DNA from: a virus | Strand: one strand, 5' to 3' | Virus record (IMG/VR): IMGVR_UViG_3300034684_000299 | Span: 1-64,000 of that record | Length of the DNA: 64,000 nucleotides | Shown: positions 1 through 64,000 of the stretch, piece by piece | Position numbering within the stretch: the stretch's first letter is position 1 | Layout: every line of letters starts with the position of its first letter | The notes under the pieces: model-generated | What the model was told of the DNA's origin: nothing | What the model saw: the letters and a program-made list of their open reading frames with translations, nothing else | Database searches by the model: none | Translations under genes and position numbers: made by a program

Positions 1-401
1 TGTGAGTCTAACTTATGCTTAATAGAAGGTGCAAGCCAACCCTCTTTTTTAGAAGATACTCTATTGTTAAACTTAGGTTTTCTATATCTAAGCCTATTGC
101 GTCTAATTCTACGATACATCCTTCTTTCCTTGATAAGTTCAGATATATCGTTTCTTAGTTTAACTTCACCAGAGATTAGCTCCTTCTTTTCAGTTATAGC
201 TGAAAAACCTATATGGTTATACCCACTATCTATACCAAGTGTAATATCTTGTGTATAGGTAGTAGTATCATATAAAAGCTGAATAGTAAAAGGTTTAACT
301 TTAACCACTTTAGCAAGTCCTTGCTTAAGTAGTCTTCTAACTTTACCATGCCTATTAGTAGGCATTAAAGGTTTCCCATTAATAGATAGTACATATACCA
401 T
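1..401 (-). CDS. iscB: IscB RNA-guided endonuclease #1, N-terminal part (runs off window start; not in ORF track)
   Basis: Manual translation from ATG at 401 (SD AAAGGAGG): MVYVLSINGKPLMPTNRHGKVRRLLKQG (PLMP domain), LGIDSG (RuvC-I), RRMYRRIRRNRLRYRKPKF (bridge helix), EGWLAPS. Confidence 0.92.
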   Translation of the reverse strand, partial: MVYVLSINGKPLMPTNRHGKVRRLLKQGLAKVVKVKPFTIQLLYDTTTYTQDITLGIDSGYNHIGFSAITEKKELISGEVKLRNDISELIKERRMYRRIRRNRLRYRKPKFNNRVSSKKEGWLAPSIKHKLDS

Positions 402-666
402 TTAAACAACCTCCTTTAAAGGTAAGTCAGGCTAAAGCCTGTAAGTCCACATCGCCAATGTTACAGTAGGTTTTTCAGTAACAGCACTTCTCCTACCCAT
501 CAGAGATGTTTAACCATTACCCACAGAGCTTGGAACTTGTGGAGCATCCCAAGGTGTCTATATATTCTACTGTAACGTAGCTAAAAAGTAATCCTTTTAG
601 CTTAGGCTAATCAACCGAGCTTGTTTTTCTACAAGCCCCCACCTCTATAGGTGGTGGGTAGTTGAC
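402..666 (-). ncRNA. omegaRNA (HEARO-type) scaffold of IscB #1
   Basis: Starts GTCAACTACCC + hairpin CCCACC..GGTGGG; conserved blocks GTTGATTAGCC, CTACGTTA, GTTAAACA, AACATTGGCGA shared with the other two loci. Confidence 0.85.
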
Positions 667-1883
667 ACTATTACGTTTGTAGGAACACTTCTACTAGAAG
701 TAGGTCCAATTCCTAATTGCCCATAGAAATTATTCCCCCAAGTATACAATTTACCCGTTTCTGTTATTGCTGCTGAATGATGATCTGATATACTTATAGC
801 AACCACTTTTTCTCCACCAAACATATCTATCAAAATAGGATAATGTTTTGGAATAGTGGTTCCATCACCTAATTTTCCTTCGCTATTGCTTCCCCAAGTA
901 TATAACTCACCTGATTCAATTAATGCTGCAGAATGAGCCCATCCTAAACTTACATCTACTACTTTTTTTCCAGAAATTATACAAGTTGGAATATGTCTTT
1001 CATCAGTAGAGCCATTTCCTAATTGTCCATAATAATTGTACCCCCAAGTATACAATTTTCCTGATTCAGTTATCGCGGCGGAATGTTCTACACCCAAACT
1101 TACAGCAATTACTTTTTCCCCATTAAACCTATCTATTAATCTTGGCGTATGTTTCTCAACAGTAGTTCCATCGCCTAATTGTCCAAAGTCATTGTCACCC
1201 CAAGTATACAATTTTCCTGATTCTGTGATTGCCGAAGAATGCCCTGAACCCAAACTTACAGTTACTATTTTTTCTCCATTAAATCTATTTATCCATAAAG
1301 GAAAGCTTCTATCAATAGTAAGCCCATTACCTAATTGACCATAGTCATTTTCACCCCACATATATAATTTACCTGATTCTGTTATTGCCGCTGAAGTATA
1401 ACCTCCCAAACTTATAGCTATTACTTTTTCTCCATTAAAACTATCAATTAATGTTGGCGTAGTTCTATTGTATGTATTTCCATTGCCTAATTGTCCATGT
1501 TGATTGTGCCCCCAAGTATACAATTTGCCCGTTTCTGTTATTGCTGCTGAATGATCTTGCCCTAAATCCACAGCAATTACTTTTTCTCCATCAAAACTAT
1601 TTATTAATGTTGGAACATATTTATCAGCAGTAGTTCCATCACCTAATTGTCCATATTCATTGTCACCCCAGGTATATAAACTCCCAAATTCTGTTATCGC
1701 TGAGGAATAGCCAACTCCCATACTAATTTTTTGAAACTTTATTGTTGGTTCAGGATTAGAAGGCACAAGGAACTCTGTAATAGTACAAAAAGTTCTAACA
1801 TCTCTAGTTCTTTTCCCGTTTTTTAATTTAGCATTTAAATAATATATATCAGACAATTTAATCGACTCCTTTTGTTGTATCAA
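645..1883 (-). CDS. RCC1-repeat beta-propeller protein A (7 repeats), putative tail/receptor-binding; probable start TTG 1856
   Basis: Seven HSxAITExGKLYTWGxNxxGQLG-type repeats of ~52 aa; last residues VSTTHHL* are encoded by the IS left end. Confidence 0.85.
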   Translation of the reverse strand: MIQQKESIKLSDIYYLNAKLKNGKRTRDVRTFCTITEFLVPSNPEPTIKFQKISMGVGYSSAITEFGSLYTWGDNEYGQLGDGTTADKYVPTLINSFDGEKVIAVDLGQDHSAAITETGKLYTWGHNQHGQLGNGNTYNRTTPTLIDSFNGEKVIAISLGGYTSAAITESGKLYMWGENDYGQLGNGLTIDRSFPLWINRFNGEKIVTVSLGSGHSSAITESGKLYTWGDNDFGQLGDGTTVEKHTPRLIDRFNGEKVIAVSLGVEHSAAITESGKLYTWGYNYYGQLGNGSTDERHIPTCIISGKKVVDVSLGWAHSAALIESGELYTWGSNSEGKLGDGTTIPKHYPILIDMFGGEKVVAISISDHHSAAITETGKLYTWGNNFYGQLGIGPTSSRSVPTNVIVSTTHHL

Positions 1884-3633
1884 TAACTTTGAGATAAATA
1901 GGTGGAAACTGAGGTATAAAACCTTTTTTATTACTTTTTAATATTATTTTATGATTAATTTTATTCTCTAAATCTTTCAAAGCTTCAGAAGGAGCGTTAA
2001 TATCTATCAATTGATTCAACTTTTGAAATCTAACGTCAAAAGTAAGTATTTCACCAGTTCGTAATTTGACTTTTAATAGCAATTTTTCAGATTCTATTCT
2101 AGAACATGGAATGAATGGAGCGACAAGATATTTAACCCCGGATCTGGGTTGCATACAGAATCTTAATGTTTCAATTCGTATAAAATTATAATAATACTTT
2201 TCAATTGGATTCTCAATTTTGATCCAATTATAGGCTTTATCAGTTTTTAAAAAGGTTGGTACACGTACATTAATCCAATTATATTTATACGAGAATGTTT
2301 TACGATTAATAGGTTTGTAAAATGAAATTATGAAATTAGTTGGCTTTATACTTAAATTACTGGATGTAACTTTAAGCTCATTTATTATACGTGAATAAAT
2401 GGATAGATTTTCCAAAGTAATCAACAGTTTGTTGAGTTCATGCTTGGTATGATTACTTGATATATTAGAAATTAAAAAGTTATAATTTTTTCTATCAAAA
2501 ATACTTTTGGATGCATTAATAAATAATAATTTTATAAATTCTTTATCAAAAGAAAGTGTTTGCAAATTTCGTAATGTTTCTCTGTGAATTGTAGTATTTA
2601 AATAAATTAAATCTCTTATAATATCAGCATAACCAATAGTATTTTCTAATATTATGTTTTTAAGAATAGAATTATTATAATCAGTATAATTCGTTGATAT
2701 TTTAGATATAGGAATAAAATTTTTAGTAAGTGAACTGAGAGACAAATAATTGAATATCTTACTCTCTTTTGTTTGAGTTGAAGACATTAAGTAATTTATT
2801 GTATTAAAATTAGACAAATAAGATGTATTAGAAATATAGTTTTTAACAATGTTTGTCGAGTTTTGATTATTTAAAATAAGAAAATTAGATACTTTTGGAT
2901 AATATAACTTTGTTTTTGGATAAATAATATGAGATACAGGTGCTTCTTGCATTCTGGTCAAAGTGAAATTCAAATTAGATACTTTTTCTTTCCTTTTAAT
3001 ATTTCTACTTTGAATATCTTTAGAAACTTGTATCCATTTTTCTAATTTTAACGTTGATAAAAACTTAAACCATCCTAAGATAGATTGTAAATCCATCATT
3101 TGCAAAATATCTTCGTCTCTTAACAAACCATAAGCATTTTCAAATAATTCATCGTATTGTTCAGAACTTCCTAAATCATATGAATTTCTGAAGTATTCGA
3201 AAAATATTCTTAATGCAGCTACACTTAAACTTGATATACTGTTCCCTATTTCAAACTCTCTTTCAACAGGTTCTACAATAGTTTCTGTTGGAGGTGGTAC
3301 ATATGGTTCCCCTGGTGTTGATCCTTCTATATATTGTGAAATATCCAATTTATCATAAACCCTAAAAATTTTTATCTCGCTTTGAGAGGACGGAATTATA
3401 TTGATATAATTTAAAAATTCATATGTATTATTCAAAGATAAATTAGAAAGTACATTTGCACCAGCTTCGGACAGATATCCCATTGACATTCGAATCCAAT
3501 TGTAAAATTCCGGATTATTGGGATCCGGAATTATAATATAATCTTTTGTTTTTAAATCAACAAAAGAAACAGCTTTTCTGTTGATTTTACTAATATTAAT
3601 TTGATTATTAATATTAATATAATTATATGGCAT
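1858..3633 (-). CDS. Hypothetical protein (591 aa), N/I/S-rich, in tail operon
   Basis: Long ORF coupled to upstream gene by TAATG overlap at 3631-3635; no recognisable motif. Confidence 0.7.
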   Translation of the reverse strand: MPYNYININNQINISKINRKAVSFVDLKTKDYIIIPDPNNPEFYNWIRMSMGYLSEAGANVLSNLSLNNTYEFLNYINIIPSSQSEIKIFRVYDKLDISQYIEGSTPGEPYVPPPTETIVEPVEREFEIGNSISSLSVAALRIFFEYFRNSYDLGSSEQYDELFENAYGLLRDEDILQMMDLQSILGWFKFLSTLKLEKWIQVSKDIQSRNIKRKEKVSNLNFTLTRMQEAPVSHIIYPKTKLYYPKVSNFLILNNQNSTNIVKNYISNTSYLSNFNTINYLMSSTQTKESKIFNYLSLSSLTKNFIPISKISTNYTDYNNSILKNIILENTIGYADIIRDLIYLNTTIHRETLRNLQTLSFDKEFIKLLFINASKSIFDRKNYNFLISNISSNHTKHELNKLLITLENLSIYSRIINELKVTSSNLSIKPTNFIISFYKPINRKTFSYKYNWINVRVPTFLKTDKAYNWIKIENPIEKYYYNFIRIETLRFCMQPRSGVKYLVAPFIPCSRIESEKLLLKVKLRTGEILTFDVRFQKLNQLIDINAPSEALKDLENKINHKIILKSNKKGFIPQFPPIYLKVIDTTKGVD

Positions 3634-5318
3634 TAGATTATTATTCCTTTAATTATTAGTGAGGATAAATCTTCAGTTGGTACCGCTTGAGACGATAGAT
3701 TCTTTATATTCAACAATGGTGTTTCCCCATTAGCCTCCAATTGTTCTTGAATTAATATCTTGTGTTGTTTATAAAATGGGCAGTTAGCATTACAATTTGT
3801 TGTTTGAAATTCTGGACGTCCTTTTGCACAATAATGCAACAATGTATTATCATCATAAATATTGTATTCACAATGCCCATAGTATTTGTTTTCTAACATT
3901 TCTTCAATTCCTAATATTTTTTGCCCATTTCTTGCTTCCACTATTAGATATAAATCATTATCCTTTGTTATATCTGTATATTTAGCCATAACTTCAACAT
4001 CTATTCTTTTATCAGAAGATACCATAGTTGCATCAGGTGCTCCCATTAAAGCCATAGAATCAGAACCTATAAGGTTTCTAAATTCAAATATTCCTGGATC
4101 AACTGTGGTTACTACTAAAGTATGAAATCCACCTAAACATACTTGTGATGCTTTTTTATATCCGAATCTATCTATTAACGTAGGCACAGTTTTGTTTACA
4201 GTAGTACCATCACCTAATTGACCATAATTGTTTAGTCCCCACATATATAATTTGCCTGATTCCGTTATTGCTGAAGAATGACCATTATATGGGGATACAT
4301 TACCACCTCCTAAATTCACAGTTATTATTTTTTCACCGTTAAATTTATCAATTAAAGTAGGAACACTTTTATTTACAATAGTTCCATCACCTAATTGTCC
4401 GGCATTGTTATATCCCCATGTATATAATTTCCCTGTTTCTGTTATTGCTGATGAATGCAAAAATCCTAAATTAACTACTTTTATTTTTTCTCCATTAAAT
4501 CTATCAATTAAAGTAGGAACACTTTTATTTACAGTAGTTCCATCTCCTAATGCTCCACCATAATCATTTCTACCCCACGTATATAATTTACCGGATTCTG
4601 TTATTGCTGAAGAATGCCATCCACCTAAACTTACAGCAATAACTTTTTCTCCACCAAAATTATCTATTAATATAGGAACATGTTTTTCTACAGTAGTACC
4701 ATCACCTAATTGTCCTTTATCATTCAAACCCCAAGTATATAACTTACCTGATTCTGTTATTGCTGCTGAATGATAGTGCCCTAAACTTACTGATATTACT
4801 TTCTCTCCATTAAATTTATCTATCAAAGTTGGTGTAGTTCGATTGGTAGTAGTTCCGTCTCCTAATCTACCATTGCCATTAAATCCCCAAGTATATAACT
4901 TACCTGATTCTGTTATCATCGCCGAATGATATTCACCCAAACTGACTATTTTTGCCTTATCTTCTTTAAAACTGTATATTAATGTTGGTGTCGTTCTTTG
5001 AGTGGTAGTTCCATCGCCTAATTGCCCATAATTGTTATAACCCCAAGTATATAACTTACCTGTTTTGGTAACAATAGCAGAATGGTAAAAACCAGCTCCT
5101 AAATCTTCTATTTGTTCCCCTTCAAATATTTTTAATTCCACAGGATTACTTTTATTGGCAGTAGTTCCATCTCCCAATTCTCCGTGTACATTGTATCCCC
5201 AGCTATATGTTGTATTAAAAATAATATTTCCTTCAACACTCAAAATTTCTTTTGGCCCAATCAAAAATGCAAAAGGTTCAACAGGGAACGCTTTGTTTTC
5301 AGCTATAATTTTATTCAA
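3633..5318 (-). CDS. RCC1-repeat beta-propeller protein B (7 repeats) with C-terminal Cys/His-rich domain
   Basis: Seven WGxNxxG repeats, then HCEYNIYD..YCA..CNANCPF motif. Confidence 0.85.
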   Translation of the reverse strand: MNKIIAENKAFPVEPFAFLIGPKEILSVEGNIIFNTTYSWGYNVHGELGDGTTANKSNPVELKIFEGEQIEDLGAGFYHSAIVTKTGKLYTWGYNNYGQLGDGTTTQRTTPTLIYSFKEDKAKIVSLGEYHSAMITESGKLYTWGFNGNGRLGDGTTTNRTTPTLIDKFNGEKVISVSLGHYHSAAITESGKLYTWGLNDKGQLGDGTTVEKHVPILIDNFGGEKVIAVSLGGWHSSAITESGKLYTWGRNDYGGALGDGTTVNKSVPTLIDRFNGEKIKVVNLGFLHSSAITETGKLYTWGYNNAGQLGDGTIVNKSVPTLIDKFNGEKIITVNLGGGNVSPYNGHSSAITESGKLYMWGLNNYGQLGDGTTVNKTVPTLIDRFGYKKASQVCLGGFHTLVVTTVDPGIFEFRNLIGSDSMALMGAPDATMVSSDKRIDVEVMAKYTDITKDNDLYLIVEARNGQKILGIEEMLENKYYGHCEYNIYDDNTLLHYCAKGRPEFQTTNCNANCPFYKQHKILIQEQLEANGETPLLNIKNLSSQAVPTEDLSSLIIKGIII

Positions 5319-5355
5319 TCTGAGTGTATTCGTGGTTTTTCACCATCCTTGTAAA

Positions 5356-7266
5356 TTAATCAAAATCCACAATTATTCGTCCACTTAAATTACTCTTAGT
5401 CTGATCTATTCGTTTGATTGTTAATGGAACAGATGTTTGATTTCTATTAGGTAGTTTAACGTATCCTTCCGCTTTGGAATATTCTAACCAAAACTGTTCT
5501 ACGGTAGTTTCATTGTTACCAACGATGATTTTGTCGTTAATCCCTATATTACTGATTGTCTTTAAAAGTACCAGTTTTCCAGGGAAACGCCATTGTTTTA
5601 CTTTCAATTCTCTTGTAGTAGAATCGTATTCCAAAACAATAGGTCTATCGTATCTGTAATATTCTATATAATCCCCTATCTTATAACGATTAACATCGTA
5701 AGGTTGTAAAAGGTTTATTTGAGATACAGCAACCATTTCAGGTGTACTTTCAACAACTTCTTCTAAAATATCTGTATGTGGTTTGATAGTAGCAGGAGCT
5801 AATTCAATATAATAATACGTATTTGTAGAATCATCTAATACTTTGATGGCCTCTTTCTTTCTATCTACATTAAAATCTACTTTTACCATACTTTCCATAT
5901 TTATCACATGGAAATTAACATCGTTGAGATTAAATCGTCCCCAGTCAATTTTGATATTGTTGTTACTATCTTTTTGCACTTTATACATAAAGTTGTTTCT
6001 AATTCGTAAGTTATCACTTAATTCGTCAACAAATAACTTATTTAAATTCATATAATATATCATACTGTAATTTGAAGCTATGATTTTTAATTTAAATTTT
6101 ATATTTGAAGTTATTACTTTTTTTGTAGTTATTTTATGTATTAAACTTCCATCTTCATTATACATATAAAATAGTTGGTACCCGGAATAAATATAAGCAT
6201 CTAAGATAATTGTTTCCGTTGGTAAAGGATCATAAATATATCTATCAAAGATTTTGCTTGTACTACCTGTTGAATCTTTTTCAAAGGTTAAATTTATAGA
6301 ATCAATTAAAGTACCTGTGCTATCCAAAAATTCTAATATATACTTTGAATTAGCGATTCCGGGTGTCAATTTAAATGCTGTTCTAAATCTAAATGGCAGA
6401 GAATACAAATTAGTAGTTTGTATATAATAATTTGAATCTGCAATATTAGAATTGTTAACTACAAGATTGTTCCCATCAGAGATATATAAACCATTAGCAG
6501 AAGTAATATCCCAATTGGTTAAATCTTTAAAATCATCGTTTAAAACTGAGGTTTTTGTAGTGGATAATGTTGACACAACGGTTTGACCATATTGCATTTC
6601 AATTTTATCTTCAGGTACTAAATCCAAAAAATCTATGGAGAATTTTGCTGTTGGTTTTGAAGAGCTTGGAACTAATAAATTAGTATATTCAAAATTATTT
6701 ATTACGGTATTTGGTTCTACATTCAAACCAAGATTATTTTTAACGTTAATTCCTTTAGTTAATACTCTGCCTTCAGGTGTTTGAACTACAACATGGTAAT
6801 TGCCACACGAAATTGAAGAAAATTTGCCTATTTTAGTGAATGTTTTTATACTTTCTTCTTCTATATCAGGCCATAATCGAGCAACAGGATTGTTGTATCC
6901 TGTTCCCCATACATTATCATCTTTATCGTATATAAACAAATTGTATTTATCTAATTGGTATCTAACAATGTGAGCAATAGGGGGAACAATAAACTGTTGT
7001 AATGTTGAAATAGGTAGTTCATCTCCAGTATTTAAGATACCATGTTCATTGTTACCCATAATCCAGATAGTATTACCTGTTTTAAATATTATTATATTTC
7101 CACCATTACATTGAAAATCAGAAACGTTAGTAATGAAAACTGTAGGAGTAGTATCACCATAATTCCATATATATAAAGTTCCATCTTCATTTAAAGAAAC
7201 ATATTTATCTTGAAACTTATCTAATTTAATTATATTAGTAAATTCAGTATAATTAATCAATGGCAT
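5356..7266 (-). CDS. Virion protein with degenerate N-terminal RCC1-like repeats and beta-rich (lectin-like?) domain
   Basis: IWIMGNNEHGILNTG, VWGTGYN, SISCGNYHVVVQTPEGRVLTKG resemble decayed RCC1 blades. Confidence 0.6.
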   Translation of the reverse strand: MPLINYTEFTNIIKLDKFQDKYVSLNEDGTLYIWNYGDTTPTVFITNVSDFQCNGGNIIIFKTGNTIWIMGNNEHGILNTGDELPISTLQQFIVPPIAHIVRYQLDKYNLFIYDKDDNVWGTGYNNPVARLWPDIEEESIKTFTKIGKFSSISCGNYHVVVQTPEGRVLTKGINVKNNLGLNVEPNTVINNFEYTNLLVPSSSKPTAKFSIDFLDLVPEDKIEMQYGQTVVSTLSTTKTSVLNDDFKDLTNWDITSANGLYISDGNNLVVNNSNIADSNYYIQTTNLYSLPFRFRTAFKLTPGIANSKYILEFLDSTGTLIDSINLTFEKDSTGSTSKIFDRYIYDPLPTETIILDAYIYSGYQLFYMYNEDGSLIHKITTKKVITSNIKFKLKIIASNYSMIYYMNLNKLFVDELSDNLRIRNNFMYKVQKDSNNNIKIDWGRFNLNDVNFHVINMESMVKVDFNVDRKKEAIKVLDDSTNTYYYIELAPATIKPHTDILEEVVESTPEMVAVSQINLLQPYDVNRYKIGDYIEYYRYDRPIVLEYDSTTRELKVKQWRFPGKLVLLKTISNIGINDKIIVGNNETTVEQFWLEYSKAEGYVKLPNRNQTSVPLTIKRIDQTKSNLSGRIIVDFD

Positions 7267-7274
7267 AAAAACAC

Positions 7275-8711
7275 CTACTTATATATTGGTGTTAAATCAA
7301 CATGAATTAAGGTTTGAGTCGTTTTTGTAGTAGTCATATTATTAACAGGTAATTGTATTGTTTCATTACCAAAACTTGTAGAAGAAATTAATGTAGGAAC
7401 TGTTTTGTTGGCAGTAGTTCCATCGCCTAATTGACCATTGCCATTCAAACCCCAAGTATATAATTTGCCTGATTCCGTTATTGCTGAGGAATGTCTATCT
7501 CCTAAACTTACAGCTATTACTTTTTCGCCATCGAAATTATCTATTAATATTGGTGTTGCCCTATTTGTAGTAGTTCCATCACCTAATCTACCATCACCAT
7601 TATAACCCCAAGTATATAATTTACCTGTCTCTGTTATTGCTGCTGAATGATAGTATCCTAAACTAACAGCAATTACTTTTTCTCCATTAAATCTATCTAT
7701 TAATGTAGGAACTGTTTTGTTGGCAGTAGTTCCATCGCCTAATTGACCATTGCCATTCAAACCCCACGTATATAATTTGCCTGATTCTGTTACCGCTGAA
7801 GAATGATACCATCCTAAACTAACAGCTATTATTTTTTCTCCATTAAATCTATTTATTAACGTAGGAATTGTTTTGTTGGCAGTAGTCCCATCACCTAGTT
7901 GCCCCGCATCGTTCAAACCCCAAGTATATAGTTTGCCTGATTCTGTTATCGCTGAAGAATGATATCTTCCTAAACTTACAGATATTACTTTTTCGTCATT
8001 AAACTTATCTATCAAAGTTGGTGTAGTTCTAGTAGTAGTAGTTCCATCACCTAATTGCCCAAAATTATTGTATCCCCATGTATATAATTTGCCTGATTCC
8101 GTTATTGCTGAGGAATGTCTATCTCCTAAACTTACAGCTATTACTTTTTCGCCATCGAAATTATCTATTAATATTGGTGTTGCCCTATTTGTAGTAGTTC
8201 CATCACCTAATCTACCATCACCATTATAACCCCAAGTATATAATTTACCTGTCTCTGTTATTGCTGCTGAATGATAGTATCCTAAACTAACAGCTATTAC
8301 TTTTTCGCCATTAAATCTATCTATTAATGTAGGAACTGTTTTGTTGGCAGTAGTTCCATCGCCTAATTCTCCATGAAAATTATATCCCCACGTATATAAT
8401 TTGCCTGATTCTGTTATTGCTGAAGAATGAGAGGAACCTGCTCCTATAGTATAATTCTCACCAAATCTTGACATTAGTACATACGAATCTATTTGATCAT
8501 TAAAAAATTTTATTTTTAAATTGTATGTTCCAGCCACTCTATTTTGTAATCTTACCCTTATTTTCCCTGTTACAGGGTCAAAATCAAAAGGTATAGGATT
8601 GTTTAAATCGTCGTATATTTTAAAATTACATCTTTTTCTTCCTAAACTATCGTATCCCATGACGGCAGGATTGAATGTTGCACCATCAGGAATGAATATC
8701 TCTGTACCCAT
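7275..8711 (-). CDS. RCC1-repeat beta-propeller protein C (7 repeats)
   Basis: Seven highly regular 52-aa repeats; SD AGGAGG. Confidence 0.88.
   Translation of the reverse strand: MGTEIFIPDGATFNPAVMGYDSLGRKRCNFKIYDDLNNPIPFDFDPVTGKIRVRLQNRVAGTYNLKIKFFNDQIDSYVLMSRFGENYTIGAGSSHSSAITESGKLYTWGYNFHGELGDGTTANKTVPTLIDRFNGEKVIAVSLGYYHSAAITETGKLYTWGYNGDGRLGDGTTTNRATPILIDNFDGEKVIAVSLGDRHSSAITESGKLYTWGYNNFGQLGDGTTTTRTTPTLIDKFNDEKVISVSLGRYHSSAITESGKLYTWGLNDAGQLGDGTTANKTIPTLINRFNGEKIIAVSLGWYHSSAVTESGKLYTWGLNGNGQLGDGTTANKTVPTLIDRFNGEKVIAVSLGYYHSAAITETGKLYTWGYNGDGRLGDGTTTNRATPILIDNFDGEKVIAVSLGDRHSSAITESGKLYTWGLNGNGQLGDGTTANKTVPTLISSTSFGNETIQLPVNNMTTTKTTQTLIHVDLTPIYK
7456..8368. repeat. Near-perfect intragenic direct repeat: 7456-7744 = 8080-8368 (289 bp, 2 mismatches, offset 624 = 4x156)
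   Basis: Direct base comparison; 7456-7670 and 8080-8294 are identical. Confidence 0.92.
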
Positions 8712-8724
8712 TATTTTTTTCCTC

Positions 8725-9462
8725 CTAACCTAACGTAATTTCTATATCTTCTATATACATTTCAGAAGTTTTTGTCACGGTAAAACTATATCCGTCTATT
8801 ATAGCATCAGTAGTTGTATATGTATCTGGAACAAGTTCTACTTTAACATCTTGAAATGCTGTTTCTGGTACAATAACTGAAAATTCATACCCGTCTATCA
8901 ATATTAATTCTGGAGCAATTATTTCCGATTTATTAGTAAATAAATCGCTATTATCTATTTCAAATGTTTGTAAGACAAGAAAAGCACGATAATAATATCT
9001 ATGAGTTGCTTCAGCGAAAACAATATTATCTACAAAAGCTTCGTTAGCGTATTTATTTCTAACATCGTTTCTAAGAACTATATCCCCGTCTGTAATAGAA
9101 GTCGGATAACTATTCAATTTTCTAACAATAACAGTGTATCTCCAATCCATAACTTCAGGTTCTTTCCAAGTTAAATGAACTTGATTTATATCAGGTATAT
9201 TATCAGCGACAAAATCTGTTACCGTTAAATTCAAGTTTATATCAGAAGGGAATTCAGGATTGTCTATATAATTAATTTGGCCATCTTTTTGCAAAACCAT
9301 TATAGATGTCGATTCAATTATCGCATTTTCTACATTTGTTATAGGTAATTGGACAAATCTTTTTGTATCATAAAGACTTATTAAATTACCTTCTTCTGTT
9401 ATTAAAAAATTATTTGTTATTTTTTTGACGTTTAAATTGCCTATTTGTTTGGCATTAGACAT
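8725..9462 (-). CDS. Tail protein with FN3-like domain
   Basis: VTDFVA..QVHLTWKEP..WRYTVIVRKLNSYPTSITDG is a typical phage-tail FN3-like signature; duplicated IDGY motif at C-terminus. Confidence 0.6.
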   Translation of the reverse strand: MSNAKQIGNLNVKKITNNFLITEEGNLISLYDTKRFVQLPITNVENAIIESTSIMVLQKDGQINYIDNPEFPSDINLNLTVTDFVADNIPDINQVHLTWKEPEVMDWRYTVIVRKLNSYPTSITDGDIVLRNDVRNKYANEAFVDNIVFAEATHRYYYRAFLVLQTFEIDNSDLFTNKSEIIAPELILIDGYEFSVIVPETAFQDVKVELVPDTYTTTDAIIDGYSFTVTKTSEMYIEDIEITLG

Positions 9463-9475
9463 ATTTTAACCTACC

Positions 9476-9598
9476 TTATCCTGCTTTGAAAGGTTCTAAT
9501 GTGACATCTACATATACTTCTGTACCTGTTTCAGATTGAATACCAGCTAAATCCAAAATTATTTCATAACCTGCAAAATCAAATTTTGCTACTATCTC
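9476..9598 (-). pseudogene. Out-of-frame 40-codon coding remnant, probably the original C-terminus of the 335-aa gene
   Basis: +1 frame EIVAKFDFAGYEIILDLAGIQSETGTEVYVDVTLEPFKAG*, no canonical start near its 5' end, resembles the GY-motif C-terminus of the next gene. Confidence 0.5.
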
Positions 9599-10586
9599 CT
9601 ATTCCCCAAAGATTATTTTGATTATCAATTACATAAGTCACATCATTATCCACTATTATTCTATTTTTAATAGTATATATATCTGGAGTTGAAACGGATA
9701 ATTCGTTATCACTTTTTTTAAATTTAATATTGTTGAATGTATCAGACATTTCATCTCTTTTAGATATCAATACATCTAATTTAGAATTTTGAGTTGAATA
9801 ATAATTATCGAGGTAAATATCTTCCTCATATACAGGAGCATTGGCTACCGATTCTGAGACTATCTTTATTATAGGAGAAGTAAGATTGTTTATTTTATTT
9901 AATATCAGAAAAAAGTCCTTAGTTAAATCAAGCGACATATTGCTATTAAAAGAACTACTGTTTTCTAAAAAACCAGTATTTGTTAAAGCAGTAGTATCTT
10001 GTAAAACAGTTTTATCTTCAGATAAATTCAATACTTGCGGATCAATAGATTCAGAAGGAGTATAACTATCGTATACATTGAGATACGTACCATATAAAAC
10101 AGCTAATTCGCTTGAAAAACTTGAATTCAAAGAATCAATTAAATAAGTTTTTTCGTTTTTAAAAAATGGACAATTTTCATTACATAGTTCTGTCTTATAA
10201 TATTGAACATTCATAGCACAATACATAGTACCAGTGTTTCCATCATAGATATTGTATATACAATGGGGATAATTTTTGTCATCTTCTACTAATAATCCTT
10301 TAATTATGCCTTCGCCTGTTAGAAATCCATAATTTTCATTTGGTGTTTGTATCCACAATCGCTCATAAAAACTTGAAGGTATTCTAGGATCTTTCAAAGA
10401 AACAACAACGGGAGTATTATCTATTAGTTTTAAAGCTTCTAATCCGACTAAGTTTTTTTCAAAAAAAACCCCAGCGAATTCACCGGGGTCGCTGTTCATC
10501 ATATGAAACTCATCACTAAATTCTTCTATATCTATTTCAACTGTATCCATTGGTACTATGAGTTTATTCAAAGTATTGAAAAACAT
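9579..10586 (-). CDS. Virion protein with Cys/His-rich domain; ends in one truncated RCC1-like blade
   Basis: HCIYNIYD..YCA..CNENCPF shared with protein B; ends VIDNQNNLWGIGDSS. Confidence 0.65.
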   Translation of the reverse strand: MFFNTLNKLIVPMDTVEIDIEEFSDEFHMMNSDPGEFAGVFFEKNLVGLEALKLIDNTPVVVSLKDPRIPSSFYERLWIQTPNENYGFLTGEGIIKGLLVEDDKNYPHCIYNIYDGNTGTMYCAMNVQYYKTELCNENCPFFKNEKTYLIDSLNSSFSSELAVLYGTYLNVYDSYTPSESIDPQVLNLSEDKTVLQDTTALTNTGFLENSSSFNSNMSLDLTKDFFLILNKINNLTSPIIKIVSESVANAPVYEEDIYLDNYYSTQNSKLDVLISKRDEMSDTFNNIKFKKSDNELSVSTPDIYTIKNRIIVDNDVTYVIDNQNNLWGIGDSSKI

Positions 10587-10648
10587 AACAAAATCTGCAG
10601 GTAACTCGCCATTTCAATGGTGAGAGGAATGCAGAACTTCGCCTCCTT

Positions 10649-11941
10649 TTAAGATATTTTGTATCCATAACCGTCATTCCTTTGTAGTAATGTGAGATAT
10701 TTTGGATGTACATTACCGACACCATTTAATAAAAAGCTTGGGCTATGCCGTATTACAATTCTTCCAGTATGGATACCTTTATTTTTCCCTTTTGGTACTT
10801 TTGCTAATACTATATCGCCTGTTTTGTATCCCATATATGTTCGTTCTTTTGGGCGATAACTCTTTGGAAACCCATATTTATCCACAAAACACATTCTACG
10901 CATTCCATGTCCCATTGCTTTAATTTCTAAAACTTTCATATCTGGTTCGAGTTGAACGTTTTGGCCACTTTCTCCAACACAAGCTGCATCTATCCAATGT
11001 TCTTTTGGATACCCTTGTGTTTCACGATTGTATTTTGTCTGTCCTCCAGTTCCTACTTCGATAGGCAATCTTTCTTTCTTTAGTTGGTTAAACAGATACC
11101 AACGTGTTGCGTTGACTGCTGCTGTATCTTTGAGTGGCTTCTTTGATTCTGATTTAATTTGGTTCAGCCTTTCTGGATTATTGGCCAGAAATTCTTCGAT
11201 AGATTGATTACCTTTCTTCTGATTGCATTCGTGGCAAGCTAATGTTAGGTTACTTATTCTGTCACTTCCACCTTTAGATTTTGGTACGATATGTTCTATT
11301 TCTAATGGTATATTCTCTTTACCACAATATACACATTTCCTACCCCATTTCTCAAGGAGATACTCTTTTATTTCGTATCCATACAATGTTCCACGTTGAT
11401 ACTCTATTCCCTTAATTTCTGGATTTTGTAGTTTTTGAGTGTCAAAACGGACTAACTCCATTGAAATACCTGTAATTGGAGAAAAACGTCGAATACGTTT
11501 AATCCATGTGAGTATATTTTCTACACGACTTATAAGACTAGGTGGCAGCCAACCCTCTTTTCTCTTCCTATTCAAGAATCGTGGTTGCCTATATCTTGTC
11601 TTTCTGTTTCTGCGTGAACGTCTTACAGCTCTACGAGTATCTAAATTCTTCTTGATTACATATCCTCGGTGATGAATTACTGATGCCCAAATAACTTTCT
11701 TACCACGTTTAAAATCTGCTACTAAAGCGACTCCAGTATATTTACTGCCAGGATCGATCTTAACCTGTATTGGTTGAGTATCTCCACCTTCACGATCTTT
11801 CAGAATAATTGTGAATGGATGGTATCGAAATACTGCTGCTTTCCCTTTCTTCAATAACTCTCTTGCTCTTGCTGGATGGCAAGGCATTAATTGTTTCTTA
11901 TTCTTATCTAACACAAAAACTCGTTGTGCTGTTTTTCCCAT
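10649..11941 (-). CDS. iscB: IscB RNA-guided endonuclease #2 (RuvC + HNH motifs intact)
   Basis: QLMPCHPARAR, KIDPGS, RRAVRRSRRNRKTRYR, ELVRFD, CVYCG..EIEHIVPKSKGG..NLTLACHECN, HWIDAACVG. Confidence 0.95.
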   Translation of the reverse strand: MGKTAQRVFVLDKNKKQLMPCHPARARELLKKGKAAVFRYHPFTIILKDREGGDTQPIQVKIDPGSKYTGVALVADFKRGKKVIWASVIHHRGYVIKKNLDTRRAVRRSRRNRKTRYRQPRFLNRKRKEGWLPPSLISRVENILTWIKRIRRFSPITGISMELVRFDTQKLQNPEIKGIEYQRGTLYGYEIKEYLLEKWGRKCVYCGKENIPLEIEHIVPKSKGGSDRISNLTLACHECNQKKGNQSIEEFLANNPERLNQIKSESKKPLKDTAAVNATRWYLFNQLKKERLPIEVGTGGQTKYNRETQGYPKEHWIDAACVGESGQNVQLEPDMKVLEIKAMGHGMRRMCFVDKYGFPKSYRPKERTYMGYKTGDIVLAKVPKGKNKGIHTGRIVIRHSPSFLLNGVGNVHPKYLTLLQRNDGYGYKIS

Positions 11942-12187
11942 GGAAGTTACCTTCCTCTCCTTTTCGGGTTAAAGTGAGCCTCGCCAATGTTATTCTAGCT
12001 TTTTACGTTCAACACACTGGTTTCAACCCCGTATACCTGTTTAATGTTGAACGACAGGGCTTGGAACTGGCTCCAGTATTCCAAGGTGTCATGACCAGAA
12101 TAACGTAGCCCGATAGCTTTTCAGCCCTGGCTGAGGCTGGTCAACTCCGAGGCTTCAAGCCTCCGTCTTTAGACGGGGGTTGTTGAC
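11942..12187 (-). ncRNA. omegaRNA scaffold of IscB #2
   Basis: GTCAACAACCC, GTTGACCAGCC, CTACGTTAT, ATTAAACAGG, AACATTGGCGAGG. Confidence 0.85.
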
Positions 12188-15100
12188 TATCTAAACCTTC
12201 CGCCAATGTATTTTAATAAATTTTCTGTAGGTATCTCCGTTAAGATCACCAAATCATCTAACAACAAATATCCTTGTGTATTGTTTCCTAGTTTCAATGA
12301 ATGTGCCACATCAGGAGGTAAACTTATTGTCTCATAACTTAATGTATGAGGATGCAAAAATTGAACGTTATCAGCGTTGATTTTCAACACTATATTCTGG
12401 AAATTGAGTGTATTTAATTTTATAAATTCTTCTTTACTACTCAAAATTAAGTTTCCATCTATGTCTACTTCCAATATCTTTTGCCCATCTATAGTTATCA
12501 AATCTGATATAGCAGATATATCTTTTTCTAACAAATTAGCTGTTGGGAAATCAACGTCATCGTTTGGATCGTCGTATTCTAATATAATAGATAAACCTCT
12601 CATCTGTTGGATAGTGAGTTGATAATTGAAGAACATGAATTCTGATAACAATTCTGTTAAAGTAGACCAAGCAGGAGTAGCTAAATCAAATACATTTCCT
12701 CCATAAGCTATTAATTCAGTACCATTCAATGTCATTGTATTTCCTACATTGTTTAAAAACGCTGCTATAGATGTTTCACCATCTAATACCGTATAAATAT
12801 TGTTCATAGTAGGATCATAATATAAACCTATAGACCTTACTTTATAATGATTATCAAATTCAAATGGATGTGCGTTTTCAGAAAAACTTGCTACACCACT
12901 TAATTCAGTTTGTACATAACATTTAAAACCAGTACTAGTTGAATTGAATTTGATCTTATCGGATAAACTAAACAATGTATATTCTGTAGTATCCGTAGTT
13001 TTATGATAAGTACCTGTATTGGCAAAAATAGTGAATGTGTTTGCAGTTCCTAATTCATTGACAGCAAATTTTACATTGTGTAGATTAGCTCTTATTAATT
13101 CTGTACTCCCTTTGTAAGGGAAAGAAAGTACATTTATACCATCTTTGTAATAATTGTAGGATACTTTAGGATTGACATAGACTTTAGGAGATTTGGTTAA
13201 ATCCAATGTATATGCCGCGTCATATTGTATAGTAAAAAATAATTCAGTATTGGCTGAAGCAAATACAAATGGACTGTTTGGATGGTTCAAATTCACTAAC
13301 CATTTTGCATATTTTTTATCTGGATCGTAAGCTAAAAGAATAACGTCCAATGTATTATCGTCTCTAACAAACTTTATATTGTTTATATCTCTTGTTGCCA
13401 AAACTGTTTGATCCCAGTTCACAGCAGTTATTTCAACAGGTACCCAAAACTCTCCAGTATCACCATGTCTATCTTGAAGAAATCTTAGTTTGTATATTTG
13501 TCTATCTCCACCTAAACCAGTACCAACAAAATCTAATATCATTGTAGAACTTACTGGAACCTCATCAACATTCAAAATATTGTTATCTATTCTTACTCCT
13601 TTTTGATCGTATATAGGAGCTAAAGCTGTGCTTGCTGTAAATAACGAGTTTTCACTGGTTAAAGAATGTTCAAATTTAAATCTATCAGAAGTATCGGTAT
13701 TTAAAAAGGTTATACTGTTTGTTTCGTCGCTGAGATATTTTAATGAATTATACCCTGTATTCAAAACAGCGTTTGGTACATAGATCTTTGTTTCATCAAA
13801 CCATTTTACTACTTTAGCAGATATATTTGTTCCATTTAAACTCATTAGAATGGAACGTTCAGTATCGTTAAATCCTTGCATAGTATGTAAACTATTTATA
13901 TTCAAAAGCATATCAACGGTTGCTGTACTATCGGTTTCATTGTAAATAGACCAACTGATATCGTTATAATTTTTAAACTCTCTGACTATCTTTATGCTAT
14001 CTGTTTGTACACCTTGATTCTCAATTACTTGTCCATCTTTAACAAATACCACTTCATTATACAGTTTTGCTATATTAGGATTCAAAGTTAATTCTTCTAA
14101 TGTATCTATATATCCATTAGTGAGAAAATCTGTTACCATCGAGTATGGTACATGTATTTCTACTATATTGTTAATAACCTCTCTGGTTATCTCAGTAGTA
14201 GAATCAAAATAAATTATTGAGTCATAGAGAATTGTAAAATAGCCATTACTAGTAGAAGAATAATATCTATTTTGTAAATTTACTTGTTTGCTTAATAATC
14301 CATCAGTACGATCATATCTTGCTTTTACCAATGAATTGTTTAGATTTAAATAAAAACTATATACACCCCCCGAACCATAAAACCCTAATGATGTATATAC
14401 AGTTACAAGGCAATTATAAACATTACGCGTTCCCACTAGTCGGGGAGTAGTAAGTCCAGTATGCACAATAACCGTATTAGGGATCAAAGCATACAAATTC
14501 GTCGGTAAAGTATTTAAATCAGGTTGAATATATTTTCCCGGCAACATAATAACATTAGGACCAACAGTATTTGCTTTTGATATAGTCTTGAATGGTTTTT
14601 CGATTGTTCCATCTCCGTAAGTATCATCACCATCAAATCCATCTACATATACAATAGTTCCTTCCCATGTTGACCTTATCTCAGGATCTATATCTAAATT
14701 AGGAATATAAACAGCTTTAGTGTTTTTTGGTGCAAAATAATTTTCTGCATAATAAGGATTGTCTAATTCATCTTTTACATATACTTCATCAGCTGCTCCT
14801 TTATCAATACTTTGTATTTTAATAGGTTCTTGTAAAATAATAGGTTCAGATTCTATAGTATAATTACCTTCATATACGCTATGAGCAAAATATAAATTCA
14901 GTGTATAATCAGTACCTTGTTTATTTTTTCCAACAAAATAAACGGTGTTATTTAAAACATTCAATATATACATATCATCAAATGTAAAATCTGAAGTCAA
15001 TATAGTATTACTATCAATGTCCCCTTTAATAACTGTACTTAATGCTTCTTTTTGCCCATTTTCTATTGCCACAACTTGAACATCAGTCTCTTCAAATAAA

Positions 15101-16284
15101 TATTTTGGCACTGTTATATTAGGTAAGATTTTATAACCATCTGCTGTAATCCTAACATATTTAAGCTTATTTTCCGCAACTGCTAATAGCAAATCAATGT
15201 TATTTCCATCATTATTAGCATATCTTATTGTAGAACCTTCGATAATTGATGTTGCAGTATAATTTATAGCAACTCCCGATATACTTCCTGTTATAGAAGA
15301 ATTGTTTATTGTAACTGAATTTGAAGCGTCTAATGTTATAGTTTTACCATTTATAACGTTGTATGGAAATCTAGCAAATACTGCTTGTGAAGAAGAATAA
15401 GTAAAATTTGGAACGAATGAAATACTCAAACCATTAGGATACCAGTTTTGCATTAGCGAATCATATTCATATATTAAATAATTATCCTCGGCATAAAATT
15501 TTGAACTATCCCCAGCTATATTATTTGAAAAAGAAGATATTAAATCTGTATACGTTTTTGACATTGGGTCATAAATAAAACTTCTTGTTTTGTCTATTAT
15601 CATTATTTCAGTATCTGTGTTAGCTATTATTGGATCGTCATAAACGTTATCTTCGGAAGTCCAAGAAACAGGAATAATTTCTGAAGAATTAATAAATAAT
15701 TGATAAGCAATTGGTTTAGGTAAATTATTATTATCGTAATAAATGTTAGGATCATTATATATTTCTTTTTCTTTTGTTACTGATAATTCCATTCCTCCAA
15801 TTTCATTTGAATTCAAAGCTATACTATCATCAAACACTAATTCTATGGTTTGGGTTTTAAAAGGTATTTCAAATATCAATGCTGATACGCCATTTTTTAA
15901 AATACCATCCACTAATACTCTAGCATTACTTCCCCATTGAAAGTAAGTTTGGGCTGAAGTATTGGGAATTGCAGTGTCTAAATACATATAATCAATGTAC
16001 AATCCATTGCTGGTGGGAACGTCAAAAAAAGCTCCAGGCAAATTTGTTATTGTATCAGTTCTTATATATCGCGTTATAAAATCTGTTCTGTTGTAAAAAA
16101 TAGGTACACCATCAGCCAGAACATTTTTTAAGTGAGGATAAACCAAATCTGATATCATTATCTTAGCAAAACCAGATAAAAATGTATTTGGTAAATTATA
16201 CTTTACTATTTGATCAGCTATTGTTCTTGAGTTTACAGCAATTGTTTTATATGGATGAACGTATGGTAAGTGTTTGATTTGCAT
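12187..16284 (-). CDS. Large tail/adhesin-like virion protein (1365 aa)
   Basis: YVDGFDGDDTYGDGTIEKPFKTISKA (motif found at start of beta-helix domains); beta-rich, possibly LamG-like C-terminal region. Confidence 0.6.
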   Translation of the reverse strand: MQIKHLPYVHPYKTIAVNSRTIADQIVKYNLPNTFLSGFAKIMISDLVYPHLKNVLADGVPIFYNRTDFITRYIRTDTITNLPGAFFDVPTSNGLYIDYMYLDTAIPNTSAQTYFQWGSNARVLVDGILKNGVSALIFEIPFKTQTIELVFDDSIALNSNEIGGMELSVTKEKEIYNDPNIYYDNNNLPKPIAYQLFINSSEIIPVSWTSEDNVYDDPIIANTDTEIMIIDKTRSFIYDPMSKTYTDLISSFSNNIAGDSSKFYAEDNYLIYEYDSLMQNWYPNGLSISFVPNFTYSSSQAVFARFPYNVINGKTITLDASNSVTINNSSITGSISGVAINYTATSIIEGSTIRYANNDGNNIDLLLAVAENKLKYVRITADGYKILPNITVPKYLFEETDVQVVAIENGQKEALSTVIKGDIDSNTILTSDFTFDDMYILNVLNNTVYFVGKNKQGTDYTLNLYFAHSVYEGNYTIESEPIILQEPIKIQSIDKGAADEVYVKDELDNPYYAENYFAPKNTKAVYIPNLDIDPEIRSTWEGTIVYVDGFDGDDTYGDGTIEKPFKTISKANTVGPNVIMLPGKYIQPDLNTLPTNLYALIPNTVIVHTGLTTPRLVGTRNVYNCLVTVYTSLGFYGSGGVYSFYLNLNNSLVKARYDRTDGLLSKQVNLQNRYYSSTSNGYFTILYDSIIYFDSTTEITREVINNIVEIHVPYSMVTDFLTNGYIDTLEELTLNPNIAKLYNEVVFVKDGQVIENQGVQTDSIKIVREFKNYNDISWSIYNETDSTATVDMLLNINSLHTMQGFNDTERSILMSLNGTNISAKVVKWFDETKIYVPNAVLNTGYNSLKYLSDETNSITFLNTDTSDRFKFEHSLTSENSLFTASTALAPIYDQKGVRIDNNILNVDEVPVSSTMILDFVGTGLGGDRQIYKLRFLQDRHGDTGEFWVPVEITAVNWDQTVLATRDINNIKFVRDDNTLDVILLAYDPDKKYAKWLVNLNHPNSPFVFASANTELFFTIQYDAAYTLDLTKSPKVYVNPKVSYNYYKDGINVLSFPYKGSTELIRANLHNVKFAVNELGTANTFTIFANTGTYHKTTDTTEYTLFSLSDKIKFNSTSTGFKCYVQTELSGVASFSENAHPFEFDNHYKVRSIGLYYDPTMNNIYTVLDGETSIAAFLNNVGNTMTLNGTELIAYGGNVFDLATPAWSTLTELLSEFMFFNYQLTIQQMRGLSIILEYDDPNDDVDFPTANLLEKDISAISDLITIDGQKILEVDIDGNLILSSKEEFIKLNTLNFQNIVLKINADNVQFLHPHTLSYETISLPPDVAHSLKLGNNTQGYLLLDDLVILTEIPTENLLKYIGGRFR

Positions 16285-16324
16285 TTAATCGTGGCTTTAT
16301 TTGATACAGCCACTGCACCTCCTT
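16285..16324 (-). promoter_or_regulatory. SD-hairpin-AUG translation initiation site (gene 12187-16284)
   Basis: AAGGAGGT at 16317-16324, stem GTGGCT/AGCCAC 16291-16313, ATG 16284. Confidence 0.6.
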
Positions 16325-16333
16325 CGAAAAGAA

Positions 16334-16561
16334 TCAAAGCAAATTGTCTAGATTTTGAGAAACTTTTTTAAGATCTTCTATTGTAACAGAAAAATCTTTC
16401 AATGCCTCTGTCCCATATTTAGAAATAATATGATTGTAAGCTATTTGTTTATCTTTGGCTGTAGAAGAATCAAAATCACTTATATAGGTTTTAATAGTAT
16501 CATTTAAAATTTTTAATCTGCTTTTGGCATTCATCAAAAAATCAATTTCACTTTCTCTCAT
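16334..16561 (-). CDS. Hypothetical protein (75 aa)
   Basis: ORF with SD AAGGAGGT. Confidence 0.7.
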   Translation of the reverse strand: MRESEIDFLMNAKSRLKILNDTIKTYISDFDSSTAKDKQIAYNHIISKYGTEALKDFSVTIEDLKKVSQNLDNLL

Positions 16562-16573
16562 TTAATTACCTCC

Positions 16574-17548
16574 TTAAATTATTCTAGGTGTATAGGTTTT
16601 CCCTTCTTCTTTTTTATAGATCATCATCGCTGGTTTGGTTGCTGATGAAATTAAATATTCTCCATTCCACAAACCAAATGTCTTTGTATTTCTTATAGGC
16701 GGTATAGCTACAAAAATTTTGTCTAGAGGTGTATCCGAAACTATATAAAAATCGCTGACAACGTCTATAAGTTGGTTTATACCAGGCTCTACTGGAAACA
16801 CACCTTCCTCAGATATAATTTCCATATTAATTGGCCTTTTGTCTACTATAATCCCTACTGTTTGTGAGGCTCTATTGACAGGTCCATAAACGTACGGAGT
16901 ACTTATTGTAGTAGGGAATGGTAATGTTACATTGTTAAGCAATGAAAGTCTGGCTAGATATGGTTCCAATTCCAAAACAGCCCTTTCAAACTTTGTTTTT
17001 GCTGGTGTAATTAATTTTTTGTTTCCTTCAATAACAAACGCCCAAGCAGACCTATCGTTTGGATTGAAATAACCTTCTAAATCATACAATGTTTTATCGG
17101 TATTATTCTTTATACTTATTTGTATAGTATCACCGGTTTCATCGTTGAACATAATTTCATTGATTACTACATCGTCAGGGGTTTCGAATTGAACCATATC
17201 AGGATTAGCAAAAACATGTAAATCTGTTATTGTAATAGTTCCTGTAAGTTGTTTTGAAATTCTGATACCTTGTGATACCATATCTGTTGTTATTTTTAAT
17301 ACATTTCCAGTTTCATATGTAAAAATATTGTTGGTTATTTCCAACCAGTTATTGGGGCCAACATAATTTTCTATTTTTAATTCTTCGTTTTTATCAGTAG
17401 TTAAATCTATAGAAGATATATAATAAGTGCTATCCCAATATACTTCAATAGCATCAGATTGAGACAAAGTAACTGGAAAAGTCAATATGCTTTTTGTATT
17501 AAATATTATCTTATATTTTACATGTTCTAAATTAAGAATATCATACAT
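16574..17548 (-). CDS. Putative virion structural protein (324 aa)
   Basis: SD GGAGG; ISIKNNTDKTLYDL resembles a segment of the neighbouring 211-aa protein. Confidence 0.6.
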   Translation of the reverse strand: MYDILNLEHVKYKIIFNTKSILTFPVTLSQSDAIEVYWDSTYYISSIDLTTDKNEELKIENYVGPNNWLEITNNIFTYETGNVLKITTDMVSQGIRISKQLTGTITITDLHVFANPDMVQFETPDDVVINEIMFNDETGDTIQISIKNNTDKTLYDLEGYFNPNDRSAWAFVIEGNKKLITPAKTKFERAVLELEPYLARLSLLNNVTLPFPTTISTPYVYGPVNRASQTVGIIVDKRPINMEIISEEGVFPVEPGINQLIDVVSDFYIVSDTPLDKIFVAIPPIRNTKTFGLWNGEYLISSATKPAMMIYKKEEGKTYTPRII

Positions 17549-17563
17549 TTTTTATATGCCTCC

Positions 17564-17599
17564 AAATATTGTGTTGCCTTTAGCTTAATGGTAGTTGAC
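17564..17599 (-). mobile_element. 36-bp scar of an IS200/IS605 (IscB-type) element
   Basis: GTCAACTACCattaaGCTAAAG vs element #3 left end GTCAACTACCcaacgGCTAAAG; removal restores TGA-AGGAGG-..ATG. Confidence 0.65.
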
Positions 17600-17600
17600 T

Positions 17601-18236
17601 TCAGTTAGGCATCCCATAAACAACAGCCAACACCATTTCTCCGGGACCTCCGGCAGACAATAAATTAGAATAAGTTATTTCTCTTTTAACCCAAATAGCA
17701 ATTGTATCCCCTGGGTCTAATATTGCTGCTTCTCTTAATGGATTTATAAAAATGGCACTATTATATCCCAAAGGATTTTGCCATTGCCCTGTAATATAAT
17801 TAGTAAGTAATGCAGTATCAGGTGCGGTTTTTTCATTTGGTATGGTAGAGGCAGGATTATTTATTGTATCTCTATCATCCATATTTTTCTGATTTTCCAC
17901 TGCTATTCCCCAAACTTCTGGAGCATTTTCTGATTGTTCTATCCATATACGTATATCATATAAAGATTTAGTAGAGGTATTTTTTAAAAAAACTTTAGCA
18001 TATTGAGTATCCATCGGATTCAAAACAGGGTCTAAATTAATTACTTTAAACAGATTATTTAAACTTTGCCCCGTTGTTGTATCTAATCCCAATGCACCAC
18101 CTACTACTCCATCTTCACGTGGAGTGTATGGTGTATATTGAGCAATAAAAATATCACAAGCTTCATTTGTTTCATAAAAAGATGGTACAGTGCTAGGTAT
18201 TAACGGCATATTATTGATTTCACCTCTCAAAGCCAA
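17601..18236 (-). CDS. Putative virion structural protein (probable start ATG 18209)
   Basis: KVFLKN...DTIAIWVKREIT; SD GAGGTGA before MPL. Confidence 0.6.
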   Translation of the reverse strand: MALRGEINNMPLIPSTVPSFYETNEACDIFIAQYTPYTPREDGVVGGALGLDTTTGQSLNNLFKVINLDPVLNPMDTQYAKVFLKNTSTKSLYDIRIWIEQSENAPEVWGIAVENQKNMDDRDTINNPASTIPNEKTAPDTALLTNYITGQWQNPLGYNSAIFINPLREAAILDPGDTIAIWVKREITYSNLLSAGGPGEMVLAVVYGMPN

Positions 18237-18855
18237 CGAGTTTAAAACCTAATTCAAACTTGTTGTTTAAATAAGTTTCTGCGGGTGTTGTGATTTCACG
18301 TTTAATCCATATAGCTACTTCATCGTTGTATTCCATACCTTCAGATATAACTATTGGGTTGTTTGGATCAATCGGATGCATAAAATTATATTGAGTCAAA
18401 TTATTCTGTAAATATACTAACCCGTCATTATTTTGTGCTAATGCTATATAAATAATATCATAAGGCGATGGTGTTTCTAGGTTTATAAAACATTGCAATC
18501 TATACAATATAAAATTAGGATCTATGAACTTTATCCATAGTTTTTTGTAATCTATTAATTTACCAGTTAAACTTAATTTATATCCTTTAACCGATTTCAA
18601 GAAATTTTCAAACCCATAATGCGATACTACTTTTTCATAATTAATAGTTCCATCGTTTGCAGATATAATATCTCCTGCTGTAACGCTTTGCCCTGCCGAA
18701 ACAGCTAATCCTTCAGATATAGTTACCCAATCATATCCACCATTGTCATATACAATTTGATAACCATCCTCATAGGTGTCTATTCTATCTATAAACCCTG
18801 TAAAAGATGCTTTTACAGGTTCAGTAGCTTGGTAAAATGCTAATTGTTCGGGCAT
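18220..18855 (-). CDS. Putative virion structural protein, paralog of adjacent gene
   Basis: DEVAIWIKREIT vs DTIAIWVKREIT. Confidence 0.6.
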   Translation of the reverse strand: MPEQLAFYQATEPVKASFTGFIDRIDTYEDGYQIVYDNGGYDWVTISEGLAVSAGQSVTAGDIISANDGTINYEKVVSHYGFENFLKSVKGYKLSLTGKLIDYKKLWIKFIDPNFILYRLQCFINLETPSPYDIIYIALAQNNDGLVYLQNNLTQYNFMHPIDPNNPIVISEGMEYNDEVAIWIKREITTPAETYLNNKFELGFKLVGFER

Positions 18856-18929
18856 TAAATTTTCACAAATTCTTACGCAAGGAAGCCACTGGCTTTAGCC
18901 ACGTGGAGGAATTGCGTATTTTAAACACG

Positions 18930-20210
18930 CTACGTAAGAATTGCTACCTCCTTTCTATAACTATACCCATCAAAGCGTTGTACAACTGAAAAATATTTAT
19001 GATTTACACCTTGTACAACTCTTTGACCTTCCTTGTTTTTAATATCAAAATATCCACTGTTTCTACAAGTAACTTCTCCATACCATATGCCTTTATATTT
19101 TCCTTTTGGTATTTCAGCTTTAACCATATCTCCTGTTTGAAAGCCAAAGAAATATTTTTGTCTTGCTAAATATCCTCTCTGAAAGCCGTATTTATCTAAA
19201 TTTGTTCTACAATGACTACCTCTACCTTTTGCTTTTATATACAAAACATCTTTTGTCTTAAAATATAATTTATCTGGTGTACTTTGACCTACACAACAAG
19301 CATCAAAGTAATGTTCTTTTGGCAATCCTAATTTGATTCTATTCATTTTAGTCAAAGCACCTGTACCACATTCTACTTCTAGTCCACTATTACAAAGTAT
19401 ATCATAAACTTTCCATCTTGTAGAATTAACTACAGAAGTATCCTTTAATGTTTGTTTAACTTGTTTTTGTATATCAGGATAACCAAATTCTTCTGCTGTC
19501 ATATTACCTTTCTTCTGGTTGCACTCATGGCAAGCTAAGCAGAGATTATCAATTCTGTTTGTTCCACCCCTTGATTTTGGTATTATATGTTCTACTTCTA
19601 ATGGAATGTTTTCTTTTCCACAATAACAACATTTTCTACCAAACTTTTCAAGTAAATATTCCTTAACTTCATATCCTTGTAAAGTACCTTGTTGATACTC
19701 TATACCACTATTTTCAGGATTTCTCATTAATTGAGTGTCGAATTTAACATTTTCATAAGATATGTGAGTTAATGGAATTAATTTTTGTAACCTATTAACC
19801 CATGTTTTTATATTATTAACTCTACTTTCAAGTGAAGGTGGTATCCAACCCTCTATTTTTCTTCTGTTCAAAAATCTTGGTTTTCTATATCTCGTCTTTC
19901 TATTTCTTCTGTTGTGTCTATACATACGCCTTGCATCAAGTTTCTTTTTAATATCTGTTCTATGGTCTATTTGTCCCAACCATATTACATTATTATTTTG
20001 TAATATGGCTAATCCCGTATGTTTACTACCATAATCAATTTTTAATCTATATTCTTGTTTATTATCAGTGTCATCTACTGCTTTTTTAAGGATTATTGTA
20101 AATGGGTATTTTCTAAATATTGCGGCCTTACCTTGTTTAAGCAATTTTCTTGCAACTGCTTCATGACAAGGTGATAATGGTTTTCTATTAATATCTAATA
20201 CAAATACCAT
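18930..20210 (-). CDS. iscB: IscB RNA-guided endonuclease #3 (RuvC + HNH motifs intact)
   Basis: KPLSPCHEAVAR, KIDYGS, RRMYRHNRRNRKTRYR, YENVKFD, CCYCG..EVEHIIPKSRGG..CLACHECN, HYFDACCVG. Confidence 0.95.
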   Translation of the reverse strand: MVFVLDINRKPLSPCHEAVARKLLKQGKAAIFRKYPFTIILKKAVDDTDNKQEYRLKIDYGSKHTGLAILQNNNVIWLGQIDHRTDIKKKLDARRMYRHNRRNRKTRYRKPRFLNRRKIEGWIPPSLESRVNNIKTWVNRLQKLIPLTHISYENVKFDTQLMRNPENSGIEYQQGTLQGYEVKEYLLEKFGRKCCYCGKENIPLEVEHIIPKSRGGTNRIDNLCLACHECNQKKGNMTAEEFGYPDIQKQVKQTLKDTSVVNSTRWKVYDILCNSGLEVECGTGALTKMNRIKLGLPKEHYFDACCVGQSTPDKLYFKTKDVLYIKAKGRGSHCRTNLDKYGFQRGYLARQKYFFGFQTGDMVKAEIPKGKYKGIWYGEVTCRNSGYFDIKNKEGQRVVQGVNHKYFSVVQRFDGYSYRKEVAILT

Positions 20211-20448
20211 AGAAATTTCTCCTTTCTCTGCTTACGCAGGTAACATCTCCCTCGGCAATGTTATCTATGTTTACACGTATAGCACACTGGCTTAACCCAC
20301 TACACCTGTTTAATGCTATACGACAGAGCCTAGAACTAGGAGGGCATCCTAGGGTGTCATGACATAGATAACGTAGGTTCTGTTTCAAACCTTAGCCTGG
20401 TCAACATAGGGCTATCAAGCCCACGGCTTTAGCCGTTGGGTAGTTGAC
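20211..20448 (-). ncRNA. omegaRNA scaffold of IscB #3
   Basis: GTCAACTACCC, GTTGACCAGGC, CTACGTTAT, ATTAAACAGG, AACATTGCCGAGG. Confidence 0.85.
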
Positions 20449-20455
20449 CTCAATT

Positions 20456-20491
20456 AAAAAAATCAAAAAGTCTCCGCCAAATAGGCGGAGA
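20456..20491 (-). terminator. Intrinsic terminator after the 1677-aa gene
   Basis: Stem TCTCCGCC/GGCGGAGA (20471-20491) followed on minus strand by CTTTTTGATTTTTTT. Confidence 0.75.
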
Positions 20492-20498
20492 TTATTTA

Positions 20499-23400
20499 TT
20501 AGCTCTCGGAACCCATACTACCATCCCAAACATGTATTCTAAAATATAATCTGTTAACATCAACAGGATTTGTCAATCTATGGGTGAATCTAACATAATG
20601 TTTACCATCAGCCGGAACACCGTTGACTTTTTCAAATCCTTCTACTCCAGGATTTAAACCCATTATTTGATTCCATACATAGTTTGCAGGATCAGTCCCA
20701 GCTATATAGAAAGAATTATACCCAAATTTGGTAGTATCGTAGATAAAACCTTCTTCTGTTGTTCTGAAAGGTTTTTTATCTTCACTAAATGATTTATAAG
20801 CTAATAATCTATCAGTAGTTCGGTTGTAAGTTGGGTCATTAAAATCTTTTTTTGCTACTTCTATCGCAAAATGTTCAGTGCCTTCCACAAGGTTCTCAGG
20901 AGCTAACCAAACAACGTCTATATCTTGATCACTTATTGGAGCCCCTAAAGCTGGATATATCAATTCTGGTATCTTATATACATCCATCATGTAAACGTCT
21001 ACTTTTCTCAACGTTGGATAATATACTACTGAAGAATGAAAATCAAATCTCAATTGAAACACGAAATTATCTGCTTGCATATTATCAAATTCTGGTATTT
21101 TTCTGATATCACCGGTTGTTTCTACAGGTATCCATCCTTCGAGATTCCATGTTTTCCCATTATCAGTAGAATATCTTATATATGTATTAATCCTAGTATC
21201 GTAGATAGAACGATTACCTTTTGGTTCGTCTTTAATAATAACCAAATCAAACAATTTTGATGTTCTTGGTGGTTTAAAAACAGGAGTTTCTATACTTGAA
21301 TTCAACTCTTTTTTATTTTCAATTTCAAAAAGGATATCTGCATTTTCAAATCCGGGAAATGGTCCGTCTGTATTTGAAATCAAATAAATTAAACCAAGAT
21401 AGAAATTCTTTGGATCATCGTATAATTCAAAGAAAGCATTCCATTCTTCATATGTTATTTCTGAGGTTTCTAAAGCAGTATTAGAACCCACATGAGTTTG
21501 TTTGGTTCCGTATTCTACTTCAACCCATTGTCTTGTATCTGTATTCAAATAATACCATCGTCTACCATCTGCAGAAAATATGAACTTTATAGTGTGAATT
21601 ATGATATCGTTTATTTCTTTGGATTGTACACCTAAATGTATGTCTTTTATGGACAATATTTTATCCACAGTATAAACAGCTTTATTAGTTGTTTTAACAT
21701 ATAGTGCTGGCTTTTCTTCATCCGCTAAAGAAGAAGTTGAATCGAGGTCAAAATCCAAAATTCTTATTTCAGCATTATAACTTTTCAAAAATATCTTTTT
21801 TATTCTAATATCAACTGACCATTGAGTTGCATTTTCCAATCCTGTATATATTTTCCCTATATTGATGGAATTACCATATCTTGGCATCTGTTCCATCGTA
21901 CTTAAAGTTTCTATCTGTGTTTCAGTAGCACCTTCTGGTTTATATGTAATATAATGTGTATAAAGAATTTCAGCAAGCATGTCGTTAGTTAATATCATGG
22001 GATCGTTAACAGCTGTCATTTTGTACCAATATGTTGCTCTCCATCGGTACCAATATGTTATGTTGGGATAACGACCCGTATCAGGTGCTAAGTCTATCCA
22101 GGTAACTCCAGAGTTAAAATGCCCTAACATTGCTTTTTTAGCTACTTTGTTTCTTAAGATAAAAGATTTAACCCGTGTTAACTTTGGTTCTAAATCTTCA
22201 AATTTAAAATTGTTATAAGAGATATATTCAAAACTTTGAGTTAATGGATTTTGATAATACAAATGTAATTCAAACTGTTTTTCTATTGGTAAATTAATTA
22301 ATTCATATAATTCTTCAGCCGAGATAAATTGTTGATCGTAAGGAGTATAACCAAAATCTGGCTTTGTTGAATCAGTATGTGAAGAGGTTTCTTCAAATAC
22401 CTGTTGTGCTGATACTTCATGGTCACCAAATAAAACATGTGTAGCATCAAAAGATAGTTTTGATATTGGTATATTCCTGTTGAATTCAAACTTGTAAGCC
22501 ACATTTGGATCTAAACGTAACATTGGTTTACCTGTTTCGTCATTTATAATAGCTTCTTGCATGAATTCATCAGCTGTTAAAACTACTACTGAAGAATCGT
22601 TAGCAAAATCAACTTCCGTGACAGGAATACTCAAACTAGTTGTATCTATCTTATATACTTTGTCTATCAATGCTTTAAAATCCGAAGAAGTGAAATTGAT
22701 ATTTTCAATAGATATAGGATCTGATTCTATTTTAGCATTAGTTCCTACAACAGTTTCGTTTTGTAATCTTATTATATTTCTCCAACTAGCTTCCGTTGTT
22801 GGTTCAAGTGTTCTTAAAAATGAGTTTATTGGGTCCAATCCAACAACTTCCATATTTTGAGAAGCACCTGTTGATAGAAAACTTTTCATTCTATCGGCTA
22901 ATATTTCTTGTGGAATGGTTTTTAAAACTAACGATGTATCTCCAGTTACTCCAGATGTTTGAACTAATTCAAAATTACTTGAAGTAGCTGGATACTGAAA
23001 TTCAAAATCAGTCATATCGTTAGGAAATTGAGAATTTAACATGGCAAATCTATCTTCCAGAACCAAAAATTTATCAGCTGGAATTAAACTATTATTGAAT
23101 GAAAAACTTTGATAATTTTTATACAAAGAAGCAGAATATGGGTCAAAATTCAACGAAGCTCGCCAAAAATCTTTCTCTCTCAAATACATTGGGTCTAATA
23201 TTCTATTCGGTGCAGTAACTGTAAAAGCATTTGACATTAAAGATTCATTGTATTCGCTTGTTAGTTTAGCAAAGTATTGTATAGTAGTTCCTGGTTGTAC
23301 TCCAACACCTTTATCATTGTAAACATAGGTATTCATTTTAAAAGAAGAAATATTGACAGATGGGTCTATAGGTTCAGTACTAGTGATAAATATTTGAGAA

Positions 23401-25532
23401 GGATCTACACTTATTACCTGAGTATCATAATTTACACTTAGTACTTTTACATTAGAAAACTGATATGTTGTATATTGAAAGCTAACATCTATCGTCGCAT
23501 CTTTGTCTAATCCGTTTGGAAGTAAATTATTAGCAACAGTTGTATCTAATTTAAAATAAGAAATAACACCTGTATGTGTACCTGTAATTGTATTATTAGG
23601 ATCACTAGAAAGAAGCGGTATAAGCTTATGAGCAGTATTATCTACAGGTATTTTACCTATTCTGTATGGTTTAGAGTCTCCTGGAACTTGTTTAAAGACT
23701 TCTATATGTTCTATCTCATTTATCCTTGTATCTGTTATTTTTATATTCAACAAAATTTCATCATCATGAGTAGTATAACTTAATAAAGGTTTTAAATATT
23801 CCACTGTTGTTGTGAAAGTATCAACAGCAGTAGCAGGACCCTGAGCACCAGCGGAATATGGTATAGCTTTTACTTCGTATTGTGTATCAGATACAAGCCC
23901 CTCTAATTTCACTGAAATAACGGAAGCGGCAGCATCTAAATAAACGGTTTTCCATAATTGAAAATCCAAATCTGTTACTTTTTTTGCATAGAATTCTATT
24001 TTGGAATAATTAGTCTTATCTTCCAACGATATAGTATAAGTAACAGTATGAGAAGTAGTCTGAGTTCTATCAAAGTTTTGAATAGGTGGTAAAGTAGCCG
24101 CCGTTTCTATCCAATAATAAGCAGGTGTATAGGCAAAAAAATCGTTATCATTTACAGCTTGTATATTCCAAACATCGTTTAATGTCCAAGCATCTCCAGT
24201 AAAATCTGTGTCATTAACATCATAATTTTCTGCTATTAGTAACGTTAAATCTCCAGTTGTTTGATCCCACAAATAATCTTCACCCATTAACTTGTAAATT
24301 ACCAATCCACCTTTATTGGCATCCTCTGGGATAATTTCGGAATTCAAATCTAATTCAGAAGCTCCAATATATAAATAATCATTCTTTATCTGAACCGATT
24401 GCATTCTTTCGGTATAAAATTGTGATGGCAAAACAAGAGCCATCTTAGCAGGTGTTGGTTCGCCTAATACTAAATTCGAATTTAATATTCTAACATAATT
24501 TGTGTTTTTAATGGTAAAGTCTGTCATATCAACAATAAAATAAACAACTCCACCATTTTTATATTTGTAATCAGTAGCTAACTCATCATATTCACCCTTT
24601 AATCCAGCGGCTACATGCAACTTTTGAGTCCCAAAAGAATAATCGAATCCTATACTTTCTATTTCATTAGTTAAAGGGTCTAAAGGAGCAGTAGATATAG
24701 TCATGTCTGAGAACGTTGTTAAATCGAAACTTTGTACAGCTAAATTTGGAACAAATGCATATCCAGTATTTATTTTCATTTTAAAATAAATTTTTAACTG
24801 CCCTTTTAAAGAATAGAGAGCCATATCATTCCCAATAGATACAGTTGAAAAATTTATATTTGACATTTGATTATAAGAAGATGTTATATTTACTAAAGGA
24901 TAATTCAAAGAACCTACGTATTGAACCAAAGTTCCAGTTCCATTGTTTGCCATTAACAAAAGAAATTCATCACCAAATTCATTTCTCACAATTTCAATTG
25001 CTTTTAATTCTGTATATGGTAATATTTTAGTTGTTTTATTAGCATACGAAGTAGAAACTATAGCTAGAGGAACTCTAAAAGAAAAAGCCGCAGCAATATT
25101 TCCCAGAGAAATTATTCCTATATTGTCAAACAATACAAATGAATCTCTAGCAAAATCTAAGATAACCCCTTTTGAACTAGATTTGTTAAAAAAAGATACT
25201 TTTCCATTTTTAGCTGAAATTAGAATTTCAGAATCATCGATGTTTAAATATTCGAATAATCTCAATTTAGTTATAGAAGCTCCCAAAGTACCTTGCAGAT
25301 TATAACTAAACCATGGTTTCATAGTTTCAGCATTGTACCATTCAATTCTCTCATTTGTTAAAAGTATTAAATTCTTTTTTGGCATATCTCCAAACATTCC
25401 ATACCAACTTAAAGCCCTGTTTTTTAACATCAAATCATCTGGATCATGATCCTCTGTTCTATCGTACAATAATCTACCTTTCAAATAATTTGAAACAGAT
25501 ACTTTTTTTATCGAACCCGTTTGTAAGGGCAT
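20499..25532 (-). CDS. Large baseplate/tail protein with FN3-like domains (1677 aa)
   Basis: ISVKLEGLVSDTQYEVKAIPY..GP (FN3 signature); beta-rich; context. Confidence 0.65.
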   Translation of the reverse strand: MPLQTGSIKKVSVSNYLKGRLLYDRTEDHDPDDLMLKNRALSWYGMFGDMPKKNLILLTNERIEWYNAETMKPWFSYNLQGTLGASITKLRLFEYLNIDDSEILISAKNGKVSFFNKSSSKGVILDFARDSFVLFDNIGIISLGNIAAAFSFRVPLAIVSTSYANKTTKILPYTELKAIEIVRNEFGDEFLLLMANNGTGTLVQYVGSLNYPLVNITSSYNQMSNINFSTVSIGNDMALYSLKGQLKIYFKMKINTGYAFVPNLAVQSFDLTTFSDMTISTAPLDPLTNEIESIGFDYSFGTQKLHVAAGLKGEYDELATDYKYKNGGVVYFIVDMTDFTIKNTNYVRILNSNLVLGEPTPAKMALVLPSQFYTERMQSVQIKNDYLYIGASELDLNSEIIPEDANKGGLVIYKLMGEDYLWDQTTGDLTLLIAENYDVNDTDFTGDAWTLNDVWNIQAVNDNDFFAYTPAYYWIETAATLPPIQNFDRTQTTSHTVTYTISLEDKTNYSKIEFYAKKVTDLDFQLWKTVYLDAAASVISVKLEGLVSDTQYEVKAIPYSAGAQGPATAVDTFTTTVEYLKPLLSYTTHDDEILLNIKITDTRINEIEHIEVFKQVPGDSKPYRIGKIPVDNTAHKLIPLLSSDPNNTITGTHTGVISYFKLDTTVANNLLPNGLDKDATIDVSFQYTTYQFSNVKVLSVNYDTQVISVDPSQIFITSTEPIDPSVNISSFKMNTYVYNDKGVGVQPGTTIQYFAKLTSEYNESLMSNAFTVTAPNRILDPMYLREKDFWRASLNFDPYSASLYKNYQSFSFNNSLIPADKFLVLEDRFAMLNSQFPNDMTDFEFQYPATSSNFELVQTSGVTGDTSLVLKTIPQEILADRMKSFLSTGASQNMEVVGLDPINSFLRTLEPTTEASWRNIIRLQNETVVGTNAKIESDPISIENINFTSSDFKALIDKVYKIDTTSLSIPVTEVDFANDSSVVVLTADEFMQEAIINDETGKPMLRLDPNVAYKFEFNRNIPISKLSFDATHVLFGDHEVSAQQVFEETSSHTDSTKPDFGYTPYDQQFISAEELYELINLPIEKQFELHLYYQNPLTQSFEYISYNNFKFEDLEPKLTRVKSFILRNKVAKKAMLGHFNSGVTWIDLAPDTGRYPNITYWYRWRATYWYKMTAVNDPMILTNDMLAEILYTHYITYKPEGATETQIETLSTMEQMPRYGNSINIGKIYTGLENATQWSVDIRIKKIFLKSYNAEIRILDFDLDSTSSLADEEKPALYVKTTNKAVYTVDKILSIKDIHLGVQSKEINDIIIHTIKFIFSADGRRWYYLNTDTRQWVEVEYGTKQTHVGSNTALETSEITYEEWNAFFELYDDPKNFYLGLIYLISNTDGPFPGFENADILFEIENKKELNSSIETPVFKPPRTSKLFDLVIIKDEPKGNRSIYDTRINTYIRYSTDNGKTWNLEGWIPVETTGDIRKIPEFDNMQADNFVFQLRFDFHSSVVYYPTLRKVDVYMMDVYKIPELIYPALGAPISDQDIDVVWLAPENLVEGTEHFAIEVAKKDFNDPTYNRTTDRLLAYKSFSEDKKPFRTTEEGFIYDTTKFGYNSFYIAGTDPANYVWNQIMGLNPGVEGFEKVNGVPADGKHYVRFTHRLTNPVDVNRLYFRIHVWDGSMGSES

Positions 25533-25558
25533 TAATTACACCTCCACGTGTTATTTTT

Positions 25559-26206
25559 TTATCTTATTGGAAAATCATCGAGAATTTGTAGATATTCCCC
25601 GCTTTCTTCAATATATCTATAAACATCAGCACTATCAATTAAATTGTATGGATCAGAAAAGGAAACTATAAGTTTGCCGTCACAACATACTTGTGCTCCT
25701 AACACGCCTGTTTGAGTTAAACCTCCTAAGATGTCTGATAATTTTTTCCCAACATAACCATATCCTATAATTTTAAAAGGTGGATACAATCCGTAATTTT
25801 CAGGTGCTTGTTCAAAAGCTAATGTTCCGCCTACATAATCAAAAAACCATCCCACATCATGTCCAGACGGTATAGGCGTCCCAGAACCGTCCAACAATTC
25901 TATTATATAATCTCTTCCATAAGTAGGCGGTATAAGTATGGGATCGTTTGTTTCCCTATGGTATGATTGCCTGTTTCCAACTGTTATATCTTCCACCAAC
26001 TCTTCTTCTATACATAGAGCTATACCTTCAGCTACGGCGTTAGTAGGATTAGAAGATATAGGAGAAACCCATATCAACTTCGGATCTGTTATTCCTAAAG
26101 CTGACCATCTTGATTCTTCATAGAACTCTTTTAAATTTGTTGAATGAGTTTTATCGTTTATTTTCTTAAATGGATAATTAATTTTTGTATCTTTTTGAAT
26201 AGCCAT
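25559..26206 (-). CDS. Putative virion structural protein (215 aa)
   Basis: SD GGGAGG; KINYPFKK..EFYEE and WFFDYVGGTL segments; tail-operon context. Confidence 0.55.
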   Translation of the reverse strand: MAIQKDTKINYPFKKINDKTHSTNLKEFYEESRWSALGITDPKLIWVSPISSNPTNAVAEGIALCIEEELVEDITVGNRQSYHRETNDPILIPPTYGRDYIIELLDGSGTPIPSGHDVGWFFDYVGGTLAFEQAPENYGLYPPFKIIGYGYVGKKLSDILGGLTQTGVLGAQVCCDGKLIVSFSDPYNLIDSADVYRYIEESGEYLQILDDFPIR

Positions 26207-26229
26207 TTATTTCCCTCCCGTTAAAAAAA

Positions 26230-28335
26230 TCACCAACCAATTTCTTCAACTTTATCTAAATAATATCCATCTTGTATAGAAATTTTTAACATATAAGAAA
26301 AATTAGTGTATGCAGTTGAATTAGTACCAGCTGTCCAATAAACCTTTATCCCGTTGCTAGTAGTTTCATACTGAGTAGAAGCACCATCTCCGTCTGCACC
26401 CGTGAATGTTTTCAAATCATAGTATTTTGTTAAATCAAGCCATCCTGTTTGTCCTGGCAGTTTGATGTAAGCTTTTAAATTCGTGCCAAAATCAAAATCT
26501 CCAGTAAACTCTAATATTCCATTATTTCTCGGTTGGGTTCCTTTAAACATCCTTATAAAATCAACAAATAATTCTGTTGAATTCATTGAATATATATGTT
26601 CTGGACTCGTTTGAAGGTTTCCTATATAATTGGGATGAACTAATTTGTTTACATATACTATTGCTTGATCGATAACTGGTTGTGTTGAATCCCAAACATT
26701 CATAGCTGGATCGGGTAAAGTATCGTAATTGTCTAAAGGCAGTCGATATGTTTCAGAACAAAAATCTTCTCTTAACCAATTACTCCCGGTACAAGAAGCA
26801 TTATTAATCCAATAAGGAAAATCAAACTCCATATATCTACTGTTAAAAACATTGTACATACTTAATCGAACTTTATCGTTGAACATCTGTATTTTATTTT
26901 GAGGGATAGGAAAAGTTAAATATTTTGAGGGTAATGTTTCCCATGCTTCTGGTACCCTTCCCCATAAATCAGCATACGATAAATTACCTATATTTCCTCC
27001 ATTGATTAAACTTATGCTTATCGGATGAACTTTCAATGTATGCTGTACCAGATTGTTTATTTGTGGTAAATTAATTTCTATGTCAGCATCTTGTAAATAA
27101 GCTATTCCAGAAATATATTTATAGTTTTGGTTAATTACATTATAAACAACAGCATTTTCATCGAATTCTATTGGAACTACATCTTCGATCATAAAACTAT
27201 TATTTTCAAATAATTTGATATTGTTATCATCTGTTCTAAATGATACCCTTAATGTAGAATACCCTTCATTTAAATTCTCTGTTTTAAATTCAACATTTAA
27301 TCTTCCATTGTAAAAAGAAGCAAAAATATCCATATATTTTTCTGGATTTACTATTTCTGCTTTTACTAAATTTCCGTCGTATTCCACTTTTTCTGGATAG
27401 TCACAATCTTCTCCAAGAGGTACTTCCCATTTTTCTTGTAATTCGTCTGTATTTTTATCAAAATATAATATATATTCTACAGACGAAGTTATATCTGATT
27501 TAAATGTTATTGGATTACCTAATTTTGTTACTAATGCTTCTAACCCACCTATTAGTCCATAACCGAGATTGTTTGCATATACAACATTGTAAGCATAAGT
27601 AGCCTCCCATTCGTTATTTTCAAAAATAGGGTCTCTACACAATCTTAATCTAATATAAATTTCTTTCAACGCTTCATTCAATTTATCTATCCCATCTGCT
27701 ACTGAATCAGATGGAAATAATCTAACAGGCGAAATTCCTCCCAAATAACCATCATCGTAAGTACCATCAGAAGGTGTTCCAATTCTCATAACTATTTCTC
27801 GCAACATTTTTAAAATATAATCGATTTGTTGTTGCATGTGTTTTATTTGTCGAGGTAACGGCAATAAATTAGTATATTCTTTATCCCATTCGTCAAATTG
27901 ATTTTTGTATTTTGAATATTCTTCTAGAAATTGTTTATGTGGTCCTTCTAAGAATTGTTGTATGTTATCTACAACATCTGCTACACTGGTAACATCTTTA
28001 TTTCTAATCACGTCACCAGCAGAATTAAACCCTACTGTTACTCTTGCCCCTATATATGAAGCATCTAGCCAAATTCTATTGCTTTCTTGTTCAAAATAAA
28101 AATAATCGGTAGCTGGAGTAGCTAAGGGATATACCATACTCCTACTTAACGATTTACCATCGTCCAATGTAACTGTTATTGGTTTAGTAGGATCAACTAC
28201 CTTGCCAAGTTCTACAAACTCATGTTCAACATCATAAGTTATTTCAACATAGTGTGATACATATGTTCCGTCTGGTTTTTTATATACAGGTGTAAATTCA
28301 GGTAAATAATTAGGATTGTATTGATCGTCTGACAT
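26230..28335 (-). CDS. Putative tail/baseplate-associated protein (701 aa)
   Basis: Coiled coil, SVADGIDKLNEAL, C-terminal YIKLPGQTGWLDL..DGDG; context. Confidence 0.55.
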   Translation of the reverse strand: MSDDQYNPNYLPEFTPVYKKPDGTYVSHYVEITYDVEHEFVELGKVVDPTKPITVTLDDGKSLSRSMVYPLATPATDYFYFEQESNRIWLDASYIGARVTVGFNSAGDVIRNKDVTSVADVVDNIQQFLEGPHKQFLEEYSKYKNQFDEWDKEYTNLLPLPRQIKHMQQQIDYILKMLREIVMRIGTPSDGTYDDGYLGGISPVRLFPSDSVADGIDKLNEALKEIYIRLRLCRDPIFENNEWEATYAYNVVYANNLGYGLIGGLEALVTKLGNPITFKSDITSSVEYILYFDKNTDELQEKWEVPLGEDCDYPEKVEYDGNLVKAEIVNPEKYMDIFASFYNGRLNVEFKTENLNEGYSTLRVSFRTDDNNIKLFENNSFMIEDVVPIEFDENAVVYNVINQNYKYISGIAYLQDADIEINLPQINNLVQHTLKVHPISISLINGGNIGNLSYADLWGRVPEAWETLPSKYLTFPIPQNKIQMFNDKVRLSMYNVFNSRYMEFDFPYWINNASCTGSNWLREDFCSETYRLPLDNYDTLPDPAMNVWDSTQPVIDQAIVYVNKLVHPNYIGNLQTSPEHIYSMNSTELFVDFIRMFKGTQPRNNGILEFTGDFDFGTNLKAYIKLPGQTGWLDLTKYYDLKTFTGADGDGASTQYETTSNGIKVYWTAGTNSTAYTNFSYMLKISIQDGYYLDKVEEIGW

Positions 28336-28378
28336 ATGTTATCGGTGCTATATTTCTTAAGCACCTCTATCCTCCTTG
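28336..28378 (-). promoter_or_regulatory. SD-hairpin-AUG translation initiation site (gene 26230-28335)
   Basis: AAGGAGG upstream of stem GGTGCT/AGCACC 28344-28365, ATG 28335. Confidence 0.6.
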
Positions 28379-28388
28379 TTTTACAAAA

Positions 28389-31300
28389 TTATTCTGCAAC
28401 TGTTTGCGGAATTTTTTGAGTGTTTCTATCTTCCAAATCATTGACATGGTCTATTAATTGATTAATAGATTGCGTTTGATCACTCAATTTTCTGGCAAAA
28501 TTATCAACTGAATCTTTGAATATAATAGTAGATTGAGAAAAAGTATCTGTCGAAGAATTAAAATTGGTAATCGAACTGCTCAATAAGTCTTCGGCAATAC
28601 CAGTTCCTCCTGAAACGGCAGAAGTACCTGTACCACTTTTTAACAAAGTTGAATCTACAATTCCACCCATTAATAATGAACCAATATCGAATGCTTCTTT
28701 TTCATTAAATCTCATCTGCTCTAAGAATGGACCATTATTGGCCATTGACGCCCATCGCAATGCTGACATACTTGCTAATTTTTCATTATCTGTCATTTCC
28801 ATTAAAGTATCTGAAATAGCTCGCAACTCTCCAGAGCCAAATTGTTTTACTATATCTACATATTCTTGATTTGTTATCCCACCTTGCATTTTACTCAAAA
28901 AATCAGCAATAAATCTCGAAGATAAAGCTAATCCCGATGTGATATTTCCTTCACCATAAGCCCCCGTTAGACTAGCTGCTAAGTTACTAGATTCTTCAAG
29001 AATACGTTTTTGAATCTCCGGATTTGTTGCATTATTTATTAATTGTTCAATATTTAAACCTGCCAAAGATTCTGTATCAAATCCATAATTACTATATAGT
29101 TCTTCATAAAGAGGTAAGAAAAATTGTCTTATGTCTTCTTTAGGTATTCCTGCTATAGAATAAGTTTGTTCTAATAATTCTAATGCTTTTTCTGGGTCGG
29201 TAAATGATGCACGAAAAACATCGTAAAGTTGAGCCTGACGTTGAGGAAGATCTTTGGCACCTGCAAGCCCGAAATCTCCTTTTTTAAAAACATCATAAAA
29301 TGTCTTGTTAGTATACATATCTCTAACATTATTATAAAATCTTGTAGCATCTGGCATTATAAGCTCTCCAAAATTTATTGTATTAAAAAATGGTGTGGGT
29401 GTATAATACGATAAACTAGCTTGCCGTTTAAGTTCATTCAATGTTTCTTCATTTTGTATATTACTATTTTGGTTCCAAAACTCTTCTAAAGTTAAATTTG
29501 ATTGGTCTTGGAAAAGTTTTTGTTGTATTAGAGTCAATGAATATATATCTAATCCATAATTTAACAATTCTTCTTCAAGGTCTCTTGCTCGCATTTCAGC
29601 TTCTGTTTGAGGTATTTCCCCGTTAGGACCTTTTGTGTTTACAATTCTTGCTAAACTATACATATTAGGTACATAAGTACCTTCTGCGTTTTTTGTAAAT
29701 TCATATTCTCCTAATCCGCTTTTTCTTAATAATCGGTTATAACTTGTTATAGTATCTTCATACCGCTCTTTTTGTGATTTAGCAATATTTTGAATAGTTC
29801 TTTTTGCATCAGGTTGACTTAAACGTTCTATTGCTACATTTGATATTGCATTGAAATTTTGATTTTCATCTAAAAATGTTTGAAATTGTCTTAATTCTTC
29901 TTCTTGTGGCGGCCTACCAAAAGCCCCAGCAAAAAGTTGAGAAAAAGTACTTATAGCCATTTGTTGCCTTTGTTCTTCTGTTAAGCCGGTTAAATCTCTA
30001 TTAGCAAGTTCTACCACCGTAGCTGCGGTAATGGTACCGAACTTTCCTTCGGGAAAAACCACATTGGCTTGTGCTTGTCTTTCAGTATAAGGTACTTTTT
30101 GAGTATATTGAAAATATTGTTGTGTAGTACTTGTCTGTTGTATCATATCTTTTATCTCTTCTGTATTTCTTTGTAAAGATAAAGAAGGCTCTTCTATAGT
30201 ACCAATTAATTCGTCAACTTTTGCATACAGTTTATTCATAGCATCGGGGTCATTTTCATTAGCTATAAGAAACTGTTGTATTTTAGTTTTTAAATCTTTA
30301 TTATCTATATTACCTTCAGCTAATGCATCAGCAATTTCTTTCAACAATTCAATTTGTGTTGTTTCTCTAGTAGCTTCCTCAATATCAATCCTTTGATTTT
30401 GATAATTCTCTAAGGTAGTAACACCTTGAGTTTCCAATTGTCTAGCAATAGTTTCATATTCTTGTTGTGTCATATTTTCAGTACCTGTGAATTGAGTTAT
30501 AGTGTCATTTATAAACTTTCTAAATGGTTGTATTAAATTTTCGGTTTCAAATTCTATCCCAAAGAAATTGAGACGTCCTTCTTTTATCGCTGTCTCATAT
30601 TGTTGTCTACTTGCGTTTAATTGTTCTAAATTTTCTGGCGTGAAGAATTGCTGATAATAACTAGTGGTAAGCTCTTCGCCAGACAAACCTAAACCATAAT
30701 TTCCCATATTTTGATTAAACGTAGTCCAATCCGGAGATCTTCTACCATAATATGAACTACCTATATCTTCAAAAAATCCTAGCAACTGAGTTCTTGCTTC
30801 TCTAAACACATCCATAAGACTTTGAAAAGTATTTTCAATTCTTTTAGTGAAGGGTATTTGCTCAAATGCTAAATTAGCGTTAGCTACTCTTTCTATTTCT
30901 GACATTCTAGCGTTTTCCACTGCAGTTGGCACAAGAGCAGAAGGTCCATATGTTTGAAATTGTTTTACCAAAGGTTCTAAAAATTGTGGAGTACCAAATC
31001 CTTGATTATACAATTGTTCAACAACCATATTCACATTGTTTCCACTGGTAGCTAATAGATCAACAACATAATTTCCAAACATTGCAGGCATTAAAGCGGC
31101 TTGTATGTCTAACGGGATAGCTTCTGGATTTTCTTCCATAAGTTTAGAAATATAATTTAATTGAGAAGCGGGAGAATTTAAAAATTTTGTTGCAGCTAAT
31201 CCTTGCCCCATCATTTCTAATTCGACAGGATTAATCTGCCCAGTTAAAACTTTTCCAAGTGTTTCAAGATCTATATTGCCTGTTCCACCAGTAACAGCAC

Positions 31301-32507
31301 CTAACAACATAGTTGTGAATTTTGGATCGGTTAACAATCGTTGCATAACTGTTGTTGAAGCTTGACCTACTCTGGCAGCTCCTCCCATTCCTGAAACAAA
31401 TTGATTTGCATTTGGAAGTTCATTAACCATATATGCAGATAAGTTGTTGCCTGCCATAGTAACTAATCCTAATGCTTGCCCATATAATCCCATCTGATTC
31501 CCCATTTGCATTAAACCAGTGGATTGTTGCATTTGAAATTCTTCTGTAGTTCCTGTAACCCATGCTGCTTGTCTATTAGCAAAAGCTATTTGTTGCATTT
31601 GAGTGGTATCTGAAATACCTACATTGGCAAATCCTTTCATAACTTCTAAAGCATCTTCAGTAGAAGTTTTCAAAGCTTGAGAAACTAATCTGTTTGTCTC
31701 TATTAATTGTTTGAAATCTCTTTTGAATTGATCAACTGTATAATTAGCGTTAGTCATTAAATTTGATTGAGAAATCTCCGTAAATAATTTTTTGACATCC
31801 TCAGTATTAAAAACAGGCTCTGTTCTTGCTGTTTTAATAATTTCATTCAAAATATCGCTAGCTTGGGACATCGGAATAGGTGTATAAGGTCTTTCTTCTC
31901 TATTTCTAAACAATCTATTGGCAATTTGCCTTGTCACCATTACATCTGGTAGTGCCATAATATTTTCTACACCTTGTCCTAAACCTAAACCAGCTAAGTT
32001 TCCTAAAGCAGCACCTAAAAATGTACCTACTCCTGGAATTGGAATCAACGAACCTAACGCACCACCAATAAAAGTGCCCAAACCAGAAAAACCAAAATTA
32101 TTTAACATTTGCAATGTAGCAACAGGAAATTGTGATTGAGCTTCCATGTATGCTTCTGTTGGTAACATGGTACGAGCATATCCCATTCCCATATATTCAG
32201 GTTTTAAAACATTCGCAAAAGACATAGTAGGTACAGGCCTTAAAGTTCTATATGGATTAGTAGCCATAGGTGTCATAAGGGCAGGTGCCATTGTAGCAGC
32301 TCTTGCTTGTAGCATAGCTGGAGAAGGTAAGTTGAAAGCGGCTGCTGTTTGCTCGGTAACTCCTACACTAGCTCCATAGAATCTTTCGTTAAATGTAGGG
32401 CCACCCATGGCTTGAGAATAACCATTGATAAATTGAGTTCCTAAATAAAATGGAGTAGAACTCATATATTGGAAACCTTGTGCTAACATATCAGGAGTTA
32501 ACATCAT
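28389..32507 (-). CDS. Tail tape-measure protein (1372 aa)
   Basis: A/G/Q/M-rich helical protein with GTFIGGALGSLIPIPGVGTFLGAALG segment, directly after a frameshifting chaperone pair. Confidence 0.75.
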   Translation of the reverse strand: MMLTPDMLAQGFQYMSSTPFYLGTQFINGYSQAMGGPTFNERFYGASVGVTEQTAAAFNLPSPAMLQARAATMAPALMTPMATNPYRTLRPVPTMSFANVLKPEYMGMGYARTMLPTEAYMEAQSQFPVATLQMLNNFGFSGLGTFIGGALGSLIPIPGVGTFLGAALGNLAGLGLGQGVENIMALPDVMVTRQIANRLFRNREERPYTPIPMSQASDILNEIIKTARTEPVFNTEDVKKLFTEISQSNLMTNANYTVDQFKRDFKQLIETNRLVSQALKTSTEDALEVMKGFANVGISDTTQMQQIAFANRQAAWVTGTTEEFQMQQSTGLMQMGNQMGLYGQALGLVTMAGNNLSAYMVNELPNANQFVSGMGGAARVGQASTTVMQRLLTDPKFTTMLLGAVTGGTGNIDLETLGKVLTGQINPVELEMMGQGLAATKFLNSPASQLNYISKLMEENPEAIPLDIQAALMPAMFGNYVVDLLATSGNNVNMVVEQLYNQGFGTPQFLEPLVKQFQTYGPSALVPTAVENARMSEIERVANANLAFEQIPFTKRIENTFQSLMDVFREARTQLLGFFEDIGSSYYGRRSPDWTTFNQNMGNYGLGLSGEELTTSYYQQFFTPENLEQLNASRQQYETAIKEGRLNFFGIEFETENLIQPFRKFINDTITQFTGTENMTQQEYETIARQLETQGVTTLENYQNQRIDIEEATRETTQIELLKEIADALAEGNIDNKDLKTKIQQFLIANENDPDAMNKLYAKVDELIGTIEEPSLSLQRNTEEIKDMIQQTSTTQQYFQYTQKVPYTERQAQANVVFPEGKFGTITAATVVELANRDLTGLTEEQRQQMAISTFSQLFAGAFGRPPQEEELRQFQTFLDENQNFNAISNVAIERLSQPDAKRTIQNIAKSQKERYEDTITSYNRLLRKSGLGEYEFTKNAEGTYVPNMYSLARIVNTKGPNGEIPQTEAEMRARDLEEELLNYGLDIYSLTLIQQKLFQDQSNLTLEEFWNQNSNIQNEETLNELKRQASLSYYTPTPFFNTINFGELIMPDATRFYNNVRDMYTNKTFYDVFKKGDFGLAGAKDLPQRQAQLYDVFRASFTDPEKALELLEQTYSIAGIPKEDIRQFFLPLYEELYSNYGFDTESLAGLNIEQLINNATNPEIQKRILEESSNLAASLTGAYGEGNITSGLALSSRFIADFLSKMQGGITNQEYVDIVKQFGSGELRAISDTLMEMTDNEKLASMSALRWASMANNGPFLEQMRFNEKEAFDIGSLLMGGIVDSTLLKSGTGTSAVSGGTGIAEDLLSSSITNFNSSTDTFSQSTIIFKDSVDNFARKLSDQTQSINQLIDHVNDLEDRNTQKIPQTVAE

Positions 32508-32515
32508 TTTTTAGT

Positions 32516-32833
32516 TCACCCTCTCGTACTTTCTTGATCTGGTTTTTGAAGTTTCAATGTGCCTTCAACTTGCCAATTTTCTTCTTCTTCTTCTTCTTTT
32601 ATTTCAAATTTCATCTGATTTTGTACACCATTAATTAAATTAATATAATCTATAAAACTTTGTTGGGCATTTTCAAATATTTTCTGTTTGTATTCATCTT
32701 TTACAAATTGCAATCTCATCATATTAAATAATGAATTAAACATCAAAAACTCTTTTTCTTGTTTCTTTTTCAATGCATTCAACATAAGTAAGCGATGTCT
32801 TTGATTCTTTGTATATCCATGTTCTAACAGCAT
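32516..32833 (-). CDS. Tail assembly chaperone, T portion (reached by -1 frameshift)
   Basis: In frame with the -1 frame at the end of the upstream gene. Confidence 0.7.
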   Translation of the reverse strand: MLLEHGYTKNQRHRLLMLNALKKKQEKEFLMFNSLFNMMRLQFVKDEYKQKIFENAQQSFIDYINLINGVQNQMKFEIKEEEEEENWQVEGTLKLQKPDQESTRG

Positions 32834-32862
32834 TTCACCTGTATAAAAAGCACGAGAGGAAT

Positions 32863-33582
32863 TTAAAAATTTTTAATAACATCCGTTTGTTGAAGCATTT
32901 TATTTAATTTTGCATTTGTATCTCCAATAATGTTCATCAGCATGGATGGCTTTTCAGCAAATAAATTTATATAAGGTTTTAAATCATTTTCATAAAAATC
33001 ATCTAAAAATTCATCCATCTTTTCGTTTTTTAACTCTGATATTGTTTTTGCATTACTTTCTTCATTTAATCCCATGCTATATAGCATGTTTAGCAAATCC
33101 TCTCTGTACTTTTTATCTACAGGTTGATAAATTTTTTCTCCATTAATATCTAATAAAGTGAATCGTAAAGATATAAACAAACGCAAAATATTGAATGTTG
33201 CTACATTAATATATGCATCTTTTTTATTCAATAAATAAGATAAAACCAATTGAAACAACAAATTTTCAATAGTGTTCGATAATCTCAAGGAAAAAGAATA
33301 TCTATCTTTAATATGAAATGTTTTGCTGAATTTATCATCCAAATAATAATCCAAGAGTTCCTCTTCTGTGAGTTGAAAATTCAAAGCATATGGGAACTCT
33401 TCAGCTTTTTCTTCCTTTTTAATTGATTCTTTTTTTGGTTCTTCTTTAATTTTTTCTTTAATTTCTTCTTTTTCCGGTTCTTGTGTTGTTTTGGATTCTG
33501 GTTGTTGTTGAACTGATTGATTTTTTTGTGCTAACTTTTTGGCATTTAACATTATTTTCTTGAGTTTCTCATCTTCAGCCAT
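32863..33582 (-). CDS. Tail assembly chaperone (gpG-like)
   Basis: Upstream of TMP, ends at slippery site; SD GGAGGT. Confidence 0.7.
   Translation of the reverse strand: MAEDEKLKKIMLNAKKLAQKNQSVQQQPESKTTQEPEKEEIKEKIKEEPKKESIKKEEKAEEFPYALNFQLTEEELLDYYLDDKFSKTFHIKDRYSFSLRLSNTIENLLFQLVLSYLLNKKDAYINVATFNILRLFISLRFTLLDINGEKIYQPVDKKYREDLLNMLYSMGLNEESNAKTISELKNEKMDEFLDDFYENDLKPYINLFAEKPSMLMNIIGDTNAKLNKMLQQTDVIKNF
32866..32872 (-). other. -1 ribosomal frameshift slippery heptamer A AAT TTT
   Basis: ..AAA AAT TTT TAA; the -1 frame reads K-F-L-N-S-S-R-A-F-Y-T-G-E-M without stop into ATG 32833. Confidence 0.8.
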
Positions 33583-33639
33583 GAAAATACCTCCATTTAT
33601 CCTTTGAAAAAATAAAAATTAATTTTACCTATCTTCCAC

Positions 33640-33648
33640 ATTATAGCA
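33640..33648 (-). promoter_or_regulatory. Extended -10 element TGCTATAAT facing the leftward tail operon
   Basis: In the divergent intergenic region 33583-33744; no canonical -35 at 17 bp. Confidence 0.4.
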
Positions 33649-33744
33649 TAACTATCACACCCTAATTAGTATAATACCGATCGATGACTTATGTTTCTGA
33701 TAAAATACTATTGTTAGAAAAACTTATATAAGGAGGAAAAAATT

Positions 33745-33873
33745 TTGAAGAAAATAATAATGAGTATAAATAATAATATAACTAATTCTTTATTAAAGGA
33801 AAAGGTTGAAAATAAAGCATTAAAAATAGTAAAGGCTTCGAAACCTATTTATGTCAAGGTAGAGAAGGAATGA
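33745..33873 (+). CDS. Small basic protein (42 aa; below ORF-track cutoff)
   Basis: SD AAGGAGG then TTG: MKKIIMSINNNITNSLLKEKVENKALKIVKASKPIYVKVEKE*. Confidence 0.5.
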   Translation: MKKIIMSINNNITNSLLKEKVENKALKIVKASKPIYVKVEKE

Positions 33874-33877
33874 TTAA

Positions 33878-35038
33878 ATGATAGAATTTGTAGACGCAGT
33901 GGTACAACAAGTTGAACCTATAAATGGTTTAGTAGTTGTTATAGACCACAAATATTGGAAACAGTACAAAGTTCCATATGCTAAATTTTTCTATGCCAAA
34001 CTTAAAGGATTAGAGATAGTTCCTAAGGTAGGATCTATAGGAATTTTGTTGTTGAGTCCTCAAAAAAATATATTTCTCCCTCTTCAGGCTACTATAATCA
34101 ACGATATAGAAAAAAACGCCAGTAAGTTTCCGCTTGAAGAAGGAGACGTTGCTTTTATAAACGATTCCTCTTTAATCAAGATTTCAGAAAATGAATTACT
34201 AATTAAATATAAAAATGGTATACAAATACAGTACGATCAAAACACTGGGCTGTTTTTAATCAAAACAAAATCTTTTTCTTTATTTGATTCCGCACTTTAC
34301 TATTCTACAAATTATAACGATACATTAGGGAAGGCTTCACCAGAGATAACAATTAAAGATAAACCTGAAGAAGAGGAAAATTATTTTCAATTTAAGCTAT
34401 TCAATGCAGATGAATTATTAAAATTGTTTTTTACGCACAAAGAAGAGATGATTTTTGAATTATCAATTACTGATAAGAGAAAGTTAATTCTTTCTCTTTT
34501 CAATCTATCACTATCTCTAAATAAAGACAATTTAACTTTGAATTTTAATGATACGAATATAAACATAACCGACCAAACTACATTTAAAACTCCAGCTTTA
34601 ACAATACAGTCAGATGAAGCTCAAGTGATCACCGGAGATATTAAACTGATTCTAAATAGAAATAATGGTAAAATTCAAGCAGGGGATACATATATTCAGA
34701 TTTCAGATCAAGGTATAGAGATGTTTGGTAATAATATAAATATAAGAGCAGATCAATTAAACTTGAACGGAACTGAATTCAATTTAAACAGTCAAAACAC
34801 CAAAGTTTATTCTCCAACCACTACTTTCAGTGGTGCGATCCTATTCAGGCAAGGGCAGGAAAATTCTTTTGATGTTACAAATCAACAAGAATTGGATAAA
34901 GCGTTACAAGAATTAAAATCCAAAATAGATGCGGAGATAACGAAATTGAATACAGATTTGAATGTCTTTAAAGGATTATATAGAACGCATTTACACGAAA
35001 CTATTTCAGGTGTTCCTACGACACCACCATTATCATAA
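33878..35038 (+). CDS. Baseplate central spike (gpV/gp5/gp138-like)
   Basis: N-terminal OB-fold-like segment (VPKVGS), beta-helix-like repeats, C-terminal THLH (HxH metal-binding tip) + TTPP. Confidence 0.7.
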   Translation: MIEFVDAVVQQVEPINGLVVVIDHKYWKQYKVPYAKFFYAKLKGLEIVPKVGSIGILLLSPQKNIFLPLQATIINDIEKNASKFPLEEGDVAFINDSSLIKISENELLIKYKNGIQIQYDQNTGLFLIKTKSFSLFDSALYYSTNYNDTLGKASPEITIKDKPEEEENYFQFKLFNADELLKLFFTHKEEMIFELSITDKRKLILSLFNLSLSLNKDNLTLNFNDTNINITDQTTFKTPALTIQSDEAQVITGDIKLILNRNNGKIQAGDTYIQISDQGIEMFGNNINIRADQLNLNGTEFNLNSQNTKVYSPTTTFSGAILFRQGQENSFDVTNQQELDKALQELKSKIDAEITKLNTDLNVFKGLYRTHLHETISGVPTTPPLS

Positions 35039-35047
35039 TATTAGGGG

Positions 35048-35092
35048 AAAGGAGGGCAAAGCGCATATTTAATAATGCGCTAATTTAAAAAA
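35048..35092 (+). promoter_or_regulatory. SD-hairpin-AUG initiation site (gene 35093)
   Basis: AAAGGAGG 35048-35055, stem AGCGCAT/ATGCGCT 35060-35081, ATG 35093. Confidence 0.55.
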
Positions 35093-36901
35093 ATGAACAA
35101 ACTAACAGTACAATTACCGTTATTAAAGGACCAATGGGCAGCAACATTACTACAAGCTTTATACAATCAGCATCCATATTTGATTGTAGATTCTGCAAAA
35201 GTTAATATCAATGATTACGCCTTAGACGATGGCGTTATAGGTATAATCTATGTTACTATGCAAAATCATAGATTTGGTATACCTTGTATCATACGTAATG
35301 GTGAGGCGTATCCATTCGATATACTTCTTTTGCCAAATGGTAATGTTGAATTGTTGAATAAAAACAACTACGAAAAACTTATCGCTGAGATATATCAAAT
35401 AGCAACTCCAGCACCTAAACTGGATACTATTGCTGATCTATTCACACCTAAGACTTCTGGACATTTACCAATAGACCAAGTGATGACTTTAGACGAATTG
35501 ACTAAACAATCTTCATATAGAACATTAGTATTCAGTGAATATGACCCAGAAGAGTTTATAAAAACAGCAAAAGAGGTATTCAACGTTTTACCAGATGCCA
35601 TTAAAAAGTTTGCAAAAGATTTGAATTTAAGATACTCTAAAAAGGATGAAGATTATACAGACGATATTACTGAGTTTGAAATTTTGGAAAAAACTGCTGG
35701 ATACCAGTTCATATTCTATAACTTGAACAAGAAAGTCAAAGAATACGTGAAAGGTAAAGGTGGATTAGAAAAGATAGCTGAAAACTTTGATATAAATGAT
35801 GAAGAGTTAGAACTTCTACAAAGAACTAAGTATGCTAAATTCAAAAAGAACGCTACTGATTTCTATATCGACCATGAAATAACTGAAAAACCCAAAATAA
35901 CGATTATAAAGATGGCAGGAGATAAAGAAGTCAGAGACAATGTTGATTTTCTCATAAAACCATCTGAACCTAAAGTTGGTACTAGAATGGTATTTTTTGA
36001 GAAAGGTGCCAACGACGAATTATATTTCACTGAACCTATTTATATCACTAAAGTCGAAAAAGATAAATTAGAAGGATATTCTTCAGAAGGATTTGTGAAG
36101 TTAAAAGAAACAGACAAAAACTTTATAAAAAATGCTGCTGTTCCTGAAAGCAAAACATATCTTTTATCAACTAATGCTTTACCTTTTGAGGCAGTTGACA
36201 AAAAACAATACGATGTTAGCAACAAATATCAGCAATTGTTAAAGACCGCATCCTACAATAAATTAAAAATACATAAAGCACCTTCTGCTTATATAGTAGA
36301 TGATAGTAAAATCCTTAAAAATTTAAACGATGTTGATGTTTATCTTATGAAAGAAGCAGGATTTGATGCCAGAGACACTTTGTATATAAATCAACATTTA
36401 GAATCACTTCCACCTTCTAATAGCATTGTTATAAATTACAAACACAATGACCATGAAAAAATTGCAGAGCATAATGACAACACAATTGAAATGTCTAAGG
36501 AAGATAAAAAAGCTTTAATAAAATTTGCAACTTACTATTTGCAAGCGACTGAACAAGGATTATTAAAAATTGCTCAAACTCCAAAAGAAACAAAATCTCA
36601 AGAACAAGTAATGACTAGCCGTGAATTACTCGATTATGCATTAAGACAAGATCCAGACGAAGCGATAGCATACAATTTATTAGAATTAACAGCCAGCAAA
36701 AAATTGAATATATCAGAGCTTATAATGCAATATCAATTATTAGAGAATTCCAAAAATGTATTGATCAAATTACTACTTCAAGCAGAAGTTGGACTCTTAC
36801 CAATAAAGTTTGATATTGTACGCAATGCTTTAATAGCTTTAGAAAATTTATTATTAAGCATTGAATATCTTGTTAATCAGAATCAAACCACGGAAAAATA
36901 A
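35093..36901 (+). CDS. Putative internal virion protein rich in K-x-A motifs (602 aa)
   Basis: 15 K-x-A tripeptides counted; located in spike-RNAP operon. Confidence 0.6.
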   Translation: MNKLTVQLPLLKDQWAATLLQALYNQHPYLIVDSAKVNINDYALDDGVIGIIYVTMQNHRFGIPCIIRNGEAYPFDILLLPNGNVELLNKNNYEKLIAEIYQIATPAPKLDTIADLFTPKTSGHLPIDQVMTLDELTKQSSYRTLVFSEYDPEEFIKTAKEVFNVLPDAIKKFAKDLNLRYSKKDEDYTDDITEFEILEKTAGYQFIFYNLNKKVKEYVKGKGGLEKIAENFDINDEELELLQRTKYAKFKKNATDFYIDHEITEKPKITIIKMAGDKEVRDNVDFLIKPSEPKVGTRMVFFEKGANDELYFTEPIYITKVEKDKLEGYSSEGFVKLKETDKNFIKNAAVPESKTYLLSTNALPFEAVDKKQYDVSNKYQQLLKTASYNKLKIHKAPSAYIVDDSKILKNLNDVDVYLMKEAGFDARDTLYINQHLESLPPSNSIVINYKHNDHEKIAEHNDNTIEMSKEDKKALIKFATYYLQATEQGLLKIAQTPKETKSQEQVMTSRELLDYALRQDPDEAIAYNLLELTASKKLNISELIMQYQLLENSKNVLIKLLLQAEVGLLPIKFDIVRNALIALENLLLSIEYLVNQNQTTEK

Positions 36902-36907
36902 GGGGCG

Positions 36908-37687
36908 ATGCTAATGTTACCATACAACAGATTTTTGATAGCTTTAAAAAGTCTGGGATATAACTACAGGGAAATTCAATCAATATTGAATTCATATAAA
37001 TTACCCAACATGACAGAAGAGCATTATATAGGTATAAATGCCAACGATATTGATGATTGGGTATTAAAATTAATTGATGGATGGAAAGATAAAGATAAAT
37101 ATAAGACGGTATTCTATAAGATGTTAAACAATGCGATGATGAGATATAAACTTATGGCATTGTTAACCGCTAATCCTAATACAGAAGAATTAGCTAAAAC
37201 GATGAAACAAAATGGATTAGAAGAAATAGATGAAGAATCATTGGAATTATTCAAAAAATGGTTTTGGGACATTGATGAGACTAAAGAAAAAGATTGGGAT
37301 TATTTTTTTGAACACAACAGGTTCCCTGGGCAAGTATTGGAAAAGATACAAAATGCATTATACGGAGACAAGATGTTGACATATTATGAAAATGGAATAT
37401 TCCCGGAACCTGACCCAAATGCTTTTTTAAATGGAATTGTTGCGGTAGCATACCAAAAATTAAGAGATATGTTAGCAGACCCTGTCAAACGTAACAGGGT
37501 TAATTATAATACGGCTGTAAAACATGCTATGAAAGCTTTAGAAGTTTTAACCGCTAGAGAAAAGACAGGGACGTCAGAGGTTGATCCTGCTGATATAATA
37601 AATATCTTAGAAAAAAAATTGAAATTTAAAAATATGAAAGATTTTAAAAATATTAATGATTTGCAAGAGAAGGATGAGAAAAAATGA
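36908..37687 (+). CDS. Hypothetical helical protein directly upstream of RNAP (259 aa)
   Basis: ORF overlapping RNAP start (ATGA); function unknown. Confidence 0.7.
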   Translation: MLMLPYNRFLIALKSLGYNYREIQSILNSYKLPNMTEEHYIGINANDIDDWVLKLIDGWKDKDKYKTVFYKMLNNAMMRYKLMALLTANPNTEELAKTMKQNGLEEIDEESLELFKKWFWDIDETKEKDWDYFFEHNRFPGQVLEKIQNALYGDKMLTYYENGIFPEPDPNAFLNGIVAVAYQKLRDMLADPVKRNRVNYNTAVKHAMKALEVLTAREKTGTSEVDPADIINILEKKLKFKNMKDFKNINDLQEKDEKK

Positions 37688-40600
37688 TTCTAACCGGATA
37701 TGCTGAAAAAACGAATGAAGAGTTTAAAAGTGCCATAGAAAGAAAAATAAAAGAAATGTTTCCCATACAAGCTGGAGACAGAGAAATTGTACTTGAAAAA
37801 TTAACAGTCACTGAACCAAAAGAAGCCTATGATGCCGCTGCTTTTGAACAGAAAAAGCTTAATCTTTCATCTATTTCTTTTGATGTCAGTATGAATTTAA
37901 AATTGAGGAACACAAAAACCAACGAAACTATAGATTCTAAAGTTATAAAATTAAAGATTCCTGCTGCTACTATTAAGAACGATTTTTTGGTCAAAGGTAA
38001 CGAGTATGTAATACCAACACAATTGCGATTGAAACCGGGAATATACACTAGGCGAAAATCAAATGGCGAATTAGTTGCTGAATTTAAAATGGAAAAGGGT
38101 GAAAACTTTAAAATAGTTCTCGACCCTAATAAAAACGCGTTGAGAATTGATCAACAGGGCAGACAAATTAAATTGATACCTTTCTTAAAAGGAATGGGCA
38201 TAACAGAAGAACAAATGCGTAAAGCATGGGGAAATGAGGAGTTCAATGTTCTGAATCAAGTTGATGGTCAAGGTGATCCCCAAAAAGAAGTTCAAAAAGT
38301 AATGGAAAAGGACTTTTCTAATAGATACAGATGGTTATGGGAAGATATAGACCCTAATCTTCCACCAAATGAAAAAGTCAAAAAATACATGGAGAAAACA
38401 GAGTTAGATAGTAAAATAACGAATATCACACTTGGGCAAGAAATAAGTAAAGCAGATGTCAACGCTATTTTAGCTGCCGCCGCTAAATTAATTCAAATTT
38501 CTAAAGGTGAAGCAAAAGAATCAGGTATGAGTTCTATAGTTTACAAAAAAGCTCATAAACCATACCATCATATCGAAGAAAAATTAGACGATATGAAAAA
38601 TGTTTTGAACAGTACTGTGAAAAAAAGAATGTTGCAATTCGATGATTTACATAAAATAATCTCCCCTAGTTATACACAAAAGATATTTGATAATTTTTTT
38701 CTTACCTCTTCGGCTTCACAGTTAGCAGACCAGCCTAATGTGATTGGACTTTTATCTAACATGGGAAAAGTTACTCTAACAGGAGAGGGAGCTATTGAAG
38801 AAGATAGAGCTGTAACTGAAGCGGATAGAAGTGTAGACCCTTACCATTTTCTTTTTTTAGACCCTGTACATACACCTGAATCTGAAAAAATTGGTTCTAA
38901 CCTCTTTGCTACAATAGGTTCTCTTGGCTCGATTACAAACGATACGAGTCAGGAATTAAAAAGTGTTTTTTATAATTTAAAAACAGGGCAAAATGTAACA
39001 TTAGCTCCTATCGATGTGTATGATAAAGTTGTTGCTTTTCCAAATGAAATCGAAGGTAAAAAACCAACAGGCAAAACGGTAAAAGCACTTCATAAAGGTG
39101 AAATAAAAAATGTCAAAGATACAGAAGTTGATTTAATCCCTTTAAACGCATCTGAAATGTTTGATTTTTCTTCAAATTTAATACCATTCTTATCTTCAAT
39201 AAATGGAAATAGAGCTATGATGGCTTCAAAACATCTAACTCATGCTATTCCTTTAGTAGACCCAGAACCACCTTTAGTTCAAAATATTGTACCAAATACA
39301 TCTAGAACCTTTGAGAATACAGTAGGTTCTGCTGTAAGTATGTTTTCTCCTGTGGATGGTACGGTTGTTTCTGTTTCCGATAAAAATATAAAAATTAAAG
39401 ATAATAAAGGAAAAATTTACAATGTATCTTTATTGGATTATATTGAAACAGGTGAAAGTACCTTTTTGAAACATATTCCTGTTGTCAAAAAGGATGATAA
39501 AGTTAAAAAAGGACAATTAATAGCAGATTCCAACATGTCCAAAGGTGGTACCTTAGCAATCGGTAAAAATTTAAAGGTTGCTTATGCTCCATACAAAGGA
39601 TTTAACTATGAAGATGGCATAGTAATTTCTGATACAGCTGCTAAAAAATTAGCTTCTGAACATTTATATAATTTTAAAATAGAAATTCTTCCTGGCATGG
39701 TATTTGATAAAAACAAATTCCGTTCTTATTTTCCTAATGAATATACAACACAGCAGTTAAACAATCTAGATGATACAGGTATAGTAAAAAAAGGAACAAA
39801 ATTGAAATATGGAGACCCAGTAGCAGTTTTATTGAAAGAGCGTTCTCAATCAATCCACGAAAAATTAATAGGTGATTTGCATAAACAATTGATGTCTCCG
39901 ATGATAAATGCTTCTGTTGAATGGGACAAAAACGCAGAAGGAGAAGTAGTAAGAGTTGTTAAATCTTCTTCATTAATACAGGTTATGGTAAGAACAGTCG
40001 AACCCATTGTTGCTGGAGATAAAATAGTTGGAAGACACGGTAATAAAGGTACCGTGGCACAAATAGTACCTGAAAAAGATATGCCTGTTGATGAAAGTGG
40101 AGAACCTATAGAAGTAATATTGAACCCTGCTGGTATACCATCGAGAATCAATCCTTCACAAGTTTTAGAAACGGTAGCAGGTAAAATAGCTAAAAAAACG
40201 GGTACACAATATAATATAGAAAATTTCAAACCAAATACGAATTATTTGGAACAATTAAAAACTGATTTGAAAAAATATAATTTAAAAGATACAGAGTATT
40301 TAACTGATCCAAATCTTGGTAAATTAGAAAAACCTGTATTGACAGGATATCAATATATGGTAAAACTTCCCCAACAAGTTGAAGTTAAAACTAATATAAG
40401 AGAAGAATGGGGATACGATGCAGATAAAAGGCCTCTAAGAGGTAGTCAAGAAGGTGGAGGATCAAGGGCATTGGACCCTCTTACCGCTTATTCTTTAATA
40501 GCTCACGACGCAAGAGCTAATATGAGAGAAATGGCTACGTATAAAGCGGAGCAAAATGATGAATTCTGGTTGGCAATAGAAAACGGACAAATTCCACCTG

Positions 40601-43600
40601 CTCCTAAACCCACATTTGCTTTCAATAAGTTTGTTGGTTATTTGAAAGGGGCTGGAATTGATGTAACAAAATCTGGCAATAATTTACAATTAGCCCCTAT
40701 GAAAGATAAAGACATCTTGTCTATGTCCAATGGAGAAGTCAAAAAACCAGATACGTTGAAAGCATACAATTTAACACCTGAAAAAGGTGGAATTTTTGAT
40801 GTTGACGTATTAGGCGGATTACAAGGAGATAAATGGGGACACATAAATTTGGTAAGTAGTATACCAAACCCAACTTTTGAAAGGCAAATCAAAAAAATAC
40901 TTGACTTGTCTTCTAGAGAATATGAACAATTGCTTAAAGGGGAAAAAGGCGTAGATAATAATGGAAATATTGTTGATAAAAATCAGGCCACTTATTTTGC
41001 CGGTGATGCTTTTAAAAAATTATTGTCTAAAATTAATCCAGATCAGGAATTAAGAAAAATACAAGAAACATTAAAGCAAAACGATAATTTACGACCAGAA
41101 GAAATAGATTCTTTAATGTACAAAGCTAAAATCTTTAGAGGTATGAAAGAAACTGGGACCAAACCTGAAGATTATGTAATTAGTCATATACCAGTTATAC
41201 CACCTAAATATAGACCGGTGTACCCTTCACAAGACGATAAGTTTCTTGTAGTTTCACCAATTAATCATTTGTATAAAGATACATTATTACTGAATAATCA
41301 AATAAAAGATGCTGAACAAAGTAAAACATTAACTAAAGAAGAAGAATTAAAATTAGTAGGTGATTTATATAATCAAGTAAAAGCTTTAGTCGGAATTGGT
41401 TCACCTCTCCCTGGCACTCAATCTTCAAAAGAAGGTGCCTCTGGAGCTTTAGAATTTTTAGCTGGAACTCAAAGCCCTAAAAGTGGATATTTTCAATCCA
41501 GACTATTCAGTAAAAGGCAAGAATTGTCTTCGACAGCCGTTATACAGAATGGACCTGATTTAAATTTAGATGAAGCAGCTATTCCCGAAGAGGCTCTTTG
41601 GAATTTGTATAGACCTTTTTTGATAAAGAAACTTCAAGAGAATGGATACAACATCAAAGAAGCTAAAGAAATGATAAAAAATAAAGACCCAATGGCAAGA
41701 AAAATGTTAGAAGAAGAGATTGAAAGTAGACCTGTTTTGTTAAACAGAAGTCCTTCATTACATAAATTTTCCGTTATGGCATTTAAACCTAAAATTACAC
41801 AAGATCAAGTAATAAGATTAAATCCTAATGTTGTAGCAGGCTTTAATGCTGACTACGATGGCGACAGTATTTTTTCCTCTGTTTATGCGGCTTTTTTCAA
41901 CGACGACCAAGATACTCAAAATTATAAATTATTAGGAGAAAACGATATGCCATTTGAAGAATTATCCTTAAGAACAACGTTTGGACTAATTAATTTAAAG
42001 GATTTTCCTAGAATTGAAAAAAGCAAAAGGGTAGAAGGCAACAAAGAAATTTATAAAGTTCCTAAAAATGTAAGGATTTTGGCTTCAAAAGATGGAAAAA
42101 CTGGATATTATCCAATTGAAAGTTTCAGTATACATAAAAATCTAGAAATGGTAGAAGTTAAAACCAACACGTCAAGAACCATTCATTGTTCTAAAGACCA
42201 TTCCCTAGTAACGGTGGATGAAAATCTCAACTATATCAATCATGTTCCAGAAAAATATCTAACTATTCCTAGATTGAGGAAACCTGTTGATACTTACACT
42301 GCCGAACATATTGTTCTTGAAGATAAAGGAGAAAGTAATTATAATTTTAATTTTAAAATTCCTTTAGACGAAAAATGGGGTTATGTTAATGGCGTGTATA
42401 TAGGTGATGGTTGGGTAGATCATATCCAAAGTAAATATAGCATGAATTTAGCCAATGTATCTGAAGAATTATTTAAAGAAATCCAAAATATTTTTAATAG
42501 TTATATTAATGATGAAAACAAGATACATTTTTACATCAAAAATAATCCACATGATTTCGATGGATTTAAAAGTTTTTCAAGAAAAATAACATGGCATTCA
42601 AAAACTTTTCACAATTATTTTAGTTCTTTAGGACATAGAGCTCAAAACAAACATTTGCCAGAATATTGGCTTATTGCTCCTGAAAATTTTAAATGGGGTT
42701 TGTTGGCTGGTTTAATAGATACTGACGGGACAATAAGTTATAATCAGACAGAAAACGGCATTCAGAGAATGTGTATAAATTATTACACAACTTCCAGAAC
42801 TTTAGCTTATGAAATAGCTGCATTAGCTGCAAGTTTAAATTTAACAGCTTCAGTATCTCCAACATTCACACCCAAAGGAGAAGAAGCTTGGACAATTATA
42901 TTTAGTCAAGAATCAATTGTAGATATACAAAATAAATTAAATTTACGTGTTGTTGATAAAAAAGAAAAATTGCAAAAGTATATTCCTAACAAAAATTTTG
43001 CACGTAATAAATATACTCCTAAATTAAGCAAATCTAGACTAAATGAATTGAGAAAAGCAATAGGATCTCCTAGATTAAGGAATAGAAAAGGTGAGTTAAT
43101 AACGGAAGATCCTATTGAACAGTCTAAAATAAAACACAAAAAAAGTTTGAATGTAATCTGTACAAGAGTATCCAATAACAATACTGCTTTAACCAAACAA
43201 ACAGCTTTAAAAATTTTTGATTTGAATTTAGATATATTTGAAAAAGATCCTTTCTGGAAAAAATGGAAAGAGATGGTATTAGATGAAAATATTGAATGGG
43301 AATTAATTACAGATATAAAACCTATACCAGAGATAACTGAAGCTTATGATTTAACAGCAGGACCTTTGTATACTATGATTACAGAAAATGGGTTTATTGT
43401 TCAAGATACAATGGCCATCCATGTTCCAGTAACTGAAGAGGCCAGACAAGAAGCTTTACGTATGACACCTTCAAAAAACCTATTCAGACCTGGAAGTAAA
43501 ACTCTTATGAATACATTGAGATTAGAATACAATGGAGGTATTTATAATTTAACAGCCCCTCCTGAAAATGATAACGTACTTCCTATTCAAGTAGGAGATT

Positions 43601-45519
43601 ACAAAACATTATTTGAACAATTAAGAAATAATAAGGTTAAATACAACGATTTAGTAAAATTCAATGGCAAAGTTTCGACTGTAGGCAGGCATTTAGTAAA
43701 TGAATTGTTCCCTGAGAAATACAGAGATTACAATAACCAATGGAATGGAAAGAAAATAAATAGTACATTGGAAGCTATTGCAAAAGAAAATCCTGATAAA
43801 GCTGTAGAAATATTGAATAGATTAAAAGAATTATCTAGATATGCTATGTACAAAATACCAATAACCGTATCTTTGAATGATCTAGAAATTCCAGAAGCAA
43901 AAGCAATAAAAAATGAAATAAAAAAAATTGACTCATCTTCTAACAAATCGAAAGAAGAAATTATCAAAGAATTAAATCAAGTAGATAATCAAGTTTCAAA
44001 AATGATAGATGAACTATCTAAAAAAAAGGCTAATGAAAACGCATTTTTAATGATGAAAGATTCAGGAACAAAAGGCTCAACTTCGCAAATAAAACAATTA
44101 TTAATAGGACCTGTCAGTGTACAAAATAGTTTTGGTGAAACAATACCAATAGCATTAGGTAATAGTTATTCTGAAGGATTAACACCTGCCCAATATTTTG
44201 CAGCCTCATACGGAGCTAGAATGGGTATGTTAGCTAAAAAATTGGGTGTATCTGAACCTGGAGCTTTAAATAAGGAAATATTAAATTCTGTATCAGACCA
44301 AATAGTTTCTCAATACGATGATCCAAACAATCCAGGTATACCCATTAAAATATCAGAAGAAGATGAAAAAGATTTAGTAGGAAGAGTTTTAGCTAAAGAC
44401 GTATTGGATGAAAGAGGCAGAGTATTAATAGCTAAAGGTGAAATTTTAACACCTCATGCCTTATCATTAATAAAGAATCATAAAATAGATTATATAAATA
44501 TAAAATCTCCTCTTACTGATACTACACCAATAGGTTTAAGTGGCACAAGTTTCGGTTTAGATGAAAATAGTAGAATTCCAAGTATAGGAACTAATCTAGG
44601 TGTTAAACAGACACAAGCTATAACAGAACCATTATCTCAAGGAGCTTTAAACTTTTTTCATACAGGTGGAGTTACTTCTACAGATTCAACAATGTCCACA
44701 TATGAAGCTATAAATACAATGACCAAATTAACAGAGACATTTCAAAGCAAATCAGCAGTATTATCGCTAGTAACTGATACAGTTGAAAAGATAAACAAAA
44801 AACCGTTAGGTGGTTATGAAGTAACAATAGGTGGAGTAAAACATGATATCCCTACAGGATTAGAACCAAAAGTCAAAGTGGGAGATAAAGTTAAAAAAGG
44901 TGAACCCATTTCTACTGGAATGGTTCATCCTGAAGAAGCTTACAAAGCAAGAGGATTGCCTTATGCTGAACAAATTATGGCTAAACAGTTCAGAGATGTT
45001 TTAAAACAGGATCTCAATATAGATTCCGCAAGTATAGAAACATTGGTTAAAGGATTGATTTCAACTGCACAGATATTAGACCCAGGAAATCATGCTGATG
45101 AATTCAAAATTGGTGATGTTGCCAACAGTCAATATATAGATTATTTGAATAGAAAAGATACCCTCACAACCAAAAAAGTAAATTCAGATTTAATAGGTTG
45201 GGTTGTTGGGGATAATTATGGTTATATAAATATAGGAACACCAATTGACGAAAATATATTAAAAGAGTTACAAGAGATGGGATTAAAAGAAATACAAGTT
45301 TACAAGCAAAATATAAAGTTTCAACCGATAATCAAAGGAACAACGGTTTTACCACATAAAAAGTTTGATTGGTTACATAGAGCTACATTCAGAAACCTCA
45401 AACAAGTATTTCCAGAAGAAGCTGCTTTTGGTGGTAAAGCTAATATTCATGGACCAAGTCCATTGACAGCATGGACATATGGAGCTGAAATAAGGAAAGA
45501 TGAAAAAGGGCAATATTAA
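37684..45519 (+). CDS. rpoBC: Fused beta-beta' multisubunit-type RNA polymerase with intein (2611 aa; about 2097 aa spliced)
   Basis: beta motifs DPVHTPES, NLIPFL..NRAMM, GFNYEDG, GDKIVGRHGNKG, LNPAGIPSRIN; beta' motifs GEVKKPDT, PVIPPKYRP, LLNRSPSLH, NADYDGD, bridge helix ASYGARMG, trigger loop QAITEP..FHTGG. Confidence 0.95.
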   Translation: MILTGYAEKTNEEFKSAIERKIKEMFPIQAGDREIVLEKLTVTEPKEAYDAAAFEQKKLNLSSISFDVSMNLKLRNTKTNETIDSKVIKLKIPAATIKNDFLVKGNEYVIPTQLRLKPGIYTRRKSNGELVAEFKMEKGENFKIVLDPNKNALRIDQQGRQIKLIPFLKGMGITEEQMRKAWGNEEFNVLNQVDGQGDPQKEVQKVMEKDFSNRYRWLWEDIDPNLPPNEKVKKYMEKTELDSKITNITLGQEISKADVNAILAAAAKLIQISKGEAKESGMSSIVYKKAHKPYHHIEEKLDDMKNVLNSTVKKRMLQFDDLHKIISPSYTQKIFDNFFLTSSASQLADQPNVIGLLSNMGKVTLTGEGAIEEDRAVTEADRSVDPYHFLFLDPVHTPESEKIGSNLFATIGSLGSITNDTSQELKSVFYNLKTGQNVTLAPIDVYDKVVAFPNEIEGKKPTGKTVKALHKGEIKNVKDTEVDLIPLNASEMFDFSSNLIPFLSSINGNRAMMASKHLTHAIPLVDPEPPLVQNIVPNTSRTFENTVGSAVSMFSPVDGTVVSVSDKNIKIKDNKGKIYNVSLLDYIETGESTFLKHIPVVKKDDKVKKGQLIADSNMSKGGTLAIGKNLKVAYAPYKGFNYEDGIVISDTAAKKLASEHLYNFKIEILPGMVFDKNKFRSYFPNEYTTQQLNNLDDTGIVKKGTKLKYGDPVAVLLKERSQSIHEKLIGDLHKQLMSPMINASVEWDKNAEGEVVRVVKSSSLIQVMVRTVEPIVAGDKIVGRHGNKGTVAQIVPEKDMPVDESGEPIEVILNPAGIPSRINPSQVLETVAGKIAKKTGTQYNIENFKPNTNYLEQLKTDLKKYNLKDTEYLTDPNLGKLEKPVLTGYQYMVKLPQQVEVKTNIREEWGYDADKRPLRGSQEGGGSRALDPLTAYSLIAHDARANMREMATYKAEQNDEFWLAIENGQIPPAPKPTFAFNKFVGYLKGAGIDVTKSGNNLQLAPMKDKDILSMSNGEVKKPDTLKAYNLTPEKGGIFDVDVLGGLQGDKWGHINLVSSIPNPTFERQIKKILDLSSREYEQLLKGEKGVDNNGNIVDKNQATYFAGDAFKKLLSKINPDQELRKIQETLKQNDNLRPEEIDSLMYKAKIFRGMKETGTKPEDYVISHIPVIPPKYRPVYPSQDDKFLVVSPINHLYKDTLLLNNQIKDAEQSKTLTKEEELKLVGDLYNQVKALVGIGSPLPGTQSSKEGASGALEFLAGTQSPKSGYFQSRLFSKRQELSSTAVIQNGPDLNLDEAAIPEEALWNLYRPFLIKKLQENGYNIKEAKEMIKNKDPMARKMLEEEIESRPVLLNRSPSLHKFSVMAFKPKITQDQVIRLNPNVVAGFNADYDGDSIFSSVYAAFFNDDQDTQNYKLLGENDMPFEELSLRTTFGLINLKDFPRIEKSKRVEGNKEIYKVPKNVRILASKDGKTGYYPIESFSIHKNLEMVEVKTNTSRTIHCSKDHSLVTVDENLNYINHVPEKYLTIPRLRKPVDTYTAEHIVLEDKGESNYNFNFKIPLDEKWGYVNGVYIGDGWVDHIQSKYSMNLANVSEELFKEIQNIFNSYINDENKIHFYIKNNPHDFDGFKSFSRKITWHSKTFHNYFSSLGHRAQNKHLPEYWLIAPENFKWGLLAGLIDTDGTISYNQTENGIQRMCINYYTTSRTLAYEIAALAASLNLTASVSPTFTPKGEEAWTIIFSQESIVDIQNKLNLRVVDKKEKLQKYIPNKNFARNKYTPKLSKSRLNELRKAIGSPRLRNRKGELITEDPIEQSKIKHKKSLNVICTRVSNNNTALTKQTALKIFDLNLDIFEKDPFWKKWKEMVLDENIEWELITDIKPIPEITEAYDLTAGPLYTMITENGFIVQDTMAIHVPVTEEARQEALRMTPSKNLFRPGSKTLMNTLRLEYNGGIYNLTAPPENDNVLPIQVGDYKTLFEQLRNNKVKYNDLVKFNGKVSTVGRHLVNELFPEKYRDYNNQWNGKKINSTLEAIAKENPDKAVEILNRLKELSRYAMYKIPITVSLNDLEIPEAKAIKNEIKKIDSSSNKSKEEIIKELNQVDNQVSKMIDELSKKKANENAFLMMKDSGTKGSTSQIKQLLIGPVSVQNSFGETIPIALGNSYSEGLTPAQYFAASYGARMGMLAKKLGVSEPGALNKEILNSVSDQIVSQYDDPNNPGIPIKISEEDEKDLVGRVLAKDVLDERGRVLIAKGEILTPHALSLIKNHKIDYINIKSPLTDTTPIGLSGTSFGLDENSRIPSIGTNLGVKQTQAITEPLSQGALNFFHTGGVTSTDSTMSTYEAINTMTKLTETFQSKSAVLSLVTDTVEKINKKPLGGYEVTIGGVKHDIPTGLEPKVKVGDKVKKGEPISTGMVHPEEAYKARGLPYAEQIMAKQFRDVLKQDLNIDSASIETLVKGLISTAQILDPGNHADEFKIGDVANSQYIDYLNRKDTLTTKKVNSDLIGWVVGDNYGYINIGTPIDENILKELQEMGLKEIQVYKQNIKFQPIIKGTTVLPHKKFDWLHRATFRNLKQVFPEEAAFGGKANIHGPSPLTAWTYGAEIRKDEKGQY
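41866..43407 (+). mobile_element. Intein with LAGLIDADG homing endonuclease (514 aa, Ser1...Gln-Asp / +1 Thr)
   Basis: Removal joins NADYDGD to TMAIHVP (cf. NADFDGDQMAVHVP); block B CSKDH, GVYIGDG, LAGLIDTDG, block F AYDLTA..NGFIVQD. Confidence 0.9.
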
Positions 45520-46195
45520 AGTTTCAAGAAAGGAGGAAAAGTGTTTCGACACTTATAATAATATGATAAAAAAAGAATTTGTAAAAACAGCAAAATCACA
45601 TGGTGCTTTAATGGGAGGAGCCGCTGATATAATGGCTGGTATGCCTCTTCAAATTGGTTCAATAAAATCCCAACAAAAGACTCAGCAAAAACTTACAGAT
45701 TTAAATACAATTTACCAAATAACAACGGGTAGTGATTTGGTAGAGGATTTAAGTAAGTATCAGAAACCACGAGGTGGAGGAATATTGCGTTCCATTGGTT
45801 TAATAGGTGGAACATTAGCAGGTGCTGCTCTTGGAGGTAAAGTTGGAGGTACAATAGCTACAAAATTTATGAAAGATGTTCCAGCTAAAAAAATAACTAG
45901 TAAGTTAATAGGTGCTGAAACTACTAAACAGTTTGGTGAAATAGCAGGTAGTTCTATAGGATCTAATGTAGCTAGTTTTACAGATACAGCCATCGATAAA
46001 AGAAGTATCAATAGAGCAAAACGAAATTTAGAAAGAGATACAAATATAGACCCTGTAAAAAAGGATTTACTAAATAAAGCGTTGGACTTGCAAAGAGAAT
46101 CAGCAAAAAAATACGATGTCGTAGATACTATAGATTTATTCTCCTCACCTATTATTCAAAATACTACTTTCAAACTAAGAAGTCGTTTTAAATAA
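45500..46195 (+). CDS. Glycine-zipper membrane-like protein (probable start ATG 45563)
   Basis: IGLIGGTLAGAALGGKVGG and GEIAGSSIGS; FVKTAK motif near N-terminus. Confidence 0.65.
   Translation: MKKGNIKVSRKEEKCFDTYNNMIKKEFVKTAKSHGALMGGAADIMAGMPLQIGSIKSQQKTQQKLTDLNTIYQITTGSDLVEDLSKYQKPRGGGILRSIGLIGGTLAGAALGGKVGGTIATKFMKDVPAKKITSKLIGAETTKQFGEIAGSSIGSNVASFTDTAIDKRSINRAKRNLERDTNIDPVKKDLLNKALDLQRESAKKYDVVDTIDLFSSPIIQNTTFKLRSRFK
45529..45562 (+). promoter_or_regulatory. SD-hairpin-AUG initiation site (gene 45563)
   Basis: AAAGGAGG, stem AAGTGT-TTCG-ACACTT 45539-45554, ATG 45563. Confidence 0.6.
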
Positions 46196-46231
46196 TATTG
46201 GCTCTCCCAACGAAAAACTTTTTTGACATAA

Positions 46232-46260
46232 TTGCAATTTCCTTCTTTTTATGATATAAT
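46232..46260 (+). promoter_or_regulatory. sigma70/sigmaA-type promoter upstream of dnaG
   Basis: TTGCAA-N17-TATAAT with TGn. Confidence 0.7.
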
Positions 46261-46286
46261 TTCATAAAAAGGAGGATTTTTTTATT

Positions 46287-47966
46287 TTGAATATACAATC
46301 TGCAAAAGAGTTTATCAAAGAAAATTTACTGATAGAAGATGTTATAAGTGAATACATACATTTAGAAAAAAGCGGGAAGAATTACAAAGCGTTATGTCCT
46401 TTCCATACTGAAGACACTCCAAGCTTTTTTGTGTTCCCCAATACTCAAACTTTCAAATGTTTTGGGTGTGGAGCACAAGGAGACGTTATTACTTTTGTAG
46501 AGAAATATGAAAATATATCTTTTGTTGATGCTATAAAAAAGTTATCTAAAAAAGCTAATATAACTTTGGAAGAAGAATCTGAAGAATTACATAAACGTGT
46601 ATTGAACATATTAAATTCAAAATATTATGAAACATTGGCATTATTACCTCAAGACCATCCTGCAAAGAAATATGTTTTAAATCGATTTAATGAACAAGAA
46701 ATACAAACATTCAGTTTAGGATATTCAAGTGGAGCAGAATATGAAGATATATTTAAAGTTTTTTCTGAACCTCTTCTTGAATTAAACTATAAAAATCATG
46801 ATATGTTTAAAAACCGAATAATTTTTCCTATAAAAGATATTAATGGTGATGTTATAGGATTCACTGCAAGAGCAATTGATGAACAAACTACTCCAAAATA
46901 CATCAATTCACCAGATTCTTTCTTATTTGATAAAAAACATGTTTTATACAATATAAACATTGCTAAGAAATTTGCTACTACAAACGATCTAGTTATTATC
47001 ACAGAAGGTGTAGCTGATACTATAAAAATGCTATCCATAGGGTTCCCTAATACTGTTGGATTGTTAGGATTGGACGTGTCTTTTGAAAAAGTAAAACTAA
47101 TATCGTCTTTATCTAAAAATCAAATTTTGATGTTAGACAACGATAACTCTGGTAGGAAAGGAACCATGGAGTATATAAAAAATTCTATACCGTTGAAAGC
47201 TCAAATAGTAGTTCCTATATACAAAGAAAAAGACCCAGATATGTTATTAAAACAACATAGTAAAGAGGAAGTCATAAAGATTATAAAAAAGAGTGTTCCA
47301 GGGATCAATTATCTCGTATATCTTATAAAAGCTAAATATGATTTGAATAATGTATTTCAAAAACAGAAATTTTTACAAGAACTTTATTCTTTGTACAATG
47401 CTCTTGTTATTCATGAACAACCATTATTTGCTGACAAAGTAATAAAATTAGTAGAAAAACTGGGGATAACAAAAGAAGCTTTTTTGAATATAAAAGATAC
47501 TGATTATATTCAAGAAGAACCTGATACTAAAGTAGATTTTAATACTTCAAATAATCTTTCAAATTTAAATAAAGTATTGCTAGTTTTAATAATTAATGCT
47601 TCTGATGAAATTAAAGAATTTTTATTAAATTTGAATCCTGATGATTTTATTGAACCTATCACATGTGATATCATAAAAAATTACCAGCGTAAACTGAAAC
47701 TCAACGAAGTAATTGATAAATATCCTTTTATTTATGACTATATTTTATCTCATTATGATTCTATTTCTGATTTACCCAAAGAAAAGGTCAATGATTACTT
47801 TTTAAAATTTAAAGATTATGTCGAAAACAAATTAAAAATAATGAGAGAATTAACTATTTTAAATGAACGCCTACGAAATACTGTTCTTCCAGAAGAAAAA
47901 GCTGAATTAGTCGAAAAAATAATTGAGATACAGCAAAAGATTAAAACTGTTTCAAATAATTCCTGA
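46287..47966 (+). CDS. dnaG: DNA primase
   Basis: CPFHTEDTPSF..CFGC Zn ribbon; YINSP; TOPRIM EG..D, LDND..G, KDPD. Confidence 0.93.
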   Translation: MNIQSAKEFIKENLLIEDVISEYIHLEKSGKNYKALCPFHTEDTPSFFVFPNTQTFKCFGCGAQGDVITFVEKYENISFVDAIKKLSKKANITLEEESEELHKRVLNILNSKYYETLALLPQDHPAKKYVLNRFNEQEIQTFSLGYSSGAEYEDIFKVFSEPLLELNYKNHDMFKNRIIFPIKDINGDVIGFTARAIDEQTTPKYINSPDSFLFDKKHVLYNINIAKKFATTNDLVIITEGVADTIKMLSIGFPNTVGLLGLDVSFEKVKLISSLSKNQILMLDNDNSGRKGTMEYIKNSIPLKAQIVVPIYKEKDPDMLLKQHSKEEVIKIIKKSVPGINYLVYLIKAKYDLNNVFQKQKFLQELYSLYNALVIHEQPLFADKVIKLVEKLGITKEAFLNIKDTDYIQEEPDTKVDFNTSNNLSNLNKVLLVLIINASDEIKEFLLNLNPDDFIEPITCDIIKNYQRKLKLNEVIDKYPFIYDYILSHYDSISDLPKEKVNDYFLKFKDYVENKLKIMRELTILNERLRNTVLPEEKAELVEKIIEIQQKIKTVSNNS

Positions 47967-47980
47967 AAGGAGGGCTTTTT

Positions 47981-50032
47981 TTGAATACCAACGAAGAAAT
48001 ACAATTATCAGTGAATAGAGATAAAAGCATACTATTTATTTATTTGCCCCAAAGTTTTATTGAAGAAAATGGCAAACCACCAGACCTTGAATTTTGGCCT
48101 GAAAAAAATGTCTGGTACCAATACCTTTTCCAAAAAGAATCTTGGAAAAATATAATAAAATATTTAAAAGGGAAGGTTGACAATCAATATATTCAAAAAA
48201 TAAGAGATTCTTTAAAAGAAGGGCGAAATTATGCATTTTATATTAAATACGACAAAGCATGGGTAAAAACCAATGACAATGATTTACTTGGTGAATTAGT
48301 AGAATGTGGTTTTAAATATTCTTATAAAACCGATTTTTATTTTGCCACTTTTCAAACTGTATTGGATAACGAATCCAAATTAAGAGATTTAATTCCAGAT
48401 GTTCTTTTTCAAGTGAAAGAGGAAGTTAAAGATAAACCAGAATTATACATCCAAAAATCAACTAAAAGCAAACAGATAGATTTAGAAAAAATTGCAAAAC
48501 TGCTTCCTCCTTATTTATATGATTTCCAAAAGGAATTTGTAATAAAAGCTTTATCAGATTATTTTAAAGGTAATCCAGGTATTATGTTAGCTGATGACGT
48601 TGGACTTGGTAAAACTGTTCAAAGTTTAGCTTTAGCTGATGTGTTATTCAAATTAGGTAAAATAGATAAAGTATTAATAATTACAAAGAAAAATGTTGTC
48701 AGACAATTTGCCAGTGAAGTCGAAAAATTTCTTAATATTGAACCAGCTATTCTCTCAACACAAGAATGGAAACCCGATACAAGCAAAGTTTTAATTACTA
48801 ATTATGAGCCTATTGTAAAATTTGTTGAAAATTGGAATCTAATGCCTCAAGACAAAAGACATAGGATATTGTTTATTATTGATGAAATAAGTAGTTTAAA
48901 AAGCAGTCAAAACAATAGAGTAAAAGCTTTCAAAAAAATGTTTAAAATGTATCCAGGATTTCGTGTAGGGCTTACCGCAACTCCATTTGGGAAAGAACTT
49001 GTTGAAATGTACAATATGTTTAAAATATTGGTTCCTGATTTCATGGATTGGTATACTTTTGATTATAACCATAGAGATACTTACAGGATAAATAAAACCA
49101 TTACTACAAAGTATGGGTATAAATATACTAAAGAAATAGAAGTAGTCAGTAATTATAAAAATTTTGAACAATTTCATGAAGCCATTGCACCTTATATGGT
49201 GAGAAGAAAGAAAAGTATGGTAGAAAAAGAGTTCGGACCTAAAATAGAACATCCTGTTTTTTTACCAGCTTCAGATAATTTCTTGTATTTATATAGAAAA
49301 TTCATGGAAGATATTATAGATGCTGTTGAAAAAAAGTATAAAGAAAAAGACCAAGGACAAGCTAAATTCTTAGGAGTTTCTCTTTTAAGGCAATTTTGTA
49401 ATTACATAGGTTTATTTGAAAAATCTGAATCACAACTTTTAAAGTATATTCCATACAAACAATATTTAATATTAACTCCTACGCTTAAACTAGATTGGGT
49501 AATAAACAAAGTAAAAGAAATAAACGATAAAGTTCTTATTTTTACGGAATTTGCTAGAATGGCTGAAATTTTAGATAAAACATTCATAGATTTAGGATAT
49601 AAAACTAGAAAGATAACAGGAGCTACCAACAAAGACGATAGAGAATTGTTGAAGCAACAATTTGAAAAAGATAAGTTTCAAATACTCATTGGCACAAATG
49701 CCATGGCGTATGGAGGAAACTTTCAGTTTGTAGATTATTTAATAAATTATGATTTGTCGTATAATCCAGAAGTCAATTGGCAACGTGAAGGTAGAATTCA
49801 TAGATTGGGCAATACAAATACCAAACATATATACAATTTGTTCTTATCTAGTAACGATCCAGACTTTCTTTTGATAGAAGAATTGATATACGAAACTCTC
49901 CAAAGAAGGATGAAAGAAGCTGAATTAGCTACATCAGCTGAAGAATTAAAATTAGAACATGATGACACAGCTATCATAAACGATATAACGAAAACAATCT
50001 TCAAACAAGCAAAAAAGAACAAGCTTTTTTAA
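47981..50032 (+). CDS. SNF2-family helicase/translocase
   Basis: LADDVGLGKT, IIDEIS, GLTATP, MVRRKK, KVLIFTEF, YNP..QREGRIHRLG. Confidence 0.9.
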   Translation: MNTNEEIQLSVNRDKSILFIYLPQSFIEENGKPPDLEFWPEKNVWYQYLFQKESWKNIIKYLKGKVDNQYIQKIRDSLKEGRNYAFYIKYDKAWVKTNDNDLLGELVECGFKYSYKTDFYFATFQTVLDNESKLRDLIPDVLFQVKEEVKDKPELYIQKSTKSKQIDLEKIAKLLPPYLYDFQKEFVIKALSDYFKGNPGIMLADDVGLGKTVQSLALADVLFKLGKIDKVLIITKKNVVRQFASEVEKFLNIEPAILSTQEWKPDTSKVLITNYEPIVKFVENWNLMPQDKRHRILFIIDEISSLKSSQNNRVKAFKKMFKMYPGFRVGLTATPFGKELVEMYNMFKILVPDFMDWYTFDYNHRDTYRINKTITTKYGYKYTKEIEVVSNYKNFEQFHEAIAPYMVRRKKSMVEKEFGPKIEHPVFLPASDNFLYLYRKFMEDIIDAVEKKYKEKDQGQAKFLGVSLLRQFCNYIGLFEKSESQLLKYIPYKQYLILTPTLKLDWVINKVKEINDKVLIFTEFARMAEILDKTFIDLGYKTRKITGATNKDDRELLKQQFEKDKFQILIGTNAMAYGGNFQFVDYLINYDLSYNPEVNWQREGRIHRLGNTNTKHIYNLFLSSNDPDFLLIEELIYETLQRRMKEAELATSAEELKLEHDDTAIINDITKTIFKQAKKNKLF

Positions 50033-50053
50033 TGTTCAAAAAAGCTTTGTTTT
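50021..50053. terminator. Putative terminator between convergent genes
   Basis: AAGCTTTTTT/AAAAAAGCTT inverted repeat followed by T-run. Confidence 0.45.
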
Positions 50054-50091
50054 TTGGTATATATTAAATATATTAAAAATATGCTAGGCTT

Positions 50092-50586
50092 TTAGTTTGG
50101 GTTGAAAAGATGAATATATTTAGAAAATGAATTAGAAACATTTTTTATCTTGTTTAGAATACGTCCATTGCTATCAAGAAATAAGGTTGGATAAAAAGTC
50201 TTGCCGTGTGAAAAATAATACGCAATATTACGTTCTATAATTTTTAGAATTGTTTGTTCTAATACTTTATACAAATGAAAATCAACAACTTCTTTTGGAG
50301 TTACAATTACATTCAAAATATCTTCATCTAAAATTGAATCGTCATAAGTACTTAAAATAAGCATTTTTATATTATAATCAATAGCTTTAGAAAAATCGTT
50401 GTATATCAACATGGTAATAAATTTAAAATAAGGAAGATTATCGTTTATTATATTGTACTCGAATTCTTCGTATTTTTTGTACTTTAAAAAATTTATAACG
50501 GTTGGCATATACAAATTTATAGTCATACTTAATATCTTATAAAAATCTGACCTGTTATATTGTTTTTGATTATTTTGATTATTCAT
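50092..50586 (-). CDS. Hypothetical protein (164 aa)
   Basis: SD AAGGGGG. Confidence 0.65.
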   Translation of the reverse strand: MNNQNNQKQYNRSDFYKILSMTINLYMPTVINFLKYKKYEEFEYNIINDNLPYFKFITMLIYNDFSKAIDYNIKMLILSTYDDSILDEDILNVIVTPKEVVDFHLYKVLEQTILKIIERNIAYYFSHGKTFYPTLFLDSNGRILNKIKNVSNSFSKYIHLFNPN

Positions 50587-50596
50587 AAAATCCCCC

Positions 50597-51154
50597 TTAT
50601 GTTTCTAAAATTCGATAATCAACATATTTAGGTTCTTCTACGACTACAGGTTCTTTGTTGTATATATCTTTTATAATTTTTTCTTCCAATTTGTTCAGAG
50701 CTTCTTTAAGAGTTACCGGTTTAACTTCATAAACGCCTAAATCCATGAACGGTAAAATAGTAGCTTCATATTTTGTTTTATCTAGTATTATATAACCAAT
50801 TCCTACTTGCAACAATTTAAACTGCATCATGTTTTCAGGTTCATAAAAATTCATCTTAGATTTTACAAAACAACCGTCTCCAACGGTTAATTTTTCATTT
50901 TCTAGGTAAGCTAATGAAGTATGTATTGCAGCATAAAACGAAGTTGGTAAATTTTTTAAATTCCTTACAAACATAACTTTCTCTTCCCCAGATTCTCCTA
51001 AATTAGAAAACATCAAATCAAAATCTTCACGCAAATTCTTTAACTGATATATCTTATCGATATTATAACCAAACACTAAATCAGGAATGACTTTGTACTC
51101 TGTTAAATCTGACATGTACGATAATAAAAGCTTGCGTTCAGGCTCTAATACCAC
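50597..51154 (-). CDS. Hypothetical protein (185 aa)
   Basis: SD AAGGGGG, GTG start. Confidence 0.65.
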   Translation of the reverse strand: MVLEPERKLLLSYMSDLTEYKVIPDLVFGYNIDKIYQLKNLREDFDLMFSNLGESGEEKVMFVRNLKNLPTSFYAAIHTSLAYLENEKLTVGDGCFVKSKMNFYEPENMMQFKLLQVGIGYIILDKTKYEATILPFMDLGVYEVKPVTLKEALNKLEEKIIKDIYNKEPVVVEEPKYVDYRILET

Positions 51155-51233
51155 GTTTAGTTTCCCCCTTATTCTGAAGTTTTGATTAAAAGTATCTTTC
51201 CTTGATTATATTCTATCATGAAAAACGAAATAT

Positions 51234-51470
51234 ATGTTAATTTTTTGGTATATATATATTAAATTATATGAACAAAAGGAGGTGTTTACCATTAACAATG
51301 ATTTTGAGAAATGTTTAGCGATGTTAAGGAAGGATAAAAGGATAGAGGAACTTCTAAAAATTCATAACGAAAAAGAAAAAGAACTTTCGGCACTTCAAAA
51401 AGCTTTTAACATGGATACTTCGTTTCAAGGTAATTTTTATTTGGACGACGACACAAAAGATTTTGAGTAA
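51234..51470 (+). CDS. Small hypothetical protein; best SD points to ATT 51291
   Basis: AAGGAGGT 7 nt before in-frame ATT. Confidence 0.55.
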   Translation: MLIFWYIYIKLYEQKEVFTINNDFEKCLAMLRKDKRIEELLKIHNEKEKELSALQKAFNMDTSFQGNFYLDDDTKDFE

Positions 51471-51484
51471 TTTTTAGAAAAAGC

Positions 51485-51513
51485 TTGTTTTCTTCATAGA
51501 TATATGGTATAAT
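51485..51513 (+). promoter_or_regulatory. sigma70/sigmaA-type promoter
   Basis: TTGTTT-N17-TATAAT with TGn. Confidence 0.6.
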
Positions 51514-51554
51514 TTAACGAACCTAGAGGAACAAAAAAATTTTTTGTTAGGAGT

Positions 51555-52262
51555 GTGATAAAGTTGGTATCTCTGAAGATTATCAAAAAGTTTATTGAGT
51601 TGTATGATCCAGGGAACAGTCCAAGACATTTTTACAACTTTGTTATAACACTGATTGAGTTGTCTGAAAGAAAAGCGTTAATCAGTGGAGCAAAGTTGAA
51701 TATGGGTGAAATTTCTCGTAAGTATCATACGCCAAGAGCGAGAATATTGGATACTTGGCGTACATTTAATGAACTGGGATATTTGGTAGCTCAAAACGCC
51801 AAAGGTTCTTCCAGATATTTTGTAAAGTTAGGTCCCGTGTTTCAAGAATATTTTGCAGCTATTATGTTGGAGAACAATGAATTTCCTGGTGATGATTTTA
51901 TCAAAATACTTTTCAAACAGTTTTTTCAAACTACAAGGGACTCTTTCGCTAAGGAATTAACGAATGCAATAAATAATTCAATGGCTCCTTCTTTCAAAGA
52001 ACTGTATCCAGAACTATGGAAATTCCTGCCAGACGATGAAAAAGAAATATTAGAAGTTTATGAAACATATGCTGGACAATTAGACATATCTGAATTTGGC
52101 GTTTTTGAAAAAATTTGTAAAATGTATCCAAGACTAGATATCTTAGAAGGAATTAAAAAGACATATTCAGACGATACAGAGGAAAACTTCTTAAGAAAAT
52201 ACGGTGTTAGAGCTTTAGATAATTATTTATCATTAAAAGTCAAAAAGGAGGAATTAAAATGA
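51555..52262 (+). CDS. Winged-helix DNA-binding protein, possibly DnaD-like C-terminus
   Basis: ISRKYHTPRARILDTWRTFNELGYLV HTH-like segment. Confidence 0.45.
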   Translation: MIKLVSLKIIKKFIELYDPGNSPRHFYNFVITLIELSERKALISGAKLNMGEISRKYHTPRARILDTWRTFNELGYLVAQNAKGSSRYFVKLGPVFQEYFAAIMLENNEFPGDDFIKILFKQFFQTTRDSFAKELTNAINNSMAPSFKELYPELWKFLPDDEKEILEVYETYAGQLDISEFGVFEKICKMYPRLDILEGIKKTYSDDTEENFLRKYGVRALDNYLSLKVKKEELK

Positions 52263-53167
52263 AAGTAGTTGATGAACTTTTGCAAAGTTGGTACCTACCA
52301 ATGGTAGGAAAAATTAAAACAGGTATGAAAGTTTCAAAAGACGGTGTCACTCGCCCTCAAAAATTCGATCATTTTGTAATCTTATCGGTTGCCAAAGATG
52401 GAAAGTTTGAAAACAAAGTGCATGAAATTTTCAATACTTTGTATTCGAAAAAGCAAGCATTACCTATTACGTTCCCGTCAGATAACATTAAAGATATTTT
52501 TTCTGTCCATTATGGAGTCTTCGCTGGTAGCACCCGAATATGTTTTGGGGATGGAGAAACATACAAAAGAGATATTAAAGGGCAACAAAGCACCGGAGTA
52601 TGTGATTATAAAAACTGTGAGTTTGGTAAACAACACAAATGCAAAATGAATATGACATTGAAAGTTTTACTTCGCAATCCTGAACATAATACGGTTTATT
52701 CTGGTGGATATTTTGTATTCAACAGTTCAGGATTCAAAACCATTGATACAATAGCTAAAAATTTAAAAATGGCTAAGGATATTTATGGATATTTAGCAGG
52801 ATTACCAGCATTTCTAATAATGGAAAATGATTCTGCTAAATTAGAAAAAGACGGGAAGGAATTCATTACAAGATATTATTATGAAAGAATAGAAATTGAA
52901 GTACCTCTAGACAATATAAAAGGCAAAACATTGATAAAGAACAATTACAATAACGATAGCAACCCTTTTGAAGCTGACGAAGTAGAAAGTAAAAATTATC
53001 CACCTAAAAACAATCCTTATCAAACATCATCACAAGTTCAAAAAGAAAGATCTGTTAATAGAGTAGCTAATCCGGCCGCAAACAAAAAAGTCGTAAATCA
53101 GGATACGGATTTTGATTTACCCATTTTTGAAGATGATCCGTTTGCCGATATTGATGAAATTGAATAA
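52259..53167 (+). CDS. Gp3-like / recombination-associated protein with SSB-like acidic tail
   Basis: GKIKTG..RPQKFDHF, RICFGDGE, C..CEF..CK; C-terminus DFDLPIFEDDPFADIDEIE. Confidence 0.55.
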   Translation: MKVVDELLQSWYLPMVGKIKTGMKVSKDGVTRPQKFDHFVILSVAKDGKFENKVHEIFNTLYSKKQALPITFPSDNIKDIFSVHYGVFAGSTRICFGDGETYKRDIKGQQSTGVCDYKNCEFGKQHKCKMNMTLKVLLRNPEHNTVYSGGYFVFNSSGFKTIDTIAKNLKMAKDIYGYLAGLPAFLIMENDSAKLEKDGKEFITRYYYERIEIEVPLDNIKGKTLIKNNYNNDSNPFEADEVESKNYPPKNNPYQTSSQVQKERSVNRVANPAANKKVVNQDTDFDLPIFEDDPFADIDEIE

Positions 53168-53197
53168 AAATAATTATTAATAAAAGGAGGAATAAAA

Positions 53198-54367
53198 ATG
53201 ACTCTGCGTGCACAATCTGCAAGTAGTATAAAAACAGCACAATGTTTGGAAGCATTCAAATTAATATATATAGACCGAATAACCAAATTTGAAGCTGGAA
53301 TAGCAGCCCAAGTTGGTGGCGTTGTTCATAAGATTCATGAAGTATATTTCAACAAAGTTGTAAAAGAAAACGATACAAACAAACACGATTTGAATACTTT
53401 CAAACAATCTATAGACGAAGTTTTATCAACAATCGCAGACGAAAATTTAAAATCAGAAGTAATATCTGTAGTTGAAGATTTAGATCCAAGAGATTATTTG
53501 CCAGAAATAGCTTTTACCAAAGGAACTCCAGAATTAAAAATAGCTGTTAACGACAAGTTAGAAAAATGTGATTTCTTTGACCCTAATGCATTTGCTAGAG
53601 GAATCATAGATGTACATTGGTTTGATAATAATACGTTATATGTTTTAGATTATAAAACTAATGCTCAAAAGAACGCCGATGTCGCTCAATTGGATTTCTA
53701 TGCTTGGTTGACTTATGAATATTATAAAAATGATGAAGATGTCGATTTTGATAATATTGTTTTGTTGTTTGCTTATTTAAAGCATCCTAATCCTTTAGAA
53801 GAGATGCGTAAATATACATTAGATGAAATAGAAGACAAAATAAAATTCAACATTCTTTCTGAGATTGATAAAATAAACAATGCTAAAGAGTTCCCGCCCA
53901 ATCCTTCTCCTGATAGATGTAGATTCTGCCCAGTATCTTATGCGTGTTCCTTGTTAACTGATTTGAGCAGAACACCCATGAAATCCCCAGATCAAATTAC
54001 AGAAGAAGATGCTGTTAAGTATGCTCAAATTTATATTGTTGCAGATTCTACTGCTAAACAATTAAAACCTATAATAGAAAAAATTCTTGAAGAGAAAAAT
54101 GAATTGCCTATAGGTGAAGAAACTTTGTATTATAAAACCATAAGTAAAAAAGAACCTCTTAAAGAATATTTTCTTCCGCAACTCAAAAAATTAACTAAGG
54201 ATGAACTAATTGAAGAAATAAAGCTCTCAAATAAACTCATAACTAAATATAAATGGAATGCTCCAGAAGAAGCCTTTCAAGTATCAAGTTATAAAGTTTT
54301 GAGTTCAAGAAAAACAGAACAAAATCAAGAACAATCATCTTTCGAGGAGGGGAAATTGTGGAATTAA
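53198..54367 (+). CDS. PD-(D/E)XK exonuclease (AddB/Cas4-like, 4 Cys)
   Basis: RGIIDV..VLDYKT, QLDFY, N-terminal Cys plus CRFCPVSYAC. Confidence 0.8.
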   Translation: MTLRAQSASSIKTAQCLEAFKLIYIDRITKFEAGIAAQVGGVVHKIHEVYFNKVVKENDTNKHDLNTFKQSIDEVLSTIADENLKSEVISVVEDLDPRDYLPEIAFTKGTPELKIAVNDKLEKCDFFDPNAFARGIIDVHWFDNNTLYVLDYKTNAQKNADVAQLDFYAWLTYEYYKNDEDVDFDNIVLLFAYLKHPNPLEEMRKYTLDEIEDKIKFNILSEIDKINNAKEFPPNPSPDRCRFCPVSYACSLLTDLSRTPMKSPDQITEEDAVKYAQIYIVADSTAKQLKPIIEKILEEKNELPIGEETLYYKTISKKEPLKEYFLPQLKKLTKDELIEEIKLSNKLITKYKWNAPEEAFQVSSYKVLSSRKTEQNQEQSSFEEGKLWN

Positions 54368-55287
54368 ATAATAAATATGATGAAAAAGTTTTATGTATAT
54401 CTAAGCAAAGTATTTTTGAAAACAATGAAAAATTAGTTTCTCTAGGAATGAGATTGAAAAAAGATGATCCAAATGTGTTTGCGGTTTTACTCGGAGATAC
54501 TAATTTAGAATATGAATACAAATTTTTAAGTAGACGAGAAGCCGGAGATGACCCAGAATATCCTGTTGCTGCAAGTGATTTGGATTATGTTCAAGTTATC
54601 CCTTATATAATTACAATAGATCGAAAAACACAAAATGTAATTATGGGTGTAAGATCGGATGACTCTACTGAGCAAAGGTTAGCAGGTAAATTAGCTTTAG
54701 GATTGGGAGGCCATATAAACGAAGGAGATGTTGATGGAGCTAAGAATTTTTCTGAAATAATTTTAAATGCAGCAAAGAGAGAATTGTCAGAAGAGTTAGA
54801 AGGATTTCAATACAGTAAAATAGAATTCTATCCATGGTTTGATTCTGAAGACGCCAAAAAGAATTTCCTTGTATTCTTTTATGATTTAAGTGAAGAGGTT
54901 TCAAAATTTCATTTAGGAGTTCTAATGCTTGCTGAAATAGATAGAGATGACGATAGTGAATTAGTATTTGCAGAAGGAAAAGATTTGATATATTTATTTC
55001 CTGATTTTCTTTCAGAAAAATCATTGGATGTAGACGAAGTATTAGAACGTATGCAATATTCTTATGATAAAGTCAATCTTTCGGAAGAATACATCTTGGG
55101 TTTTAATTATTTGAAAATGCCTTCGGCATATGATGCATTGGAATTATTAACTTCGTCTAAGTATCAAGTAGAAATTGAAGGATGGACAAAAGTAGCTGCA
55201 AAAATATTGTCCGACTTACCTAACCAGTTAGAGAACTTAAGATATATAGCTAAGTATAATAAAATAATTAAAAAATTGAATCTGTGA
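54358..55287 (+). CDS. Nudix-family hydrolase
   Basis: VQVIPY, GLGGHINEGD...AKRELSEEL, HLG. Confidence 0.75.
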   Translation: MELNNKYDEKVLCISKQSIFENNEKLVSLGMRLKKDDPNVFAVLLGDTNLEYEYKFLSRREAGDDPEYPVAASDLDYVQVIPYIITIDRKTQNVIMGVRSDDSTEQRLAGKLALGLGGHINEGDVDGAKNFSEIILNAAKRELSEELEGFQYSKIEFYPWFDSEDAKKNFLVFFYDLSEEVSKFHLGVLMLAEIDRDDDSELVFAEGKDLIYLFPDFLSEKSLDVDEVLERMQYSYDKVNLSEEYILGFNYLKMPSAYDALELLTSSKYQVEIEGWTKVAAKILSDLPNQLENLRYIAKYNKIIKKLNL

Positions 55288-55315
55288 ATTCATAAGAAAG
55301 GAGACGAAAAAACTA

Positions 55316-56068
55316 ATGCGTGTTTTGCCTTATCGACCATCTTTTTATCTTAATGATTTTATGTTTGAAAAAGTAGATGTATATATCAATGAAACTTATG
55401 ATCTAGAAGAATATATTAATTTTATAATTTATGACAATGGATACATTAAATTGAAAGGTATTCCTGAAAAAAGACGCCCACCGGATGTGATATACCCAAA
55501 AGCAAAGTCCATATACAACGGAGCTAAAACGCTTGCAGCTTGGTATACTATATATAAAAGATATAAAGATTCTTATAGAGAATTTTTAAGTTCCAAATTA
55601 GATAAAACAATAGCATCGTTAGCCGTTGAAAAACCTGACATTTGGGTATTTAACAATGGGTTGTTTGATTTAAGTAATAGAATAGCTAGAAGATTAAGAG
55701 AAGAATACATTGATTTCTTTCCAAAATACTTTTGGAATACATACCATGAAACATTAGACAAATTGTTGAAATATCAAAGTGAAGAATTTTACGACCATAT
55801 AGTAAATTTTTCAAGTTTATCATCCATTATAGATTTATTCTCAGCAGATTTCAAAAGAAACGTTTTGTATTTCAATCTATCGGTTTTAAAACACGATAGT
55901 CGCGGGCTCAAAGACCAAAAATCAGTATTCGTATTGGATACAAAAAAAGGAGAAGTTTTATTCCCAGAATATTCTAATATTGTTTCAAAACAAACTTATT
56001 CATTAGTAGATGCTAAACTAAGGTTTTCAGATTTAAAAACGAAAGCTGAATACTCTGCAATAAACTAA
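55316..56068 (+). CDS. Hypothetical protein (250 aa)
   Basis: SD AAAGGAG. Confidence 0.65.
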   Translation: MRVLPYRPSFYLNDFMFEKVDVYINETYDLEEYINFIIYDNGYIKLKGIPEKRRPPDVIYPKAKSIYNGAKTLAAWYTIYKRYKDSYREFLSSKLDKTIASLAVEKPDIWVFNNGLFDLSNRIARRLREEYIDFFPKYFWNTYHETLDKLLKYQSEEFYDHIVNFSSLSSIIDLFSADFKRNVLYFNLSVLKHDSRGLKDQKSVFVLDTKKGEVLFPEYSNIVSKQTYSLVDAKLRFSDLKTKAEYSAIN

Positions 56069-56083
56069 CTCATTTTCAAATCA

Positions 56084-56112
56084 AAGCTCCCGTTGCCTCT
56101 GGGAGCTTATTT
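56084..56112 (+). terminator. Intrinsic terminator
   Basis: AAGCTCCC/GGGAGCTT stem then ATTTT. Confidence 0.7.
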
Positions 56113-56142
56113 TCTATTATATTTTTAAGGAGGAGAAATAAT

Positions 56143-56532
56143 ATGGCATATAAAGATTTTTATTATGTAGATTCAATTTATGCAAAACCTCAAAAGGAAA
56201 TTACATTAACTGAAAATAAATTAATTTTCAAATCTCAAAACGGAGATAAGAATAAATTAAAAATTGAGAAAGAAATTACTAAAACAGAAGAAATCCAAAA
56301 AGAAATAGATTCATTACTATCAGATTTTTTAAAATTTTTAAAACAATCGGGAACGACTTCCTATTCTTTAGGAGAAGGCCCTGATAATGTTTCAGTAATG
56401 ACTTTTACAACGTATTATGCTAAAATACGTAGTATTGAAATGACCATTAAATTTGATAATAAAAATGATAAGAAAAAATTAGCTCAAAAAATATCTAAAA
56501 TATTACGTGAAAACTCAAAAAAAGCTTCATGA
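56143..56532 (+). CDS. Hypothetical protein (129 aa)
   Basis: SD AAGGAGG. Confidence 0.7.
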   Translation: MAYKDFYYVDSIYAKPQKEITLTENKLIFKSQNGDKNKLKIEKEITKTEEIQKEIDSLLSDFLKFLKQSGTTSYSLGEGPDNVSVMTFTTYYAKIRSIEMTIKFDNKNDKKKLAQKISKILRENSKKAS

Positions 56533-56547
56533 GAAGGAGGAACAATT

Positions 56548-57000
56548 ATGAGTTTATTATTTTTAATGAAAAAAAATAACGTCTATACCTTCTATAATTT
56601 TGCTCTAACTAAAAAATATGAATATGTTGTATATTATGGCATGACAAAAAAAATACCACCAAAGAAATGGAAAGTAGTTATAGATAAATCTATTACTAGC
56701 ATTATATCTGCAATTCCATTTGATGCCAGAAATTTTCTTGCTGGTTCTATTTATGATATTCTAATTAGCGAAGATTATGAAATAGATATTTTCTATAAAA
56801 TGGAAGATTATGATATATCTATTAGAATTGACGGTATGTATAATGACCCAGATAATCATGAAGAGGAAAAAATATTTGTAAAAAAAGTGCGTACCTTTCT
56901 TCGAAGAATTTATAACGAATTGCATGCTGAAACATATGCATCATTAAAGAATGGGAGGAATGATTATTATGCTACTAGAAGTAGAAATAAGAAACGGTAA
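56548..57000 (+). CDS. Hypothetical protein (150 aa)
   Basis: SD AAGGAGG. Confidence 0.7.
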   Translation: MSLLFLMKKNNVYTFYNFALTKKYEYVVYYGMTKKIPPKKWKVVIDKSITSIISAIPFDARNFLAGSIYDILISEDYEIDIFYKMEDYDISIRIDGMYNDPDNHEEEKIFVKKVRTFLRRIYNELHAETYASLKNGRNDYYATRSRNKKR

Positions 57001-57190
57001 AAGAATAGAAACCATATATATGGATGAGAACAAAGTAATCATGAGGGGGAATTATTTGAAAGATCCTCCTCATGATATTGATGATTTAATAAATAGAATC
57101 AAAAATAATTTAATTTCTCCATCTGTACAAATATATTATAATGGATTTTCTATCAAAGGTAAGAATGGATATGTTAGATATTTTTATTGA
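56951..57190 (+). CDS. Hypothetical protein (about 70-79 aa)
   Basis: SD GGGAGG overlapping upstream gene end. Confidence 0.55.
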   Translation: MGGMIIMLLEVEIRNGKRIETIYMDENKVIMRGNYLKDPPHDIDDLINRIKNNLISPSVQIYYNGFSIKGKNGYVRYFY

Positions 57191-57470
57191 TAGTTGGACG
57201 TTCAGCTGAATTAACTATAATTAATTCATCTTTAGGACCTTTATGCAAGTACAAATAGCCCGGTTTTTTAAACATTATTCTGTAATTGGTTGTTCCAAGA
57301 CCGGGCATTTCTTTTATCTTAAAACTTCCTACCCCTTGAACTCTAAATTCTTTATGCTTTATCATTTCATCCCAAAAAATGTCTTTAAATACTTCCATTA
57401 CTTTTTTTACATCTTCATAATCAAGATTAGTTCTTTTAGCTATGGTATTCAACATTTCTTTGTGCAACAT
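57174..57470 (-). CDS. HU/IHF-like DNA-binding protein
   Basis: EMLNTIAKRTNLDYEDVKKVMEVF..EFRVQGVGSFKIK. Confidence 0.7.
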   Translation of the reverse strand: MLHKEMLNTIAKRTNLDYEDVKKVMEVFKDIFWDEMIKHKEFRVQGVGSFKIKEMPGLGTTNYRIMFKKPGYLYLHKGPKDELIIVNSAERPTINKNI

Positions 57471-57958
57471 TACAATTCCCCTCCAATTTTAAAAAATCTA
57501 TGATAAAAATTCTCTGCTACAGGAATTTCTATTACTTTATAATATTTAGTAAAAATATCTTGTGGCGTTTTACCTGCTGCTTCTAATTCTGATAATCTTT
57601 TTTTTGTTATATAAAACACTGCTTTATCAGATAAATCTCTTTCTCCAGCTATATATTTTTCTAATTCTCTATCTGCTATAAGCCCACACTGTATAAATTT
57701 TTCAACATCATAAGCTTTAGTAAGATGAATATTAGGTTTGTTCCAAGCATCAAAGTTTTTTGCAATCCCTCTTGGATCAGCTTTACCCTCTTTTCCACCT
57801 GTCCTATCAAACATGAATGCAGGATAAGATAGTTCATTTAAAAATACGTCTGCTATCATGGCTTTTTCCTCATCTGGACATATGGAAGCTTCTCCAAACA
57901 CTATTATTTGCAGTATTTTACTTATTTCTTTGTAATCGTTTCTATCACTATCTGACAT
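57470..57958 (-). CDS. SleB/Hydrolase_2-like cell-wall hydrolase
   Basis: IVFGEA..KAMIADVFLN, AVFY, HRFFK pattern. Confidence 0.6.
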   Translation of the reverse strand: MSDSDRNDYKEISKILQIIVFGEASICPDEEKAMIADVFLNELSYPAFMFDRTGGKEGKADPRGIAKNFDAWNKPNIHLTKAYDVEKFIQCGLIADRELEKYIAGERDLSDKAVFYITKKRLSELEAAGKTPQDIFTKYYKVIEIPVAENFYHRFFKIGGEL

Positions 57959-57999
57959 AATGTTGTAACCTCCTAAGTATTATTATTTCTACTTTTCGC

Positions 58000-58028
58000 T
58001 TGATTAAAAGCTAAAAATCTGATATAAT
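58000..58028 (+). promoter_or_regulatory. sigma70/sigmaA-type promoter upstream of dnaB
   Basis: TTGATT-N17-TATAAT with TGn. Confidence 0.65.
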
Positions 58029-58070
58029 TGAAGCAATGAGAACTGGTGCTTCAAAAGGGGGAAAACTCAA

Positions 58071-59435
58071 TTGCATTCCAACATTGAACAACAAATTTAC
58101 TCAGATGAAGAACAATTGATCACAGTTATATTATACAACTTCAAGAAGAATATGCCAGTAGTAGCTAACATCGTAACCCCAGATATGTTTTTGAACGAGA
58201 ACTATAAACGTATCTATGAATCGCTTCTCCTCGAATTTACGAAAGATCCAGATATACCATTAAAACAAGCCCTGAGTTATCACAATATCGGTATAGATTG
58301 GGACAAAATCACTAAGATAATAAACGAATTTTATTTCTCAATCAACAATGAAGAGGAAGAAGAAATAAAACAAATAGCACTTAAAGTAGCTGACCATGCA
58401 AAAGCAAGAAAACTCGTAAAAATGGTTAATGATTCAGCTCAAGAATTATCTAAAGGTGCATTAATAGATACAGTTAAAGATCATGTAACTAAAATCTTTA
58501 ACGAAATGAATAGAGAGATAAATCTTATTTCTCTCACTTCCCTCAACGAAAACTTATCGAAATTCCTTCAGGAATATGAATTCAAAGAAAAAATTATCAA
58601 AGAAGATCCAAATGCTTCCTTATTAGCTGGCGATTCTACAGGCTTCAAAATAATTGACCTGTGGACTTATGGGTTAAAAAAACAGGAACTTTGGATCATA
58701 GCAGGACGTCCTTCTATGGGAAAAACAGCACTTGGATTGAGAATAGCTTTTTTAGCTACGCAAAAATCACAGCAACCATGTTTATTTATATCTTTAGAAA
58801 CATCTGATGTTAATTTAGCTAAAAGATTAGTAATTATGGAATCACAAATTTCAAATGCTAAAATTTCCGAAGGCAATTTAACACCCGAGGAAAAAGAAAA
58901 GATGATACATTACATTACTTTGCTTGAAAATACTCCCCTGTATTTCTTAGATACAGGCTCAATAACCCCCAACGTTATTCGAAACGTCATAATTCAATTC
59001 AACGAACGTCATAGTAAACCTATACGTTATGTGTTCATAGATTACCTTCAACTTCTCAAGTCAGATGATAGAATTAGAAACAGACAAGAAGAAGTCAGTT
59101 CAATATCACGAGAGTTAAAACTTATTGCTAAAGAGTTTAACTTAACAGTTGTGGCCTTATCTCAATTAAGTAGAGAAGTTGAAAAAAGGCCAGATAACAG
59201 ACCTAAAATGTCGGATCTCAGAGAATCCGGAGCTATTGAACAAGACGCAGATATAATTTTGATGTTGTACAGAGAAGAATATTATTTATCGAAAAAAGAA
59301 CAAAGAGCAGAAAAACCACAAAGTTTAACCGAAATTATTCAAGTTAAATTCAAAGAAGGGGGTACAGGAACCTATCATCTCGCATTTGAACCTGAATTTA
59401 TGAGGTTCTCCCCATATGTAGATGATGAGGTTTAA
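58071..59435 (+). CDS. dnaB: Replicative DNA helicase
   Basis: IAGRPSMGKT, FIDYLQL, ALSQLSREVEKRPDNRP..SDLRESGAIEQDAD. Confidence 0.95.
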   Translation: MHSNIEQQIYSDEEQLITVILYNFKKNMPVVANIVTPDMFLNENYKRIYESLLLEFTKDPDIPLKQALSYHNIGIDWDKITKIINEFYFSINNEEEEEIKQIALKVADHAKARKLVKMVNDSAQELSKGALIDTVKDHVTKIFNEMNREINLISLTSLNENLSKFLQEYEFKEKIIKEDPNASLLAGDSTGFKIIDLWTYGLKKQELWIIAGRPSMGKTALGLRIAFLATQKSQQPCLFISLETSDVNLAKRLVIMESQISNAKISEGNLTPEEKEKMIHYITLLENTPLYFLDTGSITPNVIRNVIIQFNERHSKPIRYVFIDYLQLLKSDDRIRNRQEEVSSISRELKLIAKEFNLTVVALSQLSREVEKRPDNRPKMSDLRESGAIEQDADIILMLYREEYYLSKKEQRAEKPQSLTEIIQVKFKEGGTGTYHLAFEPEFMRFSPYVDDEV

Positions 59436-59493
59436 CTTCCGAATTCCTTCCCCAAAAATTTGATTTCCTAATTTCTAAAGAAAGGAGGAAAAG

Positions 59494-60405
59494 GTGCTTT
59501 TGTTTGAAATTATTCCGCACCTAATGTTTATGGTGGATAACAAGAATGAACGTATACCTTACAATATAAGATGTCCAGCCGAATGGGAACAATTAAAAAG
59601 CCCTATGAAACGTCTTATTAAGCAGTTTGAAACCACAGAATATTTTACTGATGACCAATTTAAATATATAAACAAAAGCATAGAATATTTAAAAACTAAA
59701 CTTCAAGATCCATTAGATAACGAAGCTATTATTAATCTTCTAATACCTTCCCTAAAACAAAGTCAAAAAGAATATAGTAGTATTAAAGAACTTTGGACTA
59801 AAACAATTAAGTACCTTCTGGAAAAATTCCCCGATTCCCCTTATTATAAGCAACAAGTTATTTACTCCATTTCAAGGCAGAATAATCAGAAAATAAAAAA
59901 GTTAAAAGAAGAAAAAGATATAAAAAGGGTTCCATATAAAAAGATTGTTGATTTATTTCAAAAAGTATTACCTAATTTCACCGTTGTTTTGACTAAAAAA
60001 GGTGAATTACCTTACAAAACTAAACAAAAAATCAAAATCACATGGCTGGAATATCAAAACTTTGATGATTGGAGTAAGGTTTTCGAAAAAGTCAAACAAA
60101 GTGAGTTTTTAACTAAAAAATGGAAACCTGATTTTGATTGGATAATAGAAATAAACAATTTCAGGAATATTTTAAATGGTAAATATGACAATATAACTAA
60201 CGTTGAAAAAAGCAAATTGACAAATAGGTATCAAAAAATCAATTCACAAAATACTGTTTCTTTAAATATCCCTAATTATTTAAAAAAGTTCATAAGGGAT
60301 AATACTTTGTATTTAAATGAACTTCGGAATTTTTCTAACGATGAAACTCTCATTAAACTAGCAGTGGAAAAAGCGAAGGAATATAATTTTAGTATTAAAG
60401 ATTAA
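59494..60405 (+). CDS. Phage replication initiator / replisome-organizer-like protein
   Basis: C-terminal SEFL..WKPDFDWII..NF..ILNGKYDN; sits between dnaB and a DnaC-like gene. Confidence 0.6.
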   Translation: MLLFEIIPHLMFMVDNKNERIPYNIRCPAEWEQLKSPMKRLIKQFETTEYFTDDQFKYINKSIEYLKTKLQDPLDNEAIINLLIPSLKQSQKEYSSIKELWTKTIKYLLEKFPDSPYYKQQVIYSISRQNNQKIKKLKEEKDIKRVPYKKIVDLFQKVLPNFTVVLTKKGELPYKTKQKIKITWLEYQNFDDWSKVFEKVKQSEFLTKKWKPDFDWIIEINNFRNILNGKYDNITNVEKSKLTNRYQKINSQNTVSLNIPNYLKKFIRDNTLYLNELRNFSNDETLIKLAVEKAKEYNFSIKD

Positions 60406-60426
60406 TTTTTTGCGGGAGGGGAATTA

Positions 60427-61188
60427 ATGGATAGAACAACTTTAGAAAAAATTGTTGAAAGTATAAAATCAAAACCTAATCTACGTTTATCAAATTATGA
60501 AGCCGCTATTGAACATATGAAACAAGAAAACTATTCATGTTTTGATACTTGTAATAAAATGTTTTTCCCAAAAGATGATATTCTTATTAAATGTCCTATA
60601 GCTACAAAAAGAGAAACAATTAGAAACAAAGAAGGGCATTTACCTTTAAGAACCAAAGAAATGTCTTTTGAAACATTTGATGTAAATAGAAATCCAGATG
60701 CCTTTTATCAATGTAAATTCTTTGTCGAAGATTATAAACAAAATCAAGATATTAATCTAATTTTATATGGTGATTTAGGTACTGGTAAGACACATTTAGC
60801 TATAAGTATTATGAAAGAGTTATTATATTTTTCAAATTTTGATAATATCGAATTTGAAGTTTTTACTAATTCGTATGAATTTCTGAAAGATACAGAAAGA
60901 TTAGAAAGGTTAAAAAATTGTGATTTATTGATATTAGATGATTTGGGAGCATTCCCACTAAATAACTGGGCTCTTGAAACCCTATACGATATAATTGATT
61001 GGAGATATAAAAATAAATTGAGCCATGTTATAACAACCAACATAGGTGTTGAAGCTGAGAGTTCTGAAGAATTTATAAATATATTCAGTAATCAATTAGA
61101 CCCTAGAATTACCAGTAGATTATTGCATAACTCCAATATAGTCAAATTAGAAGGATTAGATTCTAGACTAATAGGAGCTGATGAGTAA
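60427..61188 (+). CDS. DnaC/IstB-like helicase-loader ATPase
   Basis: LYGDLGTGKTHLA, LILDDLG, ITTN, RITSRL. Confidence 0.85.
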   Translation: MDRTTLEKIVESIKSKPNLRLSNYEAAIEHMKQENYSCFDTCNKMFFPKDDILIKCPIATKRETIRNKEGHLPLRTKEMSFETFDVNRNPDAFYQCKFFVEDYKQNQDINLILYGDLGTGKTHLAISIMKELLYFSNFDNIEFEVFTNSYEFLKDTERLERLKNCDLLILDDLGAFPLNNWALETLYDIIDWRYKNKLSHVITTNIGVEAESSEEFINIFSNQLDPRITSRLLHNSNIVKLEGLDSRLIGADE

Positions 61189-61706
61189 TGTACTTTCTAA
61201 ACACTTATCTTGAATATTTGCAAAGAGTATCACGCACCTATGTTTTCCCTGAGTACAAATTAGGAATTCATCGTGTTTTCTTTTTTGAAAATTTTTCTCA
61301 GTCTGAAAGAAAGATAATATTTATAACTCATACCTATCAAACATATGAAAGTTATTCATTATTAATACCGTTTGATTCATATGAAGAGTACAAAAAAATC
61401 ATGTTCAATTTGAAAAAATTATTATCTCCTGCTACATACAAGTTTTTGCTATCAACATCACAACTTTTTTTCAAAAACAACGACGCAGGATATAACCTGA
61501 CTTTATTGATCGCTAATTTTGATTTTGTACCGGGATTATCTGTTTTTGATAGAAGTGCTATGCCCTTAAATACTTCGACTAAAGATATAGACGATTTAGT
61601 TTTCCTATTTAATAAGTTAAAGGGCAATTCCGAATATCAAATCAACAATTCTCAAAAAAAATCAAACAAAGAGGGGGGCTTAATATTCAGTTTGAAAGGG
61701 AACTAA
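61188..61706 (+). CDS. Hypothetical protein (172 aa)
   Basis: TAATG overlap with upstream gene. Confidence 0.65.
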   Translation: MYFLNTYLEYLQRVSRTYVFPEYKLGIHRVFFFENFSQSERKIIFITHTYQTYESYSLLIPFDSYEEYKKIMFNLKKLLSPATYKFLLSTSQLFFKNNDAGYNLTLLIANFDFVPGLSVFDRSAMPLNTSTKDIDDLVFLFNKLKGNSEYQINNSQKKSNKEGGLIFSLKGN

Positions 61707-61714
61707 TAATAGAG

Positions 61715-62110
61715 ATGGATAAAGTACCTGTTTCAGTCAACTCTGCTTATAAAAGAGCAAAATTATCTTCAGGGAAACAAGGAATGTATATGACAAAAAA
61801 TGCTAAAAAGTATAAGGAAGAGTTAGCATGGATGGCTAAAGAAGTAGTTAAAAATAACAAATGGAAACTATTTGATGAAGAGCGGTTTTTCTTCGTTGAC
61901 CTTTATTATACATTCAAATCAAAACGATTTGTGGACCCAAACAACACCCATAAAATTACATTGGACGCATTAGAAGGAATAGTATTTGATAACGATAAGT
62001 GGGCTTTAACTCGTGATATGGGAGCTAAATTCGGTAAAAGAGAACATTTTACAATAGTTATAAGAATACCAGAAAATACTTATAAGGAGGTTATTGCCGA
62101 TGTTTACTAA
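61715..62110 (+). CDS. rusA: RusA-like Holliday junction resolvase
   Basis: PVSVNSAY, DPNNTHKITLDALEGIVFDND. Confidence 0.8.
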   Translation: MDKVPVSVNSAYKRAKLSSGKQGMYMTKNAKKYKEELAWMAKEVVKNNKWKLFDEERFFFVDLYYTFKSKRFVDPNNTHKITLDALEGIVFDNDKWALTRDMGAKFGKREHFTIVIRIPENTYKEVIADVY

Positions 62111-62324
62111 GCTTGAATTATTGGAACTTGCTAAAGTGCTTGATGAGGAATATTTGAATAATAAGTTTCAAGAAAGAGAAAATGTTGGAAAGTTTTTTCA
62201 TTCAAGAGAATTATTGGAAGAAATTGAGAAAGATATAGTTAAAGCACAGGAATTACATAAATTAATTGATGAATTAATAGAATATTTTGAAATAGAACCT
62301 TATATAGAGAAAAAAATCATATAA
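62094..62324 (+). CDS. Hypothetical protein (76 aa)
   Basis: SD AAGGAGG inside rusA 3' end. Confidence 0.6.
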   Translation: MPMFTKLELLELAKVLDEEYLNNKFQERENVGKFFHSRELLEEIEKDIVKAQELHKLIDELIEYFEIEPYIEKKII

Positions 62325-62359
62325 TTACCCGCCACGCTAACATACGAACCTCCTCCTAT

Positions 62360-62383
62360 CCCGCCTTCACGGGCGGGTTTTTT
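62360..62383 (+). terminator. Intrinsic terminator of replication operon
   Basis: CCCGCC/GGCGGG stem + TTTTTT. Confidence 0.75.
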
Positions 62384-62385
62384 CC

Positions 62386-62423
62386 AAAAAAAAAACGGGA
62401 GATTATCTCTCCCCTTTTTTTTT
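62386..62423 (-). terminator. Intrinsic (bidirectional) terminator of lysis/portal operon
   Basis: A10-GGGAGA/TCTCCC-T9. Confidence 0.75.
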
Positions 62424-62607
62424 ACATCTTAATTTCAAATCCAGCAAATATTTCTGCTTTTTTCTCTTCAAAAGGTTTTCTTACTCCACCACCAACACTT
62501 AAATTATCGTTCTTATCTAGCGGGACAAACAACCCAGCACCAATAGATTTGTTTGTCAATATTGCATCTGCATTTATCCTAAATCCACCTTCTTTGCCAG
62601 GGTCCAA
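62422..62607 (-). CDS. Small beta-strand-rich protein downstream of holin (frame open to 62703)
   Basis: Alternating pattern SIGAGLFVP, LSVGGGV, IFAGFEIKM; start uncertain. Confidence 0.5.
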   Translation of the reverse strand: MDPGKEGGFRINADAILTNKSIGAGLFVPLDKNDNLSVGGGVRKPFEEKKAEIFAGFEIKM

Positions 62608-62654
62608 GGTATACGCTGTCCAAGATACCCCTTCTTCTACCCCGCCTTTTGAAT

Positions 62655-62990
62655 CTAGGACTTTGGTTTGCCGAATTGTTTGTCCAGTATAAAAACCGCT
62701 GCTTCAATCGCCGCATTAAGTAATGTAGCATCAGTTTCTCCTACCGTTATTCCATGATTTTTTAAAATATCTGTCGCCATAGCCATCGCTTTTTCTTTCT
62801 TCTGCTCGCTTGTTAATTGTTCAGTTTCGCCTATTTGTTCTACCGCCAATACTACGTCTTGTGCTACTGTTTTTACAATATCTGATAAATCCATGAGCTT
62901 CTTTTTTTTGTCATTTGGAATCTTTGTACCAAGATATACTGCTGCTATTGCAATTAAAAATACTACTATATACATCACTATCTCACCCAT
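62655..62990 (-). CDS. Phage holin, LL-H-like family
   Basis: N-terminal TM helix; VLAVEQ..SEQKKEKA..LLNAAIEAAV. Confidence 0.75.
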   Translation of the reverse strand: MGEIVMYIVVFLIAIAAVYLGTKIPNDKKKKLMDLSDIVKTVAQDVVLAVEQIGETEQLTSEQKKEKAMAMATDILKNHGITVGETDATLLNAAIEAAVFILDKQFGKPKS

Positions 62991-62993
62991 TTT

Positions 62994-63479
62994 TTATTCC
63001 TCCTCTTTCAGTAATTTTATTTTTTCAAACCTTGATTCTTCTTCAAAAAAATCTTTTTCTAACATCATTTCTTCTTCAGTTTCTTCTTTAATTTCTTCTT
63101 TAGATTCTTCAGATTCTTCTTCTTTAACTTCTTCTAACTCTGTTACTGGTTTTTCTTTTTTGGATTCAGAATCTTTAGAATTTGTTTTCTCTTCAACTTT
63201 TTTCTCATAATATTCTAAAAATATTACTATTCCTACATTTGATGTGAATATTTTTTTATCTATAATTATATATTTATCGCCATCATTACTATGATTCATG
63301 ATATTTTCATATGTTTCTTTTTGTCTAGTATCAGAAATTATAAATTCATCACATTTGTAAATATAATTAGAATAAAAATCATTTGTGATATCATCAAAAT
63401 CATTTACTATCCGTGACATGGCAACTGCGGCTGGATCTTTTTCCATTTTAGACTGTTCCTTTTTTTTTACTGTATCCAT
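62994..63479 (-). CDS. Hypothetical protein with acidic tail (161 aa)
   Basis: SD AAGGAGG; E/K-rich C-terminus. Confidence 0.65.
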   Translation of the reverse strand: MDTVKKKEQSKMEKDPAAVAMSRIVNDFDDITNDFYSNYIYKCDEFIISDTRQKETYENIMNHSNDGDKYIIIDKKIFTSNVGIVIFLEYYEKKVEEKTNSKDSESKKEKPVTELEEVKEEESEESKEEIKEETEEEMMLEKDFFEEESRFEKIKLLKEEE

Positions 63480-63491
63480 TTTTACTCCTCC

Positions 63492-64000
63492 TTACATTGG
63501 GCTTGCTTCAGTATTTGGTGGTTTTACTTCATTCATCTTTCTTCTGTTTACCTGTCCACTAGCATTTGACTCCACCGATTGGTTCTCTGGTTCTTGTGGT
63601 GTCAAATTCAAAAGCTTAGATAAAATTGGATCTTTCAACAAGGTATTTTGAAGTACTAGGGCTGTATAATTGTTGGTAATTGATTTAAGCAAATCCTCTG
63701 GTATTTTATCAAATTGCCCTTTCATTATATAGTTTGCTATTTCATACAATTCAACGTCTTCTACATTAGGTTTTTCTCCACCTTGTTGTATAATTTTCTG
63801 CATTTGTACTTCACCTATAACTTGACGTAATTGTTGATAATATTGTGTCTCTATTTGCAATTTAGCCTTTGCTTCAGCTTCTTTCACCAAGTTTTCAGTT
63901 TCATGATTATAATCAAATCCAAATTCGTTAAGTAGTGTATTGTCAGATATTTTTCCCATAGAATTCATGTTCAATAACAAATCTTTTCTTATTGTATCGT
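63492..64000 (-). CDS. Probable portal protein C-terminus (gene starts beyond window end)
   Basis: Frame open to window edge: DTIRKDLLLNMNSMGKISDNTLLNEFGFDY..E, resembling portal C-termini from recall. Confidence 0.45.
   Translation of the reverse strand, partial: DTIRKDLLLNMNSMGKISDNTLLNEFGFDYNHETENLVKEAEAKAKLQIETQYYQQLRQVIGEVQMQKIIQQGGEKPNVEDVELYEIANYIMKGQFDKIPEDLLKSITNNYTALVLQNTLLKDPILSKLLNLTPQEPENQSVESNASGQVNRRKMNEVKPPNTEASPM

Follow-up and report, generated by a model that had tools for sequence, protein, structure and literature searches.

We analysed a 64,000-nt stretch (the window) of a 185-kb environmental phage contig, which contains three IscB elements located at the ends of late genes. 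The Rfam HEARO model (RF02033, gathering score 83 bits) gave three minus-strand matches of 148 to 161 bits, each covering all of model positions 1-211, which bears out the proposal of an earlier sequence-only reading that the window holds three full omegaRNA scaffolds. Each scaffold lies directly upstream of a same-strand iscB ORF with Pfam RRXRR and HNH domains. The iscB genes had been described as distinct, and, compared with the first copy, the proteins indeed show identities of 55%, 45% and 33%, the last value belonging to a fourth iscB at 103 kb, outside the window. Using alignments to the OgeuIscB and TbaIscB structures to read the catalytic residues, we found the RuvC-I Asp, RuvC-II Glu, HNH His and Asn, and RuvC-III His and Asp in both complete proteins, as the same reading had stated. 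Based on the HEARO matches, the RRXRR and HNH domains and the catalytic residues, we assign the elements to the IscB-omegaRNA OMEGA systems, and we read the three features as canonical non-autonomous IS200/IS605-family OMEGA transposons resident in a phage genome.

The three elements share one anatomy. The 5′ end of the scaffold is also the right end of the transposon, GTCAAC being the exact point at which separate insertions diverge. The opposite, left end consists of a subterminal imperfect hairpin adjoining a conserved TAM. The flanks diverge at the boundary where the scaffold begins, in line with the earlier suggestion that the guides are encoded by flanking DNA. Support for the TAMs differs by family: GTGA is seen in 12 contexts for element 1, ATAAA in seven for the family of element 3, and ATG... 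for element 2 in only two. A search of the genome for a second site with up to two mismatches and a TAM found none for any guide, and a scan for an omegaRNA promoter gave nothing above shuffled sequences.

Element 1 occupies 18867-20448 on the minus strand, as do all of its parts. The omegaRNA scaffold (20240..20448, 161 bits) begins at the right end and is followed by a complete iscB encoding 426 aa (18930..20210) and by the left end (18867..18929), in which an outer stem surrounds the imperfect hairpin and which is conserved to its boundary in 12 contexts. The TAM (18862..18866) is GTGAA when read on the iscB strand and TTCAC on that of TnpA. In 12/12 contexts the conserved end gives way to GTGA, after which the sequences diverge; this motif is also present in L109, a genome with an empty allele. 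The guide would be encoded by the 16 nt that precede the scaffold (20449..20464). This 16-mer has a single perfect match in the genome, and related copies have different flanks as far as the first base of the scaffold. Just 5′ of the guide, the upstream 1677-aa gene has an intrinsic-terminator-like hairpin (20471..20491, minus strand), whose T-tail overlaps the guide-encoding flank. A homologous hairpin is found in the empty allele of L109, and its 3′ half is deleted in L112 and L113. Placed just downstream of a terminator, the T-rich guide could limit production of the element 1 omegaRNA.

Element 2 (10587-12187, minus strand throughout) has a scaffold at 11969..12187 (148 bits), a complete iscB encoding 430 aa at 10649..11941 and a left end at 10587..10648. 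Its guide-encoding flank (12188..12203) comprises the last codons of a 1365-aa gene, and the insertion splits the stop codon of that gene, which is rebuilt by the first G of the scaffold. On the other side, the ATG in the putative TAM (10582..10586) serves as start codon for the next gene. Excision of the element in silico yields a TAATG stop/start overlap, comparable to the TGATG found in the empty alleles of G001 and L117.

Element 3 begins at 666 and extends across the contig ends, again on the minus strand. Its scaffold (441..666, 158 bits) is preceded by a guide-encoding flank (667..682) at the 3′ end of an RCC1-repeat gene, to which the first 22 nt of the scaffold contribute six added codons and a stop. 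Only the N-terminal 133 aa of iscB are encoded at this end of the contig (3..401). The last 76 codons, the left end and the TAM were found at the other contig end (185155-185437), with about 675 nt of the gene unassembled between the two. The third iscB is thus incomplete through the contig end and the assembly, not through decay. The flank of element 3 and that of a mini-element in G001 are alike at about 13 of 15 nt, possibly by chance.

Location at gene ends and a shared strand, both noted in the earlier reading, hold for all three elements. Co-orientation is not specific to phages, since a general bias of iscB toward the orientation of the upstream gene was described in a preprint by Meers et al. 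(PMC10055086). The TAMs (ATG..., ATAAA, GTGAA) coincide with start codons, stop codons and ribosome-binding sites, which suggests a reason for harmless placement at gene junctions in AT-rich phages. The description of the setting as a tail operon is plausible. The neighbouring proteins include RCC1 propellers and have weak tail matches in PHROG. For the 1365-aa protein, a search of the Atlas gave a lectin lead below threshold (Laminin_G_3 at 0.84), and for the 1677-aa protein it gave nothing. Pfam returned no match for ten neighbouring proteins, the large ones included, and PHROGs returned none or one weak tail match for the large proteins.

The rest of the phage genome carries further members of the same families. 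As the earlier reading had observed, there is no tnpA in the window: the Y1_Tnp profile had no match within the 64 kb, and a match was found at 107016-107465 of the same phage. This TnpA retains its HUH motif and catalytic Tyr, aligns to the TnpA of ISHp608 (E = 7e-29) and belongs to an IS605 element. In all, the phage has six omegaRNAs, four iscB genes, two tnpB genes, mini-elements and one intact Y1 TnpA. The ends of the IS605 element share the architecture of those of the IscB elements. The right ends of the IscB, TnpB and TnpA-TnpB elements share a hairpin followed by a terminal GTAGTTGAC or GTAGTTCAC, and their left ends can be aligned such that TTYAY- or CAT-type motifs fall in one column; the hairpin stem of the TnpA element differs from those of elements 1 and 2. 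For the 103-kb iscB copy we had considered TTCAT as the motif and dropped it; in its family ATAAA comes after a terminal G, and this copy adjoins AAAAA. Meers et al. described TTCAT and TTTAT as TAMs and a single TnpA that serves many elements (PMC10055086). Given the intact enzyme and the alignable ends, mobilisation of the IscB elements in trans by the phage TnpA is plausible.

Degenerate relatives are also present: protein-free mini-elements, one copy with an ORF running through its left end, and the relic of a further, fourth element in the window. The last is a 37-nt solo right end, equivalent to the 5′ fragment of an omegaRNA (17563..17599, minus strand), located 3′ of the stop codon of a 202-aa gene; it is shared with L109 and absent from L112 and G001. 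Host contamination or artefact was considered as the source of these loci and ruled out by the TerL, fused RNA polymerase and replication genes on the contig and by the recurrence of the loci in independent assemblies. Megablast of the region against deposited phages gave no match, and scans of metagenome contigs likewise gave none.

Relatives of element 1 with 74-93% IscB identity occupy 12 insertion contexts, namely this phage and 11 in other viral contigs, where the flanks are unrelated to those seen here. The closest relatives of elements 2 and 3 are separate for each (86-88%). Twelve contexts, with the element always ending before GTGA, indicate that element 1 reached these contexts by transposition, not by homing. 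The sequence-only reading, which had inferred homing, overlooked both this pattern and the phage's own TnpA with its IS605 network. A strict homing account holds that the elements spread within the phage lineage only through IscB cutting of empty alleles followed by recombination, with TnpA irrelevant. It fits the lack of tnpA in the elements themselves and has a precedent in the TnpA-independent, TnpB-driven spread among plasmids cited in PMC13565253, but the 12 contexts beside GTGA require transposition, and the intact TnpA of the phage lies in an element whose ends match in architecture. We regard it as a doubtful explanation by itself, even with the allelic evidence described below in its favor.

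The earlier reading had proposed searching related phages for empty alleles, and element-free alleles were found at all three sites, in genomes G001, L109, L110, L117 and L125-L127. At sites 2 and 3 they occur only in relatives with protein identities of 50-67% and 73-83%, respectively, and IMG/VR scans with the flanking proteins, used singly or as alignments, found G001 as the only relative. At site 1, near-identical L109 has an exact empty junction, ...AATTGAG/GTGA. Its site matches the element 1 guide at 12/16 positions, with eight contiguous matches beside the TAM and four distal mismatches.

The DNA around element 1 is a mosaic of three genomes. Our phage equals L112/L113 from 20681 to 18241 except for a 29-nt deletion and two SNPs (99.9%), and it differs from them by 11-23% below 17700. 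Compared with L109, it is equal below 17690 and above 20990 and 15-25% different between, where the L109 version is element-free and divergent. The resulting tract of about 3 kb (about 20690-17700) consists of the element, about 0.24 kb upstream and about 1.1 kb downstream, which takes in the next gene completely. The right side of the mosaic recurs in an independent assembly, L129 (99.96% over 6757 nt), and the left breakpoint is known from this contig alone, where a strain-chimeric assembly is possible. This conversion-like tract, centred on the element and accompanied by an empty allele in a near-identical genome, looks like a homing-like co-conversion signature, the pattern expected of homing with co-conversion.

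Ordinary recombination without a nuclease could also produce the tract, because other mosaic blocks exist between the same genomes: 100%-identity blocks at 24400-23600 and 21000 relative to L112, and divergent patches in the 1677-aa gene. The idea of homing between co-infecting relatives is partly supported, by the empty alleles and by a tract that may also have this second origin. Extended to the elements as a whole, an origin without a nuclease would make them inactive passengers, and the mosaic and the presence/absence pattern would reflect nothing more than the recombination and deletion usual in a late-gene region that is hyper-recombining. The decayed relatives described above and the terminator upstream of the element 1 guide would agree with inactivity. 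Several observations speak against it: the catalytic motifs are intact and the scaffolds full-length and intact, five assemblies carry element 1 at 99.9% identity and without disabling changes, its close relatives are undamaged in many contexts, and no identical block is larger than the one that has the element at its centre. We consider passive carriage to be quite unlikely.

We consider it probable that these are non-autonomous IS200/IS605 OMEGA transposons living in a phage, moved by TnpA and both retained and spread by IscB, and that transposition and homing likely both operate. An element would comprise a right end doubling as the omegaRNA 5′ end, the iscB gene and a left end with its imperfect hairpin. 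Judging from the family, read-through from the upstream late gene would give an RNA whose first ~16 nt come from the flank and the rest from the scaffold. The Y1 TnpA would shift elements as single strands to sites beside the short motif, and IscB with its omegaRNA would then cut copies of the site that lack the element, such as the joint that excision leaves in the donor. The same would happen to an empty allele in a co-replicating relative, and recombination with the occupied genome would copy the element back with flanking DNA dragged along.

Domestication offers another view, in which the IscB RNPs are phage tools that exclude competitors or regulate late genes and are no longer selfish transposons. 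The elements are stably kept across samples and their copy number is unusual for a phage: among deposited phages we found 116 matching places in 113/50,697 records, almost always one per genome. Yet each guide matches its own flank alone, there are no guide arrays or retargeted guides, and the transposon ends and TAMs are intact, all of which make this reading highly improbable. Returning to the selfish transposons that we favor, we tentatively speculate that the lineage may host a self-sufficient OMEGA gene-drive network of TnpA, IscB, TnpB and guide-only elements in which IscB, by cutting empty alleles in co-infections, would copy elements into relatives and promote exchange of the adjoining late, possibly receptor-binding, genes. 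If true, it would provide the first natural example of viruses homing into one another by an RNA-guided "non-restorative" route, which for co-infecting phages has been listed as theoretical (PMC13565253).

OMEGA nucleases are understood as keeping transposons in bacterial chromosomes. The three IscB elements are ordinary in kind, and it is their setting that is unusually dense and informative: this one genome, in natural sequence data, offers a resident TnpA, empty alleles and a homing-like three-genome mosaic, together with three IscB lineages for which boundaries, guides and TAMs are mapped. The mapped elements and alleles give defined substrates for concrete assays. The closest parallel is the ISGst IscB/TnpB network of Geobacillus stearothermophilus (PMC10055086), which likewise has mostly non-autonomous copies, one TnpA, TTCAT/TTTAT-type TAMs shared with TnpA and IscB co-oriented with the upstream gene. 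Here, in contrast, a 185-kb phage takes the place of the bacterial chromosome as replicon, identity between the iscB lineages reaches only 33-55%, and the system is known from sequence. Relative to OgeuIscB-omegaRNA (PDB 7UTN/7XHT) and other solved IscBs, the domain order, all catalytic residues and the HEARO-type scaffold are alike, whereas the phage proteins are shorter than OgeuIscB (426-430 vs 496 aa) and of modest similarity to it (phmmer E about 1e-25 to 1e-35 over the RuvC-HNH core).

Among phages, the free-standing T-even homing endonucleases SegF, SegB and MobE mediate intronless homing and localized marker exclusion. They resemble the IscB elements in having a nuclease gene between conserved phage genes, presence/absence polymorphism among relatives and flanking markers that seem to travel along. 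IscB targeting would differ in being RNA-guided and in that a site qualifies by lacking the element and not by how a neighbouring gene differs in sequence, and the IscB elements have transposon ends and move to unrelated sites. IscB-type genes are also found in Silviavirus (PMC13346280), Ralstonia, Nodularia and Microcoleus phages, with the HEARO RNA annotated in some and not in others. Those phages have one copy, called an HNH endonuclease or hypothetical protein, and its ends, TnpA and alleles were not analysed, whereas the phage described here combines six scaffolds with TnpA and TnpB.

The contig is 185,437 bp long with a G+C content of ~31%, the window being its first 64 kb, and because it carries genes for a fused beta/beta′ RNA polymerase, primase, helicases, DnaB and large terminase, it is a phage. 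The sequence-only reading described three divergent iscB genes with full omegaRNA scaffolds in a tail operon, a plausible label for this region, and the genes and scaffolds were borne out. Full-length matches to the Rfam omegaRNA model HEARO (RF02033) lie on the minus strand at 20240-20448, 11969-12187 and 441-666 (elements 1, 2 and 3, respectively), scoring 148-161 bits against a threshold of 83, and 3′ of each is a minus-strand iscB ORF (18930-20210, 10649-11941 and 3-401) with Pfam RRXRR and HNH matches. Alignment to solved IscB structures located the RuvC-I Asp, RuvC-II Glu, HNH His/Asn and RuvC-III His/Asp in both complete IscBs, which had likewise been read as intact. Because the other IscBs are only 55%, 45% and 33% identical to the first copy (the 33% being an out-of-window copy at 103 kb), the copies represent distinct lineages and not recent duplicates.

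Decay of the element 3 iscB was considered and rejected, as the truncation is an assembly break: the contig's terminal 283 nt (185155-185437) carry, on the minus strand, the codons for the 76 C-terminal IscB residues, then a left end and ATAAA. In relatives, the RCC1-repeat gene that precedes element 3 here is directly followed by a homologue of this contig's far-end gene; from this gene order we conclude that the contig ends abut, and therefore that only ~675 nt of this iscB are unassembled. Four paralogous RCC1-repeat propeller genes occupy 645-8711 with 72-79% identity to each other in blocks, the last encoding 412 aa here as compared with 811-834 aa in relatives. Downstream of element 2, positions 9579-9585 contain one homopolymer A more than another assembly of the same strain (L116:1213-1216), near the 3′ end of a gene with a 335-aa ORF. 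The other assembly reads through to a product of at least 357 aa, comparable to a 374-aa homologue in the related phage G001; the extra A is either a sequencing error or a real frameshift.

All scaffolds begin with GTCAAC, and the sequence upstream of this motif is unrelated between copies. IscB relatives of element 1 at 74-93% identity in IMG/VR gave, together with this phage, 12 insertion contexts, and the relatives' flanks have no similarity to this phage. In 12/12 contexts the left flank diverges exactly at GTCAAC, and a conserved right end is followed by GTGA, beyond which the sequences diverge. These common boundaries delimit element 1 to 18867-20448 (1582 bp), and the many unrelated insertion sites beside the same motif show that its family transposes. 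The guide flank of element 1 is 20449-20464 and its TAM, the short motif adjoining the element end, is GTGAA (TTCAC on the TnpA strand), with GTGA in the 12 contexts. Excision of element 2 (10587-12187) in silico produces a TAATG stop/start overlap, comparable to TGATG in the empty alleles of G001 and a second relative, L117; at the occupied site the upstream stop codon is rebuilt with the first G of the element, and the next gene starts at the ATG of the TAM. The element 3 family has a terminal G followed by ATAAA in seven contexts, and element 3 itself, starting at 666, was inserted 2 nt before the stop of the RCC1 gene, adding six codons. The gene-junction positions probably reflect the overlap of TAM motifs with start, stop and ribosome-site sequences, together with selection against disruptive insertions. 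Each 16-nt guide matches the genome perfectly at one place only, namely its own flank, which adjoins the transposon end and not a TAM.

A search of related phages for empty alleles, as the sequence-only reading had suggested, was productive. G001 (66-67% protein identity) is empty at all three sites, and its own mini-element occupies a site that is empty in this phage. Empty alleles were also found in L110/L111, L117 and L125-L127. The most informative relative is L109, which has the exact predicted empty junction for element 1 (...AATTGAG then GTGA) downstream of the same terminator hairpin and matches the guide at 12/16 positions, 8 of them contiguous beside the TAM. Directly after a stop codon at 17563-17599 is a 37-nt solo right-end fragment patterned identically to the first bases of an IscB omegaRNA, shared by this phage, L109 and L129 and missing from L112 and G001. 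A fourth element was probably lost, leaving this fragment as its scar.

We compared this phage with L112/L113, where element 1 is present, and with the empty L109. Above ~20990, this phage is identical to L109 and ~100% identical to L112/L113 at 21000-21199, with 4 differences at 21200-21299. From 20681 to 18241 it is identical to L112/L113 save for a 29-nt deletion and two SNPs, and from 18240 to ~17700 it is near-identical to them save for a cluster of 10 differences at 18210-18240, whereas both intervals differ from L109 by 15-25%. Below ~17690 it is again identical to L109 and differs from L112/L113 by 11-23%. The simplest history suggested by these alignments is one recombination from an L112-like donor into an L109-like recipient with an empty site, which would have transferred element 1 with ~0.24 kb of upstream and ~1.1 kb of downstream flank, the latter reaching across a complete 211-aa gene into the one after it. 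The right-hand part of the mosaic recurs in an independent assembly, L129 (99.96% over 6757 nt), and five contigs encode the mosaic 202-aa protein; the left breakpoint is seen in this contig alone. The tract is homing-like, the pattern expected of IscB-initiated homing with co-conversion, and is in keeping with the earlier proposal of homing with exchange of neighboring genes, but such a tract is not proof of a nuclease start, as other identical and divergent blocks are present within the same genes.

A 99.9%-identical strain, assembled twice independently (L112:4104 and L113:438), lacks exactly the 29 nt that adjoin the element 1 scaffold (20449-20477), and with them the terminator's 3′ half and T-tail and the present guide. 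This strain thus has a different guide, and the terminator before its omegaRNA is removed. The transposon end beside the guide (GTCAA) and the TAM (GTGAA) are one base apart, making occasional self-cutting one possible cause of the loss.

The sequence-only reading reported no tnpA in the window, which holds, but the phage has its own Y1 tnpA outside it at 107016-107465, adjoining a tnpB. This single TnpA has the HUH motif and catalytic Tyr, and aligned to ISHp608 TnpA at E = 7e-29. The whole phage has six HEARO scaffolds, four iscB genes and two tnpB genes, with iscB missing from 2/6 scaffolds (a mini-element at 131 kb and a scaffold at 151 kb with a tnpB element behind it). In all elements the right end closes with a hairpin and then GTAGTTGAC (IscB type) or GTAGTTCAC (TnpB type), and all left ends can be aligned, sharing a column that contains a short motif, either T-rich or of CAT type.

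The protein-free mini-elements at 131324-131690 and in G001 (L014:8137-8530) join an omegaRNA scaffold to a left end, the latter retaining the first ~20 iscB codons, and their guides would require IscB in trans. At 151340-153000, an IscB-type scaffold precedes a tnpB element complete with left end, tnpB and right end, whose insertion site, TTTAT, overlaps the start codon of the former iscB; the remaining iscB is gone. The fourth iscB (103006-104640) lacks its family's stop codon, reads ~20 codons across its own left end and abuts AAAAA, not the family's ATAAA; it is possibly an immobilized copy. The tnpA-tnpB IS605 is in both phages (106893-108760 here, 176.5-181 kb in G001; 79% identity over 1.9 kb), near a homologous gene in a different arrangement, and this phage lineage may have carried the transposase for a long time. 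In another viral contig (locus L056), an element 1-family left end, 2 nt and the next copy's right end lie directly upstream of the omegaRNA, which is either a tandem pair or an arrangement resembling a captured circle junction.

It is established for the IS605/IscB family that TnpA excises and inserts single strands beside a TAM, and that IscB, with an omegaRNA whose flank serves as guide, cuts the element-free site, after which recombination restores the element; co-orientation with the operon is a family-wide bias (PMC10055086). In this phage we document the build of the elements with their intact motifs, their mobility, the existence of empty alleles and the tract. We hypothesize that read-through transcription from the upstream late gene would supply the guide, that the phage's own TnpA would act in trans, and that the infected cell's many genome copies, or else a relative co-infecting it, would provide target and template.

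IscB/HEARO genes are present but rare in deposited phages: 113 of 50,697 records match, at 116 places and therefore almost always one per genome, with only 15 at full length. HEARO is listed in Silviavirus phages without analysis (PMC13346280), and a 2026 review treats OMEGA transposon homing into co-infecting phages as theoretical (PMC13565253). In our incomplete coverage of the literature, we came across no account of a phage network served by a resident TnpA, nor of a conversion tract in natural sequences. As elements these are canonical; their interest comes from how dense they are, from the substrates that could be mapped and from the signature resembling homing. The window TAMs are of the same type as TTCAT and TTTAT, the TAMs of Geobacillus IscB and TnpB (PMC10055086). 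With their shared ends, the IscB, TnpB and TnpA elements of this phage form one IS605-like family network of the kind described by Meers et al. in Geobacillus, where one TnpA mobilized many diverse elements (PMC10055086).

Follow-up and report, generated by a model that had tools for sequence, protein, structure and literature searches.

Phages are known to switch tropism by means of diversity-generating retroelements, as with the Mtd protein of Bordetella phage BPP-1, and of invertible tail-fibre segments, as with Mu Gin and P1 Cin. RCC1-like proteins, for their part, are common in large phages. In E. coli phages, the RCC1-like proteins W70_237-239, members of the PHROG family phrog_4219, were detected in purified virions by mass spectrometry (PMC11370258), and the virion proteome of phAPEC6 contains RCC1-like proteins annotated as 'DNA condensation proteins' (PMC7247149). 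The papers that we located have left the function of such proteins open or guessed at DNA condensation (PMC11370258, PMC7247149); these papers report no function, variable-site or recombination analysis, and our literature search found no paper treating RCC1-like phage proteins as receptor-binding proteins. The closest mechanistic analogue of the locus described here lies outside the viruses, in the HNWD WD40 repeat family of Podospora anserina (het-d, het-e and paralogs; PMC1805685, PMC2873952). Its members, like the genes studied here, encode beta-propeller repeats of very high inter-repeat identity, show concerted evolution within and between paralogous genes, confine hypervariability to a few positions per repeat on the interaction face, and do so without a dedicated mutator enzyme.

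Here we examined three genes, A, B and C, in a stretch of 64,000 nucleotides (the window; positions 1 to 64,000 of the virus record IMGVR_UViG_3300034684_000299). The phage genome is 185 kb long, 91% complete by CheckV, of 30% GC and very divergent; a megablast search with 20 kb of it against phages returned no match. An earlier note on this DNA had read the three genes as a recombination-driven receptor-binding diversification system. Its observation was confirmed and its interpretation is partly supported: the three proteins are probably heads that bind the host and evolve fast, reshaped by ordinary recombination between blades and by no dedicated diversification machine.

As the earlier note had counted, each gene contains seven repeats of about 156 bp. 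Pfam (PF00415 RCC1 / PF25390 WD40_RLD) identified seven tandem RCC1 stretches in each gene, with E values between 1e-94 and 5e-110 and RLD scores of 314-458 bits vs a cut-off of 150, and Tandem Repeats Finder gave a period of 156 bp. Blade number is 7 in every complete gene of this phage and of its relative G001; a 5-blade ortholog (P0002) on a 3.2-kb metagenome contig could result from assembly collapse. When the 21 blades were aligned, the columns W, G, N, G, L, G, G and P were invariant, and the five columns of highest entropy proved to be the x positions of the two motifs to which variation on a near-constant scaffold had been ascribed, namely the two of LG-xx-H (3.45 and 2.92 bits) and those of WG-x-N-xx-G (2.6-2.8 bits). 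These five positions differ in nearly every blade. We also noted second-tier variable sites at TT-xx-K/R-xx-P and D-x-F-x (2.0-2.45 bits), which are absent from the earlier note. The 7-residue loop insertion reported there was found in the LG loop of blade 6 of B (4242-4418), and insertions that change loop length recur at the same turn in three lineages.

A seven-bladed propeller fold is supported by full-length alignment to the UVR8 and HERC2 structures. Relatives in the PDB include the HERC2 RLD (E = 2e-84) and UVR8 (E = 9e-74, full length), and E values for the solved RCC1-like domains (UVR8, HERC2 RLDs, RPGR and RCC1) run from about 1e-84 down to 1e-38. Although the seven-blade fold, repeat length and motifs are shared with these proteins, blade-to-blade identity is far lower in all of them, and none has blades that differ almost only at face positions. 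Neither the GTPase exchange activity of RCC1 nor the photoreception of UVR8 has left any sign here. We know of no Ran in bacteria, and the name RCC1, or Ran exchange factor, is a transferred database label in this context.

In the alignment to UVR8, a plant protein, the first x of LG-xx-H corresponds to W233, W285 and W337, the x of WG-x to W94, W198, W250 and W302, and the invariant W to the buried ring (W92, W196 and others). Both of the former sets are at the UVR8 dimer interface (PMC7455749). An AF2 model of C, built on a 3-sequence alignment and of low confidence (mean pLDDT 57.8), has four strands per 52-residue unit, and its secondary structure puts both variable sites at the same strand end. 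Since the variable positions coincide with dimer-interface tryptophans of UVR8, all five per blade are predicted to lie on a single propeller face, as the earlier note had expected; because the model of C is poor, this mapping draws on homology and strand topology rather than on coordinates.

The variable sites had been described as rich in Y, W, F, H, R and D, a description that holds for the first four taken together and not for the charged residues. Tyr accounts for 25% of residues at variable sites vs 5.5% in the proteome (p = 3e-11), and Tyr, Trp, Phe and His together for 41% vs 13%; Asp and Glu are unenriched, and aliphatic residues, Ser/Thr and Lys/Arg are depleted. The scaffold, with a pN of 0.10 vs a pS of 0.47 (dN/dS 0.14), is under purifying selection. 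Among close blade pairs, variable-site pN is 0.39-0.43, scaffold pS 0.22-0.35 and scaffold pN 0.03-0.05. The ratio of variable-site pN to scaffold pS is 1.74 uncorrected and only 1.28 when cross-validated (5th percentile 0.98), and it falls below 1 in saturated pairs, so that positive selection is not proven. At the variable sites we infer diversifying rather than merely relaxed selection. Between C and its ortholog in G001, identity is 81% in the N-terminal domain, 77% in the scaffold and 15% (5/33) at the variable sites.

Recombination among blades left several traces. The scaffold has a nucleotide identity of 0.76 among blades of this genome and 0.85 among those of G001, against 0.70 across the two genomes, and for each blade of C some blade of this genome is a closer match than the positional ortholog in G001. 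This grouping by genome and not by position indicates concerted evolution. The PHI test was significant for this genome (p = 0.0065) and for G001 (p = 0.0005). Within C, on the minus strand, positions 7456-7744 match 8080-8368 over 289 bp with 2 mismatches at a four-blade offset, a recent conversion or duplication; the two differing sites (A/T and T/G) are too few to reveal any adenine bias. Positions 7387-7454 and 7699-7766 of the same gene are identical over 68 bp, and a GENECONV-like test supported blades C2 and C6 (global p = 0.026). Between genes, tract X487-X834 in G001 was globally significant (p = 0.008), and exact between-gene tracts of 83, 103 and 120 nt were found in relatives.

Exchange between genes is much less evident in this genome. 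The tracts that the earlier note held to be common to the genes do exist (25 bp identical in B and C at 4816-4840 and 8005-8029; TVEKH in blade 4 of both A and B) but are at chance level: the longest exact between-gene run is 31 nt and column-permuted alignments average 27-30 nt (P = 0.18-0.35), so such tracts alone are no evidence of exchange, and we dropped the 25-bp tract as a sign of it. Between-gene exchange here was not significant once corrected for all blade pairs, and the blades have diverged strongly at synonymous sites (pS about 0.47). Recombination among blades is upheld by the PHI test, by concerted evolution and by the conversion signals within C and between genes of G001, but not as regards exchange between the three genes of this phage.

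The independence from reverse transcriptase proposed earlier agrees with our scan, in which PF00078 had no match in the 185-kb genome. Resolvase and integrase Pfam models likewise had no match in the genome, leaving no serine or tyrosine recombinase and no invertase, and between 400 and 9600 inverted repeats are limited to one AT-rich pair of 19 nt. A, B and C run in direct orientation on the minus strand; reciprocal crossovers would delete the intervening genes, which would leave non-reciprocal conversion as the only viable form. Given these absences, the insignificant between-gene exchange, the chance-level tracts and the high pS, a 'system' of '21 interchangeable blades' is not supported. 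Recombination reshuffles or homogenises blades; it does not make the new loop residues. Contig L019 has 1 mismatch to G001 in 9.4 kb, yet 51 substitutions across exactly two blades. The variant goes on to match the distal end of the G001 contig (99.98% identity), and it is as long as G001 would be without the 65 kb that are skipped. Because it may be a chimeric assembly through repeats, we dropped it as a clean population blade swap.

Each propeller sits in a different protein. Gene C (7275-8711, minus strand) consists of a conserved 88-aa N-terminal domain (8448-8711), the propeller (7389-8447) and a conserved 37-aa tail (7275-7388). Directly upstream is the gene of a 245-aa protein (8725-9462, minus strand); this gene pair recurs in relatives (251 aa, then an RCC1 gene), and a paralog of the 245-aa protein precedes another RCC1 gene in G001. 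An N-terminal anchor common to C and an 834-aa protein of G001, alike by eye, was rejected (BLASTP E = 1.9). The contig index listed no sequence identical to C, the protein collection contained nothing at 90% identity or more to B or C, and searching metagenomes for the N-terminus of C gave no match in a first scan. Protein D (636 aa; 5356-7266, minus strand) has an RCC1-like but degenerate N-terminus, by Pfam a fourth propeller region; it is 61% and 51% identical to its counterparts in two relatives and is without the hypervariable pattern.

Gene B (3633-5318, minus strand) encodes a 195-aa-type host protein into which a seven-blade propeller (4113-5210, minus strand, about residues 37-402, including the blade with the loop insertion) is placed after about residue 36. 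Residues 1-36 and 403-561 of B match residues 7-42 and 37-195 of the G001 protein p195, and the Cys-rich C-terminal host domain (3633-4112, minus strand) is 53% identical to this 195-aa protein and has a paralog in a 335-aa protein (9579-10586). The propeller is missing from the G001 homolog and occupies a different site in L014. By these alignments the propeller of B is a whole-domain insertion, newly described here. The start of B is a TTG with no adjacent Shine-Dalgarno sequence, and an AF2 model of the 195-aa host domain had a pLDDT of 37.

Gene A (645-1883, minus strand) comprises a short N-terminal leader and a seven-blade propeller, with its likely start a TTG at 1856 behind AAGGAG at 1870-1865. 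The left end of an IscB element begins inside its 3' end and supplies the final 7 codons and the stop; the HEARO/omega RNA of this element lies at 441-666 on the minus strand (Rfam RF02033, 157.7 bits; alignment of three element ends). Gene A may be in decay rather than functional: its scaffold pN of 0.134 is the highest, a number of its motifs are broken, and the element supplies its C-terminus. A 591-aa protein (1858-3633, minus strand) has no family match and is kept in G001 (606 aa, 36% identity).

The three genes belong to a long co-directional run of very large proteins, apart from the replication block. Pfam and PHROG scans gave no match for the neighbours of 591, 245, 335, 324, 211, 211, 215, 701, 1372, 1677, 105 and 239 aa, nor for ten ORFs at the contig end, and a 1365-aa protein had only a weak PHROG tail match (E = 2e-6). 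Pfam models for Baseplate_J, gp25 and sheath had zero matches genome-wide. For the 701- and 1365-aa proteins, TBLASTN against GenBank phages gave nothing useful, and a protein-atlas look-up of the former gave sub-threshold matches only. With no match of the neighbouring genes to any known family of tail, baseplate, sheath or capsid proteins, the label 'tail operon' derives from the order of the genes, the size of the proteins and weak PHROG tail matches.

Compared with the described systems, the locus departs from HNWD in fold and setting (RCC1 in a phage, as against WD40 in a fungal NOD-like receptor), in a blade number fixed at seven rather than highly variable, in the absence of RIP (fungal repeat-induced point mutation), in weak between-gene exchange in this genome, and in selection, which is positive in HNWD and here reaches a cross-validated ratio of 1.28 (5th percentile 0.98). 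With Mtd and the Gin and Cin segments it shares variation focused on a presumed ligand-binding surface, a constant scaffold and presumably a role in adsorption. Unlike retroelements, however, it has no reverse transcriptase, and unlike invertible segments or shufflons it has no invertase or inverted repeats, all three genes being on one strand; change here would come from general recombination and mutation over evolutionary time. The W70 and phAPEC6 proteins are alike in PHROG family, since all three genes score best against phrog_4219, and in having several paralogs per genome. Those proteins were found in purified particles; this phage is unrelated to W70 and phAPEC6 at the nucleotide level, and its propellers are fused to or inserted in other domains.

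For A, B and C we infer a place in the virion and the binding of a receptor. We consider it reasonably likely that they are paralogous binding modules of the particle, probably distal tail-fibre or baseplate-periphery parts, whose face binds a ligand and which change by general recombination and mutation. Each carries a seven-bladed RCC1-like propeller, one face of which would be a ring of about 35 Tyr-rich variable residues serving as the ligand-binding surface; every blade would contribute residues at two places, the turn between strands 2 and 3 (LG-xx-H) and the beginning of the loop from strand 4 to strand 1' (WG-x-N-xx-G). Purifying selection maintains the scaffold, and in the replicating phage DNA pool general homologous recombination would repeatedly homogenise and reshuffle it; blades of 156 bp would undergo gene conversion and unequal exchange, for the most part with others of their own gene and now and then with those of another. 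Face residues would change through point mutations and altered loop lengths, with selection for binding keeping them different, and entire propellers would also be transferred as cassettes into loops of further structural proteins, gene B being an example.

The 21 blades could instead be an active combinatorial library, retroelement-like and recombination-based, whose high-frequency exchange among the three genes continuously yields new receptor specificities. The significant PHI tests, the recent conversion tracts within C, the tracts that relatives share between genes, some globally significant and some exact over 83-120 nt, and L019, near-identical to G001 but for 51 substitutions in two blades, would all fit. 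We nevertheless regard this as unlikely, because between-gene tracts here are at chance and not globally significant, blades differ at about half of synonymous sites, there is no reverse transcriptase, serine/tyrosine recombinase or inverted repeats, reciprocal crossover between directly oriented genes deletes those between, L019 may be chimeric, and the conversions seen copy existing blades and so lower diversity. It also seems improbable that a recently amplified repeat merely varies where its surface is under least constraint, with structural or decorative propellers, neutral variation and no role in specificity. A composition unlike drift at 30% GC (Tyr up five-fold; aliphatic residues, Ser/Thr and Lys/Arg down), loop-length insertions at the same turn in three lineages and the placement of all variable sites on the face that UVR8 uses for protein contact argue against neutrality, although a variable-site omega of about 0.7-1.3 is compatible with it and the same positions hold family-specific residues in other RCC1-like proteins.

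Very improbable, in our judgement, is an intracellular role, such as taking over the host or organising DNA, which the database name 'regulator of chromosome condensation / DNA condensation protein' would suggest. PHROG does place these families under DNA/RNA metabolism, and the phAPEC6 authors speculated on a DNA-ordering role, but the label was carried over from eukaryotic RCC1, members of the same PHROG occur in purified virions, the genes belong to a co-directional series of very large proteins set apart from the replication block, and modular N- and C-terminal domains with propeller presence or absence between relatives are typical of adsorption proteins.

Taken as binding heads of the particle, the propellers offer a concrete model of how such heads can be evolvable: a frozen scaffold, a Tyr-rich ring, concerted evolution, and cassettes at different sites of one host protein. 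If confirmed, this would extend the repeat-shuffling diversification of fungal immune receptors to viruses, account for the many RCC1 paralogs in large phages and provide a naturally tolerant scaffold on which to engineer binding specificity in phages that infect laboratory bacteria. More speculatively, and with rather little expectation on our part, RCC1 blades may be a shared pool within the clade, in which conversion within and between genes and mutation at five face codons, together with propeller cassettes hopping into loops of various virion proteins, generate new adsorption specificities at a rate high enough for blade-swap variants to be visible within a single natural population. If true, such a shared blade pool would add to retroelements and invertases a third, enzyme-free way of changing phage tropism.

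The window covers the initial 64 kb of the source contig, an IMG/VR record of 185,437 bp in a single piece, 91% complete by CheckV. G+C content is ∼30%, and a nucleotide search against GenBank phages returned no match. Genes A (645-1883; 412 aa), B (3633-5318; 561 aa) and C (7275-8711; 478 aa), all on the minus strand, are positioned at the downstream end of a co-directional minus-strand gene run (645-33582), beyond which a fused beta/beta' RNA polymerase, a primase, a helicase and an exonuclease are encoded on the plus strand. As the earlier note had described, each of the three proteins holds seven RCC1 repeats (Pfam), with a repeat period of 156 bp (Tandem Repeats Finder); no RCC1 blades were found elsewhere in the genome. 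Propeller closure is the usual one, a strand on the N-terminal side completing the last blade. Between these genes lie a 591-aa protein without a family match and the 636-aa protein D (5356-7266), which has a degenerate RCC1-like N-terminus (Pfam WD40_RLD, E = 2e-10), shows 61% and 51% identity to the homologs of two relatives and, unlike A, B and C, lacks the hypervariable pattern. A ∼250-aa protein is encoded 5' of an RCC1 gene in each relative (8725-9462 in the window; 7770-8525 in L001, the locus of the relative phage contig G001; 378-1133 in L003, a contig from another relative), and its paralog (E = 5e-9; L001 17117-17866) lies 5' of a second RCC1 gene set in G001. This arrangement suggests a recurring two-gene unit.

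The 21 blades were cut in register (WG...LYT) and aligned. Columns W, G, N, G, L, G, G and P are invariant, and the five columns of highest entropy are exactly the x positions of WG-x-N-xx-G (2.6-2.8 bits) and LG-xx-H (3.45 and 2.92 bits), where variation had been thought to concentrate; below them comes a second tier at 2.0-2.45 bits, made up of TT-xx-K/R-xx-P and D-x-F-x. Gene B does carry the 7-residue insertion that had been reported for the loop of one blade. Tyrosine makes up 25% of the residues at the five variable sites versus 5.5% in the proteome, and aromatics plus histidine 41% versus 13%; aliphatic residues, Ser/Thr and Lys/Arg are depleted. The claimed richness in Y/W/F/H/R/D stands for tyrosine and for aromatics plus histidine, but not for R and D.

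Over pooled blade pairs the scaffold, i.e. the remaining codons, has a pN of 0.10 and a pS of 0.47 (dN/dS 0.14): purifying selection, and not recent homogenisation alone, maintains the constant framework. At the five variable codons these pairs have a saturated pN of ∼0.6. Among the closest pairs, those with a scaffold identity of at least 90%, variable-site pN is 0.39, against a scaffold pS of 0.22 and a scaffold pN of 0.027. Since the choice of pairs by scaffold identity biases this comparison, it was rerun with pairs selected on half of the scaffold codons and measured on the other half, giving a cross-validated variable-site pN of 0.43 versus a pS of 0.35 (ratio 1.28, 5th percentile 0.98). 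The variable sites evolve ∼10 times faster than other replacement sites and at or above the silent-site rate; an omega above 1 is not proven, and plain neutrality is disfavoured by the composition of these sites, with its Tyr excess and its deficit of aliphatic, Ser/Thr and Lys/Arg residues. Scaffold replacement divergence is greatest in gene A (pN 0.134, compared with 0.052 for C). One of its blades has a 2-residue deletion, and the LG/H motifs of two blades are broken; given these defects and a C-terminus derived from an insertion element, it may be under relaxed constraint.

The C propeller aligns over its full length with the solved RCC1-like domains of HERC2 (E = 2e-84) and UVR8 (E = 9e-74). 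At the residue level, three LG-xx-H turns of C align on three UVR8 GWRHT motifs, which pairs the first x with W233, W285 and W337; for WG-x, the x aligns with W94, W198, W250 and W302, and the invariant W of the blades with W92, W196 and the remaining members of that ring. The W233/W285/W337 and W94/W198/W250/W302 groups are located at the UVR8 dimer interface, and the W92-type ring is buried in the sheets (PMC7455749). An AF2 model of C, which is weak (mean pLDDT 57.8), has four strands per blade; in it, LG-xx-H connects strands 2 and 3 as a turn, and the loop that leads out of strand 4 into the following blade starts with WG-x-N-xx-G. Both sites are at one end of the sheet in an antiparallel meander. 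Homology to UVR8 and strand topology, rather than model coordinates, therefore place the variable sites on one face, as the earlier note had predicted.

The clade is rare, with only three of 5.8 billion proteins having the N-terminal domain of C in common. G001, a 183.5-kb IMG/VR contig, matches the source phage in gene order (1363, 374, 251, RCC1 487, 635, 195 and 606 aa). Between C and its ortholog, the 487-aa protein of G001, identity is 81% for the N-terminal domain, 77% for the propeller scaffold and 70% for the C-terminal tail, versus 15% (5/33) at the variable positions. This ortholog carries a 9-residue insertion in an LG-xx-H turn, and L014, a shorter contig from another relative, a smaller one in the same turn, indicating that the turn tolerates length change. 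The third ortholog, P0002 (374 aa; L003 1135-2259, on a 3.2-kb metagenome contig), has five blades, which may reflect a genuinely smaller propeller or near-identical repeats that were collapsed in the assembly.

With variable codons removed, mean blade identity is 76% in the source genome and 85% in G001, and 70% when blades of one are compared with those of the other. For each C blade, the source genome contains a blade that resembles it more than the positional ortholog does, and lineage-specific scaffold changes have spread to all blades, e.g. GQVG throughout P0002; the blades show concerted evolution. The PHI test gave p = 0.0065 for the source genome (0.026 without the duplicated C blades) and 0.0005 for G001. 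Inside C, 7456-7744 repeats 8080-8368 (289 bp, two mismatches, an offset of four blades) and 7387-7454 is an exact copy of 7699-7766; these are recent conversions, and the blade number is still seven. The 25-bp identity between B and C is real, but the longest exact between-gene tracts of the source genome (23-31 nt) are about as long as those from permuted alignments (P = 0.18-0.35), and none of its between-gene blade pairs is globally significant. G001 has a globally significant tract common to two RCC1 genes (p = 0.008) and exact between-gene tracts of up to 83 nt, and its third RCC1 gene, cut by the contig end, shares 120 nt exactly with the C ortholog, long loop insertion included; in L014, a C-like and a B-like gene have a 103-nt exact tract in common. 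The PHI tests, concerted evolution and the conversions in C support recombination among blades, one part of the earlier proposal; between-gene exchange in the source genome is weak.

As to mechanism, a retroelement system was rejected, the genome being without a reverse transcriptase, in agreement with the suggested RT independence. An invertible-segment system was likewise rejected: the genome has no resolvase/invertase or tyrosine recombinase, and the A-B-C region no meaningful inverted repeats. Because A, B and C are in direct orientation, the intervening genes would be lost in a reciprocal crossover, which leaves non-reciprocal conversion as the one viable exchange between them. A candidate population variant, L019 (JGI 3300035539, Ga0376501_00006; a 118,023-bp contig from a sister sample), has one mismatch to G001 over 9.4 kb and then 51 differing positions spanning exactly two blades of the C ortholog, the divergent blades being an exact copy of those two positions upstream. 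This difference resembles an expected blade swap, but we do not count it as proof, since beyond the last blade L019 runs into the far end of the G001 contig at 99.98% identity and its size equals that of G001 minus the skipped ∼65.3 kb. At L019 10001-11641 and beyond, six 5' blades of the G001-type C ortholog are joined to the 3' end of another RCC1 gene, the one at the G001 contig end. L019 is a chimeric assembly induced by the repeats, or else a variant in which recombination between direct RCC1 repeats caused a deletion.

Residues 1-36 and 403-561 of B have their counterparts in residues 7-42 and 37-195 of a propeller-free 195-aa protein of G001 (53% identity for the C-terminal part of B), and in the L014 homolog the propeller begins only after a stretch colinear with residues 1-94 of that protein. 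One host protein thus occurs in three forms across the three relatives: lacking a propeller, with one at residue 36 and with one near residue 97; in addition to what the earlier note described, whole propellers have been inserted into one virion-type protein at different sites. In B, the C-terminal host domain (3633-4112) has a four-cysteine motif ending CN-x-NCPFY; a paralog of it (∼30% identity) is part of a 335-aa protein two genes upstream of C (9579-10586), and another is part of the G001 374-aa protein. Gene B has TTG 5318 as its start codon and lacks a nearby Shine-Dalgarno sequence (5318-5346). The codons just 5' of this start resemble the N-terminus of the G001 homolog and are interrupted by an in-frame TGA (5342-5340), so the ancestral start seems to have been lost.

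3' of the 591/606-aa gene, the source genome has gene A alone, where G001 has five genes (L001 14328-20955) for proteins of 335, 587, 249, 185 and 834 aa. Two of these proteins contain RCC1 propellers, the 834-aa protein having two. The conserved 591/606-aa and 230/240-aa genes flank what is a hypervariable cassette locus, whose source-genome counterpart is gene A plus an IscB element. Three IscB-type elements lie inside the structural gene run on the minus strand, each with a HEARO/omega RNA (Rfam RF02033, 148-161 bits) and then an RRXRR+HNH protein: RNA 441-666 with ORF 3-401, RNA 11969-12187 with ORF 10649-11941, and RNA 20240-20448 with ORF 18930-20210. The first element has its left end at GTCAAC within gene A and provides the last seven codons and stop of A.

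The neighbours of A, B and C have no match to known tail, baseplate, sheath or capsid families. The best PHROG for all three is phrog_4219; three phrog_4219 proteins of E. coli phage W70 were found in purified particles (PMC11370258), and the phAPEC6 virion proteome includes RCC1-like 'DNA condensation proteins' (PMC7247149), whose function in prokaryotes its authors called unknown. Membership of this family is the best indirect support for a particle role. The modular ends, propeller presence or absence among relatives and the Tyr-rich variable face point in the same direction, and for A, B and C we regard a predicted role in binding, as part of the particle, as the likeliest reading and a reasonably probable one.

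The WD40 repeats of Podospora HNWD proteins evolve in concert, both inside one paralog and from one paralog to another, and each has a few selected positions on an interaction face (PMC1805685; PMC2873952). The mechanism of the phage blades matches, but they have an RCC1 fold and a fixed blade number, positive selection is unproven for them, and between-gene exchange in the source genome is weak. The observed pattern of variation is confirmed and its interpretation as a diversification system partly supported: the A, B and C propellers are a variation on known repeat-based diversification, with whole-propeller insertion in addition.

Follow-up and report, generated by a model that had tools for sequence, protein, structure and literature searches.

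The window analysed here, a stretch of 64,000 nucleotides, covers positions 1 to 64,000 of the IMG/VR virus record IMGVR_UViG_3300034684_000299, which extends over 185,437 bp and is about 91% complete. It carries a gene that encodes beta and beta', the core of a bacterial-type RNA polymerase, as one joined chain, and the features of this locus, together with a sigma-like gene located elsewhere in the genome, are summarised in Table 1. Six beta and beta' Pfam domains occur in order along the single frame (Rpb2_3 and Rpb2_6 at aa 346-908, Rpb1_1 and Rpb1_2 at aa 999-1395, and Rpb1_4 and Rpb1_5 at aa 2080-2375), in agreement with the initial annotation, made from the sequence alone, which had described one frame with beta motifs followed by beta' motifs. 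Overall identity to the E. coli enzyme is 24.8%. Alignment located the motifs NADYDGD and GDKIVGRHGNKG, the beta motif GDKxxGRHGNKG, the bridge helix and the trigger loop, which retains the equivalent of H936. The locus is single-copy, with one Rpb2_6 locus in the genome, and no other polymerase gene is present there.

Table 1. Features of the polymerase locus and of associated sites; coordinates refer to the window unless stated otherwise.
Feature	Position	Strand	Remarks
ORF, 259 aa	36908..37687	+	Stop overlaps polymerase start (ATGA); conserved in close relatives only
Single-chain beta-beta' RNA polymerase precursor gene	37684..45519	+	One open frame, 2611 aa; 2097 aa if spliced
Beta module, aa 1-999	37684..40680	+	Rpb2_3, Rpb2_6, flap with tip-helix region, GDKxxGRHGNKG
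Rifampicin cluster I equivalent, aa 338-370	38695..38793	+	From alignment to E. coli
Beta-to-beta' junction, aa 991-1024	40654..40755	+	GIDVTKSGNN...GEVKKPDT; linker-free
Beta' N-terminal part, aa 1000-1394	40681..41865	+	NADYDGD at end; Zn ribbon deleted
Beta' clamp helices, aa 1187-1227	41242..41364	+	Predicted docking site of the phage sigma-like protein
Intein, aa 1395-1908, 514 aa	41866..43407	+	Ser1, block B S-K-D-H, block F AYDLT, C-terminal Gln-Asp, Thr+1
First LAGLIDADG motif, homing endonuclease domain	42382..42411	+	YVNGVYIGDG
Second LAGLIDADG motif	42703..42729	+	LAGLIDTDG
Beta' C-terminal part, aa 1909-2611	43408..45519	+	Begins TMAIHVPVT; no SI3; Zn2 cysteines lost
Bridge helix	44173-44310	+	Within beta' C-terminal part
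Trigger loop	44581-44685	+	Within beta' C-terminal part
Downstream ORF, 231 aa	45500..46195	+	210 aa in a relative's gene call; conserved in close relatives only
Copy of TTGGTATATA	50054..50063	+	Preceded by a T-run; same place conserved in relatives
Second window copy of TTGGTATATA	51245..51254	+	310 nt upstream of gene at 51555
Sigma-70-family gene	Genome 173083-173781	-	Outside the window

The enzyme had been described as much shorter than cellular beta plus beta'. This does not apply to the open reading frame, which is not short because it includes a 514-aa intein that had been overlooked, but it does apply to the spliced form of 2097 aa, the cellular subunits together amounting to at least 2289 aa among 23 bacterial samples and to 2749 aa in E. 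coli. About 18 N-terminal residues of beta' are missing at the junction and the N-terminal Zn ribbon of beta' is missing in all 44 aligned members of the family. The Zn2 cysteines (C814/C888/C895/C898) are kept in 32 of the 44, but this polymerase and its nearest relatives lack them.

NCBI lists a partial protein with 99% identity under a Thermoanaerobacterium MAG, as might be expected if a cellular rpoBC locus had been mis-binned or mis-assembled, but the MAG contig is only 7.5 kb long, whereas the polymerase lies on a 185-kb contig with phage genes throughout, including those for tail-like RCC1 proteins, HNH endonucleases and homologues of the portal and TerL proteins of Salmonella phage Arash, the TerL matching PF03237. 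Moreover, a pattern-seeded search of 185,579 species, each represented by one genome, yielded best cellular matches of 38-44% identity, and none higher, even within the 140 aa of strongest conservation. A phylogeny, which the initial annotation had suggested building, also sets the polymerase apart from all sampled bacteria. In this unrooted tree (IQ-TREE, LG+G4, 58 rows, 1966 columns) the cellular rows were all bacterial, 23 drawn from at least 13 phyla, and published mReC sequences were left out; the 28 junction-fused phage rows formed one clade (SH-aLRT 100) separate from the bacteria (SH-aLRT 100). A cellular origin of the gene is accordingly hardly credible, and its earlier assignment to a phage stands.

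The segment proposed earlier as a natural beta-to-beta' junction proved to be one. It aligns with the C-terminus of E. coli beta and then with residues ~30-45 of beta', with no linker added, and the same junction aligns in this polymerase, in Arash, in the Vibrio phage D69 and in the viral loci L008, L009, L010 and L011. Among related viral loci in IMG/VR, 55 of 84 are fully fused and a further 16 have beta fused to the N-terminal part of beta', such that 71 of 84 are fused at the junction, which also occurs in more than 100 metagenomic proteins; about 75 of the best 120 proteins have lengths of 2000-2100 aa. Contigs from other studies cross the junction with substitutions only. Given this conservation and the independent contigs, the junction does not stem from misassembly, and the beta-beta' fusion is a family trait, not unique to this phage.

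Natural rpoB-rpoC fusions are known from Helicobacter and Wolbachia, where the C-terminus of beta is joined to the N-terminus of beta'; since these termini are adjacent, such a fusion is structurally easy. Those proteins are ordinary cellular enzymes of full size and continue to use alpha2 and omega, whereas the phage enzyme is smaller, has lost both Zn sites and is highly diverged from that of E. coli. The closest counterparts are in Arash (Gp206, Gp216 and the sigma-like Gp10; OQ632216) and the Vibrio phages D69, D148 and D181, which share the junction fusion and belong to the same clade. Arash also shares the homologous sigma-like protein, portal and TerL, and identity to these counterparts is about 30-32%. 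In Arash and D69, however, beta' is split ~90-130 aa past the catalytic loop and continues in another gene, a form that constitutes a monophyletic subgroup (SH-aLRT 98), whereas the present core is an undivided chain carrying an intein. The Arash paper labels Gp206 simply as 'beta', with the fusion unmentioned (PMC10585845), and no published description of this phage fusion, or of the large family with its own sigma factor to which this phage belongs, was found in the literature.

The link to the mReC lineage drawn in the initial annotation is a loose one: both concern tailed phages with beta and beta' homologues, which branch outside cellular clades in mReC (PMC7481178) and outside the sampled Bacteria here, but the published mReC rows list separate beta and beta' genes (COG0085 and COG0086) and mReC capsids are Gp23-type, whereas this phage has one fused gene and no match to the Gp23-type major capsid family PF07068 in the whole genome at E<=1. 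In the mReC rows consulted, beta has a length of about 1000 or 1365 aa, that of beta' being about 900-1000 aa, and the paper mentions fusion for crAssphage only (PMC7481178). Viral loci with separate beta and beta' genes of these sizes formed a different long-branch clade in our tree and, judged by gene size, are probably mReC. The giant crAss-like polymerase likewise has both double-psi barrels in one chain but no recognisable sequence homology to COG0085 or COG0086 (PMC7481178), whereas the present enzyme matches six Pfam domains. The phiKZ and AR9 polymerases are also phage relatives of beta and beta' that need no alpha or omega, and one set is carried in the virion (PMC7598289, PMC7824862). 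They are, however, in four or five pieces, far more divergent, present as two sets per genome and lacking sigma (PMC7824862), while the polymerase described here is fused, single-copy and accompanied by a sigma-70-family protein.

The intein separates the final Asp of NADYDGD, the Mg-binding loop, from the residue that follows. Its boundaries are defined by an empty allele from oil-field metagenomes (P0005/L176), which shows 97% protein identity, is exactly 2097 aa long and reads NADYDGD|TMAIHVP; at the DNA level the two alleles show a clean 1542-nt difference. A joint from 41862 to 43405, skipping 1542 nt, was also seen in an oil-field DNA run and in two RNA-library runs. The element carries class 1 features, namely an N-terminal Ser, block B, the block F Asp, Thr+1 and HINT and LAGLIDADG folds, and the Pfam LAGLIDADG_3 match of 49 bits lies above the cutoff. 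Its structural model has a pLDDT of 65, with both termini of low confidence, and in Foldseek it matches PI-PfuI and the TliVMA intein (E about 1e-14). Like these and PI-SceI (Foldseek E 2e-14 to 6e-5), it combines a HINT fold with a two-motif LAGLIDADG endonuclease and interrupts an essential gene, of which an empty allele exists, at a catalytic motif that is highly conserved. Unlike them, it has a penultimate Gln in place of His, a terminal Asp in place of Asn and a ~20-residue extra loop after the first strand, and its host site is the beta' Mg-binding loop.

The 2611-aa translation product should be inactive, and splicing would generate the 2097-aa enzyme by Ser1 attack, transfer to Thr+1 and cyclisation of the C-terminal Asp, a chemistry that we deduce from the residues at the splice junctions. 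That splicing would probably be needed before the enzyme became active had gone unremarked in the initial annotation. The Gln-Asp terminus, in place of the canonical His-Asn, an Intein_splicing score of 26.4 bits against a cutoff of 35.8, and the Gln or Met with which related inteins at the same site begin, could indicate that the 514-aa insertion does not splice and either stays as an extra domain or inactivates this gene copy. We regard this as very unlikely. The genome has no second polymerase gene, and the insertion interrupts the Mg-binding loop of this one; the frame is open and the extein strongly conserved, at 97% protein identity with the empty allele. Moreover, six homologues sharing 32-71% identity show no variation in S/C1, the block B His, the block F Asp, the terminal Asp or Thr+1, and the junction residues are kept even in L008 and L178, whose endonuclease part is degenerate. 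Inteins ending in Asp or Gln, or devoid of the penultimate His, are documented to splice (PMC4031507).

As stated earlier for the window, no alpha, omega or sigma gene was detected there with Pfam, and none scored above threshold across the 185,437-bp genome, itself about 91% complete. Specifically, the alpha and omega families PF01000, PF01193 and PF01192 gave no match in the whole genome at E<=1-5, while controls matched in 14 of 14 genomes; a host alpha, or an alpha-like fold lacking a sequence signal, may serve the phage polymerase. The search for sigma beyond the window gave a different outcome, and the earlier view of a possibly self-sufficient enzyme with an unknown mode of promoter recognition is not supported, as the genome encodes a sigma-70-family protein. 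This protein matches Arash Gp10 (phmmer, 6e-13) and gave only a sub-threshold region 3 match in Pfam. Its family profile matches regions 2-4 of RpoS, RpoD and SigA in a PDB profile search (E about 1e-7), aligning to RpoS 115-326 at E 9e-8, and its structural model retrieves sigma factors in Foldseek at 3e-7 with a probability of 1.0.

The fused core retains, by alignment, the clamp helices and the flap-tip region, both of which are sigma-docking surfaces. A complex model of the sigma-like protein with the fused core scored 0.80, against 0.00 for the best of three controls, placing sigma residues 43-61 (region 2) on the beta' clamp helices; runs shared at least 70% of contacts, with a partner pLDDT of at least 78. 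Of 80 solved complexes, 58 attained such a score, as did 2 of 110 mismatched pairs. The score may nevertheless derive from structures already known to the predictor, because the sigma/clamp-helix pair resembles many solved holoenzymes. The score thus indicates likeness rather than binding, and the model would not distinguish the phage core from the host core. This would accommodate a sigma-like protein that redirects the host polymerase, as proposed for the sigma factors of jumbo phages that lack a polymerase, with the fused core using another specificity factor or none; phage sigma factors working with the host core are common, and the phiKZ and AR9 polymerases rely on a non-sigma fifth subunit (PMC7824862). 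The retained docking surfaces and the modelled contact argue otherwise, as does the finding that sigma homologue and fused polymerase occur together in phages as far apart as this one and Arash (polymerases about 32% identical), and we consider such redirection unlikely. Initiation by the fused core most likely involves the phage's own sigma-70-family protein.

Our preferred interpretation, which we hold to be probable as a whole, is that the spliced core initiates with this sigma and that both are packed into the virion and injected. The final step is the weakest: by analogy with Arash, core and sigma would probably be made late, packaged and delivered with the DNA. Within the junction-fused clade, polymerase in virions is known for Arash only, where mass spectrometry gave spectral counts of 3516 for Gp206, the highest of all virion proteins, 1210 for Gp216 and 467 for Gp10 (PMC10585845). 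These virion data come from a single relative, about 32% identical. The Arash authors warn of possible particle contamination by abundant enzymes (PMC10585845), and the polymerase could instead be absent from the virion, the host polymerase reading early genes from ordinary sigma-A-type promoters and the phage enzyme, made after infection, transcribing middle or late genes, as do the non-virion polymerases of phiKZ and AR9. We consider this course less likely. The polymerase gene here adjoins those for primase and SNF2 helicase, not the portal gene, but in four relatives (Arash, D69, L010 and L011) the portal gene immediately precedes that of the polymerase. The sigma gene lies within a block of large co-oriented minus-strand ORFs whose arrangement resembles Arash gp8-gp10, and one ORF of this block shows a weak baseplate-domain match (E 0.021, below the Pfam cutoff). 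Near-consensus TTGACA-N17-TGATATAAT promoters do occur in the genome, for example at 46232-46260 before the primase gene, but promoters of the sigma-70 type are not enriched between 32 and 51.8 kb (88 found against 102 expected).

If the enzyme is packaged and injected, phage transcription would be independent of the host polymerase and probably insensitive to rifampicin. In the alignment of rifampicin cluster I with E. coli, Q513 and D516 are kept while H526 is replaced by N, R529 by K and S531 by T. The promoters of the phage polymerase may be the sites marked by the 18-copy motif TTTTTTGGTATATATA. The promoter-like sequence TTGGTATATA is present in 18 copies, compared with about one expected, 16 of them on the plus strand and mostly 35-80 nt upstream of genes.

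The fused polymerase gene is real and the initial annotation read it correctly in part: the enzyme is a single-chain, probably sigma-dependent and intein-interrupted form of the known phage-encoded bacterial-type polymerases. The beta-to-beta' fusion within a single ORF, which that annotation claimed, is borne out by the open frame and the ordered Pfam domains, and the whole genome carries a single Rpb2_6 locus. Alignment with E. coli revealed no linker at the junction; the last conserved beta block leads directly into the beta' segment preceding GEVKKP and about 18 N-terminal residues of beta' are absent. The junction, which is alignable across seven relatives, is real. Of the 84 related viral loci in IMG/VR, 71 have it in fused form, and contigs from other studies span it and differ by substitutions only.

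Features of the polymerase gene, its putative sigma-like partner and the candidate promoters (nucleotide positions are those of the genome unless stated otherwise)
Feature	Position	Strand	Remarks
Polymerase gene	window 37684-45519	+	uninterrupted frame, 2611 aa
Beta domains Rpb2_3 + Rpb2_6	aa 346-908		Pfam
Beta-to-beta' junction	aa 991-1024, nt 40654-40755	+	stretch cited in the initial annotation
Beta' domains Rpb1_1 + Rpb1_2	aa 999-1395		Pfam
Beta' domains Rpb1_4 + Rpb1_5	aa 2080-2375		Pfam
TTGGTATATA copies in the window	50054, 51245
Further TTGGTATATA copies	91553, 102027, 105633, 115167, 116221, 116810
Further TTGGTATATA copies	120816, 124500, 133586, 144416, 147115		more exist
Second-class promoters	window 46232-46260
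Second-class promoters	156617	-
Second-class promoters	101905, 95749	+
Sigma-like gene	173083-173781	-	232 aa; homologue of Arash Gp10, phmmer 6e-13

The ORF description, correct as to the fusion, overlooked an intein at aa 1395-1908, within which Pfam detects LAGLIDADG_3 at 49 bits and Intein_splicing below its threshold. In the precursor, NADYDGD is followed by the insertion (SIFSS...FIVQD) and then by TMAIHVPVT, and the corresponding site of Vibrio phage D69 carries the uninterrupted DYDGDAMSVFAPVT. A 97% identical metagenomic protein, P0005, has exactly 2097 aa, equal to 2611 minus 514, with NADYDGD joined to TMAIHVP at the site. Its contig, L176, shares its gene order with the window and reads GACGGCGAT immediately followed by ACAATGGCC, where the window has 1542 bases more. 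The joint of the empty form, 41862 to 43405, was also found in three oil-field runs, one from DNA and two from RNA libraries; no contig from these runs covers the intein interior, an absence from which nothing is concluded beyond the bridging joint. Two RNA-library contigs of the intein-free relative (X12 and X13) were rejected as proof of transcription because metatranscriptome libraries may contain DNA. The two codons just left of the insertion (window 41860-41865) differ synonymously between the occupied form, GAT GGC GAC, and the empty L176, GAC GGC GAT, which may bear on endonuclease recognition.

Six homologous inteins, 32-71% identical, occupy the same site and retain Ser/Cys1, S-x-D-H of block B, AYD-T of block F, the terminal Asp and Thr+1. 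Endonuclease parts have been lost from two of the six (L008, 8142-9326, and L178, 14165-15547) with all splice-junction residues intact, a stage of LAGLIDADG decay that is expected from the homing cycle. A PDB search by sequence alone yielded only weak matches to VMA inteins (E 3e-4), so that a fold search was needed, and an AlphaFold model of pLDDT 65, weak towards its ends, matched PI-PfuI and the TliVMA intein with E about 1e-14. Neither the penultimate Gln nor the terminal Asp is canonical, yet splicing has been documented for inteins with such C-terminal residues (PMC4031507). An Asp-ending intein in the Mg loop, together with a 97% identical natural empty allele, is a well-defined system in which to examine homing and the chemistry of non-canonical splicing.

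Polymerase genes of this family are hotspots for inteins, which occupy about eight different sites; as many as four occur in one protein. A second intein group at the NADFDGD site (P0021, P0042, P0043, P0049, P0066 and P0082) begins with Gln or Met rather than Ser/Cys and ends with Ser-Asn before Thr+1; lacking an N-terminal nucleophile, its members cannot undergo the standard first splicing step. In Vibrio phage D181 (L004, 5914-13896), unlike in D69 where the gene is intact, insertion of a homing-endonuclease gene breaks the polymerase into several annotated ORFs. This insertion is probably an intron and the polymerase gene would thus attract mobile elements of several kinds.

The window polymerase is 24.8% identical to that of E. 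coli and, on alignment, its core retains GDKxxGRHGNKG, the flap-tip and lid/rudder regions, the clamp helices, NADYDGD, the bridge helix and the trigger loop, while SI3 has been lost. The beta' Zn ribbon is absent from all 44 aligned family members, and the second Zn site, present in 32 of them, has been lost in the subclade of the window phage. In the rifampicin pocket H526 is replaced by N, R529 by K and S531 by T, and a lower rifampicin sensitivity is predicted from the sequence.

Assembly of the bacterial polymerase is taught to proceed from alpha2 through beta to beta', with omega acting as chaperone. The initial annotation noted no alpha or omega gene in the window, and the negative Pfam result extends to the entire 185,437-bp genome. 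The ORFs flanking the polymerase gene, of 259 aa upstream and 231 aa downstream, were considered as alpha- or omega-like accessory subunits and rejected, as neither has a Pfam or PHROG match. They have homologues in close relatives only (tblastn), and a flanking-ORF structure model from the ESM Atlas was poor (pLDDT 0.49), with no informative structural neighbours.

The nearest cultured relatives, at about 30-32% identity, are Salmonella phage Arash and Vibrio phages D69, D148 and D181. They differ in encoding beta and the N-terminal part of beta' in one gene (1525-1527 aa), named 'beta' (Gp206) in the Arash paper (PMC10585845), and the remainder of beta' in a second gene. The fused family is widespread: public protein collections contain at least 716 matching clusters of 1436-4570 aa, about 75 of the best 120 matches are single chains of 2000-2100 aa, and the source contigs extend to 199 kb. 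The 84 IMG/VR loci include 55 with a complete fusion, 16 with beta fused to the N-terminal part of beta', and 9-10 with separate genes. A pattern-seeded scan of 185,579 prokaryote species, with one genome each, gave no match above 44% identity over the most conserved 140 residues.

An unrooted tree (IQ-TREE, LG+G4, 58 rows, 1966 columns) placed the 28 junction-fused phage enzymes in one clade, 23 bacteria representing at least 13 phyla in a separate clade, and a set of viral loci with separate beta' and then beta genes in a third, long-branched clade (SH-aLRT 100 for each). The Arash-type split forms are one subgroup of the junction-fused clade (SH-aLRT 98). Given this separation, the phage enzyme does not nest within a normal bacterial clade, the outcome that the initial annotation had set against its own reading. 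One contig filed as viral, L165 (IMGVR_UViG_3300029491_000146), has rpoB and rpoC as normal, separate genes falling beside Blautia within the Bacillota, and probably stems from cellular DNA. In the relative L143 (IMGVR_UViG_3300000172_000001) beta and beta' share a frame with one in-frame stop between them at about 8152; the gene may have split recently, or the stop may be read through or recoded.

The suggested link to the mReC lineage of multisubunit-RNAP-encoding Caudovirales is loose: in the mReC tables consulted beta and beta' are separate proteins, and mReC capsids are Gp23-type (PMC7481178), a type absent from the window genome. The window phage was therefore not filed under mReC as defined. 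The mReC paper mentions fusion for crAssphage only (PMC7481178), and related IMG/VR contig numbers gave no matches in its supplementary tables, possibly owing to differing naming. Fused beta-beta' phage polymerases apparently remain undescribed in the literature searched, which contained no specific account of them or of inteins within them.

Promoter recognition had been considered unexplained, and indeed no sigma gene lies in the window, but a sigma-like gene is present elsewhere in the genome. Its product is conserved in relatives, some of which JGI names sigma factors; the family profile matches regions 2-4 of RpoS/RpoD/SigA (E about 1e-7), and its model (pLDDT 76) matches sigma factors in Foldseek. 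A complex model with beta' residues 1003-1394 scored 0.80, against 0.00 for the best of three controls. For comparison, 58 of 80 solved complexes attained that mark, as did 2 of 110 mismatched pairs; runs agreed in at least 70% of contacts with partner pLDDT of at least 78. The modelled interface joins the clamp helices (1187-1227) to sigma residues 43-61 and, since this is a textbook-like pair, the result shows likeness and not binding. A phmmer search of the genome found no homologue of gp196, the second Arash sigma.

The motif TTGGTATATA occurs in 18 genome copies, with about one expected; 16 are on the + strand, most lie 35-80 nt upstream of genes after a T-run, and their position is conserved in relatives. 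Its usual form is AAAAAA-N8-10-TTTTTTGGTATATATA, and nearly all copies immediately precede genes or small RNA genes. The motif resembles an extended -10 element, apparently of a phage-specific promoter class, and it is a candidate promoter for the phage polymerase with its sigma-like protein. A second class, near the sigma-A consensus with an extended -10 (TTGACA/TTGCAA-N17-TGATATAAT), suggests two coexisting transcription programmes; one copy precedes the primase gene. Sigma-70-type promoters were not enriched in a scan of 32-51.8 kb (88 found, 102 expected).

In Arash particles Gp206 ranks first in spectra among all proteins, and Gp216 and Gp10 were also detected (PMC10585845). By analogy, the window polymerase may be packaged in the virion; its gene follows the portal gene in four relatives, though not in the window genome. 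We entertain, tentatively and as rather unlikely, the possibility that the spliced 2097-aa chain and the 232-aa sigma-like protein form a complete two-protein machine, free of alpha, omega and zinc, that is delivered by the virion and acts independently of the host at TTTTTTGGTATATATA-type promoters. If so, no other natural holoenzyme in the cellular polymerase lineage would be as small, and the machine would be common to hundreds of uncultured phages. A widespread covalent beta-beta' enzyme may dispense with alpha, omega and both zinc sites yet keep sigma, and would serve as a minimal model for folding, initiation and regulation of the two-barrel core and as a compact, orthogonal transcription system, possibly insensitive to rifampicin. 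With Arash and the Vibrio phages in culture, the idea of an alpha- and omega-free polymerase is testable now.

The genome, a 185,437-bp IMG/VR virus record that is about 91% complete, encodes tail-like RCC1 proteins and HNH endonucleases, with DnaG primase and SNF2 helicase genes shortly downstream of the polymerase gene, and both its portal and its TerL have homologues in Arash. A 602-aa ORF (35093-36901) was discarded as portal, the homologue of the Arash portal lying instead at genome 63492-65318. The phage was found in subsurface and oil-field metagenomes and a 99% identical polymerase fragment has been deposited under a Thermoanaerobacterium MAG, both weak hints as to the host. Two paralogous ORFs of 430 and 426 aa (window 10649-11941 and 18930-20210, - strand), matching the HNH endonuclease family phrog_2214, are located among the tail genes.

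What the first reader, a model, noticed from the sequence alone, without database searches (positions are those of the whole stretch)
41866..43407. Intein ending in Gln-Asp inserted directly after the catalytic NADYDGD
Seen: excising Ser1395-Asp1908 rebuilds NADYDGD|TMAIHVP. The intein has LAGLIDADG motifs, begins with Ser, and ends ..NGFIVQD rather than the usual His-Asn. Known: C-terminal Asp inteins are rare (e.g. Carboxydothermus RIR1) and need non-standard chemistry for the release step. Inference: RNAP activity depends on an atypical splicing reaction at the active site, which could act as a conditional (temperature/pH) switch as well as a homing parasite aimed at related phages.
Basis: partly seen in the sequence, partly recalled or inferred. 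Interest (0 to 1): 0.75.

Follow-up and report, generated by a model that had tools for sequence, protein, structure and literature searches.

The report
Asp-ending intein in phage RNA polymerase
A mobile self-splicing protein insert (intein) sits right after the magnesium-binding NADYDGD loop of a 185-kb phage's only RNA polymerase; its odd ending (Gln-Asp instead of His-Asn) is real and is the conserved rule of a large phage intein family I found described nowhere, so the enzyme probably matures by a rarely studied variant of protein-splicing chemistry.

Summary
Window 41866-43407 encodes a 514-aa LAGLIDADG intein (Ser1 ... Gln513-Asp514, then Thr+1). It lies directly after NADYDGD in a 2611-aa fused beta-beta' RNA polymerase of an IMG/VR phage record.

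A 2097-aa intein-less allele, 96% identical, reads NADYDGD|TMAIHVP. That fixes both boundaries.

The terminal Asp is not an error. Two independent contigs carry the same GAT, and Asp is invariant in 79 of 79 aligned full-length relatives at this site. In those relatives the two histidines that normally help the last step are also replaced: F:13 is Tyr/Trp and G:6 is Trp/Gln/Tyr/Phe. Ser/Cys/Thr at position 1, block-B His, F:4 Asp and a +1 Thr/Ser/Cys are kept.

The intein is under purifying selection (dN/dS about 0.13, like the exteins). It folds as an endonuclease-bearing intein (pLDDT 87; Foldseek TliVMA 5e-23).

My reading is a working class-1, cysteine-independent intein that releases itself by Asp cyclisation and spreads by homing. 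No evidence supports a conditional switch.

C-terminal Asp inteins are known but little studied. I found no description of this family or this insertion site. This scan has already met the same family on other phage DNA.

The parts
37684..45519 (+). Host gene: 2611-aa fused beta-beta' multisubunit-type RNA polymerase (2097 aa after excision)
   Evidence: ORF list. Pfam Rpb2_6 1.6e-56, Rpb1_2 7e-21, Rpb1_1, Rpb1_4 and Rpb1_5. It is the only PF00623 match in the 185-kb record.
41845..41865 (+). N-extein end: catalytic Mg-binding motif NADYDGD; Asp1394 is the -1 residue
   Evidence: The DGD just before the insert is kept in 77 of 79 Asp-group and 45 of 45 Ser-Asn-group relatives.
41866..43407 (+). 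Intein, 514 aa (Ser1395-Asp1908 of the precursor)
   Evidence: AlphaFold2 pLDDT 86.8, pTM 0.87. Foldseek TliVMA 7qss 5.3e-23, PI-PfuI 1dq3 1.1e-18, 2cw7 1.2e-18. The intein-less allele P0009 fixes the boundaries.
41866..41895 (+). Block A / first strand, SIFSSVYAAF, with the Ser1 nucleophile (AGT)
   Evidence: Position 1 is Ser57/Cys16/Thr6 in 79 relatives. The Ser codon is AGT here and TCA in L004 and L005. Model strand at model residues 10-15.
41902..41976 (+). Variable, probably disordered loop (intein residues 13-37) between the first and second strands
   Evidence: pLDDT below 50 for model residues 18-42. The solved V-ATPase inteins align only from intein residue 33 onward. These columns are gapped or variable in the family.
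42133..42135 (+). His90, invariant; candidate 'NX-motif' histidine of Ser1 (oxyester) inteins
   Evidence: His in 79 of 79 and 45 of 45 relatives. The NX motif is described in PMC10189870. Here it is preceded by Ile, not Arg/Lys, and its closeness to Ser1 was not measured.
42190..42204 (+). Block B, S109-K-D-H112-S (equivalent of TxxH)
   Evidence: Ser109 in 76 of 79, His112 in 68 of 79, Ser113 in 78 of 79.
42379..42417 (+). First LAGLIDADG motif, GYVNGVYIGDGWV (acidic Asp181)
   Evidence: Asp181 in 68 of 79. PF14528 match.
42697..42735 (+). Second LAGLIDADG motif, GLLAGLIDTDGTI (acidic Asp287)
   Evidence: Asp287 in 76 of 79. PF14528 1.7e-14.
43342..43377 (+). Block F, AYDLTAGPLYTM: Asp495 (F:4) is kept; Tyr502 stands where His F:13 normally is
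   Evidence: Asp495 in 79 of 79. Position 502 is Tyr34/Trp22/Phe7 and never the majority His. Canonical His-Asn inteins at the same site have His there.
43387..43407 (+). Block G, NGFIVQD: Gln513 (G:6, normally His) and Asp514 (G:7, normally Asn; codon GAT at 43405-43407)
   Evidence: G:6 is Trp28/Gln24/Tyr19/Phe7 and G:7 is Asp in 79 of 79.
43408..43428 (+). C-extein start TMAIHVP; Thr1909 is the +1 nucleophile (ACA)
   Evidence: The +1 residue is Thr68/Ser10/Cys1 in Asp-group relatives. Intein-less alleles also carry Ala, Gln, Glu or Arg there.

Best explanation
This is a working class-1 intein with a nested LAGLIDADG homing endonuclease. It is translated inside the phage's fused beta-beta' RNA polymerase, directly after the third Mg-binding aspartate.

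Inferred mechanism:
1. Ser1 attacks the Asp1394-Ser1395 bond to form an oxyester. Helpers are block-B Ser109/His112, F:4 Asp495 and probably the invariant His90.
2. Thr+1 takes over the N-extein, giving the branched ester.
3. The side chain of the terminal Asp514 cyclises on its own backbone carbonyl, giving a cyclic anhydride in place of the usual Asn succinimide. This frees the intein. It does so in a pocket where Tyr502 and Gln513 replace the two histidines that normally assist this step.
4. An O-to-N shift leaves NADYDGD-TMAIHVP.

No cysteine is used. The element belongs to a large phage-RNAP-specific family in which this Asp/Tyr(Trp)/Gln(Trp,Tyr,Phe) set is fixed. It persists by homing into empty alleles.

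Shown here: anatomy, boundaries, fold, family-wide conservation, purifying selection and the existence of an empty allele. Inferred: every chemical step and endonuclease activity.
For: - Boundaries and motifs.
- Empty allele: P0009 is exactly 514 aa shorter with junction NADYDGD|TMAIHVP.
- Fold: pLDDT 86.8; Foldseek TliVMA, PI-PfuI and PI-PkoII at 1e-18 to 5e-23.
- Family: 640 representatives of 50%-identity clusters match the intein at E<=1e-3 and 79 at E<=1e-30.
- Conservation in 79 aligned full-length Asp-group members: position 1 Ser/Cys/Thr 79 of 79, His90 79 of 79, Ser109 76, His112 68, Asp495 79, Asp514 79, +1 Thr/Ser/Cys 79. No His majority at F:13 or G:6.
- Canonical His-Asn inteins at the same site do keep His at F:13 and G:6.
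- The +1 nucleophile is universal wherever an intein is present (about 170 junctions). About 12-14 of about 60 empty alleles have Ala, Gln, Glu or Arg there. This argues for ligation, not mere cleavage.
- Selection: dN/dS window versus L004 is 0.13 for the intein (0.12 for the endonuclease part) and 0.15-0.18 for the exteins, with equal dS of about 1.3.
- The Ser1 codon is AGT versus TCA in relatives, and Asp514 is GAT in three contigs.
- Only one beta' catalytic domain in the record.
- Literature: Asp and Gln ends can cyclise, and about 5% of working inteins lack His G:6 (PMC4031507). Ser1/Thr+1 inteins with Asp at -1 splice (PMC13014065; PMC10189870).
Against: - No biochemical data exist for any member.
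- Pfam Intein_splicing scores 27.1 bits, below its 35.8 cut-off, and TIGR01445 scores 16 against 24.5.
- Both histidines usually tied to the release step are absent.
- Asp at -1 favours premature N-terminal cleavage in many inteins (PMC11842431).
- From memory of Amitai et al. 2004 (not readable here), the mechanism of the one studied Asp-ended intein (Chy RIR1) was itself not settled.
- His90 is preceded by Ile, not the Arg/Lys of the published NX motif, and its position relative to Ser1 could not be measured because no model coordinates were available.
Confidence: 0.8

Rival explanations
1. It is a self-cleaving module, not a ligating intein. The element cuts at one or both junctions, helped by Asp at -1 and Asp at the end. 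This leaves beta-beta'N (1-1394) and beta'C (1909-2611) as separate chains that assemble non-covalently, as in phages whose RNAP subunits are naturally split.
For: Asp at -1 promotes N-terminal cleavage in many inteins (PMC11842431). The histidines that couple the release step are missing. Split beta/beta' subunits are normal in other large phages (PMC7824862). An earlier scan note reports a split version of this family, which I did not check.
Against: The +1 Thr/Ser/Cys is kept at every intein-bearing junction but is dispensable in empty alleles, where Ala, Gln, Glu and Arg also occur. The Ser/Cys/Thr at position 1 is also universal in the Asp group. Both are needed for ligation and not for simple cleavage at the C-junction. 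A cut right after the Mg-binding Asp would leave a free carboxylate in the active centre.
Confidence: 0.08
2. It is a decayed, non-splicing intein. The gene would be a pseudogene or the insert would be tolerated, and the Asp end would be a degenerative mutation.
For: Non-canonical residues at three catalytic positions (F:13, G:6, G:7). The Pfam splicing-domain score is below its cut-off.
Against: The 2611-codon frame is open. dN/dS is 0.13, equal to the exteins. Asp is invariant in 79 of 79 divergent relatives along with the other catalytic residues. This is the only RNAP catalytic subunit in the record. The one relative that does look decayed (P0126: truncated ORF, Asn for Asp, Tyr for His90) shows that decay looks different.
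Confidence: 0.04
3. One reading: splicing is a regulated temperature or pH switch that gates phage transcription.
For: A carboxylate nucleophile and oxyester chemistry could in principle be pH-sensitive. The cysteine-less PolB16 intein works best at pH 6 (PMC10189870). Regulatory splicing is documented for some other inteins (titles listed).
Against: Nothing in the sequence points to a sensor. There is no conserved Cys pair (Cys108 is Cys in 32 of 79). The variable loop 13-37 is not conserved. Closely related phages do without the intein (P0009, P0008), so it is dispensable for the life cycle.
Confidence: 0.1
4. The GAT at 43405-43407 is an assembly or sequencing error for AAT (Asn).
For: The two codons differ by one base.
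Against: Three independent contigs carry the same GAT. Asp is present in 79 of 79 aligned relatives and is coupled to loss of His at F:13 and G:6.
Confidence: 0.01

Closest known systems
Carboxydothermus hydrogenoformans RIR1 intein (Amitai, Dassa and Pietrokovski 2004, J Biol Chem 279:3121; cited in PMC4031507)
   Same: A natural intein ending in Asp instead of Asn that still splices. It is the textbook precedent for Asp taking the place of Asn in the release step.
   Different: Its host protein is ribonucleotide reductase, in a bacterium. It is a single example, whereas here Asp is fixed in a large family and coupled to loss of His F:13 and His G:6. Homology to it was not tested because no sequence was at hand, and the paper itself could not be read here.
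Cysteine-independent class-1 inteins (Ser1 with Ser/Thr+1): PolB16 OarG, Aes123 PolB1 and its 'CL' derivative, Psp Pol-1 (PMC10189870, PMC13014065)
   Same: Ser1/Thr+1 oxyester chemistry, phage or metagenome origin, a native Asp at -1 (Aes123 PolB1), and an extra conserved histidine upstream of block B (motif NX; His90 here is invariant).
   Different: Those end in His-Asn and sit in DNA polymerases. Here the end is Gln-Asp, F:13 is Tyr, and His90 follows Ile rather than Arg/Lys.
Endonuclease-bearing archaeal inteins TliVMA (7qss), PhoVMA (7qst), PI-PfuI (1dq3), PI-PkoII (2cw7)
   Same: Best structural matches: Hint fold with a nested two-motif LAGLIDADG endonuclease. Weak sequence match to the N-terminal splicing region.
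   Different: Sequence identity is 12-18%. They have Cys1 and a His-Asn end, and their hosts are V-ATPase, RNR and DNA polymerase. They have no counterpart of the 25-aa loop after the first strand.
Archaeal RNA polymerase subunit A'' inteins (NCBIfam PRK14898)
   Same: Best NCBIfam match for the intein (4.3e-18). Also an intein in the largest RNAP subunit.
   Different: The insertion site differs: A'' is the C-terminal half of the subunit, not the NADFDGD loop. The score is far below the model's cut-off because only the intein part matches.
Class 2 (Mja KlbA) and class 3 (phage DnaB/TerL 'WCT') inteins
   Same: Other natural departures from the standard residue set (PMC4031507).
   Different: Those lack the position-1 nucleophile, and class 3 has Cys at F:4. 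This intein has Ser1 and Asp at F:4, so it is neither.

Membership tests
Class 1 intein (Hint splicing domain) | Hint fold | tested here: met
   AlphaFold2 pLDDT 86.8, pTM 0.87. Foldseek top hits are all inteins, 5e-23 to 1e-18.
Class 1 intein (Hint splicing domain) | Cys/Ser/Thr as first residue | tested here: met
   Ser1395 (AGT) directly after NADYDGD. Ser/Cys/Thr in 79 of 79 relatives.
Class 1 intein (Hint splicing domain) | Block B Thr/Ser-x-x-His | tested here: met
   S109-K-D-H112. Ser in 76 of 79 and His in 68 of 79.
Class 1 intein (Hint splicing domain) | Block F Asp (F:4) | tested here: met
   Asp495 in AYDLT, 79 of 79.
Class 1 intein (Hint splicing domain) | His at F:13 and His at G:6 (penultimate) | tested here: not met
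   Tyr502 and Gln513. The family has Tyr/Trp/Phe and Trp/Gln/Tyr/Phe at these positions. The review notes that these histidines are not required in all inteins (PMC4031507).
Class 1 intein (Hint splicing domain) | C-terminal Asn | tested here: not met
   Asp514 (GAT). Asp, Gln and Glu ends are accepted variants of class 1 in PMC4031507.
Class 1 intein (Hint splicing domain) | Cys/Ser/Thr at +1 | tested here: met
   Thr1909 (ACA). Thr/Ser/Cys at every intein-bearing junction.
Class 1 intein (Hint splicing domain) | Excision restores an uninterrupted, conserved host sequence | tested here: met
   P0009 is 2097 aa (2611 minus 514) with NADYDGD|TMAIHVP. About 60 further empty alleles were found.
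Class 1 intein (Hint splicing domain) | Curated profile over its cut-off (Pfam PF14890, TIGR01445) | tested here: not met
   27.1 bits against a cut-off of 35.8, and 16 bits against 24.5. Both are significant by E-value but below the curated cut-offs.
Class 1 intein (Hint splicing domain) | Protein splicing demonstrated | not testable with these tools
   Needs expression and mass spectrometry.
LAGLIDADG homing endonuclease (two-motif, intein-nested) | Two LAGLIDADG helices, each ending in an acidic residue; profile match | tested here: met
   PF14528 1.7e-14 with two stretches. Asp181 and Asp287 are present and conserved in 68 and 76 of 79. I-DmoI and I-Tsp061I match the fold of the middle domain.
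LAGLIDADG homing endonuclease (two-motif, intein-nested) | Cleaves the empty allele | not testable with these tools
   Support is indirect only: an empty allele at 96% identity, and dN/dS of 0.12 over the endonuclease part.
Cysteine-independent Ser1 inteins with motif NX (Pasch et al. 2023) | Ser1 with Ser/Thr+1, and a conserved [Arg/Lys]-His upstream of block B near Ser1 | tested here: inconclusive
   Ser1/Thr+1 is met. His90 is invariant (124 of 124) but preceded by Ile. Its distance to Ser1 was not measurable because no coordinates were available.
Class 3 intein | No position-1 nucleophile; Trp (block B), Cys (F:4), Thr (G:5) signature | tested here: not met
   Ser1 is present and F:4 is Asp495.
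Class 2 intein (KlbA type) | Ala1, Ser at G:6, Cys+1 | tested here: not met
   Ser1, Gln at G:6, Thr+1.

The most novel reading that the evidence does not exclude
The Asp-ended family, this intein included, may use a truly different catalytic arrangement for the release step. A terminal Asp would form an anhydride in a histidine-free pocket built from Tyr/Trp (F:13), Gln/Trp/Tyr/Phe (G:6) and the invariant His90. Together with its nucleophile-less Ser-Asn sister clade at the same site, it would record how phage RNA-polymerase inteins rewired protein-splicing chemistry more than once. It would also supply natural cysteine-free, histidine-poor inteins whose excised form carries a reactive C-terminal anhydride.
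Probability: 0.3. Interest if true: 0.75.

Novelty: new variant of a known kind. Interest (0 to 1): 0.6.

Why it matters
- Chemistry: in the review I could read (PMC4031507) the Asp-for-Asn ending rests on one cited study, and from memory that study covers a single intein. Here it is the fixed state of a family with hundreds of sequence clusters, coupled to loss of both helper histidines. That makes it a natural system for working out how an aspartate can do the release step.
- Engineering: the intein uses no cysteine, which is the property sought in redox-independent splicing tools.
- Phage biology: it shows that large uncultured phages tolerate a mobile element in the most conserved loop of their only RNA polymerase. 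All transcription by that enzyme would then depend on one self-processing reaction.
- Evolution: closely related phages differ by presence or absence of the element, so its spread can be studied directly.

Tried and rejected
- Shifted boundaries (Asp...Gln intein with Asp at +1) would give the same product. I rejected this because +1 would have no nucleophile, and relatives would then end in Trp, Tyr or Phe.
- The first PDB alignment began only at intein residue 33, which suggested that the first 26 residues were not intein. I rejected this after the family alignment showed a conserved S-x-[IL]-x-S-V-[FY] first strand and the model showed a strand followed by a disordered loop.
- Class 2, class 3 and BIL readings were rejected on Ser1, Asp at F:4 and Thr+1.
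- P0126 (Tyr-Asn end, nested in the Asp clade) looked like a natural 'D-to-N mutant'. I rejected it as evidence because it sits in a truncated ORF and has also lost His90.
A degenerate junction pattern found nothing in viral, metagenome or genome contigs.
- blastn against GenBank phages found nothing. tblastn with the intein found only the endonuclease part of unrelated phage inteins. I therefore found no cultured phage with this intein.
- Seven literature searches found no description of an intein at the beta' NADFDGD site or of an Asp-ended intein family. The library lacks most subscription journals, and Amitai 2004 could not be read.
Full report
**1.

The window is part of a 185,437-bp IMG/VR virus record of about 30% G+C, estimated 91% complete. 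ORF 37684-45519 (+) encodes 2611 aa with Pfam domains of both the beta subunit (Rpb2_6, 1.6e-56) and the beta' subunit (Rpb1 domains 1, 2, 4, 5). It is therefore a fused beta-beta' multisubunit-type RNA polymerase.

Translation gives GFNADYDGD|SIFSSVYAAF...TENGFIVQD|TMAIHVPV. The insert is residues 1395-1908, which is window 41866-43407 and 514 aa. It has two LAGLIDADG motifs (PF14528 1.7e-14), a sub-threshold Intein_splicing match (27.1 against 35.8 bits) and weak matches to intein-containing NCBIfam models.

The record has only this one beta' catalytic domain and only this one LAGLIDADG element.

**2. The boundaries are fixed by a natural empty allele**

A search of the 5.8-billion-protein collection with residues 1150-2150 returned P0009. 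It is 2097 aa, exactly 2611 minus 514, and reads NADYDGD|TMAIHVP at the site. Overall it is 96.0% identical to the window's exteins.

A second close allele, P0008, is 94% identical and partial, and has Gln at +1. About 60 more distant empty alleles carry Thr, Ala, Gln, Ser, Glu or Arg at that position.

**3. The Gln-Asp end is conserved, not an error**

Two independent viral contigs carry the same kind of intein at the same site. L004 is 517 aa with a 71%-identical intein. L005 is a 395-aa version without most of the endonuclease. Both end in Gln-Asp with codon GAT, followed by Thr. The Ser1 codon is AGT in the window and TCA in both relatives.

An exhaustive HMMER search of 1.84 billion cluster representatives with the intein alone found 640 proteins at E<=1e-3 and 79 at E<=1e-30. 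Where flanks were present, all sat after a DGD (rarely DGN) motif of RNAP-like proteins.

I cut out 128 full-length inteins with both junctions mapped and aligned them. They fall into three groups.

- **Asp-ended group (79 members, including this one).**
  - Position 1: Ser57/Cys16/Thr6.
  - His90: 79 of 79.
  - Block B: Ser109 76, Asp111 69, His112 68, Ser113 78.
  - F:4 Asp495: 79 of 79.
  - F:13 equivalent (Asp495 plus 7, as in Mtu RecA Asp422/His429, numbering from memory): Tyr34/Trp22/Phe7.
  - G:6: Trp28/Gln24/Tyr19/Phe7.
  - G:7: Asp 79 of 79.
  - +1: Thr68/Ser10/Cys1.
- **Ser-Asn-ended group (45 members).** It has no position-1 nucleophile and Arg in place of the block-B His. See the passing observations at the end.
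- **A few canonical inteins at the same site.** They have His at F:13 and a His-Asn end.

So Asp at the end goes together with loss of both histidines that normally serve the release step.

In a FastTree tree built without the terminal columns, the window pairs with L004's protein (support 1.0). The Gln/Tyr/Trp choice at G:6 flips among close relatives.

**4. The intein is maintained by selection and looks functional**

Between the window and L004, dN/dS is 0.13 for the intein (0.12 over residues 150-400, the endonuclease part). It is 0.15-0.18 for the flanking exteins, and dS is the same at about 1.3. Intein and host gene have therefore diverged together under similar constraint.

Asp181 and Asp287, the acidic residues of the two LAGLIDADG motifs, are present and conserved.

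AlphaFold2 with a 20-sequence alignment gives pLDDT 86.8 and pTM 0.87. Only intein residues 13-37 are unconfident. They form a loop between the first strand (SIFSSVYAAF) and the second. This explains why solved V-ATPase inteins align only from residue 33.

Foldseek's best matches are endonuclease-bearing inteins: TliVMA 7qss 5.3e-23, PI-PfuI 1dq3, PI-PkoII 2cw7, PhoVMA 7qst and PI-SceI. Free-standing LAGLIDADG enzymes match the middle domain.

**5. How it most likely works**

The residues needed for the first two steps of standard splicing are all present, and they use oxygen nucleophiles:

- Ser1;
- block-B Ser-x-x-His;
- F:4 Asp;
- Thr+1.

The invariant His90 is a candidate for the 'NX' histidine that Pasch et al. 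found to be critical and specific to Ser1 inteins (PMC10189870). Here Ile precedes it rather than Arg/Lys, and I could not measure its distance to Ser1.

For the release step, the review by Mills, Johnson and Perler states that Asp or Gln in place of Asn can cyclise to cut the C-terminal junction. It also states that about 5% of working inteins lack His G:6 (PMC4031507).

I therefore read step 3 as attack of the Asp514 side chain on its own carbonyl, giving an anhydride. Autoproteolysis through an aspartic anhydride has a natural precedent in FrpC (abstract of PMC7846742, listed).

A native Asp at -1 with Ser1 also has a precedent in the Aes123 PolB1 intein (PMC13014065).

The strongest argument that ligation occurs, and not just cleavage, concerns the +1 residue. 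A +1 Thr/Ser/Cys is found at all of the roughly 170 intein-bearing junctions. In contrast, 12-14 of about 60 empty alleles have a non-nucleophile there. These counts are not phylogenetically independent.

All chemical steps remain inference.

**6. Mobility**

The empty allele at 96% identity shows presence/absence polymorphism among near relatives.

Its 83 differences from the window's exteins avoid residues 1077-1961 entirely. That is 318 aa before and 53 aa after the site. The stretch is not unusually conserved in comparisons with P0006 and P0007, where 13-14 differences would be expected. P(0) is about 2e-7 to 7e-7 under a simple proportional model.

This looks like a recent recombination tract across the insertion site. 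The direction (gain or loss) cannot be read from protein alone.

**7. What is not supported**

- Nothing indicates a temperature or pH switch.
- The single Asn-ended sequence inside the Asp clade (P0126) is in a truncated ORF and has also lost His90. It is better read as decay than as proof that Asn works.

**8. Comparison with what is known, and novelty**

C-terminal Asp is a known but rare class-1 variant. The review I read cites one study for it (Amitai et al. 2004), which from memory characterised a single intein, Chy RIR1. Cysteine-independent Ser1 inteins are also known.

I found no paper describing an intein at the beta' NADFDGD site or an Asp-ended family. I found no cultured phage in GenBank with a relative of it. 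The paper library is incomplete.

Earlier notes of this scan had already met the same family on other phage DNA. These include versions with Asn at -1, a split version, and the nucleophile-less sister clade. I used those notes as leads only. The NX-motif paper came from one of them.

I rate this a new variant of a known kind.

Noticed in passing
Related proteins P0031, P0034, P0035, P0043, P0044, P0046, P0047, P0050, P0051, P0054, P0055 and about 35 more (not in the window): A sister clade of inteins sits at exactly the same DGD|T site. It has no position-1 nucleophile (Gln, Leu, Asp, Ala, Glu, Met and others), usually Gln at position 2, and Asp-Asp-Asp-Arg where block B Thr-x-x-His should be (Arg 45 of 45). 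Glu at the F:13 position is invariant, and the end is always Ser-Asn|Thr. This fits none of the three described intein classes. Earlier scan notes saw it too.
   Followed up: partly
window 37684-45519 (exteins): The 2097 extein residues contain no cysteine. The only three Cys (1502, 1697, 1826) lie in the intein, and the empty allele P0009 has none at all. More distant relatives (P0010, P0016) do have extein Cys clusters. A cysteine-free polymerase thus carries a cysteine-independent intein.
   Followed up: partly
P0009 versus window residues 1077-1961: The difference-free stretch spanning the intein site, in an otherwise 4%-diverged pair of alleles, suggests a recent recombination tract.
   Followed up: partly
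P0008 (partial, labelled by NCBI as a Thermoanaerobacterium sp. MAG): A close empty allele has Gln instead of Thr at +1 (NADYDGD|QMAIHVP). It could not support splicing if invaded without co-conversion. The MAG label hints at the host or habitat.
   Followed up: no
P0041, P0066, P0173, P0239 (related proteins): Some Asp-ended relatives have DGN instead of DGD before the intein, that is, Asn at -1 in place of the third catalytic Asp. Earlier scan notes discuss this subgroup. The window itself keeps Asp.
   Followed up: no
P0163, P0203 (related proteins): Two relatives read DGD-K-M-S...W-D|S-A-F/Y-V-P. This suggests the same intein type inserted two residues further downstream, after DGDKM and with Ser at +1.
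   Followed up: no
window 46287-50032: Downstream of the polymerase lie a DnaG-type primase (Zn ribbon plus Toprim) and an SNF2-family helicase. The four ORFs flanking the RNAP (33878-37687 and 45500-46195) have no Pfam match.
   Followed up: no
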